Shown here: positions 1 to 64,000 of the stretch, piece by piece
Layout of the letters: each line of letters starts with the position of its first letter
Position numbering within the stretch: the first letter of the stretch is position 1
Virus record (IMG/VR): IMGVR_UViG_3300023174_000039
Coordinates: 186,001-250,000 of that record
Length of the DNA stretch: 64,000 nt
Reading direction: 5' to 3' (one strand)
Translations under genes and position numbers: made by a program
Notes under the pieces: generated by a model
Told to the model about the DNA's origin: nothing
The model's database searches: none
The model's input: the letters and a program-made list of their open reading frames with translations, nothing else

Positions 1-278
1 GATAAAGCCCTGCGCCCTTGAACAACACACGCCAAATACCATACACATGTGGGCTGTGCGGATCTTGTGTTTCTTCTGTGAATCTATGATGTTTGCGATG
101 TATAGCCACCCATTGACGGGTGACCATGCCAGTGGTTAACCATAACCAGGCTCTCATAAAATGTTCCAGTATAGGATGAAATACAATGCTTCTGTGTGCT
201 TGTCCACGATGTAAAAACAACGTGACACATATTATAGTGATGTGTGTAACTGTTAGGGTGTAAATTAGTTCAGTCATT
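1..278 (-). CDS. Fatty-acid (acyl-CoA/acyl-lipid) desaturase, N-terminal part; runs off the left edge
   Basis: Not in the ORF track. Manual translation from ATG at 278: MTELIYTLTVTHITIICVTLFLHRGQAHRSIVFHPILEHFMRAWLWLTTGMVTRQWVAIHRKHHRFTEETQDPHSPH. It has the HRxxxH and HRKHH histidine boxes and DPHSP of delta-9-type desaturases. Confidence 0.88.
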
Positions 279-281
279 GTT

Positions 282-321
282 TATTTACTTGAATCTACGC
301 AAGTAAAACTCCAACTAAATA
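282..321. promoter_or_regulatory. Divergent pair of T4-late-like TAAATA promoters
   Basis: TAAATA on the minus strand at 282-287, 3 nt before ATG 278. TAAATA on the plus strand at 316-321, 4 nt before ATG 326. Confidence 0.6.
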
Positions 322-325
322 CAGG

Positions 326-616
326 ATGGGATTACAAAGCGTTCAATTTGAATACGAAGTACATTGCGACTGGACCGGCACACCACCTGTTTATCGCTTG
401 TACATCAATGACGAACTGTTTACTGAACGCACATACATCTGGAATAACAAATATCTTGAAGAAGCAGTGTCAATCGAAGCACTGCCTGGGGACTATGTTG
501 TTCGTTATGAATTACACGGTAACGGAACGCTGACTGCAAAAAACCCCAAAGTCACCATTGGCACAGCAGAGTTTATAGACAATAACACATTAAGGATTCC
601 GCATGAGAGCTCATGA
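326..616 (+). CDS. Hypothetical protein, beta-rich
   Basis: 96-aa ORF directly after TAAATA; overlaps the next gene. Confidence 0.7.
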   Translation: MGLQSVQFEYEVHCDWTGTPPVYRLYINDELFTERTYIWNNKYLEEAVSIEALPGDYVVRYELHGNGTLTAKNPKVTIGTAEFIDNNTLRIPHESS

Positions 617-821
617 GATTATGGAAAATGCCAGTGCAGGCGCCACTTGTGCAGGGTCAATTGCTCCTGTAGAAAGCACCATGGGCATGGTATCAAGAAA
701 CGGCGGATCAATGCTAACAGGTAAATATGTAACAGGTTCAGATCCCACACCGAACACACCTAAAGAATACAAAAGGAACAAGAATGTTAGCGGACGCTTT
801 AAAAATTCTCCTGGCAACTGA
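603..821 (+). CDS. Small hypothetical protein, possibly virion-internal
   Basis: 72 aa; MRAHEIMEN N-terminus of the type seen in large-phage late proteins; coupled to its neighbours. Confidence 0.65.
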   Translation: MRAHEIMENASAGATCAGSIAPVESTMGMVSRNGGSMLTGKYVTGSDPTPNTPKEYKRNKNVSGRFKNSPGN

Positions 822-1224
822 AGAAGCTTTTGCTCTAAAAGCCAAACAGTTTCACTGGAACGTAGAAGGCCCAGATTTTGGCCAGCTACATGCTTTCTTT
901 GACGCGATCCACGACGATGTGTATGGTGCTACTGACCCTACCGCTGAATACATTCGTGCCATGGGCGATTATGCTCCAGGGTCATTTGAACGATTTATAG
1001 AACTAACAAAAATACAGGGACAAACAAAGATCCCACGTGCTAGACTTATGTTAGAAGAACTCTTGGCCAACAATGGTCAAATGCTGGATCTTCTTAACGA
1101 AACCTTCCAAGTAGCAACCAATGAAAATCAGCAAGGTATTGCCAACTTCATTGCCGAACGAATTGATGCCCACCAGAAACATGGATGGATGTTGAGAAGT
1201 TATTTGAAAGAGCAACGAGCATGA
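784..1224 (+). CDS. dps: Dps/ferritin-like DNA-binding protein
   Basis: KAKQFHWNVEGPDFGQLHAFFD and HQKHGWMLRS are Dps signatures. Confidence 0.9.
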   Translation: MLADALKILLATEEAFALKAKQFHWNVEGPDFGQLHAFFDAIHDDVYGATDPTAEYIRAMGDYAPGSFERFIELTKIQGQTKIPRARLMLEELLANNGQMLDLLNETFQVATNENQQGIANFIAERIDAHQKHGWMLRSYLKEQRA

Positions 1225-1913
1225 GTTCATCAGCAGACATTAGATCAATTCTAGATCGCTTGGCCACAGTAGAAGAAAGCAAACTTACTCCTGTCAACGT
1301 CAAGCATGGGTTAAACAAACAGCAGAAGTCTGCGGACCAATTGCCTGCGCTGTTCAAACCCCGAGACATTAGTCCCACATTGGCCAAAAAGCCTTATCAA
1401 AAACATCCCATGGACGGCAAACTAGTTGGCGACTCAATTGAGCCTACCAAGAGTCCGCTAGAAGAAGCCATGCAAGACATTGAAGAAGACATGCTCAGCA
1501 AAGTCAAGCGCAGTTTTGTTGATTACTTGGAGCAATTAGAAGACGATAACAAAATTGACGGCCACTTGGTCCGCAAGGCCAAGGCTGAACTAGATATTGC
1601 CAATGACCCAGATCCTGAAAACGAATCAGAGATAGATGAAGATCCTACACAACAAGACCTTGATGTGGTGCCTGCACAAGCACCTGCTGAAGATCCTACA
1701 TTGGCAGAAGCACCTGTAAAAACCTATCCCATGGAAGATGGTAGCATGCTAGAGTGTTATGGTAATGAATCACAAGGATTTGAAATTCGTCATGGAGAAC
1801 GACGATTACCCACACGTTTCCGCAATGTCAATGATGCCGACATGGCAGTAAAGATATTCCAGAAACGTAAAAACAAGCCCCAGGGCAACGAAGATTATTT
1901 GGAAGAACGCTGA
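1221..1913 (+). CDS. Acidic hypothetical protein
   Basis: Probable start MSSSADIRSIL at 1221, overlapping the dps stop as ATGA; D/E-rich middle region. Confidence 0.7.
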   Translation: MSSSADIRSILDRLATVEESKLTPVNVKHGLNKQQKSADQLPALFKPRDISPTLAKKPYQKHPMDGKLVGDSIEPTKSPLEEAMQDIEEDMLSKVKRSFVDYLEQLEDDNKIDGHLVRKAKAELDIANDPDPENESEIDEDPTQQDLDVVPAQAPAEDPTLAEAPVKTYPMEDGSMLECYGNESQGFEIRHGERRLPTRFRNVNDADMAVKIFQKRKNKPQGNEDYLEER

Positions 1914-1914
1914 A

Positions 1915-4233
1915 ATGATAGTAGATCAATTATTCACAACCCCTGCTGTAGTTGGTAACACCAAGCAGTTTTTTGGTGAAAGCCGTCACAACAAGTTGCT
2001 GAAAGAAGACGTAACTTATCGCAAGTTCCATAATCTAAGTCGCATGCTTGCCGAACGTGCAATGAGTGAGAAAGAAATTCTTGACTTGTTTGCGGCCATT
2101 GAGGCAGGTGCCAATGCCACAGGACAGAATCGTACTGCATTGGGCCGAGGCAAAGATGCGGTAGCAGGTGCATACACATCTGCCAAAGATGCTATTAACG
2201 GTGTATTGAGTTCTATTGCAAAATCTACTCCTGTTGCAGGTGTAGATGCTGCCTACAATGATGCCACTGGCGCACTACGCGACGCAGTTGGCACTAACAG
2301 CAAGGTCATGGATTCGATCAAGAAGTATCGACTGCTGGCCAAAGAATATCCCAAGACACAGTTATTTGTCAAGACAGCACTAATTGGGTTGGCCGGTATG
2401 GCCACTGGTGGTGCAGGATTGCCTGCTATTGCCGGTCTTACTGCCGCCATTGATGCCGCCATTAAAGGTGAAAAGTTATCTAGTATTATTGGCAAAGGTG
2501 TTGGCGCCGCACTAATGGGCTTGGCCTCAAAAGAAGTAATGGATCTGTTGTCTGGTGGCTCTGCTCCTCTTGCTGCCGATGATGGTACCACCGCAGGAAT
2601 ACAAGCACAGATTGATGCACAGAATGCGGCACAGATTCCCGGTGGCTACACAGATTACACAGTGCAAAAAGGTGATACTTTGAGTCAACTTGGGCAAAAA
2701 GGTAAATTTAGTGTTGGTGATGCACTAAACGCCAACAATGGTGCTACATCTGTAACCCCCAATGGTCAATCAATGACCTGGAATGATCCTAATGCATTAT
2801 CTGATGTTAACCCCATGGGTGATTATGTGGGGCCGAATACAGGCGTGCAACAAGATTACAACGTAAGCACCGCGCCAAAAATTTCAAATCCTGATGTGTT
2901 ACCAACAGGACAAAAAATCAGACTTCCAAACGCCACAGGTGCCACACCATATGCAGGCAATGTTGGCCTTGCTGGTGACACTTGGAACAAGATTGGGTCA
3001 GGGCAATATCCTTACAGTCAGATTTCTGCTAACCAAGCTGCCAAGTATGGACTCAAAGAAAATGTCAACTTAAAACGATTGCCAGCAGAACAGTTAATTG
3101 ATCAAAAGCTCACCGTGATGGCTTGGGCACTGGTTGAAAGTGCAGGCAAGCCTCCTGCTCGCAACATACACTTGACACATGCGGGTGTTATCACTGTGAT
3201 TGAAAACGTTGATCGTCATCGTCGTGCGTTGTTGAAAGAACTTGATGCAATGGGTCCTAGCCGTGCAAATATACCTGCTGTGCCTCGTCCTGACATGCCC
3301 GGCGTAATTGGGCGTGGGCTAAATGCGGCATCTGGTTTTGCTAGCAAAGTAGGCAACTATTTTACCAAGCAAGCACAGAACTTCACACGCAAAGTCACCG
3401 CAGCCAAACTCAAAACAGAGTGGGAACAACTGGGACACTTTACTGATTCAGATCAAATTGCCGCCTTCTTGGCCAAGCAAGGTGTTCCACAAGGTGTTAT
3501 CACTGATGTGTATGGCAAGATGGGTATTCCTTACACAGCGCCAGCCGCAGTTCCTGATGGTACACCTGCACCACAGCAACAAGGCGGTGCCGGCATCCAG
3601 ACTGGCGACATCTACGCTATTGATCCAGCCACAGGCAAGCCTTACGAAAAAGAAAAACTTGCTGCCAAGTGGAATACTACTACACAACCAGCGCCTACTC
3701 CGGCACCTGCCCCAACTACAGTACCTACACCAACCACAGCAACAACTCCTGGGAAAACAAATGTAACTACAAATGCTCCTGGGTTTGACGCTACCAATGT
3801 AATGAAATTACCAGGCATGGAAAAATATGCCAAGACTGCACCAGCGGCCCCGGCAAAGACTGCTAACTTTGGAGGCGGGCCTACTGGGTATGGTAAAACA
3901 ACTACTGCCTTTAAGGCACCAACTGCACAAGCGCCGTCCGCGCCATCTGTGCCTGCCGCGCCAAAGGCTCCGGGTGACCAAAGATTAACTTCTGACGAAT
4001 ACATTAAGAAACTCGGAGCACCAGCACTTCCTGAAACTATCGAGCAAGTGAAAAAAATGTTAGAAACTGTGCAGACCAAGGATGATGTTGCATTTATTAA
4101 AAAGTACATCAACCGACAGTTCCAAGGGCAACTCAGCGAATCAGCCAATGCACAACGTAGTCACTTGCTAAACGAAGTAACTAGAATTGGTGCAATACGC
4201 CGAAGAACATACAGCCAGCAACTGGCCATTTGA
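1915..4233 (+). CDS. Large Ala/Gly/Pro/Thr-rich protein with an interrupted LysM domain; probable virion protein
   Basis: YTVQKGDTLSQLG...NPDVLPTGQKIRLP LysM halves; PAPT low-complexity linker. Confidence 0.8.
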   Translation: MIVDQLFTTPAVVGNTKQFFGESRHNKLLKEDVTYRKFHNLSRMLAERAMSEKEILDLFAAIEAGANATGQNRTALGRGKDAVAGAYTSAKDAINGVLSSIAKSTPVAGVDAAYNDATGALRDAVGTNSKVMDSIKKYRLLAKEYPKTQLFVKTALIGLAGMATGGAGLPAIAGLTAAIDAAIKGEKLSSIIGKGVGAALMGLASKEVMDLLSGGSAPLAADDGTTAGIQAQIDAQNAAQIPGGYTDYTVQKGDTLSQLGQKGKFSVGDALNANNGATSVTPNGQSMTWNDPNALSDVNPMGDYVGPNTGVQQDYNVSTAPKISNPDVLPTGQKIRLPNATGATPYAGNVGLAGDTWNKIGSGQYPYSQISANQAAKYGLKENVNLKRLPAEQLIDQKLTVMAWALVESAGKPPARNIHLTHAGVITVIENVDRHRRALLKELDAMGPSRANIPAVPRPDMPGVIGRGLNAASGFASKVGNYFTKQAQNFTRKVTAAKLKTEWEQLGHFTDSDQIAAFLAKQGVPQGVITDVYGKMGIPYTAPAAVPDGTPAPQQQGGAGIQTGDIYAIDPATGKPYEKEKLAAKWNTTTQPAPTPAPAPTTVPTPTTATTPGKTNVTTNAPGFDATNVMKLPGMEKYAKTAPAAPAKTANFGGGPTGYGKTTTAFKAPTAQAPSAPSVPAAPKAPGDQRLTSDEYIKKLGAPALPETIEQVKKMLETVQTKDDVAFIKKYINRQFQGQLSESANAQRSHLLNEVTRIGAIRRRTYSQQLAI

Positions 4234-4316
4234 ACACACCTTAGGACCGGTACTTGTTACCGATAGTGTGGTCCGGCTGCTGGACTGGCGTAACGATTCG
4301 CTACCGTGAAACCTAA
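4234..4316 (+). ncRNA. Candidate structured intergenic RNA
   Basis: Complementary segments: TTAGG 4241-45/CCTAA 4312-16, CACAC/GTGTG, GGACC/GGTCC, CGGTA/TACCG (two possible partners), GTCCGG/CTGGAC. Confidence 0.45.
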
Positions 4317-4390
4317 AGTGAGCATTATCTCTCCAAACTTGTTGTGATTATAACATATTGTGTGTATACTTACACACAAGGAGTATTTTT

Positions 4391-4654
4391 ATGTCACAAC
4401 CCAAATCTTTCAATGGCGAGCAGAAGCTCAAACTCACACAAATTATCAACGAAGGCATGCAAGTCATGCACGAGATTGATACATTACAAGGTGGACTTAC
4501 TGACACTATCAAAGCAGTAGCAGAAGAACTTGAAGTCAAGCCAGGCATCTTGAAAAAAGCAATTCGTATTGCGCACAAAGCAAGTCTAACACAAGCCAAT
4601 CAAGAACACGAAGACCTTAATACTATTTTGGAAACCGTTGGCAAAACATTATAA
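4391..4654 (+). CDS. Small helical conserved phage protein
   Basis: AGGAG SD followed by ATG 4391; KAVAEELEVKPGILKKAIRIAHK. Confidence 0.8.
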   Translation: MSQPKSFNGEQKLKLTQIINEGMQVMHEIDTLQGGLTDTIKAVAEELEVKPGILKKAIRIAHKASLTQANQEHEDLNTILETVGKTL

Positions 4655-4725
4655 ATATCTGTCTCGACAGCGAGTCGCTCACGTTACGAGCATGAATCAC
4701 GGCTTACCGGCCACAATCGGAGACT
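4650..4725 (+). promoter_or_regulatory. TATAAATA late promoter plus structured 5' leader of the DNA polymerase gene
   Basis: TATAAATA 4650-57. GTCTC 4661-65 pairs with GAGAC 4720-24, which covers the SD. Internal hairpin GCTC-acgttac-GAGC. Confidence 0.55.
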
Positions 4726-7386
4726 ATGAGTTATATCGACGCACTATTTGATCGTGAACACGATCGCATTCATGTTGTAGAACGCCAAGACGGCGTGAGG
4801 AAATACCAAGAGTATCCTGCCAACTACATCTTTTACTATGACGATGCCCGGGGCAAGTTCCAAAGCATATATGGCACACCTGTCAGTCGTTTCTCAACAC
4901 GCAACAACAAAGAGTTCCGCAAGGAAGTTAAAATGCATTCCGGCAAGCAATTGTACGAGAGTGATATCAATCCTATCTTTCGTTGTTTAGAAGAAAACTA
5001 CAAAGACCAAGACGCCCCAGAACTCAATGTTGCATTTTTTGACATTGAGGTAGACTTTGACAAAGAGCGAGGTTTCTCGCCTGTGGAGGATCCATTTAAT
5101 CCTATCACTGCAATCTCAGTCTACCTAAACTGGTTAGATCAATTGGTTACTCTGGCAGTGCCACCACGAGGAATAACTTGGGAGACTGCACAAGAGCTTG
5201 TGAAAGACTTTGAAAACACCTTGTTGTTTGATCGAGAAGAGGACATGATTAAAACATTCCTGGACTTGATCGAGGATGCAGATGTGTTGTCAGGTTGGAA
5301 CTCAGAGGGCTACGATATTCCATATACTGTGAATCGTTGCACTCGTGTGTTATCAAAAGACGACACTCGCAAGTTCTGTCTATGGGGACAATTACCCAAG
5401 ATGCGTATGTTTGAACGCTTTGGTAGCGAAAGCCAAACGTATGACTTGATCGGTCGTGTGCATATGGACTATATGCAATTGTATCGCAAGTACACATATG
5501 AAGAACGTCACTCATACAGTTTGGACGCCATTGGCGAGCACGAACTCAACGAGCGCAAGACACAGTTTGAAGGCACACTGGATCAACTATACAATCAACA
5601 CTTTAAAAAGTTTATTGAATACAACCGTCAAGATACATTGTTGTTACACAAGCTGGATCGCAAATTACAGTTTTTGAGTCTGGCTAGCGAATTAGCACAC
5701 GCCAACACAGTATTGCTACAAACCACAATGGGTGCTGTGGCAGTAACTGAGCAGGCTATTATTAATGAAGCTCACGAACGTGGCATGGTGGTACCCAATC
5801 GCAAGCAACGTCTAACAGATGATGACACACAGGCCGCGGGTGCGTATGTTGCGTATCCCAAGAAGGGCTTGCATGACTGGATTGGATCAGTTGACATTAA
5901 CTCACTGTATCCGAGTGCTATTCGTGCCATGAACATGGGACCAGAAACTGTGGTAGGACAATTACGTCCTATCATGACCGACCACTATATCAAAGAAAAG
6001 ATTGCCAAGGGTGCCAGTTTTGCGGCTGCGTGGGAGGGCTTGTTTGGCAGCTTGGAATACACTGCTGTGATGGAACAGCAACGTGGCACAGAGATCACAA
6101 TTGACTGGCAAGACGGCACAGAAAGCACACACTCGGCAGCAGAGATTTGGACCATCATGTTTGACAGCAACCAGCCCTGGATCATGAGTGCTAATGGTAC
6201 TATCCTTACATATGAGAAGAAGGGTATCATTCCTGGCCTGTTGGAACGCTGGTATGCGGAACGTAAAGAACTGCAGGCCAAGAAAAAAGTAGCCAAGGAC
6301 AAGAAAGAAGAAGCATTCTGGGACAAGCGTCAGTTAGTCAAGAAGATTAACTTGAATTCGTTGTATGGTGCTATTTTGAATCCAGGTTGTAGGTTTTTTG
6401 ATCACAGGATCGGGCAATCAACCACACTCACAGGCCGTGCTATTGCCAAACACATGGATGCCTACATCAACGAATGTATCACAGGCAAATATGATCACAC
6501 AGGCGAAGCTATTATATATGGTGATACAGACTCATGCTACTTTACTGCTTGGCCAGTGTTAAAGAAGGAAGTGGAAGAGGGTCGCATGGAGTGGTCAAAA
6601 GAAACTGCCATTGCCTTGTATGATTCAATTGCCGAACAAGTCAATGCAAGTTTCCCTGGCTTTATGGAGCAAGCATTCCATTGTCCAAGAGAAATGGGTG
6701 CGTTGATTGCGGCAGGTCGAGAACTGGTTGCAGATCGTGGCCTGTTTATCACAAAAAAACGTTATGCTGTAAACATCATTGACTTAGAAGGCAAACGACT
6801 GGATGTAGAAGGTAAAAAAGGCAAAACCAAAGCCATGGGCCTGGATTTGAAACGTAGTGATACACCTAAAGTTATTCAGGACTTCTTGTTGGAACTTCTA
6901 AATAGTACATTGCATGGCGGCACACGTGAAGCAATCATTGAACGTATTCGTGAGTTCAAATATGAATTTATGGAGCGACCAGGCTGGGAAAAAGGTTCGC
7001 CCAAGCGTGTGAACAACTTGACCAAGTATGCGGCAGAAGAAACAAGACTTGGTAAAGCCAACATGCCAGGGCATGTTAGAGCCGCAATGAACTGGAATCA
7101 AATGCGCAGAATGAACAGTGACAACTACTCAATGCAAATTGTAGACGGCATGAAAACCATTGTGTGTAAACTAAAAAGCAATCCCTTGGGATGGACCAGT
7201 ATTGGGTATCCTACAGATGAACAGAGATTGCCTGCTTGGTTTGTTGAACTGCCGTTTGATGACGGACTTATGGAGGCAACTGTTGTGGATCAAAAGGTCG
7301 ACAACTTGCTGGGTGTGCTGGAATGGGACTTGGCATCAGCAACCAACACAGAAAATACATTTACTAGTTTATTTGAATTCGAATGA
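4726..7386 (+). CDS. polB: Family B DNA polymerase with 3'-5' exonuclease (gp43-like)
   Basis: ExoI FFDIEV, ExoII GWNSEGYDIPY, motif A DINSLYPS, motif B KINLNSLYG, motif C YGDTDS. Confidence 0.97.
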   Translation: MSYIDALFDREHDRIHVVERQDGVRKYQEYPANYIFYYDDARGKFQSIYGTPVSRFSTRNNKEFRKEVKMHSGKQLYESDINPIFRCLEENYKDQDAPELNVAFFDIEVDFDKERGFSPVEDPFNPITAISVYLNWLDQLVTLAVPPRGITWETAQELVKDFENTLLFDREEDMIKTFLDLIEDADVLSGWNSEGYDIPYTVNRCTRVLSKDDTRKFCLWGQLPKMRMFERFGSESQTYDLIGRVHMDYMQLYRKYTYEERHSYSLDAIGEHELNERKTQFEGTLDQLYNQHFKKFIEYNRQDTLLLHKLDRKLQFLSLASELAHANTVLLQTTMGAVAVTEQAIINEAHERGMVVPNRKQRLTDDDTQAAGAYVAYPKKGLHDWIGSVDINSLYPSAIRAMNMGPETVVGQLRPIMTDHYIKEKIAKGASFAAAWEGLFGSLEYTAVMEQQRGTEITIDWQDGTESTHSAAEIWTIMFDSNQPWIMSANGTILTYEKKGIIPGLLERWYAERKELQAKKKVAKDKKEEAFWDKRQLVKKINLNSLYGAILNPGCRFFDHRIGQSTTLTGRAIAKHMDAYINECITGKYDHTGEAIIYGDTDSCYFTAWPVLKKEVEEGRMEWSKETAIALYDSIAEQVNASFPGFMEQAFHCPREMGALIAAGRELVADRGLFITKKRYAVNIIDLEGKRLDVEGKKGKTKAMGLDLKRSDTPKVIQDFLLELLNSTLHGGTREAIIERIREFKYEFMERPGWEKGSPKRVNNLTKYAAEETRLGKANMPGHVRAAMNWNQMRRMNSDNYSMQIVDGMKTIVCKLKSNPLGWTSIGYPTDEQRLPAWFVELPFDDGLMEATVVDQKVDNLLGVLEWDLASATNTENTFTSLFEFE

Positions 7387-8318
7387 AACTCAGCGATATT
7401 GTTTATTACCGTAACCACCTTGACAGTGTTAATACAGATACTATCAAGTATAATGCCATGCATGAACTTGATGCCATGCGGCATGTGGTTGATCACGGTG
7501 GAGTCAAGGTTGGAAATTATGCAGATTTAATCCATGACAAGTATAGTTCGGCTGTTGATGCTGTTGCCGACATGACTTCGGTCATACACAACCTTTGTGA
7601 TGAACTTGATTTGTTAATTGAACAACACACCGCTGAATACATGGCCGAGAGCACAAGAATGTATGAGCAAGACATGTGCTGGGAAACAAACGAGTATATT
7701 CTCAGACGCAAACTACACATTGACGATAACAGCAACATAATGTTGCGCGGTAGGCTACGGAACTATACTGACTGGCGTGTACCGGGACTGATCATCCGCC
7801 CGGCTTGCGAAACATTTATTGAAGAACTAGTACCACTGGATCCTTTATATATTGTAGACCACCACATGGATCTTATTACACCTAGTATGGCGGAATTCAA
7901 CGAAGTGTATCAAGCTAGACTACGACCATATGTAATCAGCGAAGAAGATGAACAAATACTTGGACCACTACCCGATGGGCAGTTTGGATTTGTATTTGCC
8001 TACAACTTTTTCAATTACAAACCATACGAATTATTGCAACGCTACCTGCAGGAACTGTATCAAAAGATAAGGCCTGGAGGTGCAGTGATTTTGACATTTA
8101 ATGACTGTGATCGGGGGCACGGAGTAGCATTGATGGAATCTTGTTTCATGTGCTACACTCCCAAGACCAAAGTCATTGACTATGCCGAGTCTCTTGGCTT
8201 TGATCTCAGCCATGATCATACCGGACTTGGTGATCTAAGTTGGTTAGAATTCCGAAAGCCCGGAAAGATAACCAGCCTGCGAAGCGCACAACCTTTGGCA
8301 AAAATTATTTCAAAATAA
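7383..8318 (+). CDS. Protein with a C-terminal SAM-dependent methyltransferase-like domain
   Basis: FGFVFAYNFFNY...LYQKIRPGGAVILTF resembles class I MTase motifs. Confidence 0.65.
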   Translation: MKLSDIVYYRNHLDSVNTDTIKYNAMHELDAMRHVVDHGGVKVGNYADLIHDKYSSAVDAVADMTSVIHNLCDELDLLIEQHTAEYMAESTRMYEQDMCWETNEYILRRKLHIDDNSNIMLRGRLRNYTDWRVPGLIIRPACETFIEELVPLDPLYIVDHHMDLITPSMAEFNEVYQARLRPYVISEEDEQILGPLPDGQFGFVFAYNFFNYKPYELLQRYLQELYQKIRPGGAVILTFNDCDRGHGVALMESCFMCYTPKTKVIDYAESLGFDLSHDHTGLGDLSWLEFRKPGKITSLRSAQPLAKIISK

Positions 8319-8319
8319 C

Positions 8320-8348
8320 TTGCTAAATCTAAATAAACCCTGTATACT
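8320..8348 (+). promoter_or_regulatory. Sigma70-like promoter with TAAATA nested in the spacer
   Basis: TTGCTA 8320-25, 17 nt spacer, TATACT 8343-48; TAAATA at 8330-35. Confidence 0.55.
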
Positions 8349-8368
8349 TAAACACTTAGGAGAAAATT

Positions 8369-9091
8369 ATGAAAGACTGTCTATTAGACTTGGTACAACA
8401 CACACATGATCTTGGTTGCATTGACTTGATCAAGATTGTAGGAGACGAGAACTCTACACAAATCGAAGGCTTGGCGGAAGATTTGAGCGTGGTAGTTAAA
8501 GGTGAGTATAAGAATCCAGTGCCCGATTTTGTTGGCACATTTGGTATGCCAAACTTGAGCAAACTCAAAACACTTTTAAACTTGCAAGAGTACAAAGAGG
8601 ATGCCAAACTCACTATCACACGCAAGACTCCCACAGAACCCGATGGCATTGATTTTATAAACAAAACAGGCGACTTCAAAAACAACTATCGATTCATGAC
8701 ATCCGGAGTTGTTAGTGACAAATTAAAAACTGCCAAAATGAAACCAGTAACTTGGCACATTGAGTTTGAGCCCACAGTTGCCAGCATCATGCGTTTGAAG
8801 ATGCAGATGAGTGCCAATGCCGAAGAGCCAAACTTTCAAGTCAAGACTGATGGTACAGACTTGAAATTTTACTTTGGTGATCATTCAACCCATGCTGGTA
8901 ATTTTGTGTTTCAACCTGATATTACAGGACAATTGAAACGTGCATGGAGTTATCCTGCCAAACAATTTGCCAGTATCATGGATTTGATTGGAGATAAGAC
9001 TGTGCGCATCAGTGATGACGGAGTGGCACAGATCACAGTAGACTCTGGTGTGGCTGTATACAACTACCTGTTGCCAGCACAAAGCAAGTGA
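8369..9091 (+). CDS. Probable sliding clamp / DNA polymerase accessory protein (gp45-like)
   Basis: 240 aa, alternating beta/alpha pattern, ends YNYLLPAQSK, located near polB. Size and position fit a clamp. Confidence 0.65.
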   Translation: MKDCLLDLVQHTHDLGCIDLIKIVGDENSTQIEGLAEDLSVVVKGEYKNPVPDFVGTFGMPNLSKLKTLLNLQEYKEDAKLTITRKTPTEPDGIDFINKTGDFKNNYRFMTSGVVSDKLKTAKMKPVTWHIEFEPTVASIMRLKMQMSANAEEPNFQVKTDGTDLKFYFGDHSTHAGNFVFQPDITGQLKRAWSYPAKQFASIMDLIGDKTVRISDDGVAQITVDSGVAVYNYLLPAQSK

Positions 9092-9092
9092 T

Positions 9093-10178
9093 ATGACTGC
9101 TAAAGATCAGGCACCAGAACAAGTCTTTAAGATTCTAACACAGGATCAAATTGATCAGCGGCAAATAAATCACTTGACATCGTTCGCACGTGGTAGTACA
9201 CATTCAAATATTACCAATCACTGTGATCGTCCGTGGAACACTGTGACAATTCACACAGACGGTGAATGTTATACGTGCATTTGTGCTGCCTGGCTTCCTA
9301 TCTCTGTAGGCAATATTGAATCGTTTAGTAGTCTTGATGACATATGGAATAATCCAACCGCAGAATTTTTGCAACAAACTGTAACTGATAAAAAATATAC
9401 ATATTGTGCTGTTAATCACTGTGGCATACCAGATCATGAATTGTACCAGGACCCCAACAGTCCAACAACATACATTATTAATGTTTCTGTAGATGAAAGT
9501 TGTAATCTTGCATGCCCAAGTTGTCGACGAGAAGCTGTTAACATCACGTCTGGTCCTGTGTTTGATAAAAAACTAAAAATGGTAGAACATCTGACTCGGT
9601 TGATTACAGAGTTTAACAAACCATTAGAGATCATAATGATAAGTTCTGGAGACCCTCTGGCTAGCTTGATCATGCGACCACTTGTGTTAAATTGGGTACC
9701 ACAACCTAATCAGAAAATTACGTTGTTTACAAATGGATTACTAATGAAAAAGTTATTGCCGACCAGTAGCATATTACAAGATATATCTAAATTCTGGATC
9801 AGTGTAGATGCTGGGTCGGAAGATGTGTATGAAAATGTTCGTCGTCCTGGGAAGTACAGTGTGCTTAGAGAAAACTTAGATTGGCTAACCGAGAACAAGC
9901 CCAAGGATGCCACAGTTGTTTTAAAATTTACGTTGTCTGCCGGTAATGCATTGGACATTATGAACTTTTGCAAAATGTGCGAGCATTATGGATTCCATGG
10001 TGATATTACCAATCTAGATGATCAAAGGACCTGGGACAATTTCAACGATCACGAAGTCATAAGAAATAGTGATCATCCGTTGCACTCTGCGGCTGTAGAA
10101 CAACTGAAACAAGCATCTGTTCTTCCTTACATAGAAGTATCTCCATTCTTTAACAAGGTATTACATGATTCAAGATAA
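9093..10178 (+). CDS. Radical SAM protein with an N-terminal SPASM/twitch-like Cys cluster
   Basis: CNLACPSC; HCDRPWNTVTIHTDGECYTC; SSGDP. Confidence 0.88.
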   Translation: MTAKDQAPEQVFKILTQDQIDQRQINHLTSFARGSTHSNITNHCDRPWNTVTIHTDGECYTCICAAWLPISVGNIESFSSLDDIWNNPTAEFLQQTVTDKKYTYCAVNHCGIPDHELYQDPNSPTTYIINVSVDESCNLACPSCRREAVNITSGPVFDKKLKMVEHLTRLITEFNKPLEIIMISSGDPLASLIMRPLVLNWVPQPNQKITLFTNGLLMKKLLPTSSILQDISKFWISVDAGSEDVYENVRRPGKYSVLRENLDWLTENKPKDATVVLKFTLSAGNALDIMNFCKMCEHYGFHGDITNLDDQRTWDNFNDHEVIRNSDHPLHSAAVEQLKQASVLPYIEVSPFFNKVLHDSR

Positions 10179-11721
10179 CCTAACCGACAAGCAGAGCGAC
10201 TATGCTGTGTTCCTTCCAGCTATATCTGGCTTCTATGCCACCTTTGTGGGCAAGCAACGCAATGAACCGTATGTAGATCCTGCTAGGTTCCCCCAAGGAT
10301 TTACTGACATGGAACAGATGAATTGGCTTAATAGTCAAAAAGGTATGTTTCCTTACAAGTGGAGTCTGTACTCTGGTGGTCATGCTAACTTGGACTTGAA
10401 CAAACAAGACTGGTCAGAAGACATGGTTCGTAATCGTGATCCTAACACTATTATGCTAGGAGACTCAGGTGGGTTCCAGATTGCCAAAGGCCTGTGGGAA
10501 GGTGACTGGAAAGCCAACTCGGGTTGTCCAAAAGCTCAAAAGAAACGTGAGTCTGTGCTAACTTGGTTGGACACTATCAGCAACTATGGTATGGGCCTAG
10601 ATATTCCAACCTGGGTTATCCACGACAAGAAAGCAAGCGATGCCTGTCAGATCAAAACACTAGACGAAGCAGTTGCGGCTACCAAGTTCAACAATGAATA
10701 CTTTATCCGGCACCGCCGGGGCAAAGATCAAGGTGGCGCCCGTTTCTTAAATGTGCTACAAGGTGACAATCATACGTCTGCTGAGGAATGGTATCAGCAA
10801 ATGAAACACTTCTGCGATCCTGCTGTGTACCCCGATCGTCACTTTGATGGCTGGGGCATGGGCGGACAAAACATGTGCGATGTACACTTGGTGTTAAAAC
10901 GCCTTGTGGCCTTGCGCTACGACAATCTACTACAAGAGGGCAAACATGATTGGATGCACTTCTTGGGAACCTCCAAGTTGGAGTGGGCCGTTTTATTAAC
11001 TGTAATTCAGAGAGCCGTAAGAAAATATGTCAACCCGCAATTCACTATCTCGTTTGACTGCGCCAGTCCGTTCCTTGCAACAGCCAATGGACAAGTGTAT
11101 TTTGAAAATGTCTACGAGCACAACCAGAAGTGGTCGTATCGCATGGCTCCTTCAGCCGATGACAAAAAATACGCCACAGACACCCGCAAGTGGAGCGACG
11201 GAGTAGTAGCAGACGGCATCTACGATAACTGGGAAGATTCGCCATTAAGCAACCTGTTCAAGATGAAAGACATCTGTATCTACAAACCTGGTGACCTAAA
11301 CAAGATTGGCAAAGAAGGCAAAACATCCTGGGACTCATTCTCGTATGCTTTGCTGATGGGACATAATGTTTGGATGCACTTGACTGCGGTACAAGAAGCC
11401 AATAGACGGTTTGATGCAGGTTCTCGTCCTGCCATGATGCAACGGCAAGGCGGTGACTATGCCAAGTTTGAGGACATTGTGGAGGCCATCTTTGCCGCAC
11501 CAGATCGTGTGACTGCCGAAGCCATAATTGAACAGTATGACACCTATTGGATGGAAATTGTGGGCACCCGTGGATTCAAAGGCAAAAAAGCCAAGAATGC
11601 TCGAACCCAGTTCAAAGCATTGTTTAGTTTTGAAGAACCCGAAGTTGACACTGAATCTATAGATAGTGTACAATTAGATACAAACGCATTGAATCAACTT
11701 GAACAGGATCAAGAGAAATGA
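10165..11721 (+). CDS. dpdA: DpdA/TGT-family guanine transglycosylase, probably the phage DpdA2 type that inserts 7-deazaguanine into DNA
   Basis: GDSGGFQ, LDIP, NVLQG, HFLGTS and ISFDCASP motifs; co-located with folE, queD and queE. Confidence 0.82.
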   Translation: MIQDNLTDKQSDYAVFLPAISGFYATFVGKQRNEPYVDPARFPQGFTDMEQMNWLNSQKGMFPYKWSLYSGGHANLDLNKQDWSEDMVRNRDPNTIMLGDSGGFQIAKGLWEGDWKANSGCPKAQKKRESVLTWLDTISNYGMGLDIPTWVIHDKKASDACQIKTLDEAVAATKFNNEYFIRHRRGKDQGGARFLNVLQGDNHTSAEEWYQQMKHFCDPAVYPDRHFDGWGMGGQNMCDVHLVLKRLVALRYDNLLQEGKHDWMHFLGTSKLEWAVLLTVIQRAVRKYVNPQFTISFDCASPFLATANGQVYFENVYEHNQKWSYRMAPSADDKKYATDTRKWSDGVVADGIYDNWEDSPLSNLFKMKDICIYKPGDLNKIGKEGKTSWDSFSYALLMGHNVWMHLTAVQEANRRFDAGSRPAMMQRQGGDYAKFEDIVEAIFAAPDRVTAEAIIEQYDTYWMEIVGTRGFKGKKAKNARTQFKALFSFEEPEVDTESIDSVQLDTNALNQLEQDQEK

Positions 11722-12251
11722 ATAGAGAAGGTCACGAAAACATCGACCTGTTTATTGGTCAAGAAGTGGAACATACACCAGCATATGGACAAAAAACATT
11801 GTTTGTTGTAGGGTTACAAGATGTTGCTAAGATTCTAGAAATTCTCAAGAATCACAAATCCTATCTTGATCCAGAACGACACATAACCCATGTGTACTTT
11901 GGTGCTAACATGAGCTTTCCGCATCTCTTGGTCAATGACTACAGATGGCAAGACTGGGAAAACATGATCAAACAAGTATTGGATGCTGGCTATGTATGTA
12001 CCCTTGATATCGATATTGCATGCGTAGAAGGTCTTGCAGAAAGTTCATTGTGTGAACACAACAACTTTATCCCAATGATTTCGGCCAAGATTCCTTATAT
12101 TCGTCTACTCAACTACAATGCAACATTGAAGATTGATGACAAAGACTTTGACGCCACCAATCCAGGCGTGTGGTGTCATAGCATACATACACTACAAAAA
12201 CGAGCAGTGTTCACTGACTGGTCTAAGTATACCAAAGACACCAGTATCTAA
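11718..12251 (+). CDS. Conserved hypothetical protein coupled to dpdA
   Basis: ATGA overlap with dpdA; FIGQEVEHTPAYGQKTLFVVG and HVYFGAN. Confidence 0.75.
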   Translation: MNREGHENIDLFIGQEVEHTPAYGQKTLFVVGLQDVAKILEILKNHKSYLDPERHITHVYFGANMSFPHLLVNDYRWQDWENMIKQVLDAGYVCTLDIDIACVEGLAESSLCEHNNFIPMISAKIPYIRLLNYNATLKIDDKDFDATNPGVWCHSIHTLQKRAVFTDWSKYTKDTSI

Positions 12252-12946
12252 TGTCAAAACTTGAAAACGACCACAATAATCAGAACTCAAAATATCATCA
12301 ACACATTACAAAATCGTTTTTTCATGTGTGTACTGATAAATCAGTGCTGGAAATTGGTCCTAACATAGGACAACAAACCTATTGTATCATGAACAACAAT
12401 CCAAGATTTGTAACACAGGTCGAAGCCGATGAAGATAATTTGCCTAACTTAAGGTCTAGATTTCCACATAATAACATACTACATCAAGATATTTTTGATT
12501 ACTACAAAGTTCCGCACAAAATGGATGTTGTTGTATGTTGCGGAATGTTTTATCATTTGCACAATCCGTTTCATCTGTTAGAGCTAATTGTAAATCAGTC
12601 AGATCCTGAATATTTGGTGTTGGATTGTACCAGCGCAGATAATGCAAGTGGATGGCTCAAGGACTCAATATCACTTGAAGATCCAACAACTGGAGAATGC
12701 AAAATACGTGTTAGAGACGAATATACATCTGCTGTATTAATTGACACTGAAGTTACAAACACTCCTGGAATGAGACAGTCGTCAATGAAAAAACACATGC
12801 CATTTAGCATTGTGTTTCATACTGATTTGTATCGAAAGGCACTTGAATCATTTGGATATCAAACTCTGAAGATTGAGAAAATAGGAACTAGATTCAAGAC
12901 AAAAACCAAGCATAGTAGTTGGATGGGCCTATGGAAGAAAACATAA
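12251..12946 (+). CDS. Class I SAM-dependent methyltransferase
   Basis: VLEIGPNIG; DVVVCCGMFYH. Confidence 0.82.
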   Translation: MSKLENDHNNQNSKYHQHITKSFFHVCTDKSVLEIGPNIGQQTYCIMNNNPRFVTQVEADEDNLPNLRSRFPHNNILHQDIFDYYKVPHKMDVVVCCGMFYHLHNPFHLLELIVNQSDPEYLVLDCTSADNASGWLKDSISLEDPTTGECKIRVRDEYTSAVLIDTEVTNTPGMRQSSMKKHMPFSIVFHTDLYRKALESFGYQTLKIEKIGTRFKTKTKHSSWMGLWKKT

Positions 12947-14094
12947 ATCAAGACAAGTCAAAAACTGCCAACAACAAAAACTTTTGTCCAGCACCCTGGG
13001 TCAGTGTGTATCTTGCGCCAGATGGGACTATCGATAACTGTTGTGTTTCTAGAAACAATCTTGGCAACATTAAACATTCACAAGACACACACAAAATCTT
13101 GTCCGGCAATATCAATCTTGGTGTTCAGCAGGCCATGCTTGACAATCAAGTTGTGCCCGGGTGTGCCTGGTGTCACGGAACTGTGGATAACTTACAAGAT
13201 AGTTTGATAAGAGATCATGGTGATCTAGGCGATTCATTTTATCAACCCGGATTCTTTAATTTAAAATATCTAGATGCAAGATGGAGCAACACCTGTAATT
13301 TGGCGTGTGTATACTGCAACGAAGGATGCAGCTCGTTGTGGGCACAAGAAAACAACAGACACATTCCCATAAAAACCAATGACAGAAATAATTTTTTACA
13401 GTATGTGCTGGACAATGTGGAATCCCTAGAACGCATTCAAATGGCAGGTGGCGAACCGTTGTTGTTGAAAGAAAACGAGTTGTTGATCAACGAAATAATT
13501 TCTCGTAATCCCAAGTGTCACATAACCATCAACACAAATTTAATAAACATTGACAACAAAATTTATCAACAATTGATACGCCTAGACAATGTAAGATGGC
13601 TGGTGAGCTTTGAAGCCACCGGTGCTCAGTATGAGTACATTAGATACCCTGGAAAGTGGTCTGTGTTTGAAAACAATCTACAACAGCTCAAACTCGATGT
13701 TGAAAACACCCAAAGTACCATTAGCTTTAACATGGTATTTCTTTCGTTAAATGCCATGTCATACTGGGACACAATTGACTGGACCTTGGATTTTTTTAGT
13801 GACACCCAAAAATCAGCCACGCTGGCACTGGCATTGTACAACAATGGTGTGTTTCCCGGGGCGTTTGATCCCCGTGCGTTATCTGCCAACTATAGAAATC
13901 AGATAATCAATCGCATGCAAAAAGGCAATTACAGTGGACTCAGAGGCTATCAAAATATTGCCAAATCTCTTGCAAGTAACGAGCATATTAGTGTAAAATT
14001 CAATGACACAATGCAAGGACTTGACAGTCGCAGAGGTCTAAATAGTAGACAACTTTTTCCTGAAATTTATAACTCTATAGAAAACACTTTATGA
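12919..14094 (+). CDS. Radical SAM protein with an N-terminal twitch-like domain
   Basis: FCPAPWVSVYLAPDG..CC; CNLACVYC; AGGEP. Confidence 0.9.
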   Translation: MDGPMEENINQDKSKTANNKNFCPAPWVSVYLAPDGTIDNCCVSRNNLGNIKHSQDTHKILSGNINLGVQQAMLDNQVVPGCAWCHGTVDNLQDSLIRDHGDLGDSFYQPGFFNLKYLDARWSNTCNLACVYCNEGCSSLWAQENNRHIPIKTNDRNNFLQYVLDNVESLERIQMAGGEPLLLKENELLINEIISRNPKCHITINTNLINIDNKIYQQLIRLDNVRWLVSFEATGAQYEYIRYPGKWSVFENNLQQLKLDVENTQSTISFNMVFLSLNAMSYWDTIDWTLDFFSDTQKSATLALALYNNGVFPGAFDPRALSANYRNQIINRMQKGNYSGLRGYQNIAKSLASNEHISVKFNDTMQGLDSRRGLNSRQLFPEIYNSIENTL

Positions 14095-14534
14095 ATCAAG
14101 AGCAACGAGAAAAAATTGAAAGATGCAAACAATATGCAGATAGAAAAATCTGGGTTACCTTCCGCAAAGAAGGAATCCACAAGTACCCTGCTGCCGCTAG
14201 TGATCCTGCACTGGCGACTGGTGATGAATATGATGTTAGTTTCCTTGGTGTGCCTCATAGACACATATTTCATTTCCGAGTTTGGATTGATGTTTTTCAC
14301 AACGATCGCGATATTGAATTTATCCAGTTCAAACGCTGGTTGGAAAAGCTCTATGCCGGTGGAACACTGGAACTCAACTTCAAGAGTTGTGAAATGATCT
14401 CAGATGATCTGTACCTGCAGATTGCTCAAAGGTATCCTGACCGTGCGGTCTGGATTGAAGTGGCCGAAGATGGTGAGAACGGCGCTTTGATCAAATATGA
14501 AATTTCTCGCCCAAGTTTATCAATTGTAAATTAA
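14091..14534 (+). CDS. dpdL: T-fold QueD paralogue, DpdL-like (candidate CDG decarboxylase)
   Basis: LGVPHRHIF matches the LxxxHRHxF motif I recall for DpdL. Also has SCEMISDD and EVAEDGENG T-fold features and sits in the deazaguanine cluster. Confidence 0.62.
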   Translation: MNQEQREKIERCKQYADRKIWVTFRKEGIHKYPAAASDPALATGDEYDVSFLGVPHRHIFHFRVWIDVFHNDRDIEFIQFKRWLEKLYAGGTLELNFKSCEMISDDLYLQIAQRYPDRAVWIEVAEDGENGALIKYEISRPSLSIVN

Positions 14535-14544
14535 AAGGAAAAGT

Positions 14545-14772
14545 ATGGCCAAGCCTACAATCAAATCCAACCCTCGTGTGACTGAGATCTACGAGGATCT
14601 CGAAAAGTACTTGGAGTTCTGCCAAGACTACGGGTATCGCTACAACGAAGCGGACTTGTATAACTTCAAGAGTTATGCATTCCAGCAGTTCAACAAGTGG
14701 GCACAGGGCAAGAATGCCAAGAATATGTGGTGGGAAGATGCAAGACGTTTTGCAGGATATCGTCCCGCATGA
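14545..14772 (+). CDS. Small conserved phage hypothetical protein
   Basis: AAGGAAAAG SD; 75 aa. Confidence 0.75.
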   Translation: MAKPTIKSNPRVTEIYEDLEKYLEFCQDYGYRYNEADLYNFKSYAFQQFNKWAQGKNAKNMWWEDARRFAGYRPA

Positions 14773-15662
14773 TTCACGTATTCTTTGATTGCGGATCTTT
14801 TGGTAGTACCATAGAATCGGTGTTGCACAACTACACTGATCACAGTGTGCCAATTGATTCCAAGATCTTAGATGACGGATCCATGCATTCGTTTCTCAAA
14901 GAACAACATGTGACAAGTGTCAAGATACTGGATGATTTTCTTCATCAGGGTACATCTAACAGTAATACTATTACTACGCCAACGTATCCGTTTAAGGAAT
15001 TTAAACTACCTACAATTCTTGAGCATTTTTCTTTGAGCCAATCCTGGGCTACTGATACAAAAATTTTGATATTTCAACCGGACCTTAGAGCATGTGAACT
15101 AAACTTGTTGTTCAAGTATCACAAGGTCTGCATCAGTTACATAAATGCTGGTCTTGATATTATCATTGGTGATAATCAACACAATATTGTGAATTGGAAT
15201 CAAACCTATACTCACTGGTCGCAGATGAAAACCTGGGAACTGAGAGAGTGGTTGAGTTTGTTTTACACAGGGTTTGTGCAGGAGTTTATTGATGCCAAAG
15301 ACCAAGTAACAGATGATTGGTTAAAACTCACCAACACTGACATATTGTACAATACCAAAGAGTCATTGCTCAAAATTATAAATCACTGTGGGTTGACCAA
15401 CACCAAAGACCTTACAGATTTTGTGACCAAGTGGCAACAGGCACAAAAATACATTGTGGACGAGTTTAATCTGTTGGATCAAATTGTTGATTGTGCCATT
15501 GCTAACCAGCCACTAAAATGGCAACCTATCAACATCATAGCAGAAGCTATTGTTCAACAACGGCTGAGAGCAAAAGGTTATGAGATTCGATGCGACGGCC
15601 TTGACATATTCCCAACAGATGCTATAATGTTTAATACACTACTAGAGAAAGTACACCAATGA
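14769..15662 (+). CDS. Hypothetical protein, possibly sulfotransferase/P-loop-like
   Basis: Likely start MIHVFFDCGSFGSTI at 14769 (ATGA overlap). Confidence 0.65.
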   Translation: MIHVFFDCGSFGSTIESVLHNYTDHSVPIDSKILDDGSMHSFLKEQHVTSVKILDDFLHQGTSNSNTITTPTYPFKEFKLPTILEHFSLSQSWATDTKILIFQPDLRACELNLLFKYHKVCISYINAGLDIIIGDNQHNIVNWNQTYTHWSQMKTWELREWLSLFYTGFVQEFIDAKDQVTDDWLKLTNTDILYNTKESLLKIINHCGLTNTKDLTDFVTKWQQAQKYIVDEFNLLDQIVDCAIANQPLKWQPINIIAEAIVQQRLRAKGYEIRCDGLDIFPTDAIMFNTLLEKVHQ

Positions 15663-16861
15663 GAAAACTATTTTACATGGGCTTGGAAAGTTACGAAGCC
15701 CGATATACACTACAATTAACAGAGTGGAACCGACGAGTGTTTGACCGTAGAGGTCTTGACGTTGTGTATGTTCCCGGAACCACTATTGACAATAGCCAGG
15801 CTATTTCGGTAGGTCAAGTGCTGGACGCACATGGACGCAGTTATTTTAGCATGAGCCAGATGATGAACTTGGTTCAGATGATGAAGAACGGAGAAGTTAC
15901 CAATGAAGATGTTATCTACTTTGAAGACATGTTTCAACCCGGTATTGAGAGTTTACCCTACATCCTTAATCAGGTTCCTGCTGATCAACGTCCTCGTGTG
16001 TATGTGCGCTGTCTTGCTCAGTCCATTGATCCTGATGACTTCGTGCATGTATGGGGTATGGCGAAATGGATGGGCCTCTACGAACAAATGGTTAATGAGT
16101 TCGTGGACGGGGTTCTCGCCACAAACGAAGAGATGGTTGCTCATATGCGCATTGCTGGATGGCGTGCTCCTATATACAATATTAGTGGCCTAGCATTCGG
16201 CAAGGCGGAAGTGTTAGAGCGCATTGGTGGCGCAGAGAATATCCGGCCATTTGATCAGCGTCCACGACGTGTGGGATTTGCCGCACGGTTTGACCAAGAG
16301 AAGCAACCAGGATTCTTTATGGACTTGATTGACATGTATGGGTACTTGACCAATCAGCCTTGCGAGTTTGCTATCTTCTCAGGTGGCCCGTTGCGCAGTA
16401 ACAATCCAGAATACATTAGTCGTGCTAGACAAATGGAACGAGAAGGCAAGCTCAAGATCTACGAAAACCTCAGCAAGAACGATTACTATGAGTTATTGAA
16501 CGATACTAGAGTGCTGTTCAACTGTGCCCTGCAAGATTGGGTAAGTAATACAGTATCCGAAGCAGATACATTAGGAGCAAATGTGGTATATCCTGCATAT
16601 CGCAGTTTCCCAGAGACATTTGCAAACGATCCTGAACGCTTGTATGTTCCTTGGTCAATTGATGATGCCTATCACAAAATGCAAAACATGTTGCACAAGC
16701 CACATCATAACATGGGCCTGATCAGTGACTGGAACAATGGTACCATCGACCGCGTGATTGATATCATGCAGGGCCAAGGCGAGCAATGGAACCGTGCAGG
16801 TAATCGTTATCGTGATCATACTGCTCACGAGAAGTATCAAGTTGTAAAGATTGAAGAATGA
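15659..16861 (+). CDS. GT-B (GT4-like) glycosyltransferase
   Basis: FAARFDQEKQPG, LSKNDYYELL, VSNTVSEADTLG, YPAYRSFPE. Confidence 0.8.
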   Translation: MRKLFYMGLESYEARYTLQLTEWNRRVFDRRGLDVVYVPGTTIDNSQAISVGQVLDAHGRSYFSMSQMMNLVQMMKNGEVTNEDVIYFEDMFQPGIESLPYILNQVPADQRPRVYVRCLAQSIDPDDFVHVWGMAKWMGLYEQMVNEFVDGVLATNEEMVAHMRIAGWRAPIYNISGLAFGKAEVLERIGGAENIRPFDQRPRRVGFAARFDQEKQPGFFMDLIDMYGYLTNQPCEFAIFSGGPLRSNNPEYISRARQMEREGKLKIYENLSKNDYYELLNDTRVLFNCALQDWVSNTVSEADTLGANVVYPAYRSFPETFANDPERLYVPWSIDDAYHKMQNMLHKPHHNMGLISDWNNGTIDRVIDIMQGQGEQWNRAGNRYRDHTAHEKYQVVKIEE

Positions 16862-17808
16862 GTAAAATTATTGTTACAGGTGCTGCCGGCTACATCGGTG
16901 GACAGATTAGTATAGCATTGCGTGATGCAGGATATCAAGTGATTGGCATTGACCTTATGCCAGCACCATCACACTTGGTAACACAGTTTACCAGATTTCA
17001 TCAAACAGATTTTGCAAGCGATACTGCATTGCAAACTATTCTAGAACATCGCCCGGATGCTATCATACATTGTGCTGGGACCAGTTTGGTTGGTCCAAGT
17101 ATTGACAACCCTCAAGAATACTACAACAACAATGTGGTCAAAACATTGAAGTTGTTGGACATGTTGGTTGATAAACTATCCAGCACTAGATTCATATTCA
17201 GTTCAAGTGCGGCTGTGTACGGTGTTCCGTTTATGACTCCGTGTCACGAGATAGATCCATGTGATCCTATCAGTCCGTATGGCGAAAGCAAGCTGATGAT
17301 TGAGCAAGCAATGGCTAGTTATCATCGAGCATATGGTTTAAACTATGTTGCATTTCGATACTTTAATGCATGCGGTGCTGATAGCAGTCGCCGGCACGGT
17401 CAGGCTCCTGGAGCCACACACATCATTGCTAGAGTACTTGAAAGTATCAAAAATGATCAGGAGTTTACACTCAACGGCATAGACTACCCAACCAAAGATG
17501 GCACATGTATTCGGGATTATATCCATGTAGAAGATATTGCTCGTGCTCATGTATTGGCATTAGATACCAAAGTTCCATCAGGCATTTACAATCTTGGCAG
17601 CAATACTGGTGTCAGCAACAGAGAGATTATCACAGCCGCAGAAGCTGTTACCAGTAGAACTGTTAATGTGGTAACTGGGCCTGCTCGTGCAGGAGATCCT
17701 CCGGTGCTGACTGCTGAACCAGGTAAATTTACCGAAGTAGCTGGAGAATGGAAAAAGTACACACTAGATGACACAATACAACATGCATGGAATTGGTACA
17801 ATGTTTGA
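16858..17808 (+). CDS. galE: UDP-glucose 4-epimerase
   Basis: VTGAAGYIG, SSSAAVYG, YGESK, FRYFNACGA, RDYIHVED. Confidence 0.92.
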   Translation: MSKIIVTGAAGYIGGQISIALRDAGYQVIGIDLMPAPSHLVTQFTRFHQTDFASDTALQTILEHRPDAIIHCAGTSLVGPSIDNPQEYYNNNVVKTLKLLDMLVDKLSSTRFIFSSSAAVYGVPFMTPCHEIDPCDPISPYGESKLMIEQAMASYHRAYGLNYVAFRYFNACGADSSRRHGQAPGATHIIARVLESIKNDQEFTLNGIDYPTKDGTCIRDYIHVEDIARAHVLALDTKVPSGIYNLGSNTGVSNREIITAAEAVTSRTVNVVTGPARAGDPPVLTAEPGKFTEVAGEWKKYTLDDTIQHAWNWYNV

Positions 17809-18397
17809 TAAAATCCTGCAGTTTGAACGAGCTCTAGCAGAGTTTACCGGTGCACCATATGCAATCATGACTGATTGTTGTACACATGCCATTGAACTGT
17901 GTTTGCGATATGATCAAGTTAAGCATTGTAAGATGCAACCTTACACATACCTAAGTATTCCAATGACCATGCACAAGTTGGGCATCAAATATGAATATCT
18001 TGATCACGAATGGCAACGTTGGGTTGGTGAATATCCCATACTTGAAACACGCATTTGGGATAGTGCTCGTAGACTTGAAAAGGATATGTATCGTCCGGGT
18101 ACCTTGACCTGTTTGAGTTTTGGTCGTGGCAAGCCTTTGCATATTGGTCGTGGCGGTGCTATCTTGTTAGATGACGTTGAGGCTTACGATACCATGCTAG
18201 CTCAACGATACGATGGTAGAGACTTGAGTATCACACCTTGGGAATCACAACAGGTGTTTAAAGTGGGGTATCATTACAAGCCCACTATCGAAGAAGCTGT
18301 GCAAGGACTTGCATTGCTAGAAGGTGTCAAGACAAATCGGCCAAAGCCAATCCCAGTAGATTATCCAGATCTACGTAAAATTAAAATTATACCTTGA
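17801..18397 (+). CDS. Short DegT/DnrJ-like PLP aminotransferase-family protein
   Basis: FERALAEFTG...DCCTHAIELCL...CLSFGRGKPL.IGRGGAIL. Confidence 0.75.
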   Translation: MFDKILQFERALAEFTGAPYAIMTDCCTHAIELCLRYDQVKHCKMQPYTYLSIPMTMHKLGIKYEYLDHEWQRWVGEYPILETRIWDSARRLEKDMYRPGTLTCLSFGRGKPLHIGRGGAILLDDVEAYDTMLAQRYDGRDLSITPWESQQVFKVGYHYKPTIEEAVQGLALLEGVKTNRPKPIPVDYPDLRKIKIIP

Positions 18398-18422
18398 CAT
18401 CGCGATCTAAATACGTTACAAT
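18394..18422 (+). promoter_or_regulatory. Sigma70 promoter with nested TAAATA, upstream of folE
   Basis: TTGACA 18394-99, 17 nt spacer, TACAAT 18417-22; TAAATA at 18408-13. Confidence 0.7.
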
Positions 18423-18461
18423 AGCACAAAGACATCCACGTCATTAACTCGGAGAACCAAC

Positions 18462-19274
18462 TTGACAAAAACTTTTATTCCAGATCCTGTTATACATACA
18501 GATTCAAAAAACACATTCGTCCCCCACGCTCATCAGAGCCCAATTGAAAAAGCCAGCAAGAACATGAGTGACAAGGGCTATGAAGAAGGTTACCTAGGCG
18601 ATGCCATTCGTTTCAAGATGAAACGTGACAACAAACGTTTCTGGGCAGGCGACAACATTAGCGACTATATCAATGGGGCAGATAAAGAAACTTTGATTGA
18701 CGAAGCAACAGAAGCATTTGAACTAGTGCTTGATCGTTTGCTTATTGATCGTGAAAATGATCCCAACTCAAAAGGTACAGCAAGACGACTTGCTAAAATG
18801 TACTTCAATGAAATTATGGAAGGTAGATATGAACCAGAACCAGACGCCACAGCATTTCCAAATGATTCGGAGAGCCGTTATGAAGGCATGCTTGTGGTAC
18901 GTAGCGAGTTGCGCAGTATGTGTAGTCATCATCACCAACCTGTGGCTGGCGTGGCTTATATTGGCATTATTGCTGCTCAAACTCTTATTGGACTTAGCAA
19001 ATATACACGCATTGCACAGTGGTGCGCCAGACGAGGTACTCTCCAGGAGGAACTTTGTAATGACATTGCCCGCGAGATTAGTAAAGCTACTGTTTCAGAA
19101 AACGTAGCAGTGTACATTCAAGCCACACACGGATGCTGTGAGAATCGTGGCATTATGGCACATAGCTCGTTGACTCAGACTACTGTGTTGCAAGGTGCGT
19201 TCAAAACAGATCCGTCAGTGAAGAAAGAGTTCTTTGACAACATTAAACTACAACAGGAGTTTGCCCCAAGATGA
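18462..19274 (+). CDS. folE: GTP cyclohydrolase I
   Basis: SMCSHHHQP, GLSKYTRIAQWCARR..LQE, ATHGCCENRG; TTG start after GGAG. Confidence 0.95.
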   Translation: MTKTFIPDPVIHTDSKNTFVPHAHQSPIEKASKNMSDKGYEEGYLGDAIRFKMKRDNKRFWAGDNISDYINGADKETLIDEATEAFELVLDRLLIDRENDPNSKGTARRLAKMYFNEIMEGRYEPEPDATAFPNDSESRYEGMLVVRSELRSMCSHHHQPVAGVAYIGIIAAQTLIGLSKYTRIAQWCARRGTLQEELCNDIAREISKATVSENVAVYIQATHGCCENRGIMAHSSLTQTTVLQGAFKTDPSVKKEFFDNIKLQQEFAPR

Positions 19275-19672
19275 GATATGAAACCCTAGAAGAAGCCGCT
19301 GCCGCAGGTGCCGCACCTTGGAGTGACGAAGCTACAGAATATTCAGATTATCATGTGGCAGTGTTCCGTGATGCTTATCCAGTAACTGTTGGACATTTAC
19401 TATTTGTTCCACGATGGAACAAGAATGACATCATTGAACAAGCAATGAACTATGCTTTCCGTTTTGGTCACCGAAAAGTAGTAACTGGTGAATGGGAGGC
19501 CTACAATGTGGGTATCAATTGTGGCGAGGCTGCAGGACAAACTGTGATGTATCCTCATGTGCATTTGATTCCACGCAAGGTGGGCGACTGCGCCAATCCC
19601 ATTGGTGGTGTTCGAGGTGTGATACACGGACAGGCCAACTATAAAGCTACTGGCTATACCAAACCAGTATAA
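19271..19672 (+). CDS. HIT-family hydrolase
   Basis: GQTVMYPHVHLIPR. Confidence 0.92.
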   Translation: MRYETLEEAAAAGAAPWSDEATEYSDYHVAVFRDAYPVTVGHLLFVPRWNKNDIIEQAMNYAFRFGHRKVVTGEWEAYNVGINCGEAAGQTVMYPHVHLIPRKVGDCANPIGGVRGVIHGQANYKATGYTKPV

Positions 19673-19683
19673 GTAATGATCTC

Positions 19684-19749
19684 AGCGGCCTTTAGAGCAT
19701 TCATCCCGCTATACAAATTCTGCAAGCCTATGCTATAATCTAACATAGG
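19684..19749 (+). promoter_or_regulatory. Candidate preQ1-I-like riboswitch or leader upstream of queD
   Basis: AGCGG/CCGCT stem, CATCCC and A-rich tail, possible loop-tail pseudoknot, then a CCTATG/CATAGG hairpin over the SD. Confidence 0.4.
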
Positions 19750-19758
19750 AGAATAATA

Positions 19759-20313
19759 ATGGCACAATCATCGACTCAGGATCTAATTAGACATATGGAG
19801 CAAAATCTTCCATATCGTGGGCCTGTTCAATACAAGTTCACCAGTACCAAAGAGTACATTGACGCATTTCCTTGTGCATACCGACAGTGGAGAGCCGACA
19901 GTCATTGTAACTTGAATCATGGGTACTCGTTTAGTATGAAGTTTTACTTTGGTACTAACGACCTTGATGTTCGAAACTGGGCTGCCGACTATGGTGGACT
20001 CAAGGAACTTAAAAAGATCCTAGAAGATCAATTTGATCACACTACTTTGGTCAGTGCCGACGATCCAGAACTGGAATTTTACAAAGAGATGGAACGTCGC
20101 AAACTGGCCAAGCTCACAATCTTGCCCCGTGTAGGATGTGAATCACTTGCAGACATGCTGTACAAGTATGTTAATGGTGTTTATATACCAGACTTTTGGG
20201 GTCCAGGTGAAGCAGAGCGTTTGTGGTGCTACCGAGTGGAAGTACGTGAAACACAAGCAAACATGGCTTTCCGTGAAGGCCATAGAGAATGGAATGAGGA
20301 CTTATTTGCATGA
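19759..20313 (+). CDS. queD: 6-carboxy-5,6,7,8-tetrahydropterin synthase
   Basis: CAYRQWRADSHCNLNHGY, FDHTTL, GCESLA, EVRET. Confidence 0.88.
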   Translation: MAQSSTQDLIRHMEQNLPYRGPVQYKFTSTKEYIDAFPCAYRQWRADSHCNLNHGYSFSMKFYFGTNDLDVRNWAADYGGLKELKKILEDQFDHTTLVSADDPELEFYKEMERRKLAKLTILPRVGCESLADMLYKYVNGVYIPDFWGPGEAERLWCYRVEVRETQANMAFREGHREWNEDLFA

Positions 20314-21164
20314 ACACCCCCGAATTTGATATTGCAATTTTATTGCCCACTCGTGGGCGATCTGATTCACTAGAACGTAGTGTAAAAAGTGTAATTGAAT
20401 TAGCATCAGCGCCAGACAAAATTCAACTGATGTTTGGATTTGATGACGATGACGAAATTGGCACCAAGCACTTTGAAGATGAACTACAGCCGTGGCTAGA
20501 TGCACAAGGTGTGCATTATACTGCCATGAGCTTTGCTCCTTTAGGATATATTCGTCTCAACGAATATGTCAACGAACTAGCACGTAACAGTGATGCACGT
20601 TGGTTGGTATTTTGGAATGACGACGCTGTGATGGAAACCCAGGACTGGGACAAAGAAATCATGAAGCACGAAGGCGAGTTTAAGTTACTTGCATTCCATA
20701 CACATCATGATCATCCTTACAGTATCTTTCCTATTGCACCTCGCAAGTGGTTGGAGTTGTTGGGTTATTTGAGCCCACATCAGATCTCTGATGCATGGCT
20801 GAGTCAACAGGCATACATGCTGGATATCTGGGAACGGATTGAAGTTGATGTGTTGCACGATCGTCATGATCTTACCGGCAACAACAACGATGAAACATTC
20901 CAGAATCGCCCCATGCTGGAAGGCAATCCCAAAGATCCTAGAGATTTCCATAGCATTCAACAAATGGAACTTCGTCATGTTGACTGCGCCAAAATTGCAA
21001 CTTACTTGCAAAACGAATGCGGCAAAGACATGAGTTTCTTTGCCAACATCTTCAGAGGCACCCAAGATCCTTGGGAAAAACTAGCCAAGAACGATGTCAA
21101 CAAGCAAATGATGCAGTTTGCTAACCCACACAGTAATAAACAAAATGTCACAATCAAGTCTTGA
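20310..21164 (+). CDS. GT-A (GT2-like) glycosyltransferase
   Basis: ILLPTRGR; FWNDD (DXD-like). Confidence 0.82.
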   Translation: MNTPEFDIAILLPTRGRSDSLERSVKSVIELASAPDKIQLMFGFDDDDEIGTKHFEDELQPWLDAQGVHYTAMSFAPLGYIRLNEYVNELARNSDARWLVFWNDDAVMETQDWDKEIMKHEGEFKLLAFHTHHDHPYSIFPIAPRKWLELLGYLSPHQISDAWLSQQAYMLDIWERIEVDVLHDRHDLTGNNNDETFQNRPMLEGNPKDPRDFHSIQQMELRHVDCAKIATYLQNECGKDMSFFANIFRGTQDPWEKLAKNDVNKQMMQFANPHSNKQNVTIKS

Positions 21165-21933
21165 AGATCGTATTAAAAAATACTGGAACACACAGCCGTG
21201 CAACATCAAACACGGCACTAGCGATATTGGTACTGCTGAATTCTTTCAGGAAGTAAGCGAACGCCGATACAAAGTAGAATCTCACATTGCTGAGTTTGCA
21301 GGATTTCACTTGTGGGCCGGTAAACGTGTGCTAGAAATTGGTTGCGGTATTGGATCAGATGCTGAAGAATTTGCCAAGCATGGTGCCGAGTATGTGGGCA
21401 TTGACTTGAGTGACCAAAGCATTGCACTAAGTCGTCAACGATTTGAAACACTGGGACTCGAAGGCGAGTTTTACAATATTGATGCAACAGATGCCACGGC
21501 TCTTGCTACACTGGGCGAGTTTGATCTTGTGTATAGTTATGGTGTAATACATCATTTTCCTGGCATTGACAAGATTATTGACAATGTACACGAAGTGGTC
21601 AAGCATGGTGGAGAATTCCGATTCATGGTGTATGCCAAGAACTCCTGGAAGTATGCCATGATACAAAAAGGGCTTGATCAATTTGAGGCACAAGCAGGTT
21701 GCCCATACGCACAGGCATTCAGTAAAGATGAGATTCATCAGATGATGAACAGCGACAATGGATGGTATGTTGAACGTTTGCGTCAAGATCACTGCTTTAT
21801 GTACAATGTAGATGAGTACAAGAAAGGCAATTATGTGTTAGAGCCATGGTTTGAAGCCATGAGCGATGCACATCGTCAAGCGGTACGAGAATATCTAGGC
21901 TGGCATTTGTTGGTTAAGGCTCGCAAAGTTTGA
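21145..21933 (+). CDS. Class I SAM-dependent methyltransferase
   Basis: VLEIGCGIGSD; FDLVYSYGVIHH. Confidence 0.9.
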   Translation: MSQSSLEDRIKKYWNTQPCNIKHGTSDIGTAEFFQEVSERRYKVESHIAEFAGFHLWAGKRVLEIGCGIGSDAEEFAKHGAEYVGIDLSDQSIALSRQRFETLGLEGEFYNIDATDATALATLGEFDLVYSYGVIHHFPGIDKIIDNVHEVVKHGGEFRFMVYAKNSWKYAMIQKGLDQFEAQAGCPYAQAFSKDEIHQMMNSDNGWYVERLRQDHCFMYNVDEYKKGNYVLEPWFEAMSDAHRQAVREYLGWHLLVKARKV

Positions 21934-22661
21934 GTAGACTGTTTGCTTTTGGATGTAGTTTTACCCATTATAGATGGAGTACCTGGGCTGACATCCTAGC
22001 AGTGCAGTACGATGAGTACCAGAATTGGGGACAAAGTGGCGGAGGCAATCATTTTATCTTTAATTCTGTTATGGAAGCAGATCAGCGTCACAAGTTTACT
22101 GCAGGAGATACTGTGGTAATTTGTTGGACCAATGTCATGCGAGAAGATCGATACACACACAATTGGCAAACACACGGGAACATTACCACTTGTCAATACT
22201 ATGATGATGCCTATGTGCGTAAATATGTTAGCGAACGTGGTAACCTAGTCCGAGACATGGCATTTATCAAGGCCACACAATTATTTTTACAAAACATTCC
22301 TGACCTAAAGCATGAATTTTTGAGCATGTGTCCATTGGTATACCCAGATCAATACAATCCAAACAGAGTCAGCGACAACCCAGATATTACAGCCTTGTAT
22401 GAATCCGTTCTAAATAACATCAAACCCAGTTACTACGAAACTGTGTTAGCCGAAGATAGATCAAATGGATGGAAGTTGCATAACTGGAACACAGGATTAA
22501 AAGATCCGCATCCTACACCCGTAGAGCACTTGGCGTATTTGGATTGGGTTTTGCCGGGTTGGGTGACAAACTCAGATATTCGTGTTAAAGTAGTACAAGA
22601 AACTGCAGACCCCGACATCATACACAAATTTTTAAAACGACCAGAGATTACGAGATTATAA
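21930..22661 (+). CDS. SGNH/GDSL-like protein
   Basis: FAFGCSFT, NWGQSGGGN, DPHPT. Confidence 0.65.
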   Translation: MSRLFAFGCSFTHYRWSTWADILAVQYDEYQNWGQSGGGNHFIFNSVMEADQRHKFTAGDTVVICWTNVMREDRYTHNWQTHGNITTCQYYDDAYVRKYVSERGNLVRDMAFIKATQLFLQNIPDLKHEFLSMCPLVYPDQYNPNRVSDNPDITALYESVLNNIKPSYYETVLAEDRSNGWKLHNWNTGLKDPHPTPVEHLAYLDWVLPGWVTNSDIRVKVVQETADPDIIHKFLKRPEITRL

Positions 22662-22662
22662 T

Positions 22663-23517
22663 ATGAAACTCAAAGTATCAGAACTATTTTATTCAGCACA
22701 AGGAGAAGGACGCTTTATTGGTGTACCAAGTGTATTCTTGAGAACATTTGGTTGTAACTTTACCTGCGCAGGATTTGGATGCAAGCCTGGCGAAAAGTCC
22801 ACAGAAGCAGACGAGGTTGCCAAGACTGTACACTTGTACAAAACATTTGAAGAGCTTCCGCTTGTAAACACAGGGTGTGACAGCTATGCGTCATGGCACC
22901 CTGACTTTAAAGAACTCAGTCCCACATACGAGATTGATGAGCTAGTAGACAAAATGCTAGACTTGATTCCAGATCGCAAGTGGACCAATCGCACAGGCAA
23001 TGATACACATCTTGTGATCACAGGAGGTGAGCCTTTGCTAGGTTGGCAACGTGTATATCAAGACTTGTTTGATCATGCTGACATGCGTGGTATTAAAAAT
23101 GTTACATTTGAAACCAATGGCACTCAGCAGTTACAACCTAAATTTGGCGCATATCTTAACGAGTGGTTGGCCGGGCACAATGAACTTACATTCAGTGTAA
23201 GTCCCAAACTCAGCGCCAGTGGTGAAGCATGGGAAGAGGCTATCAAGCCGGAGATTGTTGCAACGTATCAAAACTACGGCACAGTGTATCTTAAATTTGT
23301 GATTGATAGCGAAGCACACTTTGAAGAAGTGGATCGTGCAGTAACAGCGTATCGTGCGGCAGGATTTGAAGGTGTAGTATATGTGATGCCGCAAGGTGGT
23401 GTTGTTGCACCATATGCAGAGAATCGTGTGAACGTTGCAGACTGGGCACTTGCACGTGGTTATTATTATACTCCAAGATTGCACGTTGATCTCTGGGGCA
23501 ATGGATGGGGCAAGTGA
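22663..23517 (+). CDS. queE: 7-carboxy-7-deazaguanine synthase (radical SAM)
   Basis: ELFYSAQGEG..GVPSVFLRTFGCNFTC; ITGGEP; FETNG; VSPK; PRLHV. Confidence 0.9.
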   Translation: MKLKVSELFYSAQGEGRFIGVPSVFLRTFGCNFTCAGFGCKPGEKSTEADEVAKTVHLYKTFEELPLVNTGCDSYASWHPDFKELSPTYEIDELVDKMLDLIPDRKWTNRTGNDTHLVITGGEPLLGWQRVYQDLFDHADMRGIKNVTFETNGTQQLQPKFGAYLNEWLAGHNELTFSVSPKLSASGEAWEEAIKPEIVATYQNYGTVYLKFVIDSEAHFEEVDRAVTAYRAAGFEGVVYVMPQGGVVAPYAENRVNVADWALARGYYYTPRLHVDLWGNGWGK

Positions 23518-23912
23518 TGGGAATATTTGATAGATTTTTAAAACCCAAGAAGGCAGAGAAACCAGTAGAGGTCAAAGCACCTCCTGTTCCCAAAGTCAAA
23601 GCACCCGAGAAGACTGCTAAACAATTGGCTACAGAAGCCGGTGAGCCTTATGTGGCTGTATTAGGCATGGATGTAGACCTTGATAACTTACACCAAGGTG
23701 CATTTGAACTTGACTGGAACGAAATCTTTGTTGCTAGACTAATCAAAGCAGGGTATCAAGGCAAAGTAGATGCAGACATTGTGGACCAGTGGTTCCAAAA
23801 CGTGTGTAGACATGTTGTTATGGAAACATGGGAACAAGAACAAGCAATCAAAAACTCAGGCATCTGGGTACAAAGCAAAGACATAGGTAATGGTAGGAGC
23901 GAAGTATCATGA
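23505..23912 (+). CDS. Conserved phage hypothetical protein
   Basis: GEPYVAVL...FELDWNEIF..L...GY...IVDQWF. Confidence 0.75.
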   Translation: MGQVMGIFDRFLKPKKAEKPVEVKAPPVPKVKAPEKTAKQLATEAGEPYVAVLGMDVDLDNLHQGAFELDWNEIFVARLIKAGYQGKVDADIVDQWFQNVCRHVVMETWEQEQAIKNSGIWVQSKDIGNGRSEVS

Positions 23913-24385
23913 TTTTTAATCATATCAAAGAACTAAAAGCACAAGGTAAAAAGATTGGCATTACCTTTAGCACATTTGACATGTTGCATGCTGGCCATGT
24001 TGCCATGTTGTCAGAAGCCAAGAATCACTGTGATTATTTAATTGCAGGATTACAAACTGATCCAACTATTGATAGGCCTGATACAAAAAATCATCCTATA
24101 CAAAGCATTGTAGAACGTCAGATTCAACTTGCGGCTTGTCGTTACGTTGATGAAGTAGTAGTATATCAAACTGAACAAGACTTGATTGACTTGTTGTTGA
24201 TTCTACCATTGGACGTTCGAATTCTAGGTACCGAGTATGAGGACATGAACTTTACCGGTCGTAATGAAGGGGCCGGTCGCGGTATACAGGTTATATTTAA
24301 TAGACGTGACCATAGTTTTAGTTCCAGCAGTTTGCGCAAGCGAGTTGCAGAAGCAGAAAAAATCAAAGCACTCAAACAAGAATGA
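23909..24385 (+). CDS. Cytidylyltransferase (TagD-like)
   Basis: FSTFDMLHAGH (HXGH motif); SFSSSSLR. Confidence 0.9.
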   Translation: MIFNHIKELKAQGKKIGITFSTFDMLHAGHVAMLSEAKNHCDYLIAGLQTDPTIDRPDTKNHPIQSIVERQIQLAACRYVDEVVVYQTEQDLIDLLLILPLDVRILGTEYEDMNFTGRNEGAGRGIQVIFNRRDHSFSSSSLRKRVAEAEKIKALKQE

Positions 24386-25110
24386 TTTTGTATGTCAACG
24401 GCGATAGTCATGCTGCCGCAGCCGAGGCAGTAAATCCACACGCATGGGCCATGGATGATGGGTTGTTTTATGCCCTTGCACGACAGCCACATCCTGACAA
24501 TGAACGTGCCAGCTTTGGATGTGAGCTAGCCAACTGGTTAAATGCTATATTATACTTGGATGCACAAGCCGGTTGTTCAAACACACGCATCATGCGCACC
24601 ACAAGAGAATGGATCAAAGCCAATCCTGATGCAGTAAAAGATTGTTTTATGGTTATTCAATGGACCACTTGGGAACGAGAAGAGTGGTGGCATAACGGCG
24701 AAGACCTTCAAGTAAATGCCAGCGGTATTGATGAAGTGCCCCAAGAACTGCAACAGCGTTACAAACAGTTTATCATTGATGTGGACTGGGACAAGTGCAG
24801 ACAACGTGCTCACGATGAAATTTGGGAGTTCCACAAGGAACTGGAAGCACAAGAAATTCGGCATGTGATGTTTAACGGCAACAACCATTTTGATGGTATT
24901 TCAGACCAAAAAGCGTGGGGATCTAGTTACATGCATCCGTATGCTGCCGAACTGACTTACAATTCGGTACTAAGAAGCAACGGATTCAAAACGGTTAATC
25001 CAGATAGTTGGCATTTTGGGCCAGATGCCCATTGCTATTGGGCGGAATATGTGTTACAATACATTAAACGCAACCAACTATTAACCCCCAATGAAATACC
25101 TACTTATTGA
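24382..25110 (+). CDS. SGNH/GDSL-like protein
   Basis: YVNGDSH, AGCSN, WHFGPDAH. Confidence 0.65.
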   Translation: MILYVNGDSHAAAAEAVNPHAWAMDDGLFYALARQPHPDNERASFGCELANWLNAILYLDAQAGCSNTRIMRTTREWIKANPDAVKDCFMVIQWTTWEREEWWHNGEDLQVNASGIDEVPQELQQRYKQFIIDVDWDKCRQRAHDEIWEFHKELEAQEIRHVMFNGNNHFDGISDQKAWGSSYMHPYAAELTYNSVLRSNGFKTVNPDSWHFGPDAHCYWAEYVLQYIKRNQLLTPNEIPTY

Positions 25111-26110
25111 CACAGCCAACATGTTTTTCCGAGCACGTCACGGTGCCCACAGAGCCAGTGACACATGGACCAAACTAGGCTTTGCATTACACGTTACAAT
25201 GATGGCTGCCAACAAGGTAGCCCGGCGTTTTCAAGCAGATCACGTGATTTTCGCACTGGAAGGTCGATCATGGCGCAAAGACTACTACGAGCCCTACAAA
25301 AAGAACCGTGCTGTAGCACGTGGTAAAATGACCGAGGACGAAGCAGAAGAAGACAAGCTGTTTTGGGAAACTTATGACAATCTGACTAAATACTTGTCAG
25401 ACAGAACCAATTGCAGTGTTATTCGTTGCGCAACAGCCGAAGCAGATGACATCATTGCACGTTGGATTTCATTACACCCCCAAGACGATCACGTAATTGT
25501 TAGCTCAGACACAGACTTTGTTCAATTAGTCGCATCTAACGTCACACAATACAATGGCATTACAGATGAACTGATCACACTGGAGGGCATATTTGATGCC
25601 AAGGGTAAGCCTGTTACAGATAAAAAAACTAAACAACCAAAAACCATCCCGGATCCGTCCTGGCTATTATTTGAGAAGTGCATGCGTGGCGACACCTCCG
25701 ACAATGTCTTCTCTGCTTATCCGGGAGTACGTGAAAAAGGGACAAAGAATAAAGTTGGTCTCCGTGAAGCCTTTGCCGACAGAGACCGAAAAGGATATTC
25801 TTGGAACAACATGATGCTTCAACGCTGGACTGACCATAATGGCGAGGAGCACAGAGTGTTAGACGATTATGAACGTAACTGTACATTGATCGATCTTAAC
25901 GCACAACCGGATGCGGTCAAGGCCACAGTAGATGCCGCAATCCGTGAACAACTTAGTCACAAGGATGTAGGACAAGTGGGCAGTCACTTTCTCAAGTTCT
26001 GTGGCAAATACGAGTTGACCAAATGCAGTGACTCAGCAGAGTCATTTGGTCGCTGGCTCAATGAAACATACAAAGGAGTATTAAATGATACAAGCCAAAC
26101 CAGTAGTTGA
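25091..26110 (+). CDS. rnh: RNase H / 5'-3' exonuclease (T4 Rnh-like)
   Basis: LLIDTAN, EADDII, SSDTDF, RGDTSDNV. Confidence 0.9.
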   Translation: MKYLLIDTANMFFRARHGAHRASDTWTKLGFALHVTMMAANKVARRFQADHVIFALEGRSWRKDYYEPYKKNRAVARGKMTEDEAEEDKLFWETYDNLTKYLSDRTNCSVIRCATAEADDIIARWISLHPQDDHVIVSSDTDFVQLVASNVTQYNGITDELITLEGIFDAKGKPVTDKKTKQPKTIPDPSWLLFEKCMRGDTSDNVFSAYPGVREKGTKNKVGLREAFADRDRKGYSWNNMMLQRWTDHNGEEHRVLDDYERNCTLIDLNAQPDAVKATVDAAIREQLSHKDVGQVGSHFLKFCGKYELTKCSDSAESFGRWLNETYKGVLNDTSQTSS

Positions 26111-26534
26111 TAACGAATATTGGATCTTGAAAAAAGATGACCAGAAGATTGGTAACATCCAAGCAGTTAACGATGGATATCAAATCACAATCGAAAACAA
26201 GATTGGATTGTACAAGACCATTCCCATGTTGCGCAAACGTGAGAATGTGGAATTTGAGCCAGCTGAAAAAGTAACCAAACCTGCGGCAGACCTGGTGCAT
26301 GGCTATAGCACTGGATGTAGAACATACAATCCCATATGGGATGTCAAACACAAGCTACCGCTGTTTACCAAAAACAACAAAAGTAAATCTTGGTTTGCAG
26401 CCGGCTGGTACATGGTCAAACAACATCGCAACTGGAAGCCGGTCCATAACCCCAAACTCATTGTACTCGAGCGTTACAAGTATCAAGGTCCTTTCCACTC
26501 CAAAGAAGAAGCCAATGTCAAATCCGTTTCGTGA
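26085..26534 (+). CDS. Hypothetical protein
   Basis: 149-aa ORF with an AAGGAG SD. Confidence 0.75.
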   Translation: MIQAKPVVDNEYWILKKDDQKIGNIQAVNDGYQITIENKIGLYKTIPMLRKRENVEFEPAEKVTKPAADLVHGYSTGCRTYNPIWDVKHKLPLFTKNNKSKSWFAAGWYMVKQHRNWKPVHNPKLIVLERYKYQGPFHSKEEANVKSVS

Positions 26535-26892
26535 TCAAGAAAAATTCATGCTGGCCTGCGATCAGACTGTGGGCACGTTCAATCAAAAACAATACAACCT
26601 GTATCGTGACCTTATTTCTGAAGAGACTGCAGAACTCAATGCCGCAGTGGCACAAGGCGATTCAGTCGAACAGCTTGATGCCCTAATTGATATCCTGGTT
26701 GTGACCATTGGTGCTATTCATTCCATGGGTGCCGATGCCGAAGGTGCATGGAAAGAAGTCATGCGCACAAACTTTGCCAAGATTGATCATAACACCGGCA
26801 AAGTACGCAAACGTGAAGACGGAAAAGTACTAAAACCAACAGGTTGGGAGCCGCCTGACCTAGCACCATACCTAAAACAAGTGACCAAATGA
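26515..26892 (+). CDS. MazG-like NTP pyrophosphohydrolase (PRA-PH/dUTPase-like)
   Basis: LISEE..EL; LDALIDILVV; EVMRTNFAK; KREDGKVLKP. Confidence 0.88.
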   Translation: MSNPFRDQEKFMLACDQTVGTFNQKQYNLYRDLISEETAELNAAVAQGDSVEQLDALIDILVVTIGAIHSMGADAEGAWKEVMRTNFAKIDHNTGKVRKREDGKVLKPTGWEPPDLAPYLKQVTK

Positions 26893-27092
26893 GTTTACAT
26901 ATTAATCGATTTGTTGACAGTATCAAAGCACACGAATCTAGAGGGCAAAAAGATTTCTCTATGCCACTCAAAGACGCCAAAGATCTACACGCAGATATCA
27001 CCAAATTATTGCTGGTGCTAGAACAACTACGACAAACAAACAGCAAAACTGATGATACAATTCAAGTGGAAATCACCGGTGGTACATTTTAA
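26889..27092 (+). CDS. Hypothetical protein
   Basis: Coupled 67-aa ORF. Confidence 0.7.
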   Translation: MSLHINRFVDSIKAHESRGQKDFSMPLKDAKDLHADITKLLLVLEQLRQTNSKTDDTIQVEITGGTF

Positions 27093-27130
27093 ACTACTCA
27101 GTTTTCTAGGTAAATAATACTAGGAGTTTA

Positions 27131-27430
27131 ATGATGAGTAGACCAAAACCCAGTGTGTTAATTGAACACACAAACAAACAATCTTACAAGACCGAGCAAG
27201 TGCTAGCGTCGGAAGGAGTATGGGCGGTTTTCTACGACAACAAACCCATTAACCTCAAAACATCCAATATGCTTACACAGTATCCTGGGCCCAAGTACAA
27301 GAAGGTCAGCTTTTCCAATCCTGGGCATGCTATCAATTTGGCTCGTAAACTCAACACGCAGTTTAAAACTGACAAGTTCAGCGTGGTGCTGTTGACTCAG
27401 GGGGCTCAAGTGTTCCCCAATGATCAATAA
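27131..27430 (+). CDS. Conserved phage hypothetical protein
   Basis: TAAATA at 27111 and AGGAG SD; MSRPKP N-terminus. Confidence 0.8.
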   Translation: MMSRPKPSVLIEHTNKQSYKTEQVLASEGVWAVFYDNKPINLKTSNMLTQYPGPKYKKVSFSNPGHAINLARKLNTQFKTDKFSVVLLTQGAQVFPNDQ

Positions 27431-27785
27431 GATTGCATTAACTCAGCAGTTGATTGAACAGCTTCGCAGTGATGTAACACTCACACTTGACGAAGCCATG
27501 CAAGAGTGGTGGAAGAATCCCGACAAAGATGCAGGCCTACGGTTAACCGCCGAAGGCTTTTTTGTTTTTGATTCGTTAAAAATTGAACATTATGAGTTTG
27601 ATGTGCCCGCAAGTATGCCTGCAATACCTGGACAGCTATTAACTTTGGACAGAAAACTCACTTGTCCCTATTATATTTTTCTTGGTAAAAAGCCAAAGTT
27701 ATTGTTATTTGGTAGCAAGGAAGCCACAATGTATTCATTATATGGAGATATTAACCAATTTCTCAAAGGCATTGCTCGGGCATGA
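27420..27785 (+). CDS. Hypothetical protein
   Basis: Coupled 121-aa ORF. Confidence 0.72.
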   Translation: MINKIALTQQLIEQLRSDVTLTLDEAMQEWWKNPDKDAGLRLTAEGFFVFDSLKIEHYEFDVPASMPAIPGQLLTLDRKLTCPYYIFLGKKPKLLLFGSKEATMYSLYGDINQFLKGIARA

Positions 27786-27976
27786 CTGATATAAATTTTT
27801 CTGGATTATGGCGGGTCAATCTGGTAGAGCATACTGATAATCAAATTAGTAATATAATTGACGAAGTTTATTTTGAATTTCGGGGCGAAGCATTATTATT
27901 CATGAAAATCTATAATGAACCCATACCCGAATCTGGTAATTATACTGTATATACAGGTCCGTATAAAGTACCCTAA
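27782..27976 (+). CDS. Small hypothetical protein, AT-rich
   Basis: ATGA overlap; 64 aa. Confidence 0.55.
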   Translation: MTDINFSGLWRVNLVEHTDNQISNIIDEVYFEFRGEALLFMKIYNEPIPESGNYTVYTGPYKVP

Positions 27977-27978
27977 TT

Positions 27979-28018
27979 GATAATATTATCGATAATATTA
28001 TCGATAATCCCTGATAAT
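27979..28018. repeat. Tandem palindromic GATAATATTATC array
   Basis: GATAATATTATC twice (27979-28002), then GATAAT at 28003 and 28013. Confidence 0.9.
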
Positions 28019-28054
28019 CTAGCATGTTGTTTTTATGCAACATATGGATTTTGG

Positions 28055-28083
28055 TTGACCAGAAATGCCCGATTTGCTATAAT
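28055..28083 (+). promoter_or_regulatory. Strong sigma70 early promoter with extended -10
   Basis: TTGACC-17-TATAAT preceded by TG; ATG lies 5 nt downstream. Confidence 0.85.
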
Positions 28084-28088
28084 ACACT

Positions 28089-28427
28089 ATGAACTTAAAA
28101 AAGCAATCACGTAAAAAGCGCACCGACCGTACACACATCATTTATATGTTGCAAAGCGGTGCTGACTTCTACATTGGTGTTACTGCCAAGACTGAATCTA
28201 CTGTTAACAAGAGTGCTCAAGTGCGTTTCAACAAGCACGTATATCGCTCACGTTCAGAAGACAAATCCTGGGCACTATATGAGTGCATGCGTGAGCGTGG
28301 TGTTGACACATTTAACTTGGTGGTTGTGGATGTTGTGCGTGGCAAAACTGAAGCTCACAAATTAGAGCGTGAGATGATCCGTGAACACAAACCTAATTTG
28401 AACACAGATGTGCGTGGTGTTGTTTAA
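28089..28427 (+). CDS. GIY-YIG nuclease-family protein, apparently leaderless
   Basis: IIYML...FYIGVT...RFNKH...LEREMIREHKPNLN. Confidence 0.8.
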   Translation: MNLKKQSRKKRTDRTHIIYMLQSGADFYIGVTAKTESTVNKSAQVRFNKHVYRSRSEDKSWALYECMRERGVDTFNLVVVDVVRGKTEAHKLEREMIREHKPNLNTDVRGVV

Positions 28428-28441
28428 TTACAACACTGCGT

Positions 28442-28502
28442 TTTGGTTGACCAATAATTGCCCATTTGCTATAATATGAACATAGTAAGAAATAAGGAGC
28501 CC
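28442..28502 (+). repeat. 61-bp promoter plus RBS cassette, copy 1
   Basis: Identical to 28726-28786; TTGACC-17-TATAAT...TAAGGAG. Confidence 0.92.
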
Positions 28503-28505
28503 AAA

Positions 28506-28724
28506 ATGAAAGTCACTTTTACCCCTGCAAACGGTCGCCCAATGTTGATCCCTGCAGTGGCACTGAAAACATATCAGGCCAAGCACACGGCGGTTGCGTT
28601 TCTGCAAGCCAATGGTAGCATCCATGCTTCGCCCTTGACTCCTGGTGTTAACAAAGCCCGTAATACTATTCTCCGGGCCAATCGCAAGATCGAGCGCGAA
28701 GGCTGGTACTCCCAGGCTATTTGA
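28506..28724 (+). CDS. Small early hypothetical protein
   Basis: TAAGGAG SD and ATG 28506; 72 aa. Confidence 0.75.
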   Translation: MKVTFTPANGRPMLIPAVALKTYQAKHTAVAFLQANGSIHASPLTPGVNKARNTILRANRKIEREGWYSQAI

Positions 28725-28725
28725 A

Positions 28726-28786
28726 TTTGGTTGACCAATAATTGCCCATTTGCTATAATATGAACATAGTAAGAAATAAGGAGCCC
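28726..28786 (+). repeat. 61-bp promoter plus RBS cassette, copy 2
   Basis: Identical to 28442-28502. Confidence 0.92.
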
Positions 28787-28789
28787 GAA

Positions 28790-29167
28790 ATGACTACAGA
28801 ATTTACAAGTTGGGAAGACATGACAGAATTAGAGCAAGCCCAATGCACATTTTGGGACATGTACAAGGATGCCTACGGTGTTCGCCCACGTGGCGTTGAC
28901 ACATCTGGTTGGACTCTTGATGACTTTACATCTGAGTTTGTGATCCTAGGTCAAGCCATTGACCGTGAAGAGACTGCTCGCAAAGAATCCGAGACCAAGG
29001 CTGTTGAGATGTTTGAACGCCGTGTTGCTGAATTGCTCAGCACAGGTGCTAAAGACCAGGCCATGGCCATGCGTTGGATCCACGAAGCTGAAGAGACCAA
29101 TGGTGACAATGATTACCTTGCTTGGACACTGGGCTTGCCTTATCAGTACTTCCGCAAAGCGGCTTAA
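28790..29167 (+). CDS. Early conserved phage hypothetical protein
   Basis: SD and ATG 28790; WDMYKDAYGVRPRG. Confidence 0.82.
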   Translation: MTTEFTSWEDMTELEQAQCTFWDMYKDAYGVRPRGVDTSGWTLDDFTSEFVILGQAIDREETARKESETKAVEMFERRVAELLSTGAKDQAMAMRWIHEAEETNGDNDYLAWTLGLPYQYFRKAA

Positions 29168-29176
29168 GGAGCAACA

Positions 29177-29599
29177 ATGAAACACTCTATTCTATTAGAC
29201 AATGGGTCATACCTGCAGGTCAATGACATGGGTTTCTATGAGCGCAAGGCTCCTAGACAGTACAAGAATCTAGCAGAAGCCCAGCACCATTTACAATGGG
29301 GCATTGCCATGTGCCACACCAATGTCAAACTCAGAACAGACTATATTGCAATCTATCATCGAGATAAAACTAAATTTGAAAAGGCTGTTGCCAAAGAACA
29401 GGCCCTTATCAAACAGCTAGAGACACAACCTTATAACAAGGTAGCAGATCAAATTAAGAAGGCTCACTTTAATATTGATCAACTCACTGTCAAGTTTTAT
29501 CCCAAAAGCCGGCTTGCAGATTTCAAACGTGATACCAAGTTCCTTGCAAGTGCCAAAAGAGTACTTGCCAACAACCCTAGAGTTGTTCCTTTAGGTTGA
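29177..29599 (+). CDS. Early hypothetical protein
   Basis: TAAGGAG SD; 140 aa. Confidence 0.75.
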   Translation: MKHSILLDNGSYLQVNDMGFYERKAPRQYKNLAEAQHHLQWGIAMCHTNVKLRTDYIAIYHRDKTKFEKAVAKEQALIKQLETQPYNKVADQIKKAHFNIDQLTVKFYPKSRLADFKRDTKFLASAKRVLANNPRVVPLG

Positions 29600-29624
29600 C
29601 CAAAAAGAGACGATTTGCTATAAT
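29596..29624 (+). promoter_or_regulatory. Sigma70 early promoter
   Basis: TTGACC-17-TATAAT with TG extension. Confidence 0.82.
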
Positions 29625-29648
29625 ACAAGCATAGTAAAAACAAAGGAG

Positions 29649-29885
29649 ATGACAATGATTAAAGAACACGCACAATCCAGTTACTACGACGAACGTCACG
29701 GCGGTCCTTACGATCGCGGCGTTTGTGACAGCTACTACGGTCGTGACTATTGGCCCCATTACTTTGTGAGAGACACTCACAAAAGTCCTAGAATTGACAT
29801 AGATCAAATGACTGACGCAGAAGTTGCGGCCTACGCCGCTGGCTATCGTAATAACGAAGCTACCGGCGACAAAAAGGAGTGGTAA
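29649..29885 (+). CDS. Early hypothetical protein
   Basis: AAGGAG SD; HGGPYDRGVCDSYYGR. Confidence 0.78.
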   Translation: MTMIKEHAQSSYYDERHGGPYDRGVCDSYYGRDYWPHYFVRDTHKSPRIDIDQMTDAEVAAYAAGYRNNEATGDKKEW

Positions 29886-29887
29886 AA

Positions 29888-30292
29888 ATGACAATGCCAG
29901 CAGGACGATATTACATTGGTGACTTGTGCTATGTCATGCACCCGGAATGGGACGAGGCATGTGCCATGTTCTTTCCACCTCGGCACGAAGGTCGTGGTAT
30001 AGAGGGTGAGTTTGTCTTGAAGGATGGCCGACGGTTTGCCAGCTTTGGCACAGCCTGGGGTGATGGCACATACAACAGCAACATTGGTACTGAACACATG
30101 GTAGACTCAGGCTCTATTGGCTGTATCCAAATTGAAGATATCCGTGACACCACTTATAATGATCTTGAGCAATTGGGTGCCATTGTAGATTTTACACAAC
30201 CATTCGAAGTCAGAAAAGTAAGCCTAGGCCTACTCAGATTTGGACATGTGGATATTGAAACGGACGCTGACTATGACAAAGAATATTGCTAA
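29888..30292 (+). CDS. Early hypothetical protein
   Basis: AGGAG SD; GRYYIGDLCYV and VDSGSIGCI. Confidence 0.78.
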   Translation: MTMPAGRYYIGDLCYVMHPEWDEACAMFFPPRHEGRGIEGEFVLKDGRRFASFGTAWGDGTYNSNIGTEHMVDSGSIGCIQIEDIRDTTYNDLEQLGAIVDFTQPFEVRKVSLGLLRFGHVDIETDADYDKEYC

Positions 30293-30593
30293 GTTAGTTG
30301 ACAACGGTAAAGTGGCAGTGCTATACAGCCCGGGATTCGGTGCAGGCTGGAGTACTTGGAATCGTGGAGTGCCAGAAATTGTATTTGATCCTGCTATTGT
30401 GAAATTTATAGAACATGATCAAATGGCAGAGTTAAACACTTATGTTACCCTCAAGTATCCAGGACTCTACACAGGTGGCATGACAAGCCTGTCAGTGGCT
30501 TGGGTATCAGTGGGTACCGAGTTTCGAATCAAAGAATACGACGGTGCCGAAAGCATTGAACTAAAAGAAGAAATAAATTGGATAACCGCATGA
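30273..30593 (+). CDS. Conserved phage hypothetical protein
   Basis: VAVLYSPGFGAGWSTW; FRIKEYDGAESI. Confidence 0.78.
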   Translation: MTKNIAKLVDNGKVAVLYSPGFGAGWSTWNRGVPEIVFDPAIVKFIEHDQMAELNTYVTLKYPGLYTGGMTSLSVAWVSVGTEFRIKEYDGAESIELKEEINWITA

Positions 30594-30712
30594 AACGAGC
30601 AGACTTTGGCCGACTGGCCTGGACATCTTACAGATATGAGGCTCTTGCGCCCGAGATCACAGACTTCACAGAAGCTCGGGCTGTGATTGCTTACATCAAG
30701 TCCTTGTTATGA
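30590..30712 (+). CDS. 40-aa hypothetical protein
   Basis: Below the track cutoff; ATGA overlaps on both sides. Confidence 0.55.
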   Translation: MKRADFGRLAWTSYRYEALAPEITDFTEARAVIAYIKSLL

Positions 30713-30834
30713 AAGTGATTGTAAACTCCGCCGAGACCGTTGTACTTCCTTGGGAAGAAGGTCTCCTAGAATGGTTGCAGGAACACTATCCTTATAGTCG
30801 GTATCAGGTGGTAGAGATCCGCCAAATGGGTTGA
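30709..30834 (+). CDS. 41-aa hypothetical protein
   Basis: MKVIVNSAETVVLPWEEGLLEWLQEHYPYSRYQVVEIRQMG; ATGA overlap. Confidence 0.55.
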   Translation: MKVIVNSAETVVLPWEEGLLEWLQEHYPYSRYQVVEIRQMG

Positions 30835-30859
30835 CTATAAATAGTTTTCCTTGTACAAT
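30831..30859 (+). promoter_or_regulatory. Sigma70 promoter with nested TATAAATA, upstream of tRNAs
   Basis: TTGACT 30831-36, TATAAATA 30836-43, TACAAT 30854-59. Confidence 0.72.
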
Positions 30860-30867
30860 AAAACAAT

Positions 30868-30942
30868 GCGCCTATAGCTTAATGGTAAAGCAGGGGACTC
30901 ATAATCCCTTGAGTCGTGGTTCGATCCCACGTGGGCGCACCA
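30868..30942 (+). tRNA. tRNA with CAT anticodon, probably tRNA-Ile2 (lysidine type)
   Basis: Cloverleaf with GGGGA-ctCATaa-TCCCT and encoded CCA; anticodon arm resembles Ile2. Confidence 0.85.
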
Positions 30943-30947
30943 TTTTT

Positions 30948-31022
30948 CTGGCCATAGTATAATGGATAATACAGTAGCCTTCTAAGCTATCAATCTAGGT
31001 TCGATTCCTAGTGGCCGGACCA
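30948..31022 (+). tRNA. tRNA-Arg(TCT)
   Basis: GTAGC-ctTCTaa-GCTAT; TTCGA T-loop; CCA. Confidence 0.92.
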
Positions 31023-31056
31023 AGCTCTGTTAAATAACAGACACTAGGAGAGCACT

Positions 31057-31218
31057 ATGGCTTCATTTATCACAGCAGTAAAATCGGCATTGGAAAAAAA
31101 GCATGCCGCACAACATCCTGATGCAAAACCCGTCAAAGGTTCCAAGTCAGTTAAAAAACCAACAGCACCACAGCCAGTGGGTAAACCTGTTAAAAAGGTC
31201 ACTGGCCGGGGCGGATAA
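31057..31218 (+). CDS. 53-aa Lys/Pro-rich basic protein between tRNAs
   Basis: TAAATA at 31031, AGGAG SD; MASFITAVKSALEKKHAAQHPDAKPVKGSKSVKKPTAPQPVGKPVKKVTGRGG. Confidence 0.7.
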   Translation: MASFITAVKSALEKKHAAQHPDAKPVKGSKSVKKPTAPQPVGKPVKKVTGRGG

Positions 31219-31225
31219 CGCACAA

Positions 31226-31309
31226 GCGAGTGTGGGGGAATAGGTAGACCCAGCAGACTTAAAATCTGCCGCGTAATGCGTACCGGTTCGATTCCGGTCA
31301 CTCGTACCA
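31226..31309 (+). tRNA. tRNA-Leu(TAA)
   Basis: GCAGA-ctTAAaa-TCTGC; variable arm; CCA. Confidence 0.93.
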
Positions 31310-31318
31310 TTTTATATC

Positions 31319-31876
31319 ATGACCAAGATAAACAGTAGCCCCGATCGACACACCTTTCAAAAAGAAGGTTATGTTAAACGCTGTGAGGAACAAGGCAAGT
31401 TGCCTAATCCTGACTATGTTGAAATGTACAAAACCTGGCGTGAACAAGATGCGGCAAATCTTGTGGATCCCGAGTGGCAAAACAACAACATGGAGTACGA
31501 CCTGCGTAGTACCAAATGGATCTGCGACAAAGTCAAGGCCAGCGACAGCTATGCTCAAAATCTGTATGCAGCCATGTGCAACATGCAATTTGTAAAAAAC
31601 GAAGTATGGCCTTTGCTCAAGGACCAACGCTGGAGTGCCAGTTGGCGCAGTGCTGGAGGCATTGTGGCTGACATGCATGAACAAGGTGACTATATTGACT
31701 GGTACTGTTCGGGCATTGGTGGCATGATGGGAGGCGGTAGTGAGTCCAGTCCAGCAACAGAAGCAGCCTTGCTGGCCAGAAAAAACTATGTGCCAGAGGG
31801 CACTGTCACTGATGAGATCCGAGCAGACTTATTTCAACTGGGATGGATTCCAAAAGAGTGGGACAGTGATGAGTGA
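31319..31876 (+). CDS. Conserved phage hypothetical protein
   Basis: YAQNLYAAMCN...WSASWRSAGGIVADM...YIDWYCSG. Confidence 0.8.
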   Translation: MTKINSSPDRHTFQKEGYVKRCEEQGKLPNPDYVEMYKTWREQDAANLVDPEWQNNNMEYDLRSTKWICDKVKASDSYAQNLYAAMCNMQFVKNEVWPLLKDQRWSASWRSAGGIVADMHEQGDYIDWYCSGIGGMMGGGSESSPATEAALLARKNYVPEGTVTDEIRADLFQLGWIPKEWDSDE

Positions 31877-32507
31877 CCATACCTATTATAAAAAACTCAA
31901 CTTGCCGGCTAACCCGTTAAAGGACAGCCGAGCGGTGTCTCAGATGTCGATCACTGGTGTTTATGACATAGTAGAACCCCATGCGATTCTAACAGATGAA
32001 ATACTTTCTATCTTTGACAGTCTTGAGTTGCGTGTGAAAATGGTTGCATTGTTTGGTCGTATGGACGGTACTTCTACCAAACATGATAGACTGATACATG
32101 CTGACCTTTACAAAAACAATGCTGATGTGCGTGGATGGTCAAAACTGGTAGCCGGCGTGAATTGGGAGATCGAAGGGTCGCACAATGTTTTTTATTGGTA
32201 TGACATGTCAAAACTTGACGAGCACTGGCCGCCTGTAGTGGGATCAGGTACATCAAAGTATGATTTGTTGAATGGCATACACTACGGACAACGTGGCAAT
32301 CACGGAGTTTATCCCGAGCAGGCAGTGGTACTAGAACACACCACCATTGACGGTCCCACACTAGTGAGAACTGACATTCCACACTCGACATTGTATCACA
32401 ATCCCAACACATACCGAGTGGGGGTCAGTGTTAGATTTTTTGAAGAAGACTTTGATCACAATTGGGAAACAGTATTGGCAAAGTTTCAACCAGTGTTTCT
32501 CAAATAA
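31869..32507 (+). CDS. Hypothetical protein
   Basis: Likely start MSDHTYY at 31869, overlapping the upstream stop. Confidence 0.68.
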   Translation: MSDHTYYKKLNLPANPLKDSRAVSQMSITGVYDIVEPHAILTDEILSIFDSLELRVKMVALFGRMDGTSTKHDRLIHADLYKNNADVRGWSKLVAGVNWEIEGSHNVFYWYDMSKLDEHWPPVVGSGTSKYDLLNGIHYGQRGNHGVYPEQAVVLEHTTIDGPTLVRTDIPHSTLYHNPNTYRVGVSVRFFEEDFDHNWETVLAKFQPVFLK

Positions 32508-32510
32508 ATA

Positions 32511-32580
32511 AGAGTTAAGACTGTATGAAGTTGACAGAAAAGGATTCAAGACCCGGGGGCAGTTCCCGGCAGGTCCACCA
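32511..32580 (+). ncRNA. ssrA: Permuted tmRNA, acceptor (3') piece; 5' end approximate
   Basis: GATTCAA-GAC-CCGGG-GGCAGTT-CCCGG-CAGGTCC-ACCA gives the T arm and 3' acceptor strand. TAAATA promoter at 32505-10. Confidence 0.9.
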
Positions 32581-32603
32581 TAAGGAGATTGAATAAATAC
32601 TAG

Positions 32604-32909
32604 ATGCGAATAAAAGAACTGACTGAATCATTTAACAAGTGCTATGATATGGCATGTAAAATGTATGATTACGCAAAGGCTAAAAATTTGCATCCTAAAC
32701 TAATACAAGTAGCAGATTATAAAGGCGATGGTTCCGGTGCTGATAAACGCTGGCAAAAACTACCGCAAAGAGTGTGGCAACATTATGTCACAGTAATCGG
32801 CAATAAAGTCTACGATCCAACTGCTAAACAGTTTGGTCCTGACAACGATACTGAATATAGTTTAGAAAGATTAGATGCTGACTGGGGACAACAGTATCTA
32901 ATTAAATAA
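32604..32909 (+). CDS. 101-aa protein encoded inside the tmRNA intervening segment; possible Cys-His-Asp (papain/transglutaminase-like) fold
   Basis: KCYDMA...QHYVTVIGNKVYDPTAKQF; TAAGGAG at 32581 and TAAATA at 32594-99. Confidence 0.75.
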   Translation: MRIKELTESFNKCYDMACKMYDYAKAKNLHPKLIQVADYKGDGSGADKRWQKLPQRVWQHYVTVIGNKVYDPTAKQFGPDNDTEYSLERLDADWGQQYLIK

Positions 32910-32922
32910 GTCTTTTTATGAT

Positions 32923-33105
32923 GGGCCTGACATAGATATCGATTGGGTCAAGAGTACGGAAATGGACAGTCCGGCAATGTAGAAGCCGTTAGGGTTGGGG
33001 GAACTTGGCCGAAGACACAAAAACCGTAAATGCAAACGACGAACAGTTCGCTTTAGCCGCCTAAACTCGGCTTAGGGTAGGAAATACCTCGTAACAGAAA
33101 CCACC
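32923..33105 (+). ncRNA. ssrA: Permuted tmRNA, coding (5') piece with tag ANDEQFALAA
   Basis: GGGCCTG pairs with CAGGTCC and includes G3:U70. GTAAAT-GCA resume site. Tag ORF 33032-33064 is GCA AAC GAC GAA CAG TTC GCT TTA GCC GCC TAA. Confidence 0.92.
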
Positions 33106-33133
33106 AAAAAAGGGCACTTTGGTGCCCTTTTTC
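33106..33133 (+). terminator. Intrinsic terminator, bidirectional
   Basis: AAAAAAGGGCAC-tttg-GTGCCCTTTTTT. Confidence 0.9.
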
Positions 33134-33192
33134 TTTGACTTCTTAGTATAAACGCTATATACTAGTTGATATTCATTTTATAAGGAAAAATA

Positions 33193-34086
33193 ATGACAAC
33201 AACAATTACAATCAAGGACAAAGCAGTAAACACAACATATCAAAATGTCACAGGGTTGACAGGTGGCTCAGGCGACGGCGCCGCATTTGATGTTACCAAG
33301 ACCAATGGTGTTTATTCCGTTGTGTTAGACGCATTGGCAGCCAGTGCTGGCCGCAACTATGTGGCAGGTGATACTATTACTCTTGCTGGCACAGCACTGG
33401 GTGGTACAAGTGCCAACAACTTGATCGTCACAGTGGGCACAGTTGGTACTGCCGGTAAGATTGCTACATTTGGTGTAGTGGGCACAGGCCGTGTTGGCGA
33501 TGGCACAGTAGACGTACAAGTTGATGTTACTGGTACCAGTGGCATTGACACTTATACTGTAGGTGGTGCCAGTACAGAGTACACAACAACCAAGACCGCA
33601 AGTGCAGTTACATTGGCCAGTTCACTGGTCAGCAATTTAGAAATTAAACTTGCTGATCACGAGCGTGTGGTGTTCACAGACAAAGCCATTGCATATGATG
33701 CCGCAGGCCGTGCAGGTGATGTATATGCATTGTTGGCAGCCGCACTTGGTGTTAGTGATGTTACTCGAGCCTACGAAGGCATTGGCATCTATCTTGCAGA
33801 TGCAGGTTGGACCAACAAACAATTGGCCACTGCATTGTTGGCCACTGATACATACAAGGCCGACGCCGGTGGTGTCAGTGACGAAACATTCATCAAGCAT
33901 GTTTATAAAAATGTCACAGGTACCACTGCCACAATCGCAGATGTTACTGCATTAACAAACTGGATGACTGCCAACAAGTACAGTCAAGCAGATGTACTGG
34001 TCATTGCCAGCGAATTGCCAGCATTTGAAACAGCAATTGGCCTGGTTGGATTGGCAACAACTGGCATTGAATATACTCCTGTATAA
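33193..34086 (+). CDS. S-layer/RTX-associated-like protein with a C-terminal DUF4214-like domain
   Basis: Thr/Gly/Ala/Val-rich beta region, then DHERVVFTDKAIAYDAAGRAGDVYALL...SDETFIKHVYKNV. Own promoter TTGACT 33136/TATACT 33159 and TAAGGA SD. Confidence 0.72.
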   Translation: MTTTITIKDKAVNTTYQNVTGLTGGSGDGAAFDVTKTNGVYSVVLDALAASAGRNYVAGDTITLAGTALGGTSANNLIVTVGTVGTAGKIATFGVVGTGRVGDGTVDVQVDVTGTSGIDTYTVGGASTEYTTTKTASAVTLASSLVSNLEIKLADHERVVFTDKAIAYDAAGRAGDVYALLAAALGVSDVTRAYEGIGIYLADAGWTNKQLATALLATDTYKADAGGVSDETFIKHVYKNVTGTTATIADVTALTNWMTANKYSQADVLVIASELPAFETAIGLVGLATTGIEYTPV

Positions 34087-34102
34087 TACAACCGGCCCAG
34101 AC

Positions 34103-34129
34103 AAAAAGGCTGTTTTCACAGCCTTTTTT
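34103..34129 (+). terminator. Intrinsic terminator
   Basis: AAAAAGGCTGT-tttc-ACAGCCTTTTT. Confidence 0.9.
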
Positions 34130-34202
34130 GTTGATTAAATGTAAACATCGCTATATAATATAGATTGACTACCAAGTCAATTTAAACAAGGAAATTTAAA
34201 AA

Positions 34203-34742
34203 ATGAAAAAATTTGCATTCGCATCACTCTTGGCTTTGGCCTCTTTCGCTTCTTCTGCACAGTATGTGTCAGTTGATGTGGACCATGTAAAGACCAGTCG
34301 TGGTCAGGAAAGTTCTGCACAGTACATCCGTGCTGGCAAAACCATCAGTGGCATTGACTACGGTCTCCAAAGCCGCACAGGTGTTGGCAACAAAGGTGGC
34401 ATGTTCAACAGCCTAGAAGTCACAGCTGGCAGCAAACTGGGTTCTTTCGCGCCGTTCGTGGGCGTGGGCTATGACAATGGCTTTAACGGTTCACCTGCTG
34501 GTTCATACACATATGGCTTGTTGGGCGTAACAACTGGTGCCAAGGTTGGTCCAGGTTTTGCATTTGGTGGTGTCAAGACTCGACTGGGTTCTAGTGCCAA
34601 AGTAGAAACAAAACAAACAGTGGCGTTTGGTACTTACAGTTTACCCATTGCCAAGAACCTTGCACTCAACGTGAATGCAAGCAAGAGCTACCAAGACATC
34701 AAAGAAACAGCTTATGGTGTTGGCCTAGCGTTTGGGTTTTAA
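34203..34742 (+). CDS. Small outer-membrane beta-barrel (porin-like) protein
   Basis: Sec signal MKKFAFASLLALASFASSA; alternating beta strands; C-terminal YGVGLAFGF fits a BAM signal ending in Phe. Confidence 0.8.
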   Translation: MKKFAFASLLALASFASSAQYVSVDVDHVKTSRGQESSAQYIRAGKTISGIDYGLQSRTGVGNKGGMFNSLEVTAGSKLGSFAPFVGVGYDNGFNGSPAGSYTYGLLGVTTGAKVGPGFAFGGVKTRLGSSAKVETKQTVAFGTYSLPIAKNLALNVNASKSYQDIKETAYGVGLAFGF

Positions 34743-34768
34743 ATGTAATACTTAATAGTTACATTTAC

Positions 34769-34795
34769 AAAAAACCCGCACTAGGCGGGTTTTTT
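34769..34795 (+). terminator. Intrinsic terminator
   Basis: AAAAAACCCGC-actag-GCGGGTTTTTT. Confidence 0.9.
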
Positions 34796-34803
34796 ATTGG
34801 CGG

Positions 34804-34930
34804 TTGACTGAATATTCTGAATTTGCTACAATAGAAACAAGTTAAGAAATACAGCAAAGTTTGCAAAGCCCTTATAAAGAAAAAGGACTTTGCAAAACAA
34901 GTTGACAAGTAAATCACAAGATGTTATACT
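34804..34930 (+). promoter_or_regulatory. Tandem sigma70 promoters of the main tRNA/ncRNA operon
   Basis: TTGACT 34804/TACAAT 34827 and TTGACA 34902/TATACT 34925, both with 17-nt spacers. Confidence 0.8.
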
Positions 34931-35017
34931 AGAGACTAGTTAGGAAATAGTAGATCGAGACTGTTTCAAGAGTTCGTTAAAAATTCAATTTTGTATAGTA
35001 CTCGGATCCAATCCGGG

Positions 35018-35260
35018 CACTATATGTAAGCACATTGGGTTACCGCCCCAGTAGGTAATTTGACAAGAGATCAATCTGTGGCCGCACAGACTCTTCCAAG
35101 TTACATGAAAGATGGAAACGAAGCCGCAAGGTGGATACTGTATAATCGCGCTGGACCAGGTAGGCCTGTAATGTGTTTGACAAACAAGTCCGTGGACGAC
35201 ACGGTAGGGCAGAAAAAACTGCGATCTTTGTCCGACATCCTGATGTGTTTTCATATAGTG
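35018..35260 (+). ncRNA. Structured spacer RNA A
   Basis: Terminal helix CACTATATG/CATATAGTG plus AAGCACATT/GATGTGTTT; internal hairpins such as TCTGTG-gccg-CACAGA. Confidence 0.6.
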
Positions 35261-35267
35261 ATTTTTT

Positions 35268-35343
35268 GGTCTTAAAGTGTTCATGGACGCACGATGGCTT
35301 GTCACGCCATAAGAGTGGGGATCGTTACCCCCTAAGACCGCCA
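35268..35343 (+). tRNA. tRNA-Asp(GTC)
   Basis: ATGGC-ttGTCac-GCCAT; atypical T-loop ATCGTTA; CCA. Confidence 0.88.
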
Positions 35344-35349
35344 ACATTT

Positions 35350-35412
35350 GAGAGCCACTACGCCTGGATACTTCCCTCGCAAGAGGCACTAGGTCCTGCA
35401 ACCGTGGCTCTC
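35350..35412 (+). ncRNA. Small structured spacer B
   Basis: GAGAGCCAC/GTGGCTCTC 9-bp closing helix; CCTC-gcaa-GAGG hairpin. Confidence 0.5.
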
Positions 35413-35420
35413 CCTTATTT

Positions 35421-35496
35421 GCTCGGTTCATCTAGCGGTCTAGGATAGTGCCCTTTCACGGCATTCACACGGGTTCGAATCCCGTACCGAGCTCCA
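35421..35496 (+). tRNA. tRNA-Glu(TTC)
   Basis: GTGCC-ctTTCac-GGCAT; CCA. Confidence 0.93.
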
Positions 35497-35501
35497 CACA
35501 T

Positions 35502-35586
35502 GGAGATGCCGCCGCAATGGTGTGGCAGGGGACTGTAACTCCTCCGACTTCGGTCACGATAGGTTCGATCCCTATCATCTCCACCA
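35502..35586 (+). tRNA. tRNA-Tyr(GTA)
   Basis: ctGTAac loop; variable arm GAC-ttcg-GTC; CCA. Confidence 0.88.
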
Positions 35587-35590
35587 GAAC

Positions 35591-35778
35591 GTTCCGGGTG
35601 TCTCCGGATAGTCAGACCCTGACGATGAGAAGTAGTGTGACAACTACGGGTGGTAGTCTTCAAACCCAAAGGCCGCTAGCAATGCGAGAACGGTCCCTGT
35701 CGGGAAGCGGGTGGAAGGAGTATGTGATGGATACGATAGCGTCGTATCTTGATACTCTACAATTACCGCCGGGGGATG
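35591..35778 (+). ncRNA. GC-rich structured spacer RNA C
   Basis: Hairpins TCCGG/CCGGA, GTCAG/TGAC and GTAGT/ACTAC; nested GCGGGT..GGAGTAT..GATACGA/TCGTATC..ATACTCT..ACCGC. Confidence 0.6.
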
Positions 35779-35791
35779 CAGAGCATGTTTG

Positions 35792-35949
35792 TTTTTATAG
35801 TCAAGCATCGATAAAGGTATCGTGACAGGACGCTGTCACTATTCGGGCCTAACTGTGCGAGGAACAGGTCCTGACATAACTGCCATTCGCTTGTCAGAGC
35901 TAGCTACTTTGTTGACAAATCGGCATCTCTCGGTGCTTGACTATAAAAA
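35792..35949 (+). ncRNA. Structured spacer RNA D
   Basis: 20-bp terminal helix TTTTTATAGTCAAGCATCGA/TCGGTGCTTGACTATAAAAA with one G-U pair. Confidence 0.65.
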
Positions 35950-35952
35950 TAC

Positions 35953-36030
35953 GCACAGGTGGCAGAGTGGTCCAATGCACGGGATTGCAAATCCTGAAAG
36001 CCGTGAGTTCAAATCTCACCCTGTGCTCCA
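35953..36030 (+). tRNA. tRNA-Cys(GCA)
   Basis: ttGCAaa loop; U discriminator; CCA. Confidence 0.9.
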
Positions 36031-36034
36031 GTTT

Positions 36035-36228
36035 TTATATTGATAACAGTGTGTTAAAAACTCTTTGACCAAGGGCCCAACTGCTAGGGAATTATTGATC
36101 CAAAAACCGCTGAGCGGACGAAAGTTGCGGCGGACTGCTAGTCACAGTCACACATGTTTTTGGAAGGATGCTGGTGTAGCAATACAGCAGGGACCTTTAA
36201 ACACACAGCAGTATTGTTATCAATATAA
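36035..36228 (+). ncRNA. Structured spacer RNA E
   Basis: 14-bp perfect helix TTATATTGATAACA/TGTTATCAATATAA, then GTGTGTTAAA/TTTAAACACAC. Confidence 0.65.
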
Positions 36229-36235
36229 GTACTAC

Positions 36236-36310
36236 CGCGGGGTGGAGAAGTAGTAACTCATCAGGCTCATAACCTGAAGATCGGCGGTGCGAATCCGTCC
36301 CCCGCATCCA
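36236..36310 (+). tRNA. Initiator-like tRNA-Met(CAT)
   Basis: C1:A72 mismatch; CGCGGGG 5' end; TCAGG-ctCATaa-CCTGA. Confidence 0.85.
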
Positions 36311-36326
36311 ATTTTACCATTTGTGG

Positions 36327-36355
36327 TTGACTTTCAATCATAAATAAACTACAAT
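36327..36355 (+). promoter_or_regulatory. Sigma70 promoter with nested TAAATA
   Basis: TTGACT 36327-32, 17 nt spacer, TACAAT 36350-55; TAAATA at 36341-46. Confidence 0.75.
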
Positions 36356-36365
36356 AGAAACTAAC

Positions 36366-36479
36366 ATGAAAACACAAAACTATTCATTTGCTAAGCCATC
36401 CATGTTTGTCCAGCCTTCAGCCTGGACGCATGCGAACGGTCGCGTGAATAGCATTCCAGGAGATCCGGGGTCCGTGTAA
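36366..36479 (+). CDS. Putative 37-aa leader peptide
   Basis: MKTQNYSFAKPSMFVQPSAWTHANGRVNSIPGDPGSV; starts about 10 nt after the -10 box and precedes the terminator/antiterminator. Confidence 0.55.
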   Translation: MKTQNYSFAKPSMFVQPSAWTHANGRVNSIPGDPGSV

Positions 36480-36504
36480 AGTACATTAGTATTCTACTCA
36501 AAGG

Positions 36505-36538
36505 ACCCTGGAACTAAACACTCCAGGGTTTTTCTTTT
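36505..36538 (+). terminator. Intrinsic terminator with an overlapping antiterminator
   Basis: ACCCTGGA/TCCAGGGT plus TTTTCTTTT; alternative pairing GGGGTCC 36467-73 with GGACCCT 36503-09. Confidence 0.82.
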
Positions 36539-36629
36539 AGTGCAATGGCAACGAGAGCCGGCATCACTCAAAACTGCAAATGGGCGGCCTGTAGGATGGA
36601 ACACTATTTGTAGTGTGAAAAATTACAGC

Positions 36630-36685
36630 GTATTAAAGCATTCTTTAAGAACAGGCAGCCTAAGTATTTTAGAGTGCTTTAATAC
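36630..36685 (+). ncRNA. Long hairpin spacer F
   Basis: 15-bp stem GTATTAAAGCATTCT/AGAGTGCTTTAATAC. Confidence 0.55.
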
Positions 36686-36708
36686 ACACATTCGTAAGAG
36701 TGTGTCGG

Positions 36709-36782
36709 GTATCTCTGGTGTAATGGCAGCACCGCGGTCTCCAAAACCGTCAGTCAAGGTTCGAGTCCTTGGAGGTACGCCA
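36709..36782 (+). tRNA. tRNA-Trp(CCA)
   Basis: GCGGT-ctCCAaa-ACCGT; CCA end. Confidence 0.92.
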
Positions 36783-36787
36783 CACAT

Positions 36788-36861
36788 GGGCTGGTAGTTA
36801 AATGGGATAACGGTGGCTTTGCAAGCCTCAGTTGGGAGTTCGATTCTCCCTCGGTCCACCA
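36788..36861 (+). tRNA. tRNA-Ala(TGC)
   Basis: ttTGCaa loop; G3:U70. Confidence 0.92.
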
Positions 36862-36869
36862 AATTAAAT

Positions 36870-36898
36870 TTGACACAACCGTGTGTCTGCTATATAAT
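36870..36898 (+). promoter_or_regulatory. Sigma70 promoter
   Basis: TTGACA-17-TATAAT. Confidence 0.82.
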
Positions 36899-36905
36899 AG
36901 CATGT

Positions 36906-36995
36906 CGAGAGCGGGCAGGACGGTAATGCAGCGGATTGCTAATCCGTAGACCGTAGTAATACGGTCACTGGGTTCGACTCCCAGGCTCTCGGCCA
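36906..36995 (+). tRNA. tRNA-Ser(GCT)
   Basis: GCGGA-ttGCTaa-TCCGT; long variable arm. Confidence 0.92.
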
Positions 36996-37006
36996 CATCA
37001 ATCAAT

Positions 37007-37082
37007 TCCCTAGTAGCTCAGTCGGTAGAGTAGCAGACTGTTAATCTGTTGGTCACACGTTCGAACCGTGTCTGGGGAGCCA
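37007..37082 (+). tRNA. tRNA-Asn(GTT)
   Basis: GCAGA-ctGTTaa-TCTGT. Confidence 0.93.
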
Positions 37083-37087
37083 AACAA

Positions 37088-37163
37088 GCCCTTATAGCTC
37101 AGCTGGTAGAGCAACTGATTTGTAATCAGTAGGTCCCGTGTTCGAATCATGGTGGGGGCACCA
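37088..37163 (+). tRNA. tRNA-Thr(TGT)
   Basis: ACTGA-ttTGTaa-TCAGT. Confidence 0.93.
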
Positions 37164-37166
37164 ATC

Positions 37167-37242
37167 GCTCTCATAGCTCTAGTGGTAGAGCATACCCTTG
37201 GTAAGGGTAAGGTCACGTGTTCGAATCACGTTGAGAGCACCA
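37167..37242 (+). tRNA. tRNA-Thr(GGT)
   Basis: TACCC-ttGGTaa-GGGTA. Confidence 0.93.
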
Positions 37243-37251
37243 ATTCATTTC

Positions 37252-37328
37252 AGCTTCATAGCTCAGTTGGTTAGAGCACCGTGTTGATAACGCGGGGGTC
37301 CTGTGTTCGAGTCACAGTGAAGCTACCA
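37252..37328 (+). tRNA. tRNA-Ile(GAT)
   Basis: CCGTG-ttGATaa-CGCGG. Confidence 0.93.
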
Positions 37329-37379
37329 AATTTTTAAAGGAGAGTCCCTATGGACAGTGATAAGAGTGGGAAGATTTGT

Positions 37380-37455
37380 GGGACGTTAGCTCAGTTGGTA
37401 GAGCAGTAGACTTTTAATCTATTGGTCATTGGTTCAAATCCAATACGTCCTACCA
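37380..37455 (+). tRNA. tRNA-Lys(TTT)
   Basis: GTAGA-ctTTTaa-TCTAT. Confidence 0.93.
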
Positions 37456-37524
37456 TATAAAAACACACTTGGTATGCCCATAGCATACAGAGACATCAGA
37501 AACGTGAGTGTGTTTCTATATGGT
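37452..37524 (+). ncRNA. Structured spacer G linking tRNA-Lys and tRNA-His
   Basis: ACCATATA/TATATGGT plus AAACACACT/AGTGTGTTT. Confidence 0.6.
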
Positions 37525-37598
37525 GCTTGTCGTCAAGCGGTTAAGACCTCGGATTGTGATTCCGATATACGTGGGTTCGAATCCCATCAAGCACCCCA
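37522..37598 (+). tRNA. tRNA-His(GTG)
   Basis: G-1:C73; TCGGA-ttGTGat-TCCGA. Confidence 0.93.
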
Positions 37599-37599
37599 T

Positions 37600-37674
37600 G
37601 GATGTATAGCACAGCGGTAGTGCATCTCCTTCATACGGAGCAGGTCAGTAGTTCAAATCTACTTACATCCACCA
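37600..37674 (+). tRNA. tRNA with CAT anticodon, probably elongator Met
   Basis: CTCC-ttCATac-GGAG; fully paired acceptor stem; CCA. Confidence 0.82.
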
Positions 37675-37685
37675 TAACATTTTGT

Positions 37686-37759
37686 TGGGGGTTAGTTAAA
37701 TGGTATAACATCGGATTTTGATTCCGAGATCACAAGTTCGATTCTTGTACCCTCTGCCA
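37686..37759 (+). tRNA. tRNA-Gln(TTG)
   Basis: TCGGA-ttTTGat-TCCGA; unpaired 1:72. Confidence 0.9.
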
Positions 37760-37764
37760 CATAT

Positions 37765-37841
37765 CGGTCCTTAACTCAATTGGATAGAGTGCCAGTCTTC
37801 GAAACTGGAAGTTGGGAGTTCGACTCTCTCAGGACCGGCCA
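37765..37841 (+). tRNA. tRNA-Arg(TCG)
   Basis: CCAGT-ctTCGaa-ACTGG. Confidence 0.92.
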
Positions 37842-37880
37842 GTTTTTAACCTTGTATAATACTAGCCTATAAATATTTCC

Positions 37881-38642
37881 ATGAAGAAAGCACTTATACT
37901 TGGATGTAGTCATGCCGCTGGTTCAGAAATGATTGATGAGCCAGAAATTGATTTGTTAAACTATGGCAAAGACTACTATGGATACTGTATGAGTTATCCC
38001 TCACAGTTGGCACAATTGTTGGGGTACCATCCCGTAAATCATGCTATCCCTGGTGGTAGCAATGATGCAATGTTTAGAATATTTGAATCGTTTGTCAACC
38101 CTTACAAGAACTTTGAAAAGCCTGACATTGTGTTTGTATGTTGGACCGGTGGCGAACGTACCGAGGTATGGGACTTTGAAGAAGGCAACTGGATTGGCCT
38201 TGCTGGCGGTAAAACTAATTTTACAAAAACAATTCCTGATAGTGTTATACGGGAAGGGAAAATTATTCCTGAACCTATTATTAACGCCGATAACATTGTT
38301 ACATATCAAAAACAATGGATCACTCATCATGCTGATCGCTGGTGGGGTCGATTGAACAAGTTAAAAAACATACTGGCACTGAACACCATGGCAGCTCAAG
38401 AGAAGATCCCGGTTATTAATCTTGATAGTTTTGGTGCAGTGCAAGAATACACATTTCCCGACACAGTATATCGTCCCTTGGGACAAACTGAGTTTTGTAA
38501 CTGGGCGGTCGAGCGTGGATTCAACAACACCAAGTCGGGACATTACTTTTTGCAAGCACACAGAAGTTTTGCAAACTTCATTGCCAAAAAAGTTGATCCA
38601 AAGTATCATGCAGATAACATCGGAAAGATCATAACAGAATAA
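37881..38642 (+). CDS. SGNH/GDSL-like protein inside the tRNA array
   Basis: LILGCSH, NHAIPGGSN, SGHYFLQAH; TATAAATA ends 5 nt before the ATG. Confidence 0.7.
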   Translation: MKKALILGCSHAAGSEMIDEPEIDLLNYGKDYYGYCMSYPSQLAQLLGYHPVNHAIPGGSNDAMFRIFESFVNPYKNFEKPDIVFVCWTGGERTEVWDFEEGNWIGLAGGKTNFTKTIPDSVIREGKIIPEPIINADNIVTYQKQWITHHADRWWGRLNKLKNILALNTMAAQEKIPVINLDSFGAVQEYTFPDTVYRPLGQTEFCNWAVERGFNNTKSGHYFLQAHRSFANFIAKKVDPKYHADNIGKIITE

Positions 38643-38646
38643 TAAT

Positions 38647-38720
38647 GCGGGGCTCGTATAGTGGTAATACCTTAGCCTTCCAAGCTAAAGCGAGGGGTTC
38701 GATTCCCCTGCCCCGCTCCA
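38647..38720 (+). tRNA. tRNA-Gly(TCC)
   Basis: TTAGC-ctTCCaa-GCTAA. Confidence 0.93.
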
Positions 38721-38726
38721 CTTATT

Positions 38727-38802
38727 GCGCGGTTAACTCAGTCGGTAGAGTTCTTGCCTTACACGCAGGCTGTCGGCGGTTCGAGCCCGTCACCGCGCAC
38801 CA
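38727..38802 (+). tRNA. tRNA-Val(TAC)
   Basis: CTTGC-ctTACac-GCAGG. Confidence 0.93.
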
Positions 38803-38808
38803 CACATT

Positions 38809-38885
38809 CGGAGTGTAGCACAGCCTGGTAGTGCGCCTGGTTTGGGACCAGGAGGTCGTAGGTTCGAATCCTACTATTCCGACCA
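38809..38885 (+). tRNA. tRNA-Pro(TGG)
   Basis: CCTGG-ttTGGga-CCAGG. Confidence 0.93.
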
Positions 38886-38892
38886 CCTTTTT

Positions 38893-38984
38893 GGAAGATG
38901 ATGCAGTGGGGTTGGTCCCGCGACTGGCCTTGAAAACCAGGTTCTCTTAACAGGGATGGGGTTCGACTCCTCCGTCTTCCGCCA
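38893..38984 (+). tRNA. tRNA-Ser(TGA)
   Basis: ctTGAaa loop; long variable arm; G discriminator. Confidence 0.88.
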
Positions 38985-39028
38985 AATTAATTGACACCGC
39001 AGATGTTGTGTGTTATTATGATAGTTAG

Positions 39029-39113
39029 GCCCAGGTGGCGAAATTGGTAGACGCACCAGATTTAGGTTCTGGCGTAGAAATATGTGTCGGTTCGAGTCCG
39101 ACCCTGGGCACCA
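39029..39113 (+). tRNA. tRNA-Leu(TAG)
   Basis: CCAGA-ttTAGgt-TCTGG; variable arm. Confidence 0.93.
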
Positions 39114-39116
39114 TTT

Positions 39117-39283
39117 TGCAAACAAAAAAACGTATAGGGGTAAAACCCCAGTGGCTCTGCGCAGTGATGTGCATCTGCTGGTTCAGTTGTCTGGATGAGA
39201 GGTCCTGATTGTTGCCGGTGTAGAGTTAATCTATTAACGATTAGCGTACAAATACCCGCCCTAGCGAAACCGGTTTGTTTGCA
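39117..39283 (+). ncRNA. Structured spacer RNA H after the last tRNA
   Basis: TGCAAACAAA/TTTGTTTGCA 10-bp terminal helix; GGGGT-aaa-ACCCC hairpin. Confidence 0.55.
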
Positions 39284-39336
39284 TTTTTAACACAATTGTA
39301 ATCTCAGCTTCAATAAATACCCATAGAAAGCAATGT

Positions 39337-39816
39337 ATGAAAAAACTAGATCTCAACAAGGTCAAACAATTTATTGAAGCACAAGGTCCAGAAACAAAAA
39401 TCTATCTCGGGTGTGACAGCGAAAGACTCAGGGTCAACAATGTATGGCATGCTGACTATGTGTTGGCTATTGTGGTGCACATTAACGGCAACAACGGATG
39501 TAAAATCTTTGGGGAAGTACACAGAGAACGAGTGTATGATCAACGAGAATCTAAACCTGCCATGCGCTTGATGACCGAGGTGTACAAAGTGTCCGAGCTG
39601 TATCTAAAATTAGCCGAAGTGCTAGAAGGACGCAACGTAGAGGTTCACTTGGACATCAATCCAGATGAAATGCACGGTTCAAGCTGTGTTATTAGTCAAG
39701 CAATAGGATATATCAAAGGCACTTGCAATGTTGTACCTTTTGTGAAACCCAATGCATTTGCTGCCAGCTACGCCGCAGACAGGTTTAAAAGCCTAAGAAC
39801 AGCACAACACAGCTAG
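39337..39816 (+). CDS. YkuK/DUF458 RNase H-like protein
   Basis: IYLGCDS...RLMTEVYK...VEVHLDIN. Confidence 0.85.
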   Translation: MKKLDLNKVKQFIEAQGPETKIYLGCDSERLRVNNVWHADYVLAIVVHINGNNGCKIFGEVHRERVYDQRESKPAMRLMTEVYKVSELYLKLAEVLEGRNVEVHLDINPDEMHGSSCVISQAIGYIKGTCNVVPFVKPNAFAASYAADRFKSLRTAQHS

Positions 39817-39848
39817 TCATATAAATAAATGTATTAGGAGACACTACA

Positions 39849-40082
39849 ATGCGTTATACAACAGTAATCTGGGAACCACCAACAACACCCGAGCAAATAA
39901 CTCAGCTTGATGCAAAAATTGCCGACATGGAGGCTCGAGGTATTTTTTCAGAGCTGACATTAACAAACGAGGGCACACGACAAGTTGCCATCCGTTCATG
40001 GCCAGAGTTGACCAATGCCGAAGAATGGTGTGATTTTACTTTAAACATTGGCTGTTCTAGTGCCAGTATTGATCCAGTGTAA
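39849..40082 (+). CDS. Small hypothetical protein
   Basis: TATAAATA promoter and TAGGAG SD; 77 aa. Confidence 0.72.
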   Translation: MRYTTVIWEPPTTPEQITQLDAKIADMEARGIFSELTLTNEGTRQVAIRSWPELTNAEEWCDFTLNIGCSSASIDPV

Positions 40083-40354
40083 TGACCGGGCACATCAAAT
40101 ACTATAGAATAAAAATAACAAAAAAACTCATCCAAGAAGCTACAAATCACAGGAACAAACTGCTGTCTGAACTAATAGAACATGCAACAGATCCTGTGAT
40201 TTTTAAACGTCGGCTACGGCTATTGGCACAGCTCTCTGAGCTAGAATTTCAACTTTTAACAAAAATACAGTCGTTTGAAACAGACAATGTAGATGACTTT
40301 GATCTGCAAATCTTGTTCAATGAATTTAGACACGTTACCAATCGCAGTTCATAA
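40082..40354 (+). CDS. Hypothetical protein
   Basis: Coupled by TAATG; 90 aa. Confidence 0.65.
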   Translation: MTGHIKYYRIKITKKLIQEATNHRNKLLSELIEHATDPVIFKRRLRLLAQLSELEFQLLTKIQSFETDNVDDFDLQILFNEFRHVTNRSS

Positions 40355-41511
40355 TGACTTCACCTTTGCTGACAGCAATTAATCCCAACTACATTGGAAA
40401 AATACTAGACTGGCACAATATTTCACATGTGCCCGTAGGGAACTTGAAAAAAATCAACGGGTTTACCAATCACAACCATCTAGTGGATATCAATGCTGTA
40501 TTTTCTACATTTCCTCACGGAGATATTGTTGATCGAACTAGCACGGTTCCAAATCCGTTCAAGTTTAAAATACAGAGACCATGGAGTATTCCTACATCAT
40601 ACAAATCGTTTGATCATGTCATGGAACATAGAGTCAAAGAATATCTTGCTCAGGATCAATTGCTAAACTTGTGTTGGAGCGGCGGACACGATAGTACTAG
40701 TCTTGTGATTGCATTTTTAAAACATACTCCTAATTTTGATCAGTTGAGAATTTTATACTCACCACACAGCACATACGAGAACAGAGAATTTTTTGAATTC
40801 TTACAAAAAAATTATCCGCAACTGGACCTGCTAGACATCAGTGGAGAAGTTTATCTAAACACACAATTTGATGGACATGTTATTACCGGGCACGGCGGCG
40901 ATGAATTTACAGCCAGCCTTGACGGATCTTTTGTTGACAAAATTGGCATTGATGCCTTGTACGGCTCTTGGAAAGATTATTTTCATACGGCCAATCAAAG
41001 TCAAAGCCTGATAGATTTTGCAGAAATGTATTTTGCACAGTCTGGTAAATCTATTAATACGTTACTAGAAGCCAGGTGGTGTTATTACAGCCTGGCCAAA
41101 AGCCAAATCTATGCAATCACCGACAACTCATTCTTGGCCAATCAAGCTTCATACACCGAACAGTCAATGAGTGGGTTCTTTGAATGCAAAGACTTTGAAA
41201 ATTACATGTATCACAATCTTGATCAGATTCTTGACCGTCGATACGGATACCTAGGATACAAACAATTCCTCAAAGAATACATTTATGAATTTGACAAGAA
41301 CGAAAACTACTATACCAATGCTGGTAAACAAAATAGTATTCAGTTCAGTGCTTATATCAACAAGAAAATTCGCCTGCTTGACCTAAGATGGATATTTAAG
41401 TTAAGCGACAGCACAATTGTGAGAACAAAAAATTTACCTTTCTTAAGTCGTATAGAATTTGATAATGCATACGGAAACAGCCTTGACTACTTATTCAACT
41501 CACCAGGTTAA
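40354..41511 (+). CDS. PP-loop ATP pyrophosphatase (asparagine-synthetase-like C-terminal fold)
   Basis: LCWSGGHDSTS; ITGHGGDE. Confidence 0.78.
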   Translation: MTSPLLTAINPNYIGKILDWHNISHVPVGNLKKINGFTNHNHLVDINAVFSTFPHGDIVDRTSTVPNPFKFKIQRPWSIPTSYKSFDHVMEHRVKEYLAQDQLLNLCWSGGHDSTSLVIAFLKHTPNFDQLRILYSPHSTYENREFFEFLQKNYPQLDLLDISGEVYLNTQFDGHVITGHGGDEFTASLDGSFVDKIGIDALYGSWKDYFHTANQSQSLIDFAEMYFAQSGKSINTLLEARWCYYSLAKSQIYAITDNSFLANQASYTEQSMSGFFECKDFENYMYHNLDQILDRRYGYLGYKQFLKEYIYEFDKNENYYTNAGKQNSIQFSAYINKKIRLLDLRWIFKLSDSTIVRTKNLPFLSRIEFDNAYGNSLDYLFNSPG

Positions 41512-42514
41512 ATTCAATGCACCCTGGCATGATCTAAAACACACCTGGGTCGGAGCCAGCTACTTGCCGGAATTTTACGACCCTGTAAAAAACAGCAAGG
41601 TTAGAGATAGCTTGCAAAAGATTGCACAGGAAACCGAAGAAGATTATGTTAACCTAGTTAATACTCTAACCGACCTAGGGGTGCATGTTCAACGTCCTAT
41701 AATTGATCCGGCGTTGACCATAATGGACTTTATTGATCCAAATTCTGGTAAACTGACTTATCAAACATCTGGTAGTTACACACTAATTCCCAAACCGCCG
41801 ATGCAACCTAGAGACTGCCAGCTGATTGTGGGCAATGATCTTGTGTTGACCAACCAGGATACTGCATGGTTCACGCCCATGATTGATCAATTGACTCCCA
41901 GTAGACTTATCACTGCACCAACAGATTTTGATGCTCCAATGGCCACCGTGGTCGGCGATCATATCATACTTGACTGTAGAGAAGATCCCTGGTTGTACGA
42001 GTATTTTAAACAACAGTTTCCAACATACACAATTGTGCCAGTGTTTATTGGCGGGCACAACGATGCAGTGTTCAGTCTAGTTAAACCGGGCGTGGTTGTA
42101 AGCACCTATCATCACAACAACTATACTGATACCTTGCCCGGATGGCAAGTGAAATACATTGAGAATCAAAGTTGGAACGCTATACCGGCCTGGCGTCAAC
42201 TCAAACACAGCAACAAAGGTCGTTGGTGGATTCCCGATAGTCAAGACAATAGTGAATTTAATAACTTTGTCGAAACCTGGCTTGGGCACTGGCTGGGGTT
42301 TGTTGCTGAAACTGTGTTTGATGTCAACATGCTACAAATCAACGAGCGCACTGTATTAGTCAATAACTACAACAAAGATATGTTTGAGTTTTTTAAACAA
42401 CATCACATTGAACCAATAGTTACACCTTTCCGTCATAGGTTTTTTTGGGACGGTGGCATACATTGTATTACCAACGACATCTACAGAGAAGGCGAGGCAG
42501 AAAATTATGTTTAG
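41465..42514 (+). CDS. Amidinotransferase (pentein) family protein
   Basis: PMQPRD, GGHNDAVF, FDVNML, WDGGIHCIT (C-terminal catalytic Cys). Confidence 0.85.
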   Translation: MHTETALTTYSTHQVKFNAPWHDLKHTWVGASYLPEFYDPVKNSKVRDSLQKIAQETEEDYVNLVNTLTDLGVHVQRPIIDPALTIMDFIDPNSGKLTYQTSGSYTLIPKPPMQPRDCQLIVGNDLVLTNQDTAWFTPMIDQLTPSRLITAPTDFDAPMATVVGDHIILDCREDPWLYEYFKQQFPTYTIVPVFIGGHNDAVFSLVKPGVVVSTYHHNNYTDTLPGWQVKYIENQSWNAIPAWRQLKHSNKGRWWIPDSQDNSEFNNFVETWLGHWLGFVAETVFDVNMLQINERTVLVNNYNKDMFEFFKQHHIEPIVTPFRHRFFWDGGIHCITNDIYREGEAENYV

Positions 42515-43013
42515 CATGCCAGGGAAAATCGATCACATCAAAACAGCTTGCCTGGACATACACTTGGAAACTGGTCACATGATTGACTTCAAAGAGTGGG
42601 TGCCATCTGTTCAACAATGCCGTGTAAAGGTCATGTTGAATGACACAGTGTTGCATCACGGCGACATTGGTAGCCCTATAAAAATAGCACACAATTTTTT
42701 AGATCTCGACAACGGGCAGTACAATCTACAAATTGAAATTGAAGAGATTGCACATGGATTTGATTACAACGGGTTATGGGCATCGCCCATGCTACACATA
42801 CAAGGTGTATGGATAGAAAATCTTAATTTAGGGCTGGCATTTGAAGAATACGGAAAATGTCATTATGCCACACATCCAGATATAACTGTTCCATCAAACT
42901 TTATGGGCAACATTGGTGTTCAGAGTCTTGAATTTACAACTCCAATCTACGCATGGTTGTTGTCAAATGACCAGTACGAAGATGCCACATATTATTCCCC
43001 GGTGTTAGCATGA
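42453..43013 (+). CDS. Hypothetical protein; start uncertain
   Basis: Fills the gap to the heptose cluster; ATGA overlap downstream. Confidence 0.6.
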   Translation: MAYIVLPTTSTEKARQKIMFSMPGKIDHIKTACLDIHLETGHMIDFKEWVPSVQQCRVKVMLNDTVLHHGDIGSPIKIAHNFLDLDNGQYNLQIEIEEIAHGFDYNGLWASPMLHIQGVWIENLNLGLAFEEYGKCHYATHPDITVPSNFMGNIGVQSLEFTTPIYAWLLSNDQYEDATYYSPVLA

Positions 43014-43405
43014 AACAAATTTTTGTTAACGGAACATTTGACATTCTACATCCAGGTCATGTACAATTGCTAAATTACGCTCGTGGTCTAGGAGATAGCT
43101 TGATTGTTGCAATCGATAGTGACCGTCGTGTACGTGAACTCAAAGGCAAGGATCGGCCAATCAACTCAGAATCTGATCGAAAATTCATGTTAGAAAATCT
43201 ACGTAGCATAGATAGCGTTTGGGTATTTGATAGTGACCAGGAACTTGAAGATATTTGTAGACTGTACAATCCCGTTATGGTCAAAGGATCAGACTACCGT
43301 GGTCGGCCTGTAATAGGGCAACAATATTGCAAAGAGATAATTTTTTATGATAGAATTGAACCATACTCAACCACAAGAGCAATTCAGGATATTGGTAATA
43401 GGTGA
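43010..43405 (+). CDS. Heptose-1-phosphate nucleotidyltransferase (HldC / RfaE domain II)
   Basis: NGTFDILHPGH, DSDRRVRELKGKDRPIN, KGSDY, YSTT. Confidence 0.9.
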   Translation: MKQIFVNGTFDILHPGHVQLLNYARGLGDSLIVAIDSDRRVRELKGKDRPINSESDRKFMLENLRSIDSVWVFDSDQELEDICRLYNPVMVKGSDYRGRPVIGQQYCKEIIFYDRIEPYSTTRAIQDIGNR

Positions 43406-44105
43406 TGTTTGCGTGGACATTTACCAGTACGGCGTAGTTGATCGTATCAGTCCCGAGGCGCCTGTGCCGGTGTTTGTACCCACAAGAGAAGAAAGCACTA
43501 ATGGCATGGCTGCAAATGTAGCGGCTAATTTGGTTGCTCTTGGATGCGAAGTACTGGTGGCCAGTGGGCCGCCAGGGTCAAAGACACGACTGATTGATGA
43601 ACGTAGCCGGCAACAAATTGTTCGTATTGATAACGACTATATCAATGAGCCGTATCCATTAACCGACATGGATCTCAGTGTGTGCAGTGCTATAGTTGTT
43701 AGTGATTACAACAAGGGCAATGTAACCTATGAACTGATTGAAAATCTGCGCAAGACATACAAAGGGCCAATCTTTGTAGACACAAAGAAAACAGACCTTG
43801 CAAGACTAGCAGGTTGCATTGTGAAGATCAACAATAAAGAATTCAACGATGCCAAATCTGTGTGTGATGAATTGATTGTCACCCACGGGCGTAACGGTGC
43901 AGTATACAAAGGTCAAACATACCCTGCTGTGGAAATAGCAGTAACAGATGTATGCGGTGCTGGCGACACGTTCCTTGCTGCCTTATGCTATGAATATCTA
44001 AAATCCAACAACATGGATCTTGCAATAGAATTTGCAATTCGAGCCAGCGCCGTTACTGTACAACATATAGGTGTGTACGCCCCCACATTAGAGGAAATCA
44101 AATGA
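43347..44105 (+). CDS. PfkB-family heptose-7-phosphate kinase (HldA / RfaE domain I)
   Basis: VIGDVCVD..YG.VDRISPEAPVPV; SDYNKG; DVCGAGDTF. Confidence 0.9.
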   Translation: MIELNHTQPQEQFRILVIGDVCVDIYQYGVVDRISPEAPVPVFVPTREESTNGMAANVAANLVALGCEVLVASGPPGSKTRLIDERSRQQIVRIDNDYINEPYPLTDMDLSVCSAIVVSDYNKGNVTYELIENLRKTYKGPIFVDTKKTDLARLAGCIVKINNKEFNDAKSVCDELIVTHGRNGAVYKGQTYPAVEIAVTDVCGAGDTFLAALCYEYLKSNNMDLAIEFAIRASAVTVQHIGVYAPTLEEIK

Positions 44106-44458
44106 GACTAGAAGGCTTTGTAGAAAAAGGATGGGGCTCAGAACATATCTGGGCCACTAACGACTTGTACTGTGGCAAACTTATGAAGTTTAACGAAGGT
44201 GCTCGATTCAGCATGCATTTCCATGCTGAAAAAGATGAAACATGGTACGTGTTAGATGGGTTGTTTCAGGTACGTTTTATAGAAACTCAAGATGCCAGCC
44301 AACATGATGCAATCTTAAAACCAGGTGCCACATGGCGCAACAGACCATTACAGCCACATCAATTGGTTTGTATAGAAGCTGGCACTATCATCGAAGTCAG
44401 TACACCAGATTCAGTAGAAGACAACTATCGTGTGGGCAAAGGAGACAGTCAAAAATGA
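44102..44458 (+). CDS. Cupin protein (mannose-6-P isomerase-like)
   Basis: KGWGSE, SMHFHAEKDETW, EVSTPD. Confidence 0.82.
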   Translation: MRLEGFVEKGWGSEHIWATNDLYCGKLMKFNEGARFSMHFHAEKDETWYVLDGLFQVRFIETQDASQHDAILKPGATWRNRPLQPHQLVCIEAGTIIEVSTPDSVEDNYRVGKGDSQK

Positions 44459-45231
44459 GAATTTTACTTACTGGCCATAAAGGCTTTATTGGATCAAACA
44501 TGTTGAAAGCCCTTGAAGGGCATGATGTTAGAACATATGAGTGGGGCGAGAATGAAGACAAGCTAGATACCAGAGGCCAAGATGTGTGTATTCACATTGG
44601 TGGCATATCCAGCACAACCGAACGAGATGTAGACAAAGTCATGCGACAAAATTATGATTTCAGTTGTCGCTTGCTGGATCGTTGCATGAATACAGGCACA
44701 CATTTTCAATATTCCAGTAGTGCCAGCGTGTACGGGTTGAACCAGGAGTTTCGTGAAGATTCTCCTGTGGATCCACGCACACCATACGCATGGTCAAAAT
44801 ACATGTTTGAACGATATGCACTCAAACGTCAGGAGTTTGGCGATAGTGCTGGTTACCGTATACAAGGTTTTAGATATTTCAATGTGTATGGTCCTAGAGA
44901 AGATCACAAAGGATCTCAAGCGAGCCCTTATCATCAATTTGAAAAACAAGCTAGAGAAACAGGACGCATACGTGTGTTTGAAGGCAGTAGAGACTATCAA
45001 AGAGACTTTGTGCCTGTGGATCAAATTATCCAAACTCATTTGGCATTTTTAAATGTCAAACAATCGGGTGTGTTCAATGTGGGCACTGGGCGTACCCAAA
45101 GCTTCTACGAAATTGCTGAACAATTTGGTGTGCCCATAGAAGAAATCCCCATGCCCGAACATCTAAAAACCAGTTACCAAATCTACACTTGTGCCGATAT
45201 GACTCGTACAAATCGAGCATTGGCAAGTTGA
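44455..45231 (+). CDS. hldD: ADP-L-glycero-D-manno-heptose-6-epimerase-like SDR
   Basis: TGHKGFIG, YSSSASVYG, YAWSK, FRYFNVYGPREDHKG, RDFV. Confidence 0.85.
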   Translation: MRILLTGHKGFIGSNMLKALEGHDVRTYEWGENEDKLDTRGQDVCIHIGGISSTTERDVDKVMRQNYDFSCRLLDRCMNTGTHFQYSSSASVYGLNQEFREDSPVDPRTPYAWSKYMFERYALKRQEFGDSAGYRIQGFRYFNVYGPREDHKGSQASPYHQFEKQARETGRIRVFEGSRDYQRDFVPVDQIIQTHLAFLNVKQSGVFNVGTGRTQSFYEIAEQFGVPIEEIPMPEHLKTSYQIYTCADMTRTNRALAS

Positions 45232-45275
45232 CAATATAGTTGTATTATTGTATAATAAGTCAAGAGAGGAACAAT

Positions 45276-45587
45276 GTGAGTAACGAACTAGCTAAATTCA
45301 TAAATTCGCGGCGTCGGCATAAAACTGATGTCAAGGTTGCTAGGCAAGTGAAAATTGCCAAAGCACATGGTCTTGGTTTTTACGACAAAGCAATCAGAGA
45401 ACCACATCGTTTAGCAAAGCATCATGCTATGGATTGCGGTCAACCCGGTTGTATGATGTGCGGTAATCCTCGCAAGACTCACAAGGACCGACTCACAGCT
45501 CAAGAAAAGCGTTTGTTCCAGGACTTGGAGCAGGTCACAGACAGACATTCAAATGGTTTAACAACGAAAGACAATGATGAAAATTGA
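45276..45587 (+). CDS. Basic conserved phage protein with a CxxPxCxxC Zn-binding-like motif
   Basis: GTG start after GAGAGGA; CGQPGCMMCGNPR; sigma70 promoter TTGACA 45228/TATAAT 45251. Confidence 0.75.
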   Translation: MSNELAKFINSRRRHKTDVKVARQVKIAKAHGLGFYDKAIREPHRLAKHHAMDCGQPGCMMCGNPRKTHKDRLTAQEKRLFQDLEQVTDRHSNGLTTKDNDEN

Positions 45588-45843
45588 ACATGATGCACGT
45601 GGTAGAACTGCCGGACTCACTAGCGAACATGCTGTTGAAGCATTAGGCAATCGATATGATTTGGTTCTAGTTGCCGCACAAAGAACAAGAGAACTACGTC
45701 GCGGACATGCCCCAAAGATTGTTACCAAGTACGGTCCAATGGTCACTGCTATATTAGAAATTGAAGAAGGCCTTGTGGGCAACGAGTACTTGCTCAAAGA
45801 AACTTTAGAAGATCGTCATCACCAAAAGCATCCGCGCCGTTAA
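45574..45843 (+). CDS. rpoZ: RNA polymerase omega subunit homologue
   Basis: AVEALGNRYDLVLVAAQRTRELRRG...VTAILEIEEG matches the omega core. Confidence 0.82.
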   Translation: MMKIEHDARGRTAGLTSEHAVEALGNRYDLVLVAAQRTRELRRGHAPKIVTKYGPMVTAILEIEEGLVGNEYLLKETLEDRHHQKHPRR

Positions 45844-45889
45844 CTAAATTGGCGATGTATGCTATGCATTTTTGTAAAAGGAGCACACA

Positions 45890-46477
45890 ATGCCGTCAGT
45901 ATTTTTAGTCAGCGATACACATTTTGGGCACGCCGGTGTATGTCGGTTCACACATCCTGATGATGCCACTGTGAAGTTGCGTCCTTGGGACAATGCCGAC
46001 GAGATGGACGAAGAGATGATCCGTCGATGGAACGACCGTGTGCGTCCCACTGACAAGGTCTATCACTTGGGAGATGTTGTGATCAACCGCAAGGCCTTGA
46101 AAACATTGCATCGCTTGAATGGGGACAAGGTGTTGATTCGTGGCAACCACGATATCTTTCCAGATGTTGAGTACCGTGAGTATTTTCGTGAGTTGCGAGC
46201 CTACCATGTCATGAACGGAATGATCTTGAGTCACATCCCAATCCATCCTGAATCATTGGGTCGGTTTGGCGTTAACATTCATGGTCACTTGCATGCCAGT
46301 CGTGTAAAAATGACTGACCCGTTTGGACATAGACCGCCCATGATTGACCCACGATATCATTGCGTGTGTGTGGAGCAAACTGACTTTACCCCTATCTTGT
46401 TTGAAGATGTTATCAAGCGTATCGAAGCCGAAGGTGGTACTGTTGGCTTTAAAAACGGCAACGGTCCCACAATGTAA
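45890..46477 (+). CDS. Calcineurin-like metallophosphoesterase
   Basis: SDTHFGH, HLGDV, RGNHD, SHIP, HGHLH. Confidence 0.92.
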   Translation: MPSVFLVSDTHFGHAGVCRFTHPDDATVKLRPWDNADEMDEEMIRRWNDRVRPTDKVYHLGDVVINRKALKTLHRLNGDKVLIRGNHDIFPDVEYREYFRELRAYHVMNGMILSHIPIHPESLGRFGVNIHGHLHASRVKMTDPFGHRPPMIDPRYHCVCVEQTDFTPILFEDVIKRIEAEGGTVGFKNGNGPTM

Positions 46478-46592
46478 TAAATACATTTGCAACGCCAGGT
46501 TCTTCTGACGTCGGATCAATTGACGCTTGACATAGTGATGTCTTTACTGTATTGTTAATACAGAACGCCTACCGTGTGTAGAGTTCCTCTAC
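46478..46592 (+). promoter_or_regulatory. TAAATA promoter plus multi-hairpin leader upstream of tctC
   Basis: GTTCT/AGAAC closes three hairpins: CGTC/GACG, GACAT/ATGTC and CTGTATT/AATACAG. Followed by GTAGAG/CTCTAC. Confidence 0.5.
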
Positions 46593-46619
46593 TAGCTCAA
46601 AAATCACAATTTTTAAAAT

Positions 46620-47540
46620 ATGAAAAATACACTCATAGCATTCGTGCTGACAGTATGCACTTCATTGTGCTTTTCGCAACCACGTGTGACACTTGTTGTA
46701 GGTGGTCCACCTGGCGGTCCTTCAGATGCATTTGGCCGTGCTACTGCAGATTATCTAAAAAGAGTCAACGACAGCAATATTGTTGTAAGCAACAAAGCAG
46801 GAGCCAGCGGCTTAATAGCATTGAGATCAACACTCGAGGATCCAGGATTCAACGTACTGGTCGCCAGCACAGGTCCTTTTGTGTTCAATCGAGTCATGAT
46901 TGACAAACTGGACATAGAGCCTTTACAGGAATTTGATGTGTTTGGTCCTGTTGTTAGAACTCCTATGGCCTTGGTCACACAAGGCAATGGCAAAATTAAA
47001 ACCATTGCCGATTGGAAAAAGCAAGACCACGTGGTGTGCGGAGTAACCAATCAAAGTGGAGCACTATGGGCCAGACTGTTGTTTAAAAAGATTGGCGTCC
47101 CATCAACCATAATCATGTACAAAGGGTCTCCACAGCTGATTCAAGATATATTGTCCAAAACACTGGACTGCGGGTTAGATTCATATCCCACATACACTTC
47201 GTTGCATACCAGCGAGCATATAAAAATTGTAGCAGTTGCCGACACACAACGTCCCAAAGATCATGCCACCATTCCCACAGTTAAAGAGCTAGGAGTAGAC
47301 TTTGAAGCATACAGTTGGTTTGGTATTGGTATACCCAACAAGTATCGTGGCACCGACGAATACAATAAGATTGCACGAGCATTGACTCAGATTCATTTGG
47401 ATTCTGAGTTTACAAACAAAATGAACCATCAAGGCTACAGAGCCGGTCGTATCGTCGACAACTACAATCGCACACTGCAACAGGACTACGAGTACTGGAA
47501 TTCTGTCAGACAGCAATTTAACCTAGAGCGCACACCGTGA
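46620..47540 (+). CDS. tctC: Tripartite tricarboxylate transporter substrate-binding protein (Bug/TctC)
   Basis: Signal peptide; VVGGPPGGPSDAFGR, NKAGASG, YKGSPQ, PTVKELG. Confidence 0.85.
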   Translation: MKNTLIAFVLTVCTSLCFSQPRVTLVVGGPPGGPSDAFGRATADYLKRVNDSNIVVSNKAGASGLIALRSTLEDPGFNVLVASTGPFVFNRVMIDKLDIEPLQEFDVFGPVVRTPMALVTQGNGKIKTIADWKKQDHVVCGVTNQSGALWARLLFKKIGVPSTIIMYKGSPQLIQDILSKTLDCGLDSYPTYTSLHTSEHIKIVAVADTQRPKDHATIPTVKELGVDFEAYSWFGIGIPNKYRGTDEYNKIARALTQIHLDSEFTNKMNHQGYRAGRIVDNYNRTLQQDYEYWNSVRQQFNLERTP

Positions 47541-48670
47541 TTTACAATGGCAACGTACAGGACTTTGGTTATTACCAAGTAGGGAACGAGCGCCACTACA
47601 GCAAAATATTGGCCATCATTGCCGCCGAACAAAATCATGAGTTTCCGTATTTTGTGTTTCATGATGATGTGTTTGGCAAATTTGATTGGTCCAAGGAACC
47701 AACAAAAAGTTTACCTCAACTGTATGCTGACCGTGCCTGGGAGATACGAAACAAATACGACTATGTGGTGTTGCATTACAGTAGTGGCAGCGACAGTCAA
47801 AACATTTTGGAAACGTTTATTGAAAACAAAATACCACTTGATGAAATTATCATGCGTGGTTCTCTCAAACACGTTGATCGAGATTTCAACAACAACTCCG
47901 CCGGGAACATGTTTGCCGAGGTACATTTCAATGCATATCCTCTGGCACAACATGTCAAGGACACTTACTATCCACATCTTAAGATTACGGTAGTAGATAG
48001 CACTGACTATATCATGGATTATTTTAAAGACAATCCCGATTGGTTTGATCTAAACGATAATCCAAATTCTTTTTTGAGTCCGTGCATGGTTGCAAGATCA
48101 GACTTTGATGCTCTGAGTGACGACTATAAAAAAATAACAGATTCAGGCAAGTCAATTGGGCATGTACTTGGTATTGACAAACCAATGCTGAATTACATAG
48201 ATGGAAAATTTGTAATAAGATTTTTGGACAAGTTTGTTAATTTATTTCTTCCTTCTAGAAGTACAGGATTAGATTTGCCCCTGTGCCGAGAAGCGTTCTA
48301 CTGGAGCCCAAGTTCTGCTCAGATGATCATAAAACAGGCTCATGTTATCAAGAACTACATCAAACAAAACAAACTAGATCCAAACATCCTTAACCAATCA
48401 CGTGATCGATCAACACATGACTTTATAGCAAACTTGATCTATGACCGAAAATTCAATGTTAAGTTTGTTACAGAAAAACTCAAAAACACCGGAATAATCT
48501 TTCCATATCATGAATTCTTCTTTAAGGATGCCACCAGTGACCACGTGATCAACTGGCGTCGCGGAATAACTGAGGCCAATGCAGTTATCCCTGACAAGTG
48601 GAAGCACAATGGTGACATTGTGAATGACCTAGTGGGTGTATGGAGTCGTCCGTACAACATAGGTACCTAG
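47537..48670 (+). CDS. PP-loop-like (adenine nucleotide alpha hydrolase) protein
   Basis: LHYSSGSDSQN; LGIDKP. Confidence 0.7.
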   Translation: MIYNGNVQDFGYYQVGNERHYSKILAIIAAEQNHEFPYFVFHDDVFGKFDWSKEPTKSLPQLYADRAWEIRNKYDYVVLHYSSGSDSQNILETFIENKIPLDEIIMRGSLKHVDRDFNNNSAGNMFAEVHFNAYPLAQHVKDTYYPHLKITVVDSTDYIMDYFKDNPDWFDLNDNPNSFLSPCMVARSDFDALSDDYKKITDSGKSIGHVLGIDKPMLNYIDGKFVIRFLDKFVNLFLPSRSTGLDLPLCREAFYWSPSSAQMIIKQAHVIKNYIKQNKLDPNILNQSRDRSTHDFIANLIYDRKFNVKFVTEKLKNTGIIFPYHEFFFKDATSDHVINWRRGITEANAVIPDKWKHNGDIVNDLVGVWSRPYNIGT

Positions 48671-48700
48671 TGTGTAGCACAACAACAGTTTTTGCCGCGG

Positions 48701-48729
48701 TTGACCATTAAATTGCTTTTTGCTATAAT
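48701..48729 (+). promoter_or_regulatory. Sigma70 early promoter
   Basis: TTGACC-17-TATAAT with TG extension. Confidence 0.82.
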
Positions 48730-48759
48730 ATGTGTATTGTAGTTAAAAAGGAGTTAGTT

Positions 48760-48945
48760 ATGAGTGCTATGAGCAATCTTGCCGTGGAAATCGACGGCAT
48801 GTTAGTTGAGGGCTATTTGCCCGTTACCATTGCCCGACTTCTTGATGTACCCATCAACTGGGTGTATGAAGTTGCGGATCCTTCTGAAATTCCTGTCAAC
48901 CTGGATGAAGAAGATTGTAGTCCTTTTGCAACAGTCAACAGTTGA
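48760..48945 (+). CDS. Small acidic early protein
   Basis: AAGGAG SD and ATG 48760. Confidence 0.72.
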   Translation: MSAMSNLAVEIDGMLVEGYLPVTIARLLDVPINWVYEVADPSEIPVNLDEEDCSPFATVNS

Positions 48946-49013
48946 CACAAATTTCGTGTTTTGCTACAATAGAAGCTTAGTTAGTTAATTTCAACCCTAG
49001 AAAGGCACAGCCC

Positions 49014-50096
49014 ATGTCAGATACCCGCACCGTCACAGCCGTACAGGCTCGTAAATCCTTGCTTAAAGCATTTAAAGTCCAACGTCCCTTGTTCTTGTGG
49101 GGTCCTCCAGGCATCGGTAAATCCGAGCTTGTGGAGAATATCACTCGAGATCTTGGTGGCTACATGATCGACCTGCGCTTGGGTCAGATGGAGCCCACAG
49201 ACATTCGTGGTATTCCGTTCTATAACAAGGACTCGGGCAAGATGGACTGGGCTCCCCCAGTAGAACTACCCGATGATGAACTGGCCAGCCAGTATCCTGT
49301 TGTGGTCCTGTTCCTAGACGAACTTAATAGTGCCGCACCCAGTGTCCAGAGCGCCGCTTATCAACTTATTTTGAACCGTCGTATTGGCAAATACAAGTTA
49401 CCAGACAATGTTGTAATGGTTGCCGCAGGTAATCGTGAGAGTGACAAAGGTGTTACTTATCGTATGCCTACTCCGCTTGCCAATCGTTTCATCCACCAAG
49501 AGATGAAAGTGGACTTTGCGTCTTGGCAAGAGTGGGCTGTTCTAAACAAGATCCACAAAGACGTTGTGGGTTATTTGAGTTTTGCCAAGCAAGACTTATA
49601 CGACTTTGATGCCAAGAGTGCCAGTCGTGCTTTTGCTACTCCACGTTCATGGAGTTTTGTAAGCGAGCTCTTAGATGACGAGTGCGACAACGACACCTTA
49701 ACCAACTTAATTGCTGGTACAGTAGGTGAAGGTCTTGCTGTTAAGTTTATGGCTCACCGCAAGGTTGCCAGCAAGATGCCTAATCCTTTAGACATCCTTA
49801 AAGGCAAGGTCAAGGACTTGAATGTCAAAGAGGTCAGTGCCATGTACAGTTTGGTGATCTCCATGTGCTACGAGCTCAAGGCCGCTGTGGAAAACAAGAC
49901 AGCAGACAAAGAGTTCCACGACATGGCAGATAACTTCCTGGGCTACATGATGAAGAACTTTGAGACAGAGTTGACAGTTATGGGTGCTCGTATTGCTCTT
50001 ACCACATACGACTTACCGTTCCTGCCTACCAAGCTCAAGAACTTTGATGAGTTCCATCAGCGTTTTGGTAAGTACATTTTGCAGGCATCCGCTTAA
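49014..50096 (+). CDS. MoxR-like AAA+ ATPase
   Basis: GPPGIGKS, LFLDE, AAGN, LANRF, ATPRSW; promoter TTGACA 48942/TACAAT 48965. Confidence 0.92.
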   Translation: MSDTRTVTAVQARKSLLKAFKVQRPLFLWGPPGIGKSELVENITRDLGGYMIDLRLGQMEPTDIRGIPFYNKDSGKMDWAPPVELPDDELASQYPVVVLFLDELNSAAPSVQSAAYQLILNRRIGKYKLPDNVVMVAAGNRESDKGVTYRMPTPLANRFIHQEMKVDFASWQEWAVLNKIHKDVVGYLSFAKQDLYDFDAKSASRAFATPRSWSFVSELLDDECDNDTLTNLIAGTVGEGLAVKFMAHRKVASKMPNPLDILKGKVKDLNVKEVSAMYSLVISMCYELKAAVENKTADKEFHDMADNFLGYMMKNFETELTVMGARIALTTYDLPFLPTKLKNFDEFHQRFGKYILQASA

Positions 50097-50213
50097 TTAA
50101 TTAGGAGGGTGGTGTTCAAAAAAACACAGGGCTGTGTCGCACTGCCCTCCTCTTTAACTTGACCAGTAAATTGCTCTTTGCTATAATACGTTATACAAAT
50201 TAGAAAGGCATAT

Positions 50214-51509
50214 ATGACATCTACTACTGCAACAAAAGAAGACAAGAAGAAGTTTGCCAACCTTCTAGGCAAAACAGATCCCAAACTTGACCGAGAAGTA
50301 CGAGAGATGCTTATCACTGCTCGTGTAGGCCTGTTGCTCAAGGCCAGTTTCTTTGGTAACTTGGCAACACGGTTGAAACTTGTTAACGCAGACGAGTGGT
50401 GCTCTACTGCCGCAACAGATGGCAGAAACTTCTATTACAATAGCCGCTTCATTAAAATGTTGCGTCCCAAAGAAATCGAATTCTTGTTTGGGCACGAGGT
50501 GCTACATTGTGTATATGACCACTTTGGACGTAGAGGTGAGCGAGATCACCAGTTGTTTAACATTGCCAATGACTATTGTGTAAACGCAGATTTGATCAAG
50601 CACCGTGTGGGTGAGAAGATCACTACAGTGCCTTGTTTGCACAATCCCAAGTATGATGGCATGAGCTCGGAAGAGATCTACGATATCTTGTACGAGAAGG
50701 CAGAGAAAATTGATGTGGGCAAGTTGTTGGATCAGATGATCGACGAGCACTTAGACGGCGAAGGCGATCCCGACGGTGATGGCGACAGTGATGGTGAGGA
50801 CGGCGACAAAAAAGGCAAGGGCCGACCAGTACTGACCCCAGAAGAGCGTCAGCAAATTAAAGACGAGATTAAGGAAGCCATGTTGGCGGCTGCCGCTACA
50901 GTAGACGGCGCAGGTAACTTGCCCGCAGGCGTTAAGCGTCTTATTAAAGAGCTCACAGAGCCCCAGATGAACTGGAGAGAACTGCTCCGTATGCAATTAG
51001 AGAGCACTATTAAGAGTGACTACACCTGGATGCGAGCAAGCCGCAAGGGCTGGCACATGGATGCTGTCATGCCTGGCATGAAGGTAGAGCCCATGATTGA
51101 TATTGCTGTGGCACTGGACGCTTCCGGCTCCATTAGCGAGACCATGCTAAAGGACTTCTTGGGTGAGATACAGGGTATCATGGACTCGTTCCCTGCATAC
51201 AAAATTCACGTTATTACTTTTGATACAGAGGCATATAACCCTGCACAATACGACAGTGACAACTTGGAAGACATTTGCGACTACGAGGTCAAAGGTGGCG
51301 GTGGTACAGACTTTGACTGTGTGTTTAACTACTTAAAGGCAGAGGAAATTGAGCCCAAGCGTCTTGTAGTGTTTACAGATGGCTACCCGTTTGGTAGCTG
51401 GGGAGACCCAGCCTATGCAGATACAGTTTGGATCTTGCATGGCACAAGAACTATTGAGCCGCCATTTGGGCAGTATGCGTATTATGGAGAGGACTTGGAT
51501 GACCATTGA
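50214..51509 (+). CDS. Metallopeptidase-like plus VWA-like protein (DUF2201 type)
   Basis: TAATDG, HEVLH (HEXXH), DASGS MIDAS, GGGGTDF, FTDG; promoter TTGACC 50159/TATAAT 50182. Confidence 0.9.
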   Translation: MTSTTATKEDKKKFANLLGKTDPKLDREVREMLITARVGLLLKASFFGNLATRLKLVNADEWCSTAATDGRNFYYNSRFIKMLRPKEIEFLFGHEVLHCVYDHFGRRGERDHQLFNIANDYCVNADLIKHRVGEKITTVPCLHNPKYDGMSSEEIYDILYEKAEKIDVGKLLDQMIDEHLDGEGDPDGDGDSDGEDGDKKGKGRPVLTPEERQQIKDEIKEAMLAAAATVDGAGNLPAGVKRLIKELTEPQMNWRELLRMQLESTIKSDYTWMRASRKGWHMDAVMPGMKVEPMIDIAVALDASGSISETMLKDFLGEIQGIMDSFPAYKIHVITFDTEAYNPAQYDSDNLEDICDYEVKGGGGTDFDCVFNYLKAEEIEPKRLVVFTDGYPFGSWGDPAYADTVWILHGTRTIEPPFGQYAYYGEDLDDH

Positions 51510-51696
51510 TAAAATCTCAGAGTGGAACACCCAAGTCTTTCAACGTAGCGAGATAAAGAAAACAGAGCAACGGCACAACGATGCCGTTACCGAGCAACAA
51601 AACATCAAGGCACGTCGAGAAGCAGATGAATTGAAACGTGTTGAGATGAACCGGTACATGAATCGTCCGGGACAGAATGTAGATAGGATGGCCTAA
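51499..51696 (+). CDS. Small hypothetical protein
   Basis: Likely start 51499; ends PGQNVDRMA. Confidence 0.65.
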   Translation: MTIDKISEWNTQVFQRSEIKKTEQRHNDAVTEQQNIKARREADELKRVEMNRYMNRPGQNVDRMA

Positions 51697-51830
51697 TGCA
51701 AGACTTTCTCAGTGCATTAAATTGGTTTGTGATGGGTGCCGCGGTAGGATACTGCTGGCATCCTATTTGGGAAATAGCCAAGAAGATTTTTACAGAGGCT
51801 CTTAAGGCCAGACAGGATTGGAAGCAATGA
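51696..51830 (+). CDS. 44-aa membrane peptide
   Basis: MQDFLSALNWFVMGAAVGYCWHPIWEIAKKIFTEALKARQDWKQ; TAATG coupling. Confidence 0.6.
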   Translation: MQDFLSALNWFVMGAAVGYCWHPIWEIAKKIFTEALKARQDWKQ

Positions 51831-52015
51831 CAGACCGTTTTGATTTTGAGCAACAAATTATGAGTTGCTGGGGCATGGTTGATGACGTCAAGTTGTTGGC
51901 CAAGCGAGGTGCAGGGAGTGCCGATTTTGAGGCATTGTCCGCTGTTTATCATCATAAGTTTGAAGAACTGTTTGAACAGTTTGAAACACTTGTACACGAA
52001 AGAAAACTAACATGA
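51827..52015 (+). CDS. Small hypothetical protein
   Basis: FDFEQQIMSCW; ATGA overlaps. Confidence 0.68.
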   Translation: MTDRFDFEQQIMSCWGMVDDVKLLAKRGAGSADFEALSAVYHHKFEELFEQFETLVHERKLT

Positions 52016-52191
52016 GTGCTTTTAGAACATGGTATATCACGCACCAAGATGCTATTACTTGGTTTATTATTGGGCTGTGCGTTGGGCAAGGCATTCATGA
52101 ACTTGCCGCAGGAAACTACACATCGGCTGCATTTAACTTTGCGGTTGCTGGCGTTAATTATTTCCTGTCAGGTTACAAGATGAAAATGTAA
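52012..52191 (+). CDS. 59-aa membrane protein
   Basis: Two hydrophobic segments, AITWFIIGLCVG and AAFNFAVAGVNYFL; coupled on both sides. Confidence 0.6.
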   Translation: MSAFRTWYITHQDAITWFIIGLCVGQGIHELAAGNYTSAAFNFAVAGVNYFLSGYKMKM

Positions 52192-52430
52192 TGGGCAATC
52201 AATCTGATTACTTTAATCGCATTGGCTATCAGCCAATTTGGTACATTGGTGATCGCGTGTTTGGTCACTGGAACAATATTCCGTTTGTTGGTACTGTGGG
52301 CAATGATACTGTGATCAATCACATTGAAGGTCCACGTATTACGGTGCATTTAGATTTGCCTATCAAACATAACGGTCAAGTGCATCATATTGTTGTGGTC
52401 ACACATAAGGATATCAAGGAATACAAGTGA
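52191..52430 (+). CDS. Small SH3-like hypothetical protein
   Basis: IGDRVFG.WNNIPFVGTV. Confidence 0.68.
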   Translation: MGNQSDYFNRIGYQPIWYIGDRVFGHWNNIPFVGTVGNDTVINHIEGPRITVHLDLPIKHNGQVHHIVVVTHKDIKEYK

Positions 52431-52666
52431 AAACTCGAGAAGAGATCATTCACTCAATGTGTGTGATGTACAGAGAAGATTATGAAGTGCCAAAAATAGC
52501 CACAGATCCACCTTGGGTACGTGGCATGACTGCATTAGAACGTCGTGGACTGTGGCGTGTGATGGAACAAATTTACGATATTAACATTAAACCAGTTTTG
52601 GAAAAGAAGTATGGAAACCAAACTACAGAATCTAGTAGAACAAGTAGGAACCGACGTAAGCGGTAA
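52427..52666 (+). CDS. Hypothetical protein
   Basis: GTGA overlap. Confidence 0.6.
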   Translation: MKTREEIIHSMCVMYREDYEVPKIATDPPWVRGMTALERRGLWRVMEQIYDINIKPVLEKKYGNQTTESSRTSRNRRKR

Positions 52667-52793
52667 ATGGATTGCAGTTGGCAAGATTGATCAACTGGCC
52701 AATTTAATTGTGAGAGAATGTATGTATAACTTGTATCTGAACGGATACGATGATGCAATGAACCAGCTTAAAGAGCATTTTGGGATCAAATAA
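52611..52793 (+). CDS. Hypothetical protein
   Basis: 60 aa; ANLIVREC. Confidence 0.55.
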   Translation: METKLQNLVEQVGTDVSGKWIAVGKIDQLANLIVRECMYNLYLNGYDDAMNQLKEHFGIK

Positions 52794-52829
52794 AAATCAC
52801 CACCAAGTATTTTCTCGTTAAATATTTGC

Positions 52830-53054
52830 ATGGAAAATACTCAACTAACAATCACTGACATGGTTTCTATCAAGAACATCATTGATGCGGCTTGCAATCG
52901 CGGTGCATTCAAAGCTGCCGAGATGAAGCATGTTGGCGAGCTATACGAAAAACTCGGTCACTTTATTGAGGCTGTGCAGGCGCAGGCTGTGCAGGGAACA
53001 ACATTCCCTACAAAAGAAGAAACTGCAAATCAACAAGGAGAAGCAAATGCTTAA
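52830..53054 (+). CDS. Small conserved phage protein
   Basis: TAAATA 52819-24, ATG 5 nt later; RGAFKAAEM. Confidence 0.75.
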   Translation: MENTQLTITDMVSIKNIIDAACNRGAFKAAEMKHVGELYEKLGHFIEAVQAQAVQGTTFPTKEETANQQGEANA

Positions 53055-53778
53055 ACACATCGGAAGACACGGAGACCGCAAGGTTGCAATTTTATTTAGA
53101 GAAGTACCTGGCGAGGACCACATGTGCCTTGTGATTTATCCAGAGACTTTGCCAACACACATTCATGATTCAATCATGAAAACCTTGGAAAGTCCAGTGG
53201 GACAACAGGCCACTAACTTGGCAGATGCTTTGCACCGCGGAGTGTTACCAGATGGTCGTCCACAACTAGAAGCCTTGCATCGTGAGGGTATGATCAAGAA
53301 GATTCCTAGTAATCAAGTCATTGTGACGCCTAATGCTCAGAGCAACGTCAAGCTAGACGAACTCAACCGTATTATCAAAGAGATGGAAACAGGTGAGGCT
53401 GCTATCAATCGCTTGCGTGAAATTGACAAGAGCACCGGCCTAGTTGATCCTGCTGTAAAGCGCAAAGCTGAAGCAGAATTCAAACGTGTGCAAGAGCGTA
53501 ATGCACAACAACCCGAACCGTTGATCGCATCAACTGATGGTGCACTTGACGATAAGTCGCTTGCCATGAACATGTTGTCACAGGCCAAACGCATGGAATC
53601 TGAAGCCAAGGGCATGATTGCCGAAGCCGCAAGAATGAAAAAAGATGCTCAGCGCATGTACCCTGCTGTGAATCTAAACAACTTTACCCCGCCAGTACAA
53701 GCGCAGGCACAACCTACTACCACCGCCCCACGTCGTGGTCGTCCACCCAAGGTAGTGTCAGCTGATGCAGTTCAGTGA
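53047..53778 (+). CDS. Conserved phage hypothetical protein
   Basis: AAGGAG SD; MLKHIGRHG; ends RRGRPPK. Confidence 0.8.
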   Translation: MLKHIGRHGDRKVAILFREVPGEDHMCLVIYPETLPTHIHDSIMKTLESPVGQQATNLADALHRGVLPDGRPQLEALHREGMIKKIPSNQVIVTPNAQSNVKLDELNRIIKEMETGEAAINRLREIDKSTGLVDPAVKRKAEAEFKRVQERNAQQPEPLIASTDGALDDKSLAMNMLSQAKRMESEAKGMIAEAARMKKDAQRMYPAVNLNNFTPPVQAQAQPTTTAPRRGRPPKVVSADAVQ

Positions 53779-54067
53779 TGAGTTCCTGGCCAAGTGGGAA
53801 CACATCATTGAAGAAGTAAACAAGACTGAAATCCCACTTGAGTGCATTAAAAAAGTTGTAATTAGATTGCATGGCAAGAAACAACGGACCATCAATCTAG
53901 CTACACTAAAAAAACAAGGTCTTGACATGGACGAATTAGAAATTGTCTTGACCCGCACACTAACTGAATTTGGCGACGAAGTCAAAGACATTGACTTTGT
54001 GGTTGATGTCAGCGAAGTAGCCAAACTTTTACAACCCGAAACTGACAAACTCCTTAACGGACTATAA
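53765..54067 (+). CDS. Hypothetical protein
   Basis: 100 aa; overlaps the upstream gene. Confidence 0.72.
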   Translation: MQFSDEFLAKWEHIIEEVNKTEIPLECIKKVVIRLHGKKQRTINLATLKKQGLDMDELEIVLTRTLTEFGDEVKDIDFVVDVSEVAKLLQPETDKLLNGL

Positions 54068-54072
54068 ATAAC

Positions 54073-54744
54073 ATGGATGTTCAATTACTATCCTATTCAC
54101 AACCAACAGAGAGATTTGCAGATATGGGCATCGGCGATGCGCAGGAACTCATTGCGTATTGCGCCCGTGTCAGCAATCCCTCCAATCAGCTCAACACAGA
54201 TACATCAGACAAACTTATCAGATACTTGGTCAAGCACCAGCACTGGAGCCCACTCGAAATGGTGTCAGCCTGCATGGAAATCACCACAACAAGAGATATT
54301 GCAAGACAAATCCTTAGACACCGAAGCTTTAGTTTCCAAGAGTTCTCTCAACGCTATGCTGACCCAACGAAGGATCTCAGCTTTGTTACAAGAGAAGCTA
54401 GACTGCAAGACACAAAGAATAGACAAAACAGTGTAGAGACAGAAGACGTGTTGTTACAGAACGAATGGTTCCGTGCGCAACAACGAGTTATCTATGCTGC
54501 CAAACGTGAATACGAATGGGCAATTAAAAATGGTATTGCCAAAGAACAAGCCAGAGCTGTGTTACCTGAAGGTCTAATTGAGAGCCGCCTTTACATGAAC
54601 GGCACCTTGCGTTCATGGATTCACTTTATTGAACTGCGCAGTGCCAATGGCACACAAAAAGAACACCAAGAGATTGCAAGAGCATGTGCTCAAGCTATTA
54701 CAGCAATCTTTCCAATGGCAGCCGACTTGGTTGCCCAAGACTAA
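54073..54744 (+). CDS. thyX: FAD-dependent thymidylate synthase
   Basis: HWSPLE, RQILRHRSFSFQEFSQRY, EQARAVLP, AQ/TQKEH. Confidence 0.96.
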   Translation: MDVQLLSYSQPTERFADMGIGDAQELIAYCARVSNPSNQLNTDTSDKLIRYLVKHQHWSPLEMVSACMEITTTRDIARQILRHRSFSFQEFSQRYADPTKDLSFVTREARLQDTKNRQNSVETEDVLLQNEWFRAQQRVIYAAKREYEWAIKNGIAKEQARAVLPEGLIESRLYMNGTLRSWIHFIELRSANGTQKEHQEIARACAQAITAIFPMAADLVAQD

Positions 54745-54764
54745 TCCTCGTGCTATACTAGCAT

Positions 54765-55094
54765 ATGGCAATAACAAACAGACCCGAATCTGACTACAAA
54801 CACTGGCAACCTGAACGAGTCGAAGTCATCGGTGATCGTGCTGTGCAGTTTAGTGATATATGTGTACACGAGTTCACCATGGGTGATGTTGAAGATCCAG
54901 AACTATATGCCGCACAGCCGCTATGGGAATGGCAAGAGTCCGAAGCAGGCAAGTGGGTTATGGAGCATGCTGTTGAAAAACCTTATTGGATACAGTCGTT
55001 AGATTATAATTCATGGGGGCATAGATTCAAAGTTATGGCACGTATGAGCAAGCAAGACCAAACTTTTTGGACATTGAAATGGGGCAACAAATGA
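54765..55094 (+). CDS. Hypothetical protein
   Basis: MGDVEDPELYAAQPLWEWQ. Confidence 0.72.
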   Translation: MAITNRPESDYKHWQPERVEVIGDRAVQFSDICVHEFTMGDVEDPELYAAQPLWEWQESEAGKWVMEHAVEKPYWIQSLDYNSWGHRFKVMARMSKQDQTFWTLKWGNK

Positions 55095-56059
55095 AAATAT
55101 TAGTAACAGGTGGCTTGGGACTTATCGGTCACAATGTTGTACAACGATTAGAAGCCAAAGAACACGAAGTAATCATCACAGATACTCGTACCAACTACGG
55201 CATTATTCCGCAGGCAGAACTTGACTACTTGATGGCGGAACGGTTAAAAAAGATATCAGGCAAAAATATCTATCATGTTGATATTACTGATGCTGACAAC
55301 TTTGATTGGCTAGTGAACAAGCACAAGCCCGAAGTAATCATTCACATGGCAAGTTTTCCCCGACAGAAAGTTGTCAACGCCAACCCTGCTTGGGGCAGTC
55401 GTGTTATGATGGAAGGCTTGATCAACGTTTGTGAGAGTGCCAAAAAACACGGTGTAGAACGTGTTGTGTACATTTCAAGTTCAATGGTATATGGCGACTT
55501 TGAAGATCAAGTCGAAGAAGACTACGACTGTAAACCCATTGGCCAATATGGCATTATGAAATTAACTGGAGAAGACATTGTCAAAGACTACCATCGTCGC
55601 GGTGCTTTCGATTATGCTGTTATTAGGCCTAGTGCTGTATACGGCCCCTTGGATGTGGAAGACCGAGTCGTGGCAAAATTTATGCTCGGCGCCATGCGAG
55701 GAGGCGTTCTCCGAGTTAATGGGGCAGGGGAGACGCTAGACTTTACCTATGTGGATGATGCCGCAGACGGCATTGTGGCGGCAGCTACTCGTATCATGGC
55801 TCGTAATAGCACTTATAACATTACCAAATCACATTCAGTGAGCTTGTTAGAAGCCGCAGAAATGATTGTTAAAATTGTTGGCAAGGGTACCATTGAGTGC
55901 AAAGACAAAGACGCAGACTTTCCGTCACGTGGAGCACTAAACATTGACCGTGCTAGAACAATTCTAGGTTATGATCCCAAAGTGGATGTACAAGAAGGAT
56001 TCCAAAATTACTTCAACTGGCTTAACAATTCCGTTTACTGGTCTAAAAAAGCAGTATAA
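55091..56059 (+). CDS. NAD-dependent epimerase/dehydratase
   Basis: VTGGLGLIG, SSSMVYG, YGIMK, RPSAVYGP, DFTYVDD. Confidence 0.92.
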   Translation: MKILVTGGLGLIGHNVVQRLEAKEHEVIITDTRTNYGIIPQAELDYLMAERLKKISGKNIYHVDITDADNFDWLVNKHKPEVIIHMASFPRQKVVNANPAWGSRVMMEGLINVCESAKKHGVERVVYISSSMVYGDFEDQVEEDYDCKPIGQYGIMKLTGEDIVKDYHRRGAFDYAVIRPSAVYGPLDVEDRVVAKFMLGAMRGGVLRVNGAGETLDFTYVDDAADGIVAAATRIMARNSTYNITKSHSVSLLEAAEMIVKIVGKGTIECKDKDADFPSRGALNIDRARTILGYDPKVDVQEGFQNYFNWLNNSVYWSKKAV

Positions 56060-57119
56060 CAATCTCCGCACAGAGATTTTAGACGCCACTGACGAAGTTC
56101 TTCGCAGTGGTCAACTCATGAACGGCAACAACACCGTTGAGTTTGAAGCATGGCTTGCAAAACGCAATCATGTACGTTATGCAGTAACTTGTCATTCAGG
56201 CACACATGCACTTGAAATTCTAGCCAGTTACTGGGCAACATGCGACCGTCTTGCACCACATCCTCCTACTGTGTTAATACCCTCAATGACTTATGTGGCC
56301 ACTGCCAATGCATTTATACGTGCAGGCTGGGATATACACATCATTGACACAGACATACACGGCCTAATAGATGTCAACAAAATACCCGAAAATTTAAGTT
56401 ACCAGGCCATTGTAATGGTTGGCTTGTATGGTGCGGCTGTAACACATCACGGCAATGTTCGTGCCTGGAACCAATGGCTACATCGTGATACCATTATAAT
56501 TGAAGATGCCGCACAACATTGGTTGGCAGCAGGTAGCGCCAGGACTGGTCGTGGTGGCGCTGCCATCAGTTTTGATCCCATGAAGAACTTGGCTTGTTAT
56601 GGCAATGGTGGTGCTGTGGTTACAGACAATCTGGATCTAGCAGAATATGCAAGGGCCTGGCGTGACAACGGTAAACCTACGCATCGTAATCCTGGAACTA
56701 ACAGCCGCATGAGTGAACTAGACTGTGCTCATATGTTGGTCAAAGCAAAGCACATTGATCAGTGGCAGGCACGTAGACAAAGTATTGCCGATCACTGGTG
56801 TGAAAGATTTAAAAATGCAAACATACGCTGTTTGATCAACGACTCAAATGCACACAACCATGCTGTGCATAAGTTTGTGATAGATGCTGATGGTCGAGAT
56901 ACACTAAAGGCCAATCTCTCTCTGCGCAAAATTGATACACGAGTGCATTATGCAAATCCCTTGCATGAAATGAGTTTGTATCGTGCATATCCAGGTCCTG
57001 ATATGCTGGCCGCAAGTTCTAGTCTTGCTCGTCGTGTGCTAAGTCTGCCTATCTATCCTGAACTAACAGACCTAGAAGTTGAATACATCAGCGATCAGGT
57101 GTTAGACTGCGTCGCATAA
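55971..57119 (+). CDS. DegT/DnrJ/EryC1/StrS aminotransferase; start uncertain
   Basis: HSGTHAL, EDAAQ, SFDPMKNLACYGNGGAVVT, LSLPIYP. Confidence 0.9.
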   Translation: MIPKWMYKKDSKITSTGLTIPFTGLKKQYNNLRTEILDATDEVLRSGQLMNGNNTVEFEAWLAKRNHVRYAVTCHSGTHALEILASYWATCDRLAPHPPTVLIPSMTYVATANAFIRAGWDIHIIDTDIHGLIDVNKIPENLSYQAIVMVGLYGAAVTHHGNVRAWNQWLHRDTIIIEDAAQHWLAAGSARTGRGGAAISFDPMKNLACYGNGGAVVTDNLDLAEYARAWRDNGKPTHRNPGTNSRMSELDCAHMLVKAKHIDQWQARRQSIADHWCERFKNANIRCLINDSNAHNHAVHKFVIDADGRDTLKANLSLRKIDTRVHYANPLHEMSLYRAYPGPDMLAASSSLARRVLSLPIYPELTDLEVEYISDQVLDCVA

Positions 57120-60100
57120 ACGCATAACTAGCTAACCACTCCCATTCATAGCTCTTTTTAAGAGCCGTAAAATCTCCGCCCACTTCTTCATAGTACTCTA
57201 CAGCATCCTCTGCGCCAAAGCGACTCCACTCTGCGTTCTTGACTTCTCCTGTATCGCTGAGCCACAGGTTGAGTCGGTACTCGTTTTCTACATCTGGTAA
57301 ACTGTGTTTGAGCTTGAGTACTTCACGGAATGCTGTGCGCCAGGCCATCCAAGGTGTTTCGGTGTAGTTGGCTGTGCCACTTATGATTGGAACCACTTCG
57401 TGTGGTTGGTCCATGGTAAAGTCTAGACCTGTTCCTGCATTTTCCAAAGTCATCTGTCGGTTGTAAGCAATCATGGCCTGGTGGCCATATACCAATCCAT
57501 TTACGGGATTGTGTGCGTGGAAGATGTAATGTTTGGGCTGTTGCATACGGTCAGGTTGCCATGTCCAATCAAATCTATGATCAACTTCTAGCTTGGCAAA
57601 CACCGCAAAGAACCATGGTGTTGTGCTTAATCTAGCGGCTGCTTGATATGCTGCCACACGACCATTTACTCCTTTTGAGTGATGTATGTGATTGCAATCC
57701 AAGCCTTCCATCTGCACTGCCCACACCAGGTGTTGGTAGTTAAACTCAGCATAAGGCTCGCCATTTGAAATAAACACAATGTCTAACGGATGCTCCTTGA
57801 GCATGCGTTGAGTTTTATCAATGTAAGGATAATCGTATAACTGCGTCTTGATGTAAGGTACAGCCGCTTGTGGTACAATCACAGTACTGGCACCCGAGCT
57901 CAATGGCACAATGGTCTTGCTACGATCACGCCATAAACTCACTGTATGTAAACGATGATCCGCATAATCTACTGTGGTAAACATTGTGAGTGGTGCAGTC
58001 CATACATGATTACGCACAACATCCACATGTGAGTCTTCGGTGTGTTGCACTATAGGCATTGGCCAACGAGGTACTGTCTGATCGTTACAGTAGTTCACCG
58101 TCTCAAACCAATCTAACAACTCAAGCTCGGCAATTTTGGCCTGCAATGCTTTTACTGGCACAAAGAATGTGTCTCCAAACTTTTGCTCATTGCTGGGGAA
58201 TACATGCAACATGTCTCGTTGCCAGGCTTCGGGTTGCCAAGAGAAGTCAAATGCAGTGTAATCACACACTGAACCAACCACCCACACATGATCATCTGCA
58301 ACACCATCCAGCAGTCGCTTGAGTGTGTCAAGATAGTTGTCAAAGTAACGTGCTTTCTTGACCACACGATACCGTTGTTCAAGATTGGCAATAACTGTTG
58401 CGCTTTCTTTGTTGCCAAAGTCCACAACATAGATGTCGTGTGCGTCAGCTGGCGCATGTATGCGTTGGTCAGTAACAAAGTTCAAGTTGGGAAACTCTTC
58501 TATGTTCTTGGCCCACTTGGCATGACGTTCAAACTCCCAACGGTTGATTAGGAATGTATCCGACCACTTGTTCCACTGTGATCCAAACACATGTGTCATT
58601 GAACTTTGCCAAGGTTGGGCATGCCAGGCAAAGTCAAACTCTGTGTAGTCGTTCTCACTGCCAATAACCCAGAAACGATTCTGTTTGGTCTTGTTCAAGC
58701 AACGTTTGATAGTGTCTTGTATGCTGTTGACATAACGAATCTTCTGTATGTGCGGATAACGTTCTTGCAGTTGTTTGAAACGCACCGTGCTCAGTGCATT
58801 AGATCGATCCATGTAAAAGATATCTTGTACTTGTACCGCTTTCTTCTCTTTTTGTATAAGCGGGGCGTCGCCGGCAAATTTCAATTCAGACGCACCGGGT
58901 ACTGTGTAGGTAAGTCCAATACTCATTTGATACTCACTGCCAAAGTGATGTATGTATGGCTCGTCTTTGGGATGCGGGTGCCAGGAAAAATCTACATTGG
59001 TTGCGTTGATCTCTTCAGGAATATTCCAGCGATCCATAACTGGCAACAGTCTAGCTCTTACAGAATCAACAAACTTGCGCTCAGTTGCACCTGGTACATG
59101 ATATTCAATCGTGCTCATTTCTTCAGCTGGATGCCATTGATTACCAAACACATAGATAAATGGAGGGTCGCCCGGATCAGGAACCCAACTGCGATCAAAC
59201 TCAAATGGAACTGTGGCTGTGACTATCCACTGATCATGTGCCAACAATTTTGCCACAGGCTCGTTCATGAACTTGCGTTCTGTGGCTCCTGCAACTGTGT
59301 ATTCCACTGTGGGCATGATTTCTGCTGGCCAGTGTTGATTACCAAACACATAGACAAATGGAGGTGATCCTGGATCTGGTTCCCATGAGTAGTCAAACTC
59401 ACAGGGGTGGTGTGTGGTAAACAGTTCAGGATTGCCCACACGCAACGCACGAGGTTCACTCATGTACTTGATTGTGGTAGCAGTTGCCACACGATATTGC
59501 AATGCCGGACGTTGTTCAGGTGTGAGCCATTGATTACCAAACACATAGATGTATTCTGGATCTGTGGGATTTGGCCTCCAGGAATAATCAAACGATTCAA
59601 CATTGTCAAGTATTTCAAAATCTGCTGGACTCTGTGCCACAGTGGCAATCAAGTCATCCACATACTTGATTTCAGTGGCGCCAGACACTGTGTAAACCAC
59701 AGTGGCTTCTAACACAGCAGGATTCCATTGATTACCAAACACATAGATAAATGGCGGATCAAACGGATTGGGTTCCCAAGAATAGTCAAATTTGCTCACT
59801 GCAATGTTGTGTTTGAACAAGCTGGGTTGCGGCAATCGTGTGGTACGTGCTTCCTGGTACTTGACTTCTGTCGCGCCCGCTACTACATATCTTACACTGG
59901 CTTTGTACTCTGCTGGGTTCCATTGATTGCCCCAAACATAGATATAAGGGGGATCTTTGGGATTAGGCACCCAGGTCCAGTCCCATGCAGATTCGTCTAT
60001 GGGTTCTAGTATTTCCCACCCAATTCTAGACTCTGCAAGTGTTGCAACTGGCAAGTCTACAAACTTTTCTTTTGTTGCCCCGGGCATGACATACCGTACA

Positions 60101-63100
60101 GTGGGCATGACCGTGCCGGGGTAGTGTTGGTTGCCAAACACATAGATATACAACTCTTCGGTGTTGCTGGGATGCCATGAGTAATCAAAATTGTCAATAG
60201 ACTCTAGCACTTGCCAATTTTCCATTGCCGGCAAACGTTGAGCCACTATGGGAACATATTTTATTTTTTCCGCTCCGGGCACATGATACACAGGGCCGCC
60301 ATTGCTTTGCCATTGTGTAGCAAATTTGTATATGTAAGGTTCTTCAGTGTTGTCCGGATGCCACGAGTAATCAAATGCCTCAACGGGATACGGCACAGTC
60401 CAATGTGTGCTGTCTGGAGTTCTACGATGTGCTTGCTCAGTGTATTTGGTTTCTGTAGCGCCAGGAACAACATATCGTGCACCGCCGTTGTGCTGCCATT
60501 GTGTGGCAAATTCGTATATGTAGGGAGGATCTTGTGGATCAGGTACCCAGGCATAGTTCACACTGTCTTGCGACACTTGGTCAGGTATCTCCCAATTGTC
60601 TGAACAGGCAGCCAATTTTACTGTGCCCGACATGTACTTGCGTTCAGTTGCACCTGGTACACGATATTCAATTGTGGGCATCTTTTCAGCTGGCCAGTAA
60701 TTGTTGCCCCACACATAGATGTAGGCAGGATCTTTAGGGTGTGGTTGCCAAGACCAATTGAAACTTTTGTTATCAATGGGGTGTAACACATGCCAATTTT
60801 TTGTGGTGCCCCGAAGTTGTGCTTTGGGCTCTGCAACATACTTACGATCAGTGGCACCATTTACTTTGTACACTGGCCCACCTTCGTCGTACCATTGTGT
60901 ACCAAACTCATAGATGTATGCAGGATCTAGCACATCCGGATGCCAACTATAATCAAAGTATACAACGTTGTCAGTATTAGTCCAAGCAGTGTCATTGCCT
61001 TCTGCACGAACTTTAAATGCATCAGTAAGTTTGACTTTGGTGGCACCGGGCACAGTGTATGTTACACCGCTGGCTGTTTGCCATTGGCTTGCAAAGTGAT
61101 ATATGTAAGGCGGTGCGAATGGATCAGGTTGCCATGAATAATCCACACTGTTTGTTGCAATATATGCTGGCACTGACCAATTGTCTTTTTTAGGCAATGG
61201 TTTGACCCTAAACGCATCCACTAACTTGATCTCAGCGGCACCCGGTACTGTGTAAGTAACACCACTACTAGCAGACCATTGATTGGGGAAGTGATAAATG
61301 TAGGCAGTATCTAGCGGGTTAGGATGCCAGGAATAATCCACACTGGATTTTGAAACAGAGTCAGGTACAAACCAATTGTCTTTTTTAGGCAACGACTTGA
61401 CTCGGAATACATCTACCAATTTGATCTCAGTAGCGCCTGGTACTGTATATGTAACACCACTTGCTGATTGCCATTGATCTGGAAAGTGATAAATGTAAGG
61501 TGGTGCAAATGGATCAGGATGCCATGAATAGTCAACTGAGTCAGCTTTGATGTTAGCAGGAACACTCCAATTGTCTTTGTTAGATACTGATTTGACTTGA
61601 AACGCATCCACTAACTTGATCTCAGTGGCACCTGGTACTGTATATGTAACACCACTTGCGGGTTGCCATTGATCTGGAAAGTGATATATGTAAGGCGGTG
61701 CCAACGGATCTGGTTGCCAGGAATAATCCACACTATCAGAGATAACACTGTTGGGTACTGACCAATTTGTTTGATCAGGTAAGGGCTTGACACAGAATGC
61801 ATCCACTAACTTGATCTCAGTGGCACCTGGTACTATGTATGTTACACCACTGCTGGCTGACCATTGATTGGGAAAGTGATAAATGTAGGCAGTATCTAAC
61901 GGGTTTGGATACCATGAATAATCCACGCTAGACTCTACCACAGTAGGTGGTACAGTCCAATTGACTTTGTTAGGTAAGTGATTGACACAGAATGCATCCA
62001 CTAACTTGATCTCGGTAGCACCTGGTACTGTGTATGTTACACCACTTGCTGATTGGTACTGACTTGGGAAGTGATAAATGTAGGGTGGATCTAGCAGGTT
62101 AGGGTGCCACGAATAATTAACAGAGTCAACTTTGATAGTAGCAGGAACTGACCAATTGTCTTTACAGGGCAATGTGGTCACTTGAAACGCATCCACCAAC
62201 TTGATTTCAGTGGCACCAGGCACAGTGTATGTTACACCACTGGCTGATTGCCATTGATCTGGAAAGTGATAAATGTAAGGTGGTGCAAATGGATCAGGAT
62301 GCCATGAATAATCCACGCTGGCAGTAGCGACACTGTCGGGTATGAACCAATGTTGGTTACAGGGCAATGTGGTCACTTGAAACGCATCCACCAACTTGAT
62401 TTCAGTGGCGCCCGGAACGACATATGTTACCCCACTTGCGGGTTGCCATTGATCCGGGAAGTGATAAATGTAAGGCGGGTCTAGCGGGTTAGGATGCCAT
62501 GAATAATCAACGGTGGACTTTGAGACAGAGTCTGGTATTAACCAATTGTCTTTACAGGGCAATGTGGTCACTTGAAACGCATCGATTAGTTTGATCTCAG
62601 TGGCACCGGGCACAGTGTATGTTACACCACTGGCTGATTGATACTGGCTTGAAAAATGATAAATGTAAGGAGGATCCAATGGATCTGGGTGCCATGAATA
62701 GTCTACTCTGTCAAAGTTCACATGATTTGGGCATTTCCAATGTGCGTATTGTCGGGTTGCTTTAGCCTGTTGTGTATGTACCAGCTTGATACCCTGATTG
62801 CCTGTGTACACAGGACCACCGGCGCTTTGCCATTGTGTGCCAAAGTGATATTCATATGCTGGTTCACGATAGTCCGGATGCCATGAAAAATCAAAACTAT
62901 GTTGATCAATTCCTGCAGGAATCCGCCAGTTATCTACTGTAGACAATCTTGTGATAGTACGATCTACATGATAGTGTGTTTCAGTATAGCCCGCAGCAGG
63001 CACAAGATACACACCTGCATCTGCTTGATGTTGGCTAGGCCAGGCATGTCGCTGATGAGCTTGCCAAGGAACAGGCTCCCAAAGAAAATCCCACTCTCTA

Positions 63101-63231
63101 AGATCTGCTAAGTATGTGATCCACCAAAAGAACCTTGTGCGACTCAACTGCTGTGCATGCCCAATATCACTTGCTTCACGCTCATGAGCAAACAACCCTG
63201 GCTTCTTACCTGAATAAAAAATATCAAACAT
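57088..63231 (-). CDS. 2047-aa protein with 21 tandem Trp/Pro/Tyr-rich repeats flanked by GT-A-like modules
   Basis: 6.1-kb open frame. C-terminal DIVFISNGEP...AARLSTTPWFFAVFAK module resembles phage glycosyltransferase-like proteins. Confidence 0.9.
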   Translation of the reverse strand: MFDIFYSGKKPGLFAHEREASDIGHAQQLSRTRFFWWITYLADLREWDFLWEPVPWQAHQRHAWPSQHQADAGVYLVPAAGYTETHYHVDRTITRLSTVDNWRIPAGIDQHSFDFSWHPDYREPAYEYHFGTQWQSAGGPVYTGNQGIKLVHTQQAKATRQYAHWKCPNHVNFDRVDYSWHPDPLDPPYIYHFSSQYQSASGVTYTVPGATEIKLIDAFQVTTLPCKDNWLIPDSVSKSTVDYSWHPNPLDPPYIYHFPDQWQPASGVTYVVPGATEIKLVDAFQVTTLPCNQHWFIPDSVATASVDYSWHPDPFAPPYIYHFPDQWQSASGVTYTVPGATEIKLVDAFQVTTLPCKDNWSVPATIKVDSVNYSWHPNLLDPPYIYHFPSQYQSASGVTYTVPGATEIKLVDAFCVNHLPNKVNWTVPPTVVESSVDYSWYPNPLDTAYIYHFPNQWSASSGVTYIVPGATEIKLVDAFCVKPLPDQTNWSVPNSVISDSVDYSWQPDPLAPPYIYHFPDQWQPASGVTYTVPGATEIKLVDAFQVKSVSNKDNWSVPANIKADSVDYSWHPDPFAPPYIYHFPDQWQSASGVTYTVPGATEIKLVDVFRVKSLPKKDNWFVPDSVSKSSVDYSWHPNPLDTAYIYHFPNQWSASSGVTYTVPGAAEIKLVDAFRVKPLPKKDNWSVPAYIATNSVDYSWQPDPFAPPYIYHFASQWQTASGVTYTVPGATKVKLTDAFKVRAEGNDTAWTNTDNVVYFDYSWHPDVLDPAYIYEFGTQWYDEGGPVYKVNGATDRKYVAEPKAQLRGTTKNWHVLHPIDNKSFNWSWQPHPKDPAYIYVWGNNYWPAEKMPTIEYRVPGATERKYMSGTVKLAACSDNWEIPDQVSQDSVNYAWVPDPQDPPYIYEFATQWQHNGGARYVVPGATETKYTEQAHRRTPDSTHWTVPYPVEAFDYSWHPDNTEEPYIYKFATQWQSNGGPVYHVPGAEKIKYVPIVAQRLPAMENWQVLESIDNFDYSWHPSNTEELYIYVFGNQHYPGTVMPTVRYVMPGATKEKFVDLPVATLAESRIGWEILEPIDESAWDWTWVPNPKDPPYIYVWGNQWNPAEYKASVRYVVAGATEVKYQEARTTRLPQPSLFKHNIAVSKFDYSWEPNPFDPPFIYVFGNQWNPAVLEATVVYTVSGATEIKYVDDLIATVAQSPADFEILDNVESFDYSWRPNPTDPEYIYVFGNQWLTPEQRPALQYRVATATTIKYMSEPRALRVGNPELFTTHHPCEFDYSWEPDPGSPPFVYVFGNQHWPAEIMPTVEYTVAGATERKFMNEPVAKLLAHDQWIVTATVPFEFDRSWVPDPGDPPFIYVFGNQWHPAEEMSTIEYHVPGATERKFVDSVRARLLPVMDRWNIPEEINATNVDFSWHPHPKDEPYIHHFGSEYQMSIGLTYTVPGASELKFAGDAPLIQKEKKAVQVQDIFYMDRSNALSTVRFKQLQERYPHIQKIRYVNSIQDTIKRCLNKTKQNRFWVIGSENDYTEFDFAWHAQPWQSSMTHVFGSQWNKWSDTFLINRWEFERHAKWAKNIEEFPNLNFVTDQRIHAPADAHDIYVVDFGNKESATVIANLEQRYRVVKKARYFDNYLDTLKRLLDGVADDHVWVVGSVCDYTAFDFSWQPEAWQRDMLHVFPSNEQKFGDTFFVPVKALQAKIAELELLDWFETVNYCNDQTVPRWPMPIVQHTEDSHVDVVRNHVWTAPLTMFTTVDYADHRLHTVSLWRDRSKTIVPLSSGASTVIVPQAAVPYIKTQLYDYPYIDKTQRMLKEHPLDIVFISNGEPYAEFNYQHLVWAVQMEGLDCNHIHHSKGVNGRVAAYQAAARLSTTPWFFAVFAKLEVDHRFDWTWQPDRMQQPKHYIFHAHNPVNGLVYGHQAMIAYNRQMTLENAGTGLDFTMDQPHEVVPIISGTANYTETPWMAWRTAFREVLKLKHSLPDVENEYRLNLWLSDTGEVKNAEWSRFGAEDAVEYYEEVGGDFTALKKSYEWEWLASYAFMRRSLTPDR
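58825..62928 (-). repeat. 21 coding repeats of about 62-68 aa; nine near-identical 195-nt units at 60985-62739
   Basis: Consensus W.(I/V)P......(V/F)DYSW.P.P.DPPYIY.F..QW.......Y.VPGATE.K. Confidence 0.95.
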
Positions 63232-64000
63232 GATTAGAATAGACGAAATTTACAACAACACTTTTTGGCCCTGGATTAATAATCAAATCCCTGGCACTAG
63301 AACATACTTCTGTGATCCACCTGGCCGCAGTGATCCAGATGCATTGTTTAACTTTGGTCGAGATGACATTCCCGAAAACGATTTTGTGTTTTTCCATGAT
63401 CAAGAACCTGTGCATTTAGATCTTCATAGACCTTTGTTTACACAGGTCAGAGAGTACACCGAAGACATTAGAAAAAGCAACGGCGATGTCAAAAAAGGCG
63501 GGCATGTAATTGTCAGCGAGCATGGAGAATACGTGCGTGAGTTGTGTCGTGCATACGGATGGAAGAGCCATTATTACTTTTATCATGGATGGGCTTGCAA
63601 GGATTGGTTTCGAGGATATGATAAAACTTTCTTGATCCCTCGAGCAAAAGACAGAGCTCCTACACGCACATTTATGAGTCCTAATAGGATTGTTGCCGGC
63701 AAACGAGATCACAGAGTTTTGTTTTTGTATAATGTATTTAAGCACGGGCTAGATCAAAATTATATTTCGGCTCCTAGAATATGTCCTTACGAAAATGTAG
63801 ATATTTCACAGATAGCACTCAAGTATAATAACATATATCCTGACATAGAGCAAGTGTTCTTGGCAGCAGAATTGCCTAGATTGTTTGCCGGCGAAGACAC
63901 TCAGATCATGACCAGCTGTTGGTTGGGCAACTATGCAGAAGCACAAGACAGTTTGGTGTATGTTCCTACAGAGACTGTGTACTTTGGCAAACGATTACAC
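63230..64000 (+). CDS. Hypothetical protein, possibly glycosyltransferase-like; runs off the right edge
   Basis: Not in the track. Open frame of 257 codons to the window end, MIRIDEIYNNTFWPW...FHDQEP...VPTETVYFGKRLH. Confidence 0.78.
   Translation, partial: MIRIDEIYNNTFWPWINNQIPGTRTYFCDPPGRSDPDALFNFGRDDIPENDFVFFHDQEPVHLDLHRPLFTQVREYTEDIRKSNGDVKKGGHVIVSEHGEYVRELCRAYGWKSHYYFYHGWACKDWFRGYDKTFLIPRAKDRAPTRTFMSPNRIVAGKRDHRVLFLYNVFKHGLDQNYISAPRICPYENVDISQIALKYNNIYPDIEQVFLAAELPRLFAGEDTQIMTSCWLGNYAEAQDSLVYVPTETVYFGKRLH

What the first reader, a model, noticed from the sequence alone, without database searches (positions are those of the whole stretch)
10165..23517. 7-deazaguanine DNA-modification set with a DpdL-like gene and no QueC predicts unsubstituted 7-deazaguanine in DNA
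Seen: DpdA-type transglycosylase, FolE, QueD, QueE and a second T-fold protein with LxxxHRHxF. No QueC, QueF, ArcS or Gat-QueC is recognisable in the window. Known: FolE, QueD and QueE make CDG; QueC is needed for preQ0; DpdL has been reported to decarboxylate CDG. Inference: the genome carries dDG (or dCDG) as an anti-restriction mark, possibly further decorated by the interleaved MTases and GTs.
Basis: partly seen in the sequence, partly recalled or inferred. Interest (0 to 1): 0.66.

Follow-up and report, generated by a model that had tools for sequence, protein, structure and literature searches.

The report
QueC-less deazaguanine DNA-modification cluster with glycosyltransferase

Summary
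Window 10165-23517 encodes FolE, QueD and QueE. It also encodes a DpdL homolog carrying the exact LxxxHRHxF motif, 57% identical to Acidovorax phage ACP17 DpdL and 36% to phiST DpdL. The 518-aa protein matches no family HMM, but it folds as a tRNA-guanine-transglycosylase TIM barrel and keeps both catalytic aspartates. It has no conserved zinc-site cysteines.

The whole 331,654-bp genome (about 95% complete) has no QueC; the only weak hit is NadE. It also has no QueF and no phosphoribosyltransferase.

The prediction of unsubstituted dDG is only partly supported. A GT4-type glycosyltransferase (15659-16861) sits beside DpdL in this clade (22 of 22 full loci), in marine relatives, and in PA5oct, ACP17, BUDD, BCSR5, Phosso and BUCT-ZZ01. 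It is absent from phiST, the only lineage with proven dDG. GalE is also core (20 of 22 loci), and relatives carry variable sugar-tailoring genes. The window's own methyltransferase/radical-SAM pairs are strain-specific inserts.

PA5oct DNA resists restriction enzymes whose sites contain G, which favours DNA over tRNA as the target.

Verdict: a new variant of the DpdA/DpdL system, possibly producing a glycosylated deazaguanine. The chemistry is untested.

The parts
10165..11721 (+). DpdA-like TGT-superfamily transglycosylase (518 aa, P0001), a divergent clade without conserved zinc-site cysteines
   Evidence: AF2 model pLDDT 90.4. Foldseek top 50 hits are all tRNA-guanine transglycosylases. VIA-align: ArcTGT Z 17.7, bacterial TGT 16.1, DpdA 7ui4 14.8, generic TIM barrels 11.5 or less. 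hhalign to E. coli TGT 90.7% with D89/D143/D264 aligned to D100/D146/D298, and to ACP17 gp123 96.4%. D100, S101, G103, H265 and D298 are invariant in 50 homologs.
11718..12251 (+). Conserved 177-aa protein of unknown function that follows the TGT-like gene
   Evidence: Present in 21 of 22 full relatives' loci. Homolog of ACP17 gp122, which precedes ACP17's TGT-like gene (E 5e-11). No family or Atlas hit.
12251..12946 (+). SAM methyltransferase, strain-specific insert
   Evidence: Pfam Methyltransf_11. Weak NCBIfam hit to pseudaminic-acid-associated methylase. Found in 0 of 80 relatives.
12919..14094 (+). N-terminal twitch-domain radical SAM protein, variable insert
   Evidence: NCBIfam N_Twi_rSAM 217.8 bits, cut-off 170. 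Found in 7 of 80 relatives.
14091..14534 (+). DpdL homolog (147 aa, P0122), proposed CDG decarboxylase
   Evidence: LGVPHRHIF motif, unique in the genome. 57% identical to ACP17 DpdL and 36% to phiST CGPG_00067. His and Glu residues shared with QueD. Motif definition from PMC10516641.
14545..14772 (+). Conserved 75-aa protein between DpdL and the glycosyltransferase
   Evidence: Present in 22 of 22 full loci and in marine relative L018. Function unknown.
14697..15662 (+). 321-aa protein of unknown function, variable
   Evidence: No family hit. Found in 6 of 80 relatives.
15659..16861 (+). GT4-type (GT-B fold) glycosyltransferase linked to DpdL (400 aa, P0273)
   Evidence: AF2 model pLDDT 72. 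Foldseek top hits are GlgM, BshA, MshA and glycogen synthase, E about 1e-11. Homologs PA5oct gp167 and ACP17 gp124 give weak Glycos_transf_1 hits. Present in 22 of 22 full loci. Adjacent to DpdL in eight lineages.
16858..17808 (+). UDP-glucose 4-epimerase (GalE)
   Evidence: NCBIfam TIGR01179 299.8 bits, cut-off 262.3. Pfam Epimerase E 6.5e-56. Present in 20 of 22 full loci.
17768..18397 (+). Short DegT/PseC-like aminotransferase-family protein (209 aa)
   Evidence: Pfam DegT_DnrJ_EryC1 E 8.7e-14, covering only part of the profile. Present in 16 of 22 full loci at the same short length.
18462..19274 (+). GTP cyclohydrolase I (FolE)
   Evidence: Pfam E 4.7e-39. Present in 22 of 22 full loci.
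19271..19672 (+). HIT-family (HinT-like) nucleotide hydrolase/transferase
   Evidence: Pfam HIT E 4.9e-9. NCBIfam HinT. Also in L004 and marine L018.
19759..20313 (+). QueD (CPH4 synthase), motif CxxxHGY
   Evidence: Pfam PTPS 53.8 bits. PHROG QueD-like E 2.4e-35. 51% identical to ACP17 QueD. The only PTPS hit in the genome.
20310..21164 (+). Possible second glycosyltransferase (weak GT2 match)
   Evidence: Pfam Glycos_transf_2 E 0.0058, below cut-off. Present in 11 of 22 full loci.
21118..21933 (+). Class I SAM methyltransferase, variable
   Evidence: Pfam Methyltransf_12 E 3e-19. Found in 6 of 80 relatives.
21930..22661 (+). 243-aa protein of unknown function, variable
   Evidence: No family hit. 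Found in 3 of 80 relatives.
22663..23517 (+). QueE-like radical SAM (CDG synthase)
   Evidence: PHROG QueE-like E 3.4e-56. Homologous to PA5oct gp162 and marine L018 QueE. NCBIfam QueE models score below cut-off.
9048..10178 (+). Flanking SPASM/twitch radical SAM protein, variable insert
   Evidence: Pfam SPASM and Radical_SAM. Found in 5 of 80 relatives.
4726..7386 (+). Family B DNA polymerase, syntenic anchor upstream of the cluster
   Evidence: 51% identical to PA5oct DNA polymerase. DNA_pol_B in relatives.

Best explanation
This is a QueC-less 7-deazaguanine DNA-modification cluster of a freshwater jumbo phage distantly related to Pseudomonas phage PA5oct.

Proposed steps:
1. FolE, QueD and QueE convert GTP to 7-carboxy-7-deazaguanine (CDG). 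This is inferred from homology to an established pathway.
2. With no QueC anywhere in the genome, the pathway cannot go on to preQ0. The DpdL homolog is proposed to remove the carboxyl group and give 7-deazaguanine. That proposal comes from the literature and has not been shown biochemically.
3. The 518-aa TGT-superfamily enzyme keeps the two catalytic aspartates and the base-binding aspartate but has no conserved zinc-site cysteines. It is inferred to exchange guanine in phage DNA for the deazaguanine base after replication.
4. The conserved core also holds a GT4-type glycosyltransferase and GalE. I therefore think it more likely than not that the deazaguanine is further glycosylated with a UDP-hexose, either on the free base or in DNA. 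The attachment site is unknown. The other sugar-tailoring genes vary between relatives.

The result would be DNA protected from restriction enzymes that read G.

My probabilities:
- The cluster is a deazaguanine nucleic-acid modification system without the preQ0 branch: about 0.8.
- The target is DNA: about 0.75.
- The glycosyltransferase acts within this pathway: about 0.5.
- The final DNA base carries a sugar: about 0.3 to 0.35.
For: - Gene identities.
- DpdL homology and motif.
- TGT fold and catalytic residues of P0001. Link to ACP17's TGT-like gp123.
- No QueC, QueF or phosphoribosyltransferase in the 95%-complete genome.
- The same QueC-less pattern holds in PA5oct, Phosso, ACP17 and BUCT-ZZ01.
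[quoted passage not shown] PA5oct gp168 is a 34%-identical homolog of P0001, two genes from its DpdL.
- The cluster sits directly downstream of the DNA polymerase gene in this phage, in the freshwater and marine relatives and in PA5oct.
- Glycosyltransferase linkage: 22 of 22 full loci of the clade. There is one copy per genome, and it lies next to DpdL, in ACP17, PA5oct, BUDD and BCSR5. It also lies next to DpdL in BUCT-ZZ01, Phosso, marine contigs and a MAG contig. Gene order around it differs between lineages.
- The glycosyltransferase is absent from the whole genomes of phiST and five other DpdL phages.
- GalE scores above its equivalog cut-off and is core.
- Relatives carry NDP-sugar C-methyltransferase-like, GFO/IDH/MocA and ADH-like genes in the same slot.
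- Precedent: a GT4-type enzyme (HuiG) glycosylates a 7-deazaguanine-type base in huimycin biosynthesis.
- No ThyA-like hydroxymethylase is present that could supply a hydroxymethyl-pyrimidine acceptor.
Against: - No chemistry was measured for this phage or for any glycosyltransferase-bearing relative.
- DpdL's decarboxylase activity is only a proposal. Co-expression of dpdL and dpdA from phiST and from ACP17 in E. coli gave no dDG.
- Plain 7-deazaguanine has no hydroxyl group, so the sugar acceptor site is not obvious.
- The glycosyltransferase model is of moderate confidence (pLDDT 72) and resembles many GT4 enzymes without specificity, including a pterin glucosyltransferase.
- P0001 is structurally no closer to the solved DpdA (Z 14.8) than to tRNA TGTs (Z 16 to 17.7), so its nucleic-acid target cannot be read from the fold.
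- It has no conserved zinc-site cysteines of the kind tRNA TGTs have.
- QueE is identified mainly through a PHROG family.
Confidence: 0.6

Rival explanations
1. The DNA carries plain 2'-deoxy-7-deazaguanine (or dCDG), as in Cellulophaga phage phiST. The glycosyltransferase, GalE and the other sugar genes serve something else, such as virion or host-envelope glycosylation.
For: phiST has FolE, QueD, QueE, DpdL and a DpdA, no QueC, and 100% dDG. This window has the same enzyme classes. 7-Deazaguanine offers no obvious sugar acceptor.
Against: The glycosyltransferase family is present once per genome and next to DpdL in eight lineages, with shuffled gene order. It is absent from the whole phiST genome. 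Chance or an unrelated function does not easily explain that. GalE is core in the clade. ACP17 dpdL plus dpdA without the glycosyltransferase gave no dDG in E. coli, but so did the phiST pair, which has no glycosyltransferase, so that negative result does not discriminate.
Confidence: 0.25
2. The TGT-like enzyme modifies tRNA, either the phage's own GUN-anticodon tRNAs or host tRNAs, with a deazaguanine. The sugar would then be added as in glycosylated queuosines.
For: tRNA-Asp(GTC), Tyr(GTA), Asn(GTT) and His(GTG) are all encoded at 35268-37598. The fold is as close to tRNA TGTs as to DpdA. From my own knowledge, not tested here: eukaryotic queuosine is mannosylated or galactosylated by glycosyltransferases.
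Against: The tRNA array covers 19 amino acids, so the GUN set is not selective. PA5oct DNA itself resists restriction enzymes with G in their sites. DpdL correlates with dDG in DNA in phiST. The cluster is embedded among replication genes. P0001 has no conserved zinc-site cysteines of the kind tRNA TGTs have.
Confidence: 0.07
3. The cluster makes a soluble small molecule, either a glycosylated pterin or a deazapurine glycoside of the huimycin type, rather than a nucleic-acid mark.
For: FolE, a PTPS-family enzyme and a GT4 enzyme are the ingredients of pterin glycoside synthesis. A pterin glucosyltransferase appears among the glycosyltransferase model's Foldseek hits at ranks 40 to 50. Huimycin-type clusters combine the deazapurine core genes with a GT4 enzyme and methyltransferases.
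Against: A TGT-superfamily enzyme with intact catalytic aspartates is core. Secondary-metabolite deazapurine clusters characteristically lack one. PA5oct DNA is modified at G. The pterin glucosyltransferase hit is not among the best matches.
Confidence: 0.05

Closest known systems
Cellulophaga phage phiST dDG system (FolE, QueD, QueE, DpdL, DpdA3; Cui, Hutinet et al. 2023, PMC10516641)
   Same: QueC-less CDG pathway plus a DpdL with the LxxxHRHxF motif and a divergent TGT-family enzyme, near the DNA polymerase gene.
   Different: DpdL is only 36% identical. phiST's DpdA3 (259 aa) matches the P0001 family only weakly (hhalign 73%). phiST has no member of the glycosyltransferase family anywhere in its genome and no GalE or sugar genes in its cluster.
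Acidovorax phage ACP17 cluster (gp122, gp123 TGT-like, gp124, gp125 DpdL, QueE)
   Same: Homologs of the 177-aa protein, the glycosyltransferase, DpdL (57%), QueD (51%), FolE and QueE. Its TGT-like gp123 is the closest named relative of the P0001 family (hhalign 96.4%).
   Different: gp123 is shorter (424 aa). A related MAG-contig homolog (L020, recovered by the same iterated profile) keeps a CxCxxC motif. There is no GalE or sugar tailoring set. The DNA chemistry is unreported, and dpdL plus dpdA alone were inactive in E. coli.
Pseudomonas jumbo phage PA5oct / MIJ3 (Wroclawvirus), gp168-gp167-gp166 ... gp162
   Same: Same backbone: DNA polymerase, structural protein, P0001 homolog (34%), glycosyltransferase, DpdL (56%), QueE, 5'-3' exonuclease. 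DNA is experimentally resistant to restriction enzymes with G in their sites.
   Different: No GalE, DegT, FolE or QueD inside the cluster. Its DpdL has HFH instead of HRH. The identity of the modified base has not been determined.
Bacterial Dpd system and phage DpdA1/DpdA2 (preQ0, ADG, G+, preQ1 in DNA)
   Same: A TGT-superfamily enzyme that exchanges G in DNA for a 7-deazaguanine made from GTP. The solved DpdA (7ui4) matches the model at Z 14.8.
   Different: Those systems need QueC to make preQ0, which is absent here. P0001 has no conserved zinc-site cysteines and is not found by any curated model.
Huimycin/dapiramicin biosynthesis (HuiG, a GT4-type glycosyltransferase acting on a 7-deazaguanine-type base)
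   Same: A GT4-family enzyme encoded with FolE/QueD/QueE-type genes and methyltransferases, which adds a UDP-sugar to a deazapurine base.
   Different: It is a bacterial secondary-metabolite pathway that uses preQ0 (needs QueC) and has no transglycosylase.
T4 glucosyl-hydroxymethylcytosine (alpha/beta-glucosyltransferases)
   Same: Concept only: a GT-B-fold enzyme that adds a hexose from a UDP-sugar to a modified base in phage DNA.
   Different: The acceptor is a pyrimidine hydroxymethyl group. The T4 enzymes were not among the top 50 structural matches. No ThyA-like hydroxymethylase is present in this genome.

Membership tests
DpdA (7-deazaguanine DNA transglycosylase, TGT superfamily) | TGT-type TIM-barrel fold | tested here: met
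   pLDDT 90.4 model. The five best wide-search matches are ArcTGT, QTRT2, bacterial TGT, DpdA and Cap10 (Z 13.3 to 17.7), against 11.5 or less for other TIM barrels.
DpdA (7-deazaguanine DNA transglycosylase, TGT superfamily) | Catalytic aspartate pair and base-binding aspartate | tested here: met
   D100 and D298 are invariant and D146 is at least 90% conserved in 50 homologs. They align to E. coli TGT D89, D264 and D143.
DpdA (7-deazaguanine DNA transglycosylase, TGT superfamily) | Zinc-binding CxCxxC...H subdomain of TGTs | tested here: not met
   There is no such motif in P0001 and no conserved cysteine in the family alignment. A MAG-contig homolog (L020) recovered by the same iterated profile as ACP17 gp123 keeps CxCxxC. 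Whether every phage DpdA subfamily has this site was not established.
DpdA (7-deazaguanine DNA transglycosylase, TGT superfamily) | Recognised by curated TGT/DpdA models (Pfam PF01702, NCBIfam, PADLOC) | tested here: inconclusive
   No hit. PF01702 also misses the TGT-like genes of ACP17, BUDD, BUCT-ZZ01, PA5oct and Phosso, so the negative result says little.
DpdA (7-deazaguanine DNA transglycosylase, TGT superfamily) | Sequence relationship to an accepted phage DpdA subfamily (DpdA1 to DpdA4) | tested here: inconclusive
   hhalign 96.4% and HMM E 2.3e-7 to ACP17 gp123. Only 73% to phiST DpdA3. Which subfamily ACP17's enzyme belongs to could not be read because the paper's supplement is not held. 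DpdA1, DpdA2 and DpdA4 references were not compared.
DpdA (7-deazaguanine DNA transglycosylase, TGT superfamily) | Encoded together with 7-deazaguanine synthesis genes | tested here: met
   Within 12 kb of FolE, QueD, QueE and DpdL. This holds in 22 of 22 full relatives' loci.
DpdA (7-deazaguanine DNA transglycosylase, TGT superfamily) | Inserts the base into DNA rather than tRNA | not testable with these tools
   Indirect only: PA5oct DNA resists restriction enzymes with G in their sites.
DpdL (proposed CDG decarboxylase, QueD paralog) | LxxxHRHxF in place of QueD's CxxxHGH | tested here: met
   LGVPHRHIF at residues 52-60, the only such site in the genome. Definition.
DpdL (proposed CDG decarboxylase, QueD paralog) | Homology to phiST CGPG_00067 and ACP17 DpdL | tested here: met
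   36% identity (E 3e-9) and 57% identity (E 9e-41) by tblastn. Local HMM E 5e-38 and 3e-55.
DpdL (proposed CDG decarboxylase, QueD paralog) | Genome has DpdA, FolE, QueD and QueE but no QueC | tested here: met
DpdL (proposed CDG decarboxylase, QueD paralog) | Decarboxylates CDG to 7-deazaguanine | not testable with these tools
   Also unproven for the family itself. Heterologous tests were negative.
GT4 / GT-B glycosyltransferases | Two-Rossmann-domain GT-B fold | tested here: met
   The model (pLDDT 72, pTM 0.70) matches GlgM, BshA, MshA and glycogen synthase at E about 1e-11, probability 1.0.
GT4 / GT-B glycosyltransferases | Pfam Glycos_transf_1 signature | tested here: inconclusive
   P0273 itself has no Pfam hit. 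Homologs give sub-threshold hits. A few close and distant homologs carry precomputed PF00534. Atlas neighbours are GT1/GT4 clusters.
GT4 / GT-B glycosyltransferases | Uses an NDP-sugar donor on a defined acceptor | not testable with these tools
   Donor is guessed from the adjacent GalE. The acceptor is unknown.

The most novel reading that the evidence does not exclude
The conserved quartet of TGT-like enzyme, DpdL, GT4 glycosyltransferase and GalE installs a sugar-bearing 7-deazaguanine in phage DNA. To my knowledge this would be the first glycosylated purine hypermodification of a phage genome. On this reading the glycosyltransferase could be a missing factor in the ACP17 reconstitution (the glycosyltransferase-less phiST pair also failed in E. 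coli). The variable sugar-tailoring genes in related freshwater and marine jumbo phages (C-methyltransferase-like, oxidoreductases, aminotransferase-like, radical SAM/methyltransferase pairs, 2OG oxygenases) would diversify the sugar in an arms race with modification-dependent nucleases.
Probability: 0.3. Interest if true: 0.85.

Novelty: new variant of a known kind. Interest (0 to 1): 0.62.

Why it matters
Known 7-deazaguanine DNA marks are small substituents at C7. This cluster belongs to a very abundant group of freshwater and marine jumbo phages. Its TGT-like protein has more than 7,400 homologs in the 90%-clustered database and 942 cluster representatives at 50% identity.

If the conserved glycosyltransferase and GalE act on the deazaguanine, a new class of DNA hypermodification would be common in nature. 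It would also be directly testable in cultured relatives (PA5oct, MIJ3, ACP17, BUCT-ZZ01). The same result might help explain why the proposed DpdL reaction could not be reconstituted for ACP17.

The work also defines a large TGT-superfamily clade without conserved zinc-site cysteines that current curated models (Pfam, NCBIfam, PADLOC, PHROGs) miss. Surveys of DNA-modifying phages therefore under-count them.

Tried and rejected
- Megablast of the whole region against GenBank phages found nothing.
- Pfam, PHROG, NCBIfam, PADLOC and PDB sequence searches, with the single sequence and with a profile, gave nothing for the 518-aa protein. Only structure and profile-profile comparison placed it.
- The one weak QueC hit in the genome was followed up and rejected as NadE.
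- The Atlas search gave nothing for the conserved 177-aa protein.
- The supplement of PMC10516641, which lists the DpdA subfamily of each phage, is not held. Subfamily assignment of ACP17's enzyme, and hence of P0001, stays open. I did not fetch DpdA1, DpdA2 or DpdA4 reference sequences.
- A read-level test for G-specific miscalls was considered. All runs that hold the phage are kept only as contigs.
- A hydroxymethyl-pyrimidine acceptor for the glycosyltransferase was considered and set aside because there is no ThyA-like gene.
- A nucleotide-level route through a phosphoribosyltransferase, as in tubercidin, was considered. No PRTase exists in this genome, although some relatives have one.
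- The Paride paper was checked for DNA-modification data and has none.
- Restriction-site avoidance statistics were considered and not run, because they would not discriminate between the readings.

Full report
**Context**

The window is bases 186001-250000 of a 331,654-bp IMG/VR virus record estimated to be 95% complete. All genes in the region lie on the + strand. Near-identical sequence is held by lake-water and freshwater metagenomes from at least two studies. The family B DNA polymerase (4726-7386) is 51% identical to that of Pseudomonas jumbo phage PA5oct, and the 5'-3' exonuclease (25091-26110) is 54% identical. Gene order around the finding follows the PA5oct backbone. The phage is therefore a distant, uncultured relative of PA5oct-like jumbo phages.

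**Check of the observation**

- FolE (18462-19274), QueD (19759-20313) and QueE (22663-23517) are supported by Pfam and PHROG matches. For QueE the support rests on a full-length PHROG match (E 3.4e-56). The curated QueE models score below their cut-offs.
- The second T-fold protein (14091-14534, P0122) carries LGVPHRHIF. That pattern occurs once in the six-frame translation of the whole genome.
- The paper that defined DpdL gives exactly this signature: LxxxHRHxF replacing QueD's CxxxHGH (PMC10516641).
- P0122 is 57% identical to the ACP17 protein at the DpdL position and 36% identical to phiST CGPG_00067, the founding DpdL.
- In an alignment with QueDs, the first histidine of the motif and two glutamates are invariant.

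**The 518-aa protein (10165-11721, P0001)**

It has no hit in Pfam, PHROGs, NCBIfam, PADLOC or PDB sequences. Its sequence shows DSGGFQ, NVLQG and FDCASP.

- Family size: more than 7,400 homologs in the 90%-clustered database, and 942 representatives at 50% identity.
- Conservation: in 50 diverse homologs, D100, S101, G103, H265 and D298 are invariant.
- Structure: the AlphaFold2 model is confident (pLDDT 90.4, pTM 0.90).
  - Foldseek's 50 best PDB matches are all tRNA-guanine transglycosylases.
  - An exhaustive VIA-align search ranks archaeosine TGT (Z 17.7), QTRT2 (16.4), bacterial TGT (16.1), the DNA preQ0 insertase DpdA 7ui4 (14.8) and Cap10 (13.3) above generic TIM barrels (11.5 or less).
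- Profile comparison with E. coli TGT gives 90.7% probability. It aligns D89, D143 and D264 with D100, D146 and D298.
- The family profile matches ACP17 gp123, the TGT-like gene next to ACP17's DpdL, at 96.4% probability and HMM E 2.3e-7. It matches phiST DpdA3 only at 73%.
- No cysteine is conserved, so the CxCxxC...H zinc site of TGTs is absent. A MAG-contig homolog (L020) recovered by the same iterated profile as ACP17 gp123 keeps CxCxxC.
- PF01702 also fails on the TGT-like genes of ACP17, BUDD, BUCT-ZZ01, PA5oct and Phosso, so its silence here means little.

P0001 is a catalytically intact member of the TGT superfamily in a distinct clade without conserved zinc-site cysteines. Calling it DpdA rests on context, not on a diagnostic feature.

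**Absence of the preQ0 branch**

- Across the whole genome the only QueC-model hit (14 bits) is a 293-aa protein that is an NAD synthase (Pfam E 1.8e-50).
- QueF gave no hit.
- There is no phosphoribosyltransferase, so a nucleotide-level route is not encoded.
- PA5oct, Phosso, ACP17 and BUCT-ZZ01 also lack QueC.

The 400-aa protein at 15659-16861 (P0273) is homologous to PA5oct gp167 and ACP17 gp124 (E about 1e-11). Both lie directly beside DpdL and both give weak Glycos_transf_1 matches. Its model (pLDDT 72) matches GT4-type GT-B glycosyltransferases at E about 1e-11. Atlas neighbours are GT1/GT4 clusters.

An iterated local HMM, and whole-record searches with a positive control, show the distribution of the family:
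- One member, always within a few genes of DpdL, in ACP17, PA5oct-like phages, Xanthomonas phages BUDD and X1, Burkholderia phage BCSR5, Sinorhizobium phage Phosso (annotated there as glycosyltransferase), Synechococcus phage BUCT-ZZ01 (67% identical), marine contigs and a MAG contig.
- None in the whole genomes of phiST, RHph_I1_18, Bakedbeans, Ahp1, D479 and MA9V-3.
- Gene order differs between lineages: glycosyltransferase-TGT-DpdL in BUDD, TGT-glycosyltransferase-DpdL in ACP17 and PA5oct, DpdL-glycosyltransferase in BUCT-ZZ01 and Phosso. Functional linkage explains this better than shared ancestry of a block.
- phiST is the only lineage in which plain dDG was measured, and it lacks the glycosyltransferase.

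**Comparison across the clade**

Eighty IMG/VR loci carrying close DpdL relatives were fetched. In the 22 loci with a full 10 kb on both sides, presence of each window gene is:

| Gene | Present |
|---|---|
| TGT-like gene | 22/22 |
| 177-aa gene | 21/22 |
| DpdL | 22/22 |
| 75-aa gene | 22/22 |
| Glycosyltransferase | 22/22 |
| GalE | 20/22 |
| FolE | 22/22 |
| Short DegT-like gene | 16/22 |
| QueD | 17/22 |

- The epimerase passes the GalE equivalog cut-off (299.8 against 262.3 bits).
- The window's methyltransferase at 12251-12946 occurs in 0 of 80 relatives. The twitch radical SAM genes occur in 7 of 80 and 5 of 80, and the methyltransferase at 21118-21933 in 6 of 80.
- Relatives fill the same slots with a B12-binding radical SAM protein, an NDP-sugar C-methyltransferase-like protein, a GFO/IDH/MocA oxidoreductase, an ADH-like protein and a phosphoribosyltransferase. 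Marine relatives carry 2OG-Fe(II) oxygenases.
- So the core is deazaguanine synthesis, a transglycosylase, DpdL, a glycosyltransferase and GalE. Around it sits a rapidly changing set of tailoring genes, mostly of sugar-tailoring type.

**Mechanism**

Shown by homology: the enzymes for GTP to CDG; a DpdL homolog; a TGT-superfamily enzyme with intact catalytic residues; a GT-B glycosyltransferase; GalE; no QueC.

Inferred:
- DpdL turns CDG into 7-deazaguanine. This is a literature proposal that is biochemically unproven.
- The TGT-like enzyme exchanges G in DNA for the deazaguanine base.
- The target is DNA. [quoted passage not shown] PA5oct gp168 is the only TGT-superfamily candidate I could recognise in it.

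Speculative but favoured: the glycosyltransferase adds a hexose supplied through GalE to the deazaguanine.
- A precedent is HuiG, a GT4-type enzyme that glycosylates a 7-deazaguanine-type base in huimycin biosynthesis.
- No ThyA-like hydroxymethylase is present that could provide a pyrimidine acceptor.
- Against it: the acceptor position on 7-deazaguanine is unclear, no chemistry exists for any phage that has the glycosyltransferase, and the glycosyltransferase model is unspecific. A pterin glucosyltransferase appears at ranks 40 to 50.

**Rivals**

- Plain dDG with unrelated sugar genes: probability about 0.25.
- tRNA as the target: about 0.07. The four GUN tRNAs are part of a 24-tRNA array that covers 19 amino acids.
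- A soluble glycosylated pterin or deazapurine: about 0.05.

**Novelty**

- DpdL and the QueC-less route are published, and ACP17 is named in that paper. PA5oct has been predicted to carry a modified G.
- The DpdL paper does not contain any word beginning with 'glycosyl'. No paper in the library links DpdA or DpdL with a glycosyltransferase in phages, and 'DpdA5' occurs nowhere.
- I rate this a new variant of a known kind. It is a large TGT clade without conserved zinc-site cysteines and unrecognised by curated models, coupled to a conserved glycosyltransferase and GalE module.
Its interpretation is partly supported.

Noticed in passing
window 30868-39113: An array of 24 tRNA genes on the + strand covers 19 amino acids (no Phe) with three tRNA-Met. 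It includes all four GUN anticodons (Asp, Tyr, Asn, His).
   Followed up: partly
G000:C1:133700-134581 (L003:1360-2241): The phage encodes an NAD synthase (NadE, Pfam E 1.8e-50), followed by a small ferredoxin-like ORF rich in CxxCxxC motifs. This was the source of the false QueC signal.
   Followed up: partly
window 57088-63231 (- strand): A 2047-aa ORF lies on the minus strand in an otherwise plus-strand region. It was not examined.
   Followed up: no
L014:8212-9363 (Vibrio phage Bakedbeans gp176) and L017:8431-9312 (Chryseobacterium phage MA9V-3): In these two phages the DpdL domain is the C-terminal part of a longer protein, with about 260 and 180 extra N-terminal residues of unknown function. 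Both genomes lack the glycosyltransferase.
   Followed up: no
L001:14772-15149 (PA5oct gp166): PA5oct's DpdL homolog has HFH where the family signature has HRH, so the arginine is not universal.
   Followed up: no
L009:4093-4554 (BUCT-ZZ01), L018:9489-10037 (marine contig), L072:15256-15894: Some relatives carry a phosphoribosyltransferase inside the deazaguanine cluster. This hints at a nucleotide-level route like tubercidin biosynthesis. The window's genome has none.
   Followed up: partly
L040:9445-10734, L092:7341-8270, L034:7007-7960, L035:9481-11547, L018:4989-5597 and 8855-9496: The slots between core genes are filled differently in related phages: an NDP-sugar C-methyltransferase-like protein, a GFO/IDH/MocA oxidoreductase, an ADH-like protein, a B12-binding radical SAM protein and 2OG-Fe(II) oxygenases. 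This is a hypervariable tailoring region.
   Followed up: partly
window 7383-8318, 9048-10178, 12251-14094: Two SPASM/twitch radical SAM genes (9048-10178, 12919-14094) and two methyltransferase-like genes (7383-8318, 12251-12946) flank the TGT-like gene. The 12251-14094 methyltransferase plus radical-SAM pair and the radical SAM gene at 9048-10178 are rare or absent in 80 relatives. The 311-aa methyltransferase-like gene at 7383-8318 is common (61 of 80).
   Followed up: partly
window 19759-20313; L007:3463-3957; L008:3805-4281: The phage QueDs of this window, phiST and ACP17 all read CxxxHGY rather than the canonical CxxxHGH.
   Followed up: no
window 22663-23517: The QueE-like protein has an unusual cysteine spacing (CNFTC AGFGC ... 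about 30 residues ... GCDSY) in place of a simple CxxxCxxC radical-SAM motif.
   Followed up: no
L101:16817-17530: One relative carries a Bax-inhibitor-1 family membrane protein (Pfam E 5.6e-54) inside the cluster region.
   Followed up: no
window 23909-24385: A small nucleotidyltransferase similar to RfaE domain II and glycerol-3-phosphate cytidylyltransferase lies downstream of QueE (just past the 135-aa ORF at 23505-23912). It could activate a sugar phosphate. It is found in only 6 of 80 relatives.
   Followed up: partly

Follow-up and report, generated by a model that had tools for sequence, protein, structure and literature searches.

The preQ1-I riboswitch (Rfam RF00522), the smallest known riboswitch, is a small H-type pseudoknot in which the loop of a ~5-bp P1 hairpin pairs with the 3' tail. 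According to a 2024 review of the family (PMC11625349), its defining features include a conserved G-C pair that closes P1 and forms the floor of the pocket; a strictly conserved specificity C just before the P1 3' strand, preceded by U in type I and by A in types II and III; UU atop the P1 5' strand in types I and III; an A-rich L3 whose last A reads the ligand, plus a conserved C in type I; and Shine-Dalgarno (SD) bases buried in P2, which gives OFF control. The type I representatives, such as the one from Carnobacterium antarcticum, have a 5-bp P1 and a P2 of 3-4 steps, are found in front of queuosine or 7-deazaguanine pathway genes, and act at the level of translation. The RNAs of types II and III (Bacillus subtilis, T. 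tengcongensis, Escherichia coli) are 33-36 nt long, with A-minor-type contacts of L3 with P1, and type III buries the whole SD in P2. All known preQ1 classes are OFF switches. The opposite logic is seen in translational ON riboswitches such as the Vibrio vulnificus add adenine riboswitch, in which the 3' strand of an aptamer helix alternates between the aptamer and a helix that hides the SD/AUG, so that ligand binding frees the ribosome site; that RNA has a three-way-junction purine fold and controls a salvage gene. With respect to gene content, the closest described systems are phage isolates that have FolE, a QueD of the CxxxHGY subfamily, QueE, a DpdL-like T-fold protein (LxxxHRHxF), and a DpdA but no QueC.

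The locus described here is found in a window of 64,000 nucleotides (positions 186,001 to 250,000) of the 331,654-bp IMG/VR virus record IMGVR_UViG_3300023174_000039, rated 95% complete by CheckV. An 86-nt gap between a HIT-family gene and a QueD/PTPS-family gene contains a short, strongly conserved RNA element that is best interpreted as a candidate riboswitch; it resembles preQ1-I in layout but is not recognized by the model of that family and is predicted to turn the gene on. The gene for GTP cyclohydrolase I (folE, 18462-19274) lies upstream, whereas a GT2-like gene, a methyltransferase gene, and a QueE-like radical SAM gene (22663-23517) lie downstream. In window coordinates, the features of the locus are as follows.

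18394-18422, plus strand: sigma-70-type promoter-like site (TTGACA-N17-TACAAT, 11 of 12 matches) ahead of folE, the likely source of a folE-HIT-queD transcript that would carry the element.
19271-19672, plus strand: HIT-family gene; its TAA stop codon (19670-19672) lies 11 nt before P1.
19684-19688, plus strand: P1 5' strand (AGCGG).
19689-19696, plus strand: L1; a variable first base is followed by an invariant C and U, and the rest varies in length.
19697-19703, plus strand: P2 5' strand (GCAUUCA); U19701 is the 5' side of an invariant U.C mismatch.
19704-19705, plus strand: L2 (UC); C19705 is the invariant unpaired C next to the closing G-C pair of P1 and the candidate specificity base.
19706-19710, plus strand: P1 3' strand (CCGCU).
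19711-19720, plus strand: L3, the A-rich tail AUACAAAUUC (consensus WUAYAAAYUC; variants UAAAUAYUC and UAAAAAAUUC are also seen).
19721-19727, plus strand: P2 3' strand (UGCAAGC); C19723 is the 3' side of the U.C mismatch, and C19727 is shared with P3.
19727-19749, plus strand: P3 hairpin CCUAUG/CAUAGG with an 11-nt loop, which pairs the AGG of the SD and is the centroid structure of the leader.
19731-19739, plus strand: TGCTATAAT, an extended -10 identical to the promoter consensus of the phage itself, with a weak -35 (TATACA, 19710-19715, 18-nt spacer).
19747-19751, plus strand: SD sequence AGGAG, 7 nt before the ATG.
19759-20313, plus strand: queD (phage QueD subfamily with a CxxxHGY motif), the gene presumed to be regulated.

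A first-pass annotation of this region, made from the sequence alone, had proposed a preQ1-I-like riboswitch in front of queD. The observation itself is confirmed: AGCGG (19684-19688) and CCGCT (19706-19710), CATC (19702-19705) followed by CCG, the tail ATACAAATTCTG (19711-19722), the hairpin CCTATG (19727-19732)/CATAGG (19744-19749) covering the AGG of the SD, and TGCTATAAT (19731-19739) are all present as listed, and the queD ATG is at 19759. One detail was not upheld. The suggested pseudoknot between TAGAG (19693-19697) and TTCTG (19718-19722) can form in the window, but TAGAG is absent from most relatives, and the conserved, covarying helix is a different one (see below). The interpretation was only partly supported: the preQ1-I-like layout is confirmed, the suggested variant ligand such as CDG or 7-deazaguanine fits the gene set, and the caveat that TGCTATAAT could be a promoter is justified, whereas membership in preQ1-I, the proposed pairing, and feedback repression are not supported.

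Searches against known RNA families, which had been named in advance as a check on the preQ1-I assignment, returned no match to the element. Rfam 15 at gathering thresholds recognized only 21 tRNAs in the window, encoded in two clusters at 30868-39110, and a search of positions 19600-19850 with permissive filters and E≤10 gave nothing. The RF00522 model (gathering threshold, 39 bits) run against the whole genome listed four matches of 17 bits or less, none of them at the element; the best one (25605-25638, 17.1 bits) lies inside the open reading frame (ORF) 25091-26110 and is a chance match. Eight diverse related loci gave no match to RF00522 either. No preQ1-I riboswitch was found in the two metagenome-assembled genomes (MAGs) that hold the element or in 121 genomes sampled from that phylum. 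Full-text literature searches for a queD-associated RNA motif, a fourth preQ1 class, or phage preQ1 riboswitches of this kind returned nothing relevant.

Nevertheless, the element is real and under strong selection. The QueD protein retrieved 593 related stretches in IMG/VR, of which 80 were kept (77-98% identity); related loci are designated here by L numbers. In BLASTN comparisons, the intergenic 74 nt (19683-19756) were often better conserved than the coding flanks, being 96% identical in L032, where the adjacent coding sequence is 84% identical. The element was found by nhmmer in 67 of the 80 QueD loci. A covariance model (R1) built from relatives scored the window at 64.9 bits and about 65 further loci at 39-68 bits, including about 54 copies at 39-59 bits added by a pattern scan independent of the gene followed by this model, and eleven loci at 39-59 bits, among them two contigs binned into Haliscomenobacter and Chitinophagales MAGs. 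Weak hits to R1 of 21 bits or less (L141, L122, L132, L171, L142, and L118) look like chance matches in unrelated sequence, with no P1/P2 context. The element is present in exactly one copy in each of five large phage genomes (229-383 kb) and in more than 100 metagenomic phage contigs. Of the 134 copies with readable downstream sequence, 132 are followed by a QueD homolog of 37-100% amino acid identity, and the other two are cut off or misparsed. The aptamer stays 78-87% identical even where QueD has fallen to 37-41% identity. Cultured phages with related QueD genes (ACP17, phiST, and vB_Ade_ART) lack the element. A truncated copy, containing only P1 and the loop and identical to the 5' half of the L028 copy, is found at L121:1358-1383, about 600 nt upstream of a complete copy, which looks like a gene insertion at this junction. 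In L204 (MAG contig NZ_JBBAKG010000001.1, positions 278-7807), the gene order is FolE, HIT, unknown, radical SAM, element, QueD, B12-binding radical SAM, GT2, and methyltransferase; this 183-kb contig may be a phage contig binned into a bacterial MAG.

Two interleaved helices covary and form an H-type pseudoknot. P1 (19684-19688/19706-19710) is paired in all 38 distinct sequences of an alignment made without any pairing constraint, with compensatory changes at three of its five pairs, a level that was reached in 0 of 500 shuffles. The compensatory variants are CCGG/CCGG, GAGG/CCUC, and UGCGG/CCGCA, and AGUGG/CCACU and AUCGG/CCGAU have been found in addition. P2 (19697-19703/19721-19727) joins the 3' part of the P1 loop to the sequence after the tail. 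Counted outward from the junction, it consists of two pairs CA/UG (twice CG/CG), an invariant U.C mismatch, and then four or five pairs that take more than 30 different forms (GGCA/UGCC, GGCG/CGCC, GGUG/CACC, GGGC/GCCC, GGACA/UGUCU, GAUG/CGUC, ACAU/AUGU, and others). In an anchor-based count over 69 unique copies, positions 3-6 of P2 were paired in 91% of cases, compared to 55% after shuffling of the partners (0 of 2,000 reached the observed value) and 24-56% in shifted registers. Because the MAFFT alignment placed the length difference of L2 at the 5' end, P2 was also counted on two gap-free subsets, which gave 86% and 91% pairing (69-76% in shuffles and 19-61% in slid registers) and 37 and 31 cells changed on both sides, against 15 and 6.5 expected (0 of 500 shuffles). 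The P2 of the window itself is weaker than in most relatives, as it carries an extra A.A mismatch (19699/19725) in addition to U.C, and the nested fold of the leader is no more stable than that of shuffled sequence (z = 0.5).

This covariation bears on two alternative views of the region. An intrinsic terminator or attenuator that ends the folE-HIT transcript might be suggested by a GC-rich 5-bp stem placed just after a stop codon, but the loop is 13-19 nt (17 nt in the window), there is no U tract (CCGCU is followed by AUACAAA), the terminator scan did not call it, and the P2 covariation would remain unexplained; this reading is contradicted by the sequence and can be considered highly improbable. 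The second view, that the conservation reflects a DNA function, with the region serving as the queD promoter with an operator-like inverted repeat and the RNA structure being incidental, is discussed with the promoter data below.

Several features are shared with preQ1-I. In the 39 sequences found without any pattern constraint, the G-C floor pair and the unpaired C directly 5' of the P1 3' strand are invariant (the triplet CCC is conserved throughout); this C is preceded by U in 61, by C in 6, and by A in 2 of 69 copies, so that most copies have the UC of type I rather than the AC of types II and III. L3 is A-rich and ends in an invariant C, but YU replaces the A next to it, and its positions can be equated with those of the preQ1-I L3 only tentatively; the fold analogy as a whole rests on secondary structure only. 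However, L1 begins with N-C-U instead of UU, its first base being C in 32, U in 29, and A in 8 copies, P2 has 7-8 positions with a fixed U.C mismatch, L2 is only 2-3 nt, the element is about 45 nt long, and the SD lies 20 nt beyond P2. For these reasons, and because it fails the family model, the element is not assigned here to preQ1-I. A divergent but genuine preQ1-I riboswitch that binds preQ1 or preQ0 and represses queD, as suggested in the first-pass annotation, remains conceivable in view of the shared features and the que gene downstream, but it is unlikely given these differences, the predicted direction of control, and the gene content of these phages.

The P2 3' strand is also part of a helix that hides the ribosome site, and this arrangement, in which P2 and the sequestering helix are mutually exclusive, was found in three different designs. 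In group 1, which includes the window, the last two bases of P2 in most copies, and one (C19727) in the window, are the first bases of P3, whose GG belongs to the SD. Without those two G-C pairs, P3 is reduced to four A-U-rich pairs closing an 11-nt loop, and in many copies UGCC(G) of P2 can also pair with the AUGGCA start. In group 2, UGUCGUC, which overlaps P2, pairs with GAUGGCA, and in the UGCGG/AUCGG subgroup, (U)GCCAUUG pairs with CAAUGGC(A). In L087, L152, and L139, a shared C has become U, which is matched by a G-to-A change in P2 and tolerated as U.G in P3. Partition-function modeling gave a mean unpaired probability of the SD of 0.36 when free and 0.72 with the aptamer bases withheld for 79 group 1 leaders, and 0.27 and 0.60, respectively, for 17 others (group 2). 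The consistent prediction is that formation of the pseudoknot exposes the ribosome site, i.e., activation rather than feedback repression. This direction is an inference from nearest-neighbor modeling that includes neither pseudoknot nor ligand energies, and an ON switch on a biosynthetic gene would be unusual if the ligand is the end product.

Several lines of evidence suggest that the element is transcribed. In 11 distinct loci, TAYAAT ends exactly 7 nt before P1, in most of them with a TTGAC-type -35 located 17 nt upstream, and in L075, TGCTATAAT occupies the same position; this places the predicted +1 at the first base of P1, the classical riboswitch arrangement. In the window and in most group 1 loci, the element is intercistronic, with the upstream ORF ending 4-13 nt before P1 (11 nt in the window). 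In 81 of 89 distinct contexts, an ORF of at least 80 codons ends within 80 nt upstream of P1, in 58 of them within 4-13 nt. No plus-strand terminator-like site was found between the promoter-like site ahead of folE and position 19684. The three RNA sequencing runs that were found hold only assembled contigs of relatives; one 555-nt contig from a library recorded as metatranscriptomic spans HIT-element-queD in a relative of about 89% identity, although contigs show no 5' ends and DNA carry-over cannot be excluded. The sequence TAA(A/G)TA, seen 4-11 nt before P1, was considered as a T4-late-like promoter but is not used here as evidence for a transcription start, as in most cases its TAA is the stop codon of the upstream ORF. 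Genome-wide, TAAATA is about 10 times denser in intergenic DNA (window examples at 315, 721, 8329, and 18407) and mostly represents a TAA stop followed by 4-8 nt and an ATG, often with no SD, which suggests many tightly coupled or SD-less gene junctions.

The promoter caveat is justified. The phage has a very uniform early-promoter consensus, TTGACC-N17-TGCTATAAT, with 27 genomic sites (e.g., genome positions 40835, 74975, and 116209, outside the window, and window positions 15620, 28075-29616, and 48721), about 22 of them with a TTGAC -35, often followed by ACTTGTAT and an AAAGGAG SD. This classical -35/-10 type argues against a Bacteroidota host, even though two related contigs are binned into Haliscomenobacter and Chitinophagales MAGs. 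The P3 loop carries exactly this extended -10 (TGnTATAAT), and all group 1 variants keep TAnnnT; the -35 is poor in the window (TATACA at 18 nt) but better (TTTACA at 17 nt) in many relatives, and CCTATG-N11-CATAGG brackets the -10. However, a DNA site does not explain compensatory changes in two interleaved helices. Moreover, group 2 copies and L075 keep the aptamer but have an upstream promoter and no internal -10, whereas group 1 copies have no consensus promoter just upstream of P1 and carry an internal -10. Thus, a purely DNA-based function appears unlikely, and a promoter probably coexists with the RNA element rather than replacing it. Two queD mRNAs can be expected in group 1, a read-through RNA under the control of the pseudoknot and a short RNA starting near 19746 that would lack the anti-SD strand and escape control.

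The gene content of the phage bears on the identity of the putative ligand. Four 95-100% complete genomes, including that of the window, each encode a single PTPS-family protein, and Pfam searches revealed no QueC or TGT/DpdA in any of them; phmmer searches of the genome of the window with DpdA of vB_Ade_ART, gp123 of ACP17, and DpdA4 of phiST found nothing. On this gene content, the element is found only in phages that lack QueC, and the phage itself would make no preQ0 or preQ1. A very distant transglycosylase cannot be excluded, so that either this enzyme is too divergent to detect or the product is not inserted into DNA. The QueD belongs to the phage CxxxHGY subfamily, shared with phages that have complete pathways, and positions 14091-14534 encode a T-fold protein with the LxxxHRHxF motif that is 57% identical to ACP17 gp125 and related to phiST gp040. 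These genes are part of a plus-strand biosynthetic cluster (8369-25110), much larger than in the phage isolates mentioned above, that holds two radical SAM/SPASM genes, two methyltransferases, the DpdL-like gene, a homolog of ACP17 gp124 (15659-16861), an NAD epimerase, a DegT aminotransferase, FolE, HIT, QueD, a GT2 glycosyltransferase, a QueE-like gene, and a cytidylyltransferase-like gene, which suggests a 7-deazaguanine derivative more elaborate than dDG. The presence of FolE, QueD, QueE, and a DpdL-like protein without QueC points to CDG or 7-deazaguanine, not preQ1, in line with the variant ligand suggested earlier. With ON logic, a precursor such as the FolE product dihydroneopterin triphosphate, which shares the 2-amino-4-oxo face, or guanine is at least as plausible as the end product, and the present data do not discriminate between them.

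Taken together, these data are best explained, with moderate confidence, by a ~45-nt H-type pseudoknot (19684-19727) in the intercistronic leader of queD, within a folE-HIT-queD mRNA, that acts as a translational riboswitch. In this view, a small ligand with a guanine-like face would bind at the P1/P2 junction, next to C19705 and the invariant G19688-C19706 pair, and stabilize P2, which would free the SD from P3 (or from the AUG-hiding helices in relatives) and switch queD translation ON. The conservation, the two covarying helices, the exclusive link to queD, the sharing of bases between P2 and the sequestering helices, and the failure of the preQ1-I model are established by the analysis; ligand binding, the identity of the ligand (a 7-deazaguanine or pterin pathway metabolite, or guanine), the effect on expression and its ON direction, and the transcript that carries the element are inferred. 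A structured RNA that works without a metabolite, such as a protein-binding translational operator, a device coupling queD initiation to termination of the upstream ORF, or a constitutive anti-sequestering, stability, or thermosensing element, is less likely but cannot be dismissed: a ribosome terminating 4-13 nt before P1 would touch P1, and the pseudoknot could fold on its own. However, the sixteen invariant and five nearly invariant columns in 46 nt, mostly in unpaired junction positions, and the close parallel of the junction to a known ligand pocket are typical of aptamers, and group 2 copies sit at the predicted 5' end of the mRNA with no upstream ORF. It is possible, though only tentatively proposed, that the element represents a new riboswitch class, so far restricted to uncultured jumbo phages, that reuses the preQ1-I pseudoknot scaffold with a different pocket (N-C-U in L1, a fixed U.C pair in P2, and a YUC end of L3), senses a metabolite other than preQ1 (7-deazaguanine or CDG, a pterin intermediate such as dihydroneopterin triphosphate, or guanine), and activates translation of the gene that commits GTP-derived pterin to 7-deazaguanine synthesis for DNA modification.

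All known preQ1 riboswitches are bacterial OFF switches for queuosine precursor supply. With a length of about 45 nt, more than 60 natural variants, and clear compensatory mutations, the element is amenable to direct study in vitro without culturing the phage. A phage-borne relative with a changed pocket and inverted logic would be the first RNA sensor tied to phage 7-deazaguanine DNA modification, an anti-restriction strategy, and would show how a minimal aptamer scaffold can be retuned to a new ligand and a new output. It would also give a handle on what these uncultured 330-kb phages make with a FolE/QueD/QueE/DpdL cluster that lacks QueC and any recognizable DpdA.

What the first reader, a model, noticed from the sequence alone, without database searches (positions are those of the whole stretch)
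32511..33105. Phage-encoded permuted two-piece tmRNA with a protein-coding gene inside the excised intervening segment
Seen: the 3' half of the tRNA-like domain (T arm, CAGGTCC-ACCA, ending at 32580) lies upstream of the 5' half (GGGCCTG at 32923). Together they form an acceptor stem with G3:U70, and the downstream piece carries the tag ANDEQFALAA. The 342-nt intervening segment holds a complete 101-aa ORF. Its ends form a 12-bp helix (32579-90 with 32909-20, three G-U pairs) that buries the ORF's TAAGGAG SD. Known: two-piece tmRNAs occur in Alphaproteobacteria, some cyanobacteria and some Betaproteobacteria, and the intervening segments I know of are short and noncoding. Inference: tmRNA maturation (RNase P 5' cut, CCA trimming) would release the ORF as an mRNA and free its SD, coupling protein output to tmRNA processing. 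Alternatively the segment is a landing pad for mobile cargo.
Basis: partly seen in the sequence, partly recalled or inferred. Interest (0 to 1): 0.92.

Follow-up and report, generated by a model that had tools for sequence, protein, structure and literature searches.

The report
Phage two-piece tmRNA carrying a gene
A jumbo phage encodes a permuted (two-piece) tmRNA whose normally discarded middle segment holds a real 101-aa protein gene, and this is one example of a large, apparently undescribed habit: related phage tmRNA genes use this hairpin-closed segment as a swappable slot for dozens of different small genes.

Summary
Rfam's permuted-tmRNA model scores 74.8 bits (threshold 47) on 32519-33064. 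The acceptor stem has G3:U70, the tag is ANDEQFALAA, and the 342-nt intervening segment (IVS) holds a 101-aa ORF under purifying selection (dN/dS 0.09-0.21).

The wider picture is new. At least 175 IMG/VR phage loci carry tmRNA genes with the same acceptor stem.
- Their IVSs range from 28 to 551 nt.
- 73 of 145 distinct IVSs hold ORFs, forming about 49 unrelated families. These include thioredoxin, GNAT and DUF2061.
- An AGGA in the 5' strand of the stem usually sits 3-7 nt before the start codon.

The ORF-bearing block is 90-100% identical between tmRNA genes whose other parts differ, so it is exchanged by recombination.

Both helix strands lie on the excised piece, so the GGAG stays paired after excision (unpaired probability 0.01). 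It also lies 16 nt from the AUG. The "cargo landing pad" alternative is strongly supported. How the ORF is expressed remains inferred.

The parts
32503..32510 (+). AATAAATA motif 8 nt upstream of the acceptor piece; a possible promoter for the tmRNA precursor (a lead only)
   Evidence: WATAAATA occurs 9 times in the window, all on the + strand, against 5.6 expected on both strands. Other copies lie just upstream of the tRNA cluster (30836) and the DNA polymerase ORF (4650). The sigma-70 consensus scan finds no promoter between 32200 and 32519.
32519..32580 (+). Acceptor piece of the two-piece tmRNA: 5' strand of helix P2, T arm (32553-32569), acceptor 3' strand (32570-32576), discriminator A (32577) and encoded CCA (32578-32580)
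   Evidence: Alignment to RF04321; MFE fold; 92% identical to the acceptor pieces of ORF-less phage tmRNAs L040, L032, L028 and L022.
32579..32590 (+). 5' strand of the IVS closing stem. It starts with the CA of CCA and contains TAAGGAG.
   Evidence: 12 bp with 3 G-U, about -9.8 kcal/mol. The same register is conserved in 44 distinct stems at 95.2% canonical pairs, against 39-64% for shifted registers and 69.5 +/- 1.6% for partner shuffles.
32581..32922 (+). Intervening segment (IVS), 342 nt, removed when the two tmRNA pieces mature
   Evidence: Treated as an insertion in the RF04321 alignment. Family IVS lengths run from 28 to 551 nt.
32591..32603 (+). Conserved A/U-rich leader between the stem and the AUG, containing AATAAATA at 32592-32599. 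Predicted single-stranded in all states.
   Evidence: Nearly invariant among ORF-bearing relatives (only 32591-32592 vary) even where dS of the ORF is 1.4. Unpaired probability 0.9 in the precursor and the excised IVS. The same leader precedes unrelated cargo ORFs in L179/L207 and L190, and a gene downstream of the tmRNA in L130.
32604..32909 (+). Protein-coding gene, 101 aa: a small domain with near-invariant Cys13, His60 and Asp71 and a probable papain-like fold
   Evidence: dN/dS 0.09-0.21, with differences concentrated at codon position 3. 143 profile hits, most as a domain inside 180-1447-aa proteins that also carry deaminase, GNAT, NUDIX or HAD domains. Triad conservation in 150 sequences. 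AF2 model pLDDT 86.6. Weak Foldseek hits are nearly all papain-like folds, none significant. No Pfam or PHROG family.
32909..32920 (+). 3' strand of the IVS closing stem, starting with the last base of the ORF's TAA stop codon
32921..32922 (+). Two unpaired leader nucleotides (AU of the family-constant UGAU) before the predicted RNase P site
   Evidence: TGAT precedes G1 in 153 of 175 family loci. RNase P cleavage itself is inferred from general tRNA and tmRNA biology.
32923..33105 (+). Coding piece: acceptor 5' strand (32923-32929), 3' strand of P2, structured region, tag reading frame 33032-33064 (ANDEQFALAA plus stop) and 3' hairpins
   Evidence: RF04321 alignment to 33064; beta_tmRNA (RF01850) aligns the tag and 3' part at 57.9 bits, below its threshold of 84. 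94% and 88% identical to the coding pieces of ORF-less L108 and L061, for which ARAGORN calls the identical tag.
33107..33132 (+). Intrinsic terminator ending the tmRNA transcription unit
   Evidence: 11-bp stem followed by a T run. It is followed by a 10/12 sigma-70-like promoter at 33135-33163 for the next gene.

Best explanation
This is a working permuted ssrA gene of a 331-kb jumbo phage. Its intervening segment is a hairpin-closed cargo slot, and here the slot carries a real gene for a 101-aa Cys-His-Asp domain protein.

**Shown by computation**
- The tmRNA parts are intact and score as a permuted tmRNA.
- The closing stem next to the acceptor stem is an ancestral, covarying feature of a large phage tmRNA family, present with or without an ORF.
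- The ORF is under purifying selection, and its relatives exist elsewhere as ordinary genes or as domains of larger proteins.
- The block made of the tRNA-like domain plus IVS plus ORF has been moved by recombination between otherwise different tmRNA genes and phage genomes.
- Many other unrelated small genes occupy the same slot in related phages.

**Inferred**
- The precursor is transcribed as one RNA, ending at the terminator at 33107-33132.
- RNase P cuts before G32923, and 3' maturation trims to A32580. This releases the acceptor piece, the coding piece, and the IVS as a separate RNA whose two ends are held in a stem of about 10 bp.
- The closing stem mainly serves the tmRNA. It brings the two halves of the acceptor stem together whatever lies between them, and that is what makes the IVS tolerant of inserts.
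- In the window the ORF is probably translated from its open A/U-rich leader (32591-32603) rather than from the distant, stem-buried GGAG. Its output would then accompany tmRNA transcription without being gated by tmRNA cleavage.
- In relatives with the AUG 3-7 nt after the AGGA, the stem should restrict initiation largely to the period before the 3' strand is transcribed.
For: **The tmRNA is real and intact**
- RF04321 scores 74.8, 101 and 84.9 bits in the window, L002 and L003.
- G3:U70, the encoded CCA and the tag ANDEQFALAA are read directly from the sequence.
- ARAGORN calls permuted tmRNAs, some with the same tag, in relatives with shorter IVSs.
- The T arm shows compensatory changes between the window and L002.

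**The stem is a family feature**
- 44 distinct stems are 95.2% canonical. Shifted registers give 39-64% and partner shuffles give at most 74.3%.
- The stem is present in ORF-less IVSs and in the cultured phage Melnitz.

**The ORF is a real gene**
- dN/dS is 0.09-0.21.
- Homologues occur outside any tmRNA, in L131 and L132.
- 143 profile hits share an invariant Cys, His and Asp.

**The IVS is a cargo slot**
- 145 distinct IVSs were found; 73 hold ORFs, falling into 49 clusters.
- 44 of the 46 IVSs of 150 nt or more hold an ORF by the criteria used, with a median 0.92 of the IVS covered on the sense strand against 0.36 on the antisense strand.
- Pfam confirms thioredoxin, DUF2061, GNAT and CxxCxxCC among the cargo.
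- Other cargo ORFs have dN/dS of 0.09-0.3.
- RGGA at the start of the IVS associates with ORF presence, Fisher p = 9e-10.

**The block is exchanged**
- L002 and L008 are 100% identical from -35 to +365 relative to CCA, with flanks at 45-65% identity.
- The window's acceptor and coding pieces are 92-94% identical to those of ORF-less tmRNAs.

**Folding**
- The GGAG is paired in both the precursor and the excised IVS, while the leader before the AUG is open.
Against: - No expression data exist: the phage is known only from metagenomes, so transcription as one precursor, the cleavage sites and translation are all inferred.
- No consensus promoter was found upstream of 32519.
- An AATAAATA motif lies inside the IVS, 4 nt before the AUG, and could be an independent promoter.
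- A 342-nt insert might slow or impair tmRNA maturation.
- The family was collected with patterns that fix the acceptor-stem sequence. The proportions are therefore not prevalence estimates. In the scan that was unbiased for IVS type, 25 of 76 distinct IVSs held an ORF, and a few of the short ones are probably chance.
- The protein's fold assignment rests on a conserved triad and on non-significant Foldseek hits.
Confidence: 0.7

Rival explanations
1. One reading: the closing helix hides the ORF's Shine-Dalgarno sequence in the precursor, and tmRNA maturation (RNase P cut plus CCA trimming) frees it, so that protein output depends on tmRNA processing.
For: The GGAG is fully paired in the precursor. 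Across the family, an AGGA in the 5' strand of the stem goes with ORF presence, usually 3-7 nt from the start codon. If the cut after CCA were made inside the stem by a double-strand-specific nuclease such as RNase III, the stem would be shortened and the model could work; the acceptor stem, the 2x2 loop and the closing stem together span about 21 bp. That last point is inference only.
Against: Cuts exactly at CCA and G1 leave 10 of the 12 pairs on the excised RNA, and the GGAG's unpaired probability stays at 0.01. In the window the GGAG is 16 nt from the AUG, while the 13 nt before the AUG are open regardless of the stem. The stem also exists in ORF-less IVSs, so it did not evolve for this ORF.
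Confidence: 0.12
2. Kinetic-window model: ribosomes load only while the RNA is nascent, before the 3' strand at the end of the ORF is transcribed. Once the stem forms it shuts off initiation and commits the RNA to tmRNA maturation, so each transcript gives a short burst of protein.
For: The GGAG's unpaired probability is 0.39-0.50 in nascent RNA lacking the 3' strand, against 0.00-0.01 afterwards. In 31 of 73 cargo ORFs the stop codon is the UGA of the constant UGAU and the last codons form the 3' strand, so the SD pairs with the end of its own ORF. From my own knowledge this resembles delayed-folding control of the MS2 maturation gene and the 5'-3' fold-back of hok mRNA.
Against: In the window type the AUG is moved 16 nt away from the GGAG and its immediate leader is open in all states, so this variant may escape such control. 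The stem is only about -10 kcal/mol. There are no experimental data.
Confidence: 0.3
3. The ORF is an independent gene with its own start signal inside the IVS (AATAAATA-CTAG-ATG at 32592-32606). It is transcribed or translated without reference to the tmRNA, and its position is just a tolerated insertion.
For: WATAAATA is strand-biased in the window (9 of 9 on the + strand). It lies 2-5 nt before ATGs at 37868 and 54063, as well as before the tRNA cluster and the tmRNA. The same leader precedes a gene that follows the tmRNA terminator in L130. The leader is nearly invariant (only 32591-32592 vary) while synonymous sites are saturated.
Against: No -35 element is present and the consensus scan calls no promoter there. 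If the motif behaves like a T4-type late promoter, the start site would fall inside or after the AUG (my own knowledge of T4 late promoters, so only a lead). There is no terminator between the acceptor piece and the ORF, so read-through from upstream is expected anyway. The motif is rare across the other viral loci fetched.
Confidence: 0.25
4. The insertion has killed the tmRNA gene: what remains is a decaying ssrA pseudogene around an ordinary phage gene.
For: The IVS is well beyond the 28-232 nt seen in the ORF-less or small-ORF relatives of the first scan. ARAGORN does not call the gene.
Against: All tmRNA elements are intact and score above Rfam's threshold in three diverged ORF-bearing versions. 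The tags differ between versions but all keep the tag frame, starting AND and ending in a hydrophobic tail (AA, or NA in L003) before a stop. The T arm shows compensatory changes. The arrangement persists in at least five sequence variants and several phage backgrounds.
Confidence: 0.04

Closest known systems
Two-piece (permuted) tmRNA of Alphaproteobacteria, a betaproteobacterial lineage and cyanobacteria, and of aquatic phages such as Methylophilales phage Melnitz (PMC11915505, PMC9004378)
   Same: The gene order is the same: acceptor piece with CCA, then IVS, then coding piece with the tag. It matches Rfam RF04321. Melnitz has the same closing stem and the constant UGAU before G1.
   Different: Described IVSs are treated as short spacers. 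The 2025 database paper singles out only a tRNA-Ala gene and a repetitive element inside IVSs. Here the IVS carries a 101-aa protein gene, and in relatives about 49 other ORF families. The beta-specific model RF01850 is not reached (57.9 bits against 84).
Intron-form tmRNA genes, in which a group I intron in the T loop sometimes carries a homing endonuclease gene (PMC11915505)
   Same: A protein gene sits inside a segment that is removed from the tmRNA precursor, and the insert is mobile between tmRNA genes.
   Different: There is no intron. No group I family appears in the local Rfam scan. The segment is removed by ordinary end-processing of a permuted gene, not by splicing. The pieces are not rejoined. 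The window's cargo has no nuclease signature.
Hyperplastic regions and exchangeable small-gene cassettes of T4-type phages, such as the internal-protein locus and promoter-stem-loop cassettes (my own knowledge; not tested here)
   Same: Many unrelated small genes alternate at one locus between conserved flanks. Exchange is by recombination in those flanks. Several cargo ORFs share a short N-terminal sequence.
   Different: Here the conserved flanks are the two halves of a tRNA-like domain and its precursor stem, so the cassette lies inside a structural RNA gene.
Long-range sequestration of a ribosome-binding site: MS2 maturation gene and the hok mRNA fold-back (my own knowledge)
   Same: The SD-like sequence pairs with a sequence hundreds of nucleotides downstream, at or near the 3' end of the same message.
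   Different: No evidence yet that translation is controlled this way here. The stem is primarily a tmRNA precursor feature.
tRNA-mRNA co-transcripts released by RNase P (bacterial tRNA-tufB operon, mitochondrial tRNA punctuation; my own knowledge)
   Same: A message is delimited by tRNA-type processing sites.
   Different: Here both boundaries belong to one tRNA-like domain, whose halves flank the message.

Membership tests
Permuted two-piece tmRNA (Rfam RF04321) | Score at or above the curated gathering threshold of the covariance model | tested here: met
   74.8 bits against 47 in the window. L002 scores 101 and L003 scores 84.9. The hit is found only in a local scan with lax filters; the whole-window scan at gathering thresholds missed it.
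Permuted two-piece tmRNA (Rfam RF04321) | The 3' half of the tRNA-like domain (T arm, acceptor strand, CCA) lies upstream of the 5' half, and together they form a 7-bp acceptor stem | tested here: met
   32570-32576 pairs with 32923-32929.
Permuted two-piece tmRNA (Rfam RF04321) | G3:U70 alanine identity pair | tested here: met
   G32925 pairs with T32574.
Permuted two-piece tmRNA (Rfam RF04321) | Tag reading frame that starts at an alanine resume codon and ends in a hydrophobic tail plus a stop codon | tested here: met
   GCA at 33032 through TAA at 33064 reads ANDEQFALAA. ARAGORN calls the identical tag in L061, L108 and L079.
Permuted two-piece tmRNA (Rfam RF04321) | Precursor cut into two base-paired pieces, charged with alanine and active in trans-translation | not testable with these tools
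   Needs RNA end-mapping, aminoacylation and tagging assays.
Betaproteobacterial tmRNA (Rfam RF01850) | Score at or above the gathering threshold | tested here: not met
   57.9 bits against 84. Only the tag and the 3' part align well.
Intron-form tmRNA / group I intron | Group I intron core interrupting the T loop | tested here: not met
   No group I intron family among matches up to E = 10 in 32300-33300. The insert lies between CCA and G1, not in the T loop.
Papain-like (Cys-His-Asp) hydrolase or transferase fold, for the ORF product | Conserved Cys at a helix start, with His and Asp on later strands | tested here: met
   Among residues aligned in 150 family sequences, Cys13 is kept in 137 of 139, His60 in 145 of 149 and Asp71 in 145 of 146. 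In the AF2 model Cys13 lies in helix 3-26, His60 is in strand 60-65, and Asp71 is just after strand 68-70.
Papain-like (Cys-His-Asp) hydrolase or transferase fold, for the ORF product | Significant structural or profile match to a known member | tested here: inconclusive
   The best Foldseek PDB hit has E = 0.2, although the top weak hits are calpain, CtaG, SseI, PPPDE and NAT folds. BFVD gives only uncharacterised phage proteins. There is no Pfam or PHROG family and no PDB sequence relative.
Homing-endonuclease-type mobile insert | Cargo encodes a nuclease (HNH, LAGLIDADG, GIY-YIG and the like) | tested here: not met
   The window ORF has no such family. One relative (L217, 193 aa) shows an HNH-like motif by eye, but Pfam reports nothing.
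T4-type capsid-targeted internal proteins | N-terminal targeting peptide ending in an (L/I)-x-E prohead-protease site; protein present in virions | not tested
   This rests only on a resemblance recalled from memory: MRIKELTE|S in the window ORF and similar N-termini in six other cargo families of about 100 aa or more. No protease gene was looked for and no virion data exist.

The most novel reading that the evidence does not exclude
Phage two-piece tmRNA genes have turned their discarded intervening segment into a dedicated expression platform. tRNA-type processing would release stem-capped mini-mRNAs for interchangeable small effector proteins. Some of these may be capsid-packaged, injected anti-host proteins, as hinted by the shared MRIKELTE-like N-termini and by cargo that includes GNAT acetyltransferases and this Cys-His-Asp domain. 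In 31 of 73 cargo ORFs the stop codon is the UGA one nucleotide before the RNase P site. After cleavage, such a message would end right at its stop codon, which would tie its fate to trans-translation by the very tmRNA it came from.
Probability: 0.15. Interest if true: 0.9.

Novelty: new variant of a known kind. Interest (0 to 1): 0.78.

Why it matters
Permuted tmRNAs, including phage-borne ones, are known, but their intervening segment has been treated as disposable spacer.

- **New gene arrangement.** If the segment is routinely a gene slot in phages, it is a new way of nesting protein genes inside a structural RNA gene. It also gives a new class of hypervariable phage locus, with conserved RNA-structure flanks that drive cassette exchange.
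- **A ready test case for RNA biology.** The SD sits in a precursor stem and the stop codon often sits at the RNase P site. This makes a natural system for asking how RNA processing, RNA folding and translation interact.
- **Practical consequences for annotation.** ARAGORN and default Rfam scans miss such long-insert tmRNAs, so the tmRNA goes unannotated. In the cultured phage Melnitz, which could serve as a laboratory model, the SD-preceded ORF in the IVS carries no CDS annotation.

Tried and rejected
- **ARAGORN and whole-window Rfam at gathering thresholds** found no tmRNA. Only a local, lax-filter scan did.
- **blastn against GenBank phages** gave no meaningful match to the window's tmRNA or its surroundings.
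- **The single genome-contig scan**, meant to find the host's tmRNA, was wasted. The T-loop plus acceptor pattern also matches ordinary tRNA-Ala genes in many phyla, so the host remains unknown and bacterial IVSs could not be surveyed.
- **A tRNA gene inside some IVSs** was suspected from T-arm-like hairpins in L073, L108 and L019, but ARAGORN calls no tRNA there.
- **L190's 151-aa cargo as a relative of the window ORF** gave an hhalign probability of only 42% over 22 residues, so it is not claimed.
- **L217 cargo as an HNH endonuclease** was not confirmed by Pfam.
- **The leader motif as a general phage start signal** is rare in 2 Mb of related loci outside this cassette type.
- **The sigma-70 consensus scan** found no promoter for the tmRNA.
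- **The original two-piece tmRNA papers** (PMC16621, PMC516066) are not held in the library. I therefore could not check what was said there about IVS structure.
- **Function of the protein:** Foldseek against PDB and BFVD and a PDB sequence search gave no significant functional assignment.
Full report
**1. What is in the window**

The window is part of IMG/VR contig 3300023174_000039, a 331,654-bp phage contig. The surroundings are phage-like:
- 24 tRNA genes between 30868 and 39113;
- a family B DNA polymerase and a 5'-3' exonuclease;
- nearly all genes on the + strand.

- The T arm is 32553-32569.
- CAGGTCC at 32570-32576 pairs with GGGCCTG at 32923-32929, including G32925:T32574, the G3:U70 pair.
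- The discriminator A is 32577 and CCA is 32578-32580.
- The tag frame runs from GCA at 33032 to TAA at 33062-33064 and reads ANDEQFALAA.

ARAGORN finds no tmRNA, and neither does a whole-window Rfam scan at gathering thresholds. A local scan gives RF04321 (tmRNA_permuted) at 74.8 bits, against a threshold of 47, over 32519-33064. About 300 nt are treated as an insertion between CCA and G1. The betaproteobacterial model RF01850 reaches only 57.9 of 84 bits.

The minimum-free-energy fold of 32511-33140 reproduces the T arm, the acceptor stem and the 12-bp helix between 32579-32590 and 32909-32920 (z = -4.1). An intrinsic terminator follows at 33107-33132, and then a strong sigma-70-like promoter for the next gene.

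**2. The ORF is a real gene**

ORF 32604-32909 (101 aa) has no Pfam or PHROG family. It has close relatives in metagenomes at 58-88% identity.

Between five distinct versions, dN/dS is 0.09-0.21, and differences cluster at third codon positions, for example 5, 4 and 21 at positions 1, 2 and 3.

Two relatives lie outside any tmRNA:
- P0005 is an ordinary gene in a tightly packed array (L131).
- P0007 carries the domain at the C-terminus of a longer protein with an HExxH motif (L132).

A profile search of 1.84 billion representative proteins gives 143 hits. Most of the best are a domain of about 95 aa inside proteins of 180-1447 aa. Those proteins also contain cytidine/dCMP deaminase, GNAT, NUDIX, HAD-type or DUF domains.

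Cys13, His60 and Asp71 are nearly invariant in 150 sequences. The AlphaFold model is confident, with pLDDT 86.6. Foldseek finds nothing significant, but its weak PDB hits are almost all papain-like Cys-His-Asp folds. BFVD returns uncharacterised phage proteins.

My reading is a small catalytic domain of the papain-like kind. Its substrate is unknown.

**3. The arrangement is conserved, and the helix is a family trait**

All close relatives of the ORF found in IMG/VR and ENA sit in the same place, with a 342-nt IVS between CCA and G1.

A pattern built on the acceptor 3' strand, and then a second pattern, retrieved many more phage loci. After requiring a T arm and a G1 motif, 175 loci remain. 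They have 145 distinct IVSs of 28-551 nt, 100 distinct acceptor pieces and 43 distinct T arms. ARAGORN calls most of the shorter-IVS members permuted tmRNAs, several with the identical tag ANDEQFALAA.

In nearly all members the IVS starts right after CCA with a strand that is complementary to the IVS's 3' end.
- UGAU precedes G1 in 153 of 175 loci.
- Over 44 distinct stems, the first ten IVS pairs are 95.2% canonical, with 2-6 pair types per position.
- Shifted registers give 39-64%. Shuffling partners among sequences gives 69.5 +/- 1.6%, with a maximum of 74.3%.

The helix is therefore real, but it also closes ORF-less IVSs, so it predates this ORF. The cultured Methylophilales phage Melnitz has it too.

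**4. The IVS is a cargo slot**

Of the 145 distinct IVSs, 73 hold an ORF of at least 30 aa that starts within 30 nt of CCA and fills at least 75% of the IVS. These form 49 clusters by blastp. Occupancy rises with IVS length:

| IVS length (nt) | Distinct IVSs with an ORF |
|---|---|
| under 60 | 1 of 13 |
| 60-100 | 8 of 50 |
| 100-150 | 20 of 36 |
| 150-250 | 26 of 27 |
| 250-450 | 16 of 17 |
| over 450 | 2 of 2 |

- For IVSs of 150 nt or more, the median sense-strand ORF covers 0.92 of the IVS. The antisense figure is 0.36.
- Pairs within clusters show dN/dS of 0.09-0.3.
- Pfam confirms real families among the cargo, all above their thresholds: thioredoxin (4e-21), DUF2061 (3.5e-20), GNAT and CxxCxxCC.
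- RGGA in the first 10 nt of the IVS goes with ORF presence: 63 of 90 with it against 10 of 55 without, p = 9e-10. It usually lies 3-7 nt before the start codon.
- In 31 of the 73, the stop codon is the UGA of UGAU, one nucleotide before G1.

The window type is different. Its GGAG is 16-17 nt from the AUG and its stop codon lies just inside the stem. It shares a longer, conserved A/U-rich leader with two other cargo types, L179/L207 and L190.

These proportions are not prevalence figures, because the second scan selected for AGGA. In the first scan, 25 of 76 distinct IVSs held an ORF.

**5. The cargo block moves**

- L002 and L008 are 100% identical from -35 to +365 relative to CCA. That span is the T arm, acceptor, IVS and first 23 nt of the coding piece. 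It is flanked by 45-65% identity on both sides.
- L003 and L008 show the reverse pattern: identical tmRNA flanks around ORF alleles that are only 75-80% identical.
- The window's acceptor and coding pieces are 92-94% identical to those of ORF-less tmRNAs L040, L032, L108 and L061, whose IVSs are unrelated.
- Flanking phage genes differ between carriers of the identical ORF.
- A homologue of another cargo gene (the 62-aa ORF of L030) lies 3 nt upstream of ssrA in Melnitz rather than inside it.

This is recombinational exchange with breakpoints in the conserved tRNA-like domain.

**6. How it probably works**

The anatomy, the conservation, the selection and the mosaicism are shown. The rest is inferred.
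- There is one precursor ending at the terminator.
- RNase P cuts before G32923.
- The 3' end is trimmed to A32580.
- The IVS is released as a separate RNA with its ends in a stem.

The GGAG's unpaired probability is 0.00 in the precursor and 0.01 in the exactly excised IVS, because both strands lie on the excised piece. It is 0.39-0.50 only in nascent RNA without the 3' strand. The 13 nt before the AUG are about 0.9 unpaired in the precursor and the excised IVS (0.64-0.72 in nascent RNA).

I therefore favour the following:
- The stem serves pre-tmRNA folding, and this makes the IVS tolerant of inserts.
- The window ORF is translated from its open leader.
- Short-leader relatives may be limited to co-transcriptional initiation.

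An internal start signal cannot be excluded. AATAAATA lies 4 nt before the AUG. WATAAATA occurs 9 times in the window, all on the + strand, and it also precedes the tmRNA, the tRNA cluster and two other ATGs.

**7. Comparison with what is known**

- Two-piece tmRNAs are established in three bacterial lineages and in aquatic phages. Melnitz is one example, and 53 unique two-piece genes were counted in isolate phages (PMC9004378).
- Huge phages carry tmRNA and SmpB (PMC7162821).
- The 2025 tmRNA database covers 11,946 permuted and 79 phage sequences. It notes only a tRNA-Ala gene and a repetitive element inside IVSs, and homing endonuclease genes only in the intron form (PMC11915505).
- Five literature searches found no description of protein genes in permuted-tmRNA IVSs. 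The original two-piece papers were not available to read.

**8. Verdict**

I rate it a new variant of a known kind, with high interest because the phenomenon is general across a large phage family and is directly testable.

Noticed in passing
window 4650, 30836, 32503, 32592, 37868, 39312, 39820, 46476, 54063: The motif WATAAATA occurs 9 times, all on the + strand. Copies lie just upstream of the DNA polymerase ORF, the first tRNA cluster and the tmRNA, and 2-5 nt before ATGs at 37881, 54073 and 32604. It may be this phage's promoter or start signal; it resembles the T4 late promoter TATAAATA as I recall it.
   Followed up: partly
window 30868-39113: There are 24 tRNA genes in several clusters on the + strand, interspersed with small ORFs. 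The tmRNA lies inside this translation-RNA region.
   Followed up: no
window 32604-32630; L144, L190, L182/L206/L216, L207, L178/L232, L199 cargo ORFs; L130 569-: Unrelated cargo proteins of about 100 aa or more share an N-terminus of the type M-(R/K/Q)-I-(K/N/S)-E-(L/I)..TE-S, with synonymous differences at the DNA level. It resembles a T4-type capsid-targeting peptide with an (L/I)xE protease site. This is a recalled resemblance and is untested.
   Followed up: partly
L355 (Methylophilales phage Melnitz MZ577097.1) about 1780-1990: The annotated ssrA of this cultured phage has a 141-nt IVS with the same closing stem. It also has an unannotated GGAG-N6-ATG ORF that reads through G1 into the coding piece. 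Gene 85, directly upstream of ssrA, is a homologue of the 62-aa ORF that sits inside the IVS in L030.
   Followed up: partly
L073, L108 (76-nt IVS), L019 (144-nt IVS): These IVSs contain T-arm-like hairpins (GGTTCGAnTCC) and are of tRNA-like length, but ARAGORN calls no tRNA in them. They may be tRNA-derived remnants.
   Followed up: partly
L073 72-541: ARAGORN gives overlapping calls here: a standard tmRNA, a tRNA-Ala and a permuted tmRNA with the same tag, ANDNTFALAA. This suggests a duplicated or rearranged locus.
   Followed up: no
L093 5013-5467; L070; L049: Some family members have unusually long predicted tags of 23-27 residues, for example one that starts ANVNKTV and ends EALAV.
   Followed up: no
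P0006 (ENA contig of 604 bp): This predicted protein joins the first roughly 72 residues of the cargo ORF to a fragment of an N6/N4 DNA methylase (PF01555). It is either a recombination junction or an assembly chimera.
   Followed up: no
window 57088-63231 (- strand): A 2047-aa ORF on the minus strand has no Pfam family at E <= 1e-4. It is one of the few minus-strand genes in the window.
   Followed up: no
family-wide: first 3 nt after CCA and last 4 nt before G1: CCA is followed by UAA in 110 loci or AAA in 47 loci, out of 175. G1 is preceded by UGAU in 153. Stop codons therefore bracket the IVS in a fixed position relative to the processing sites.
   Followed up: partly
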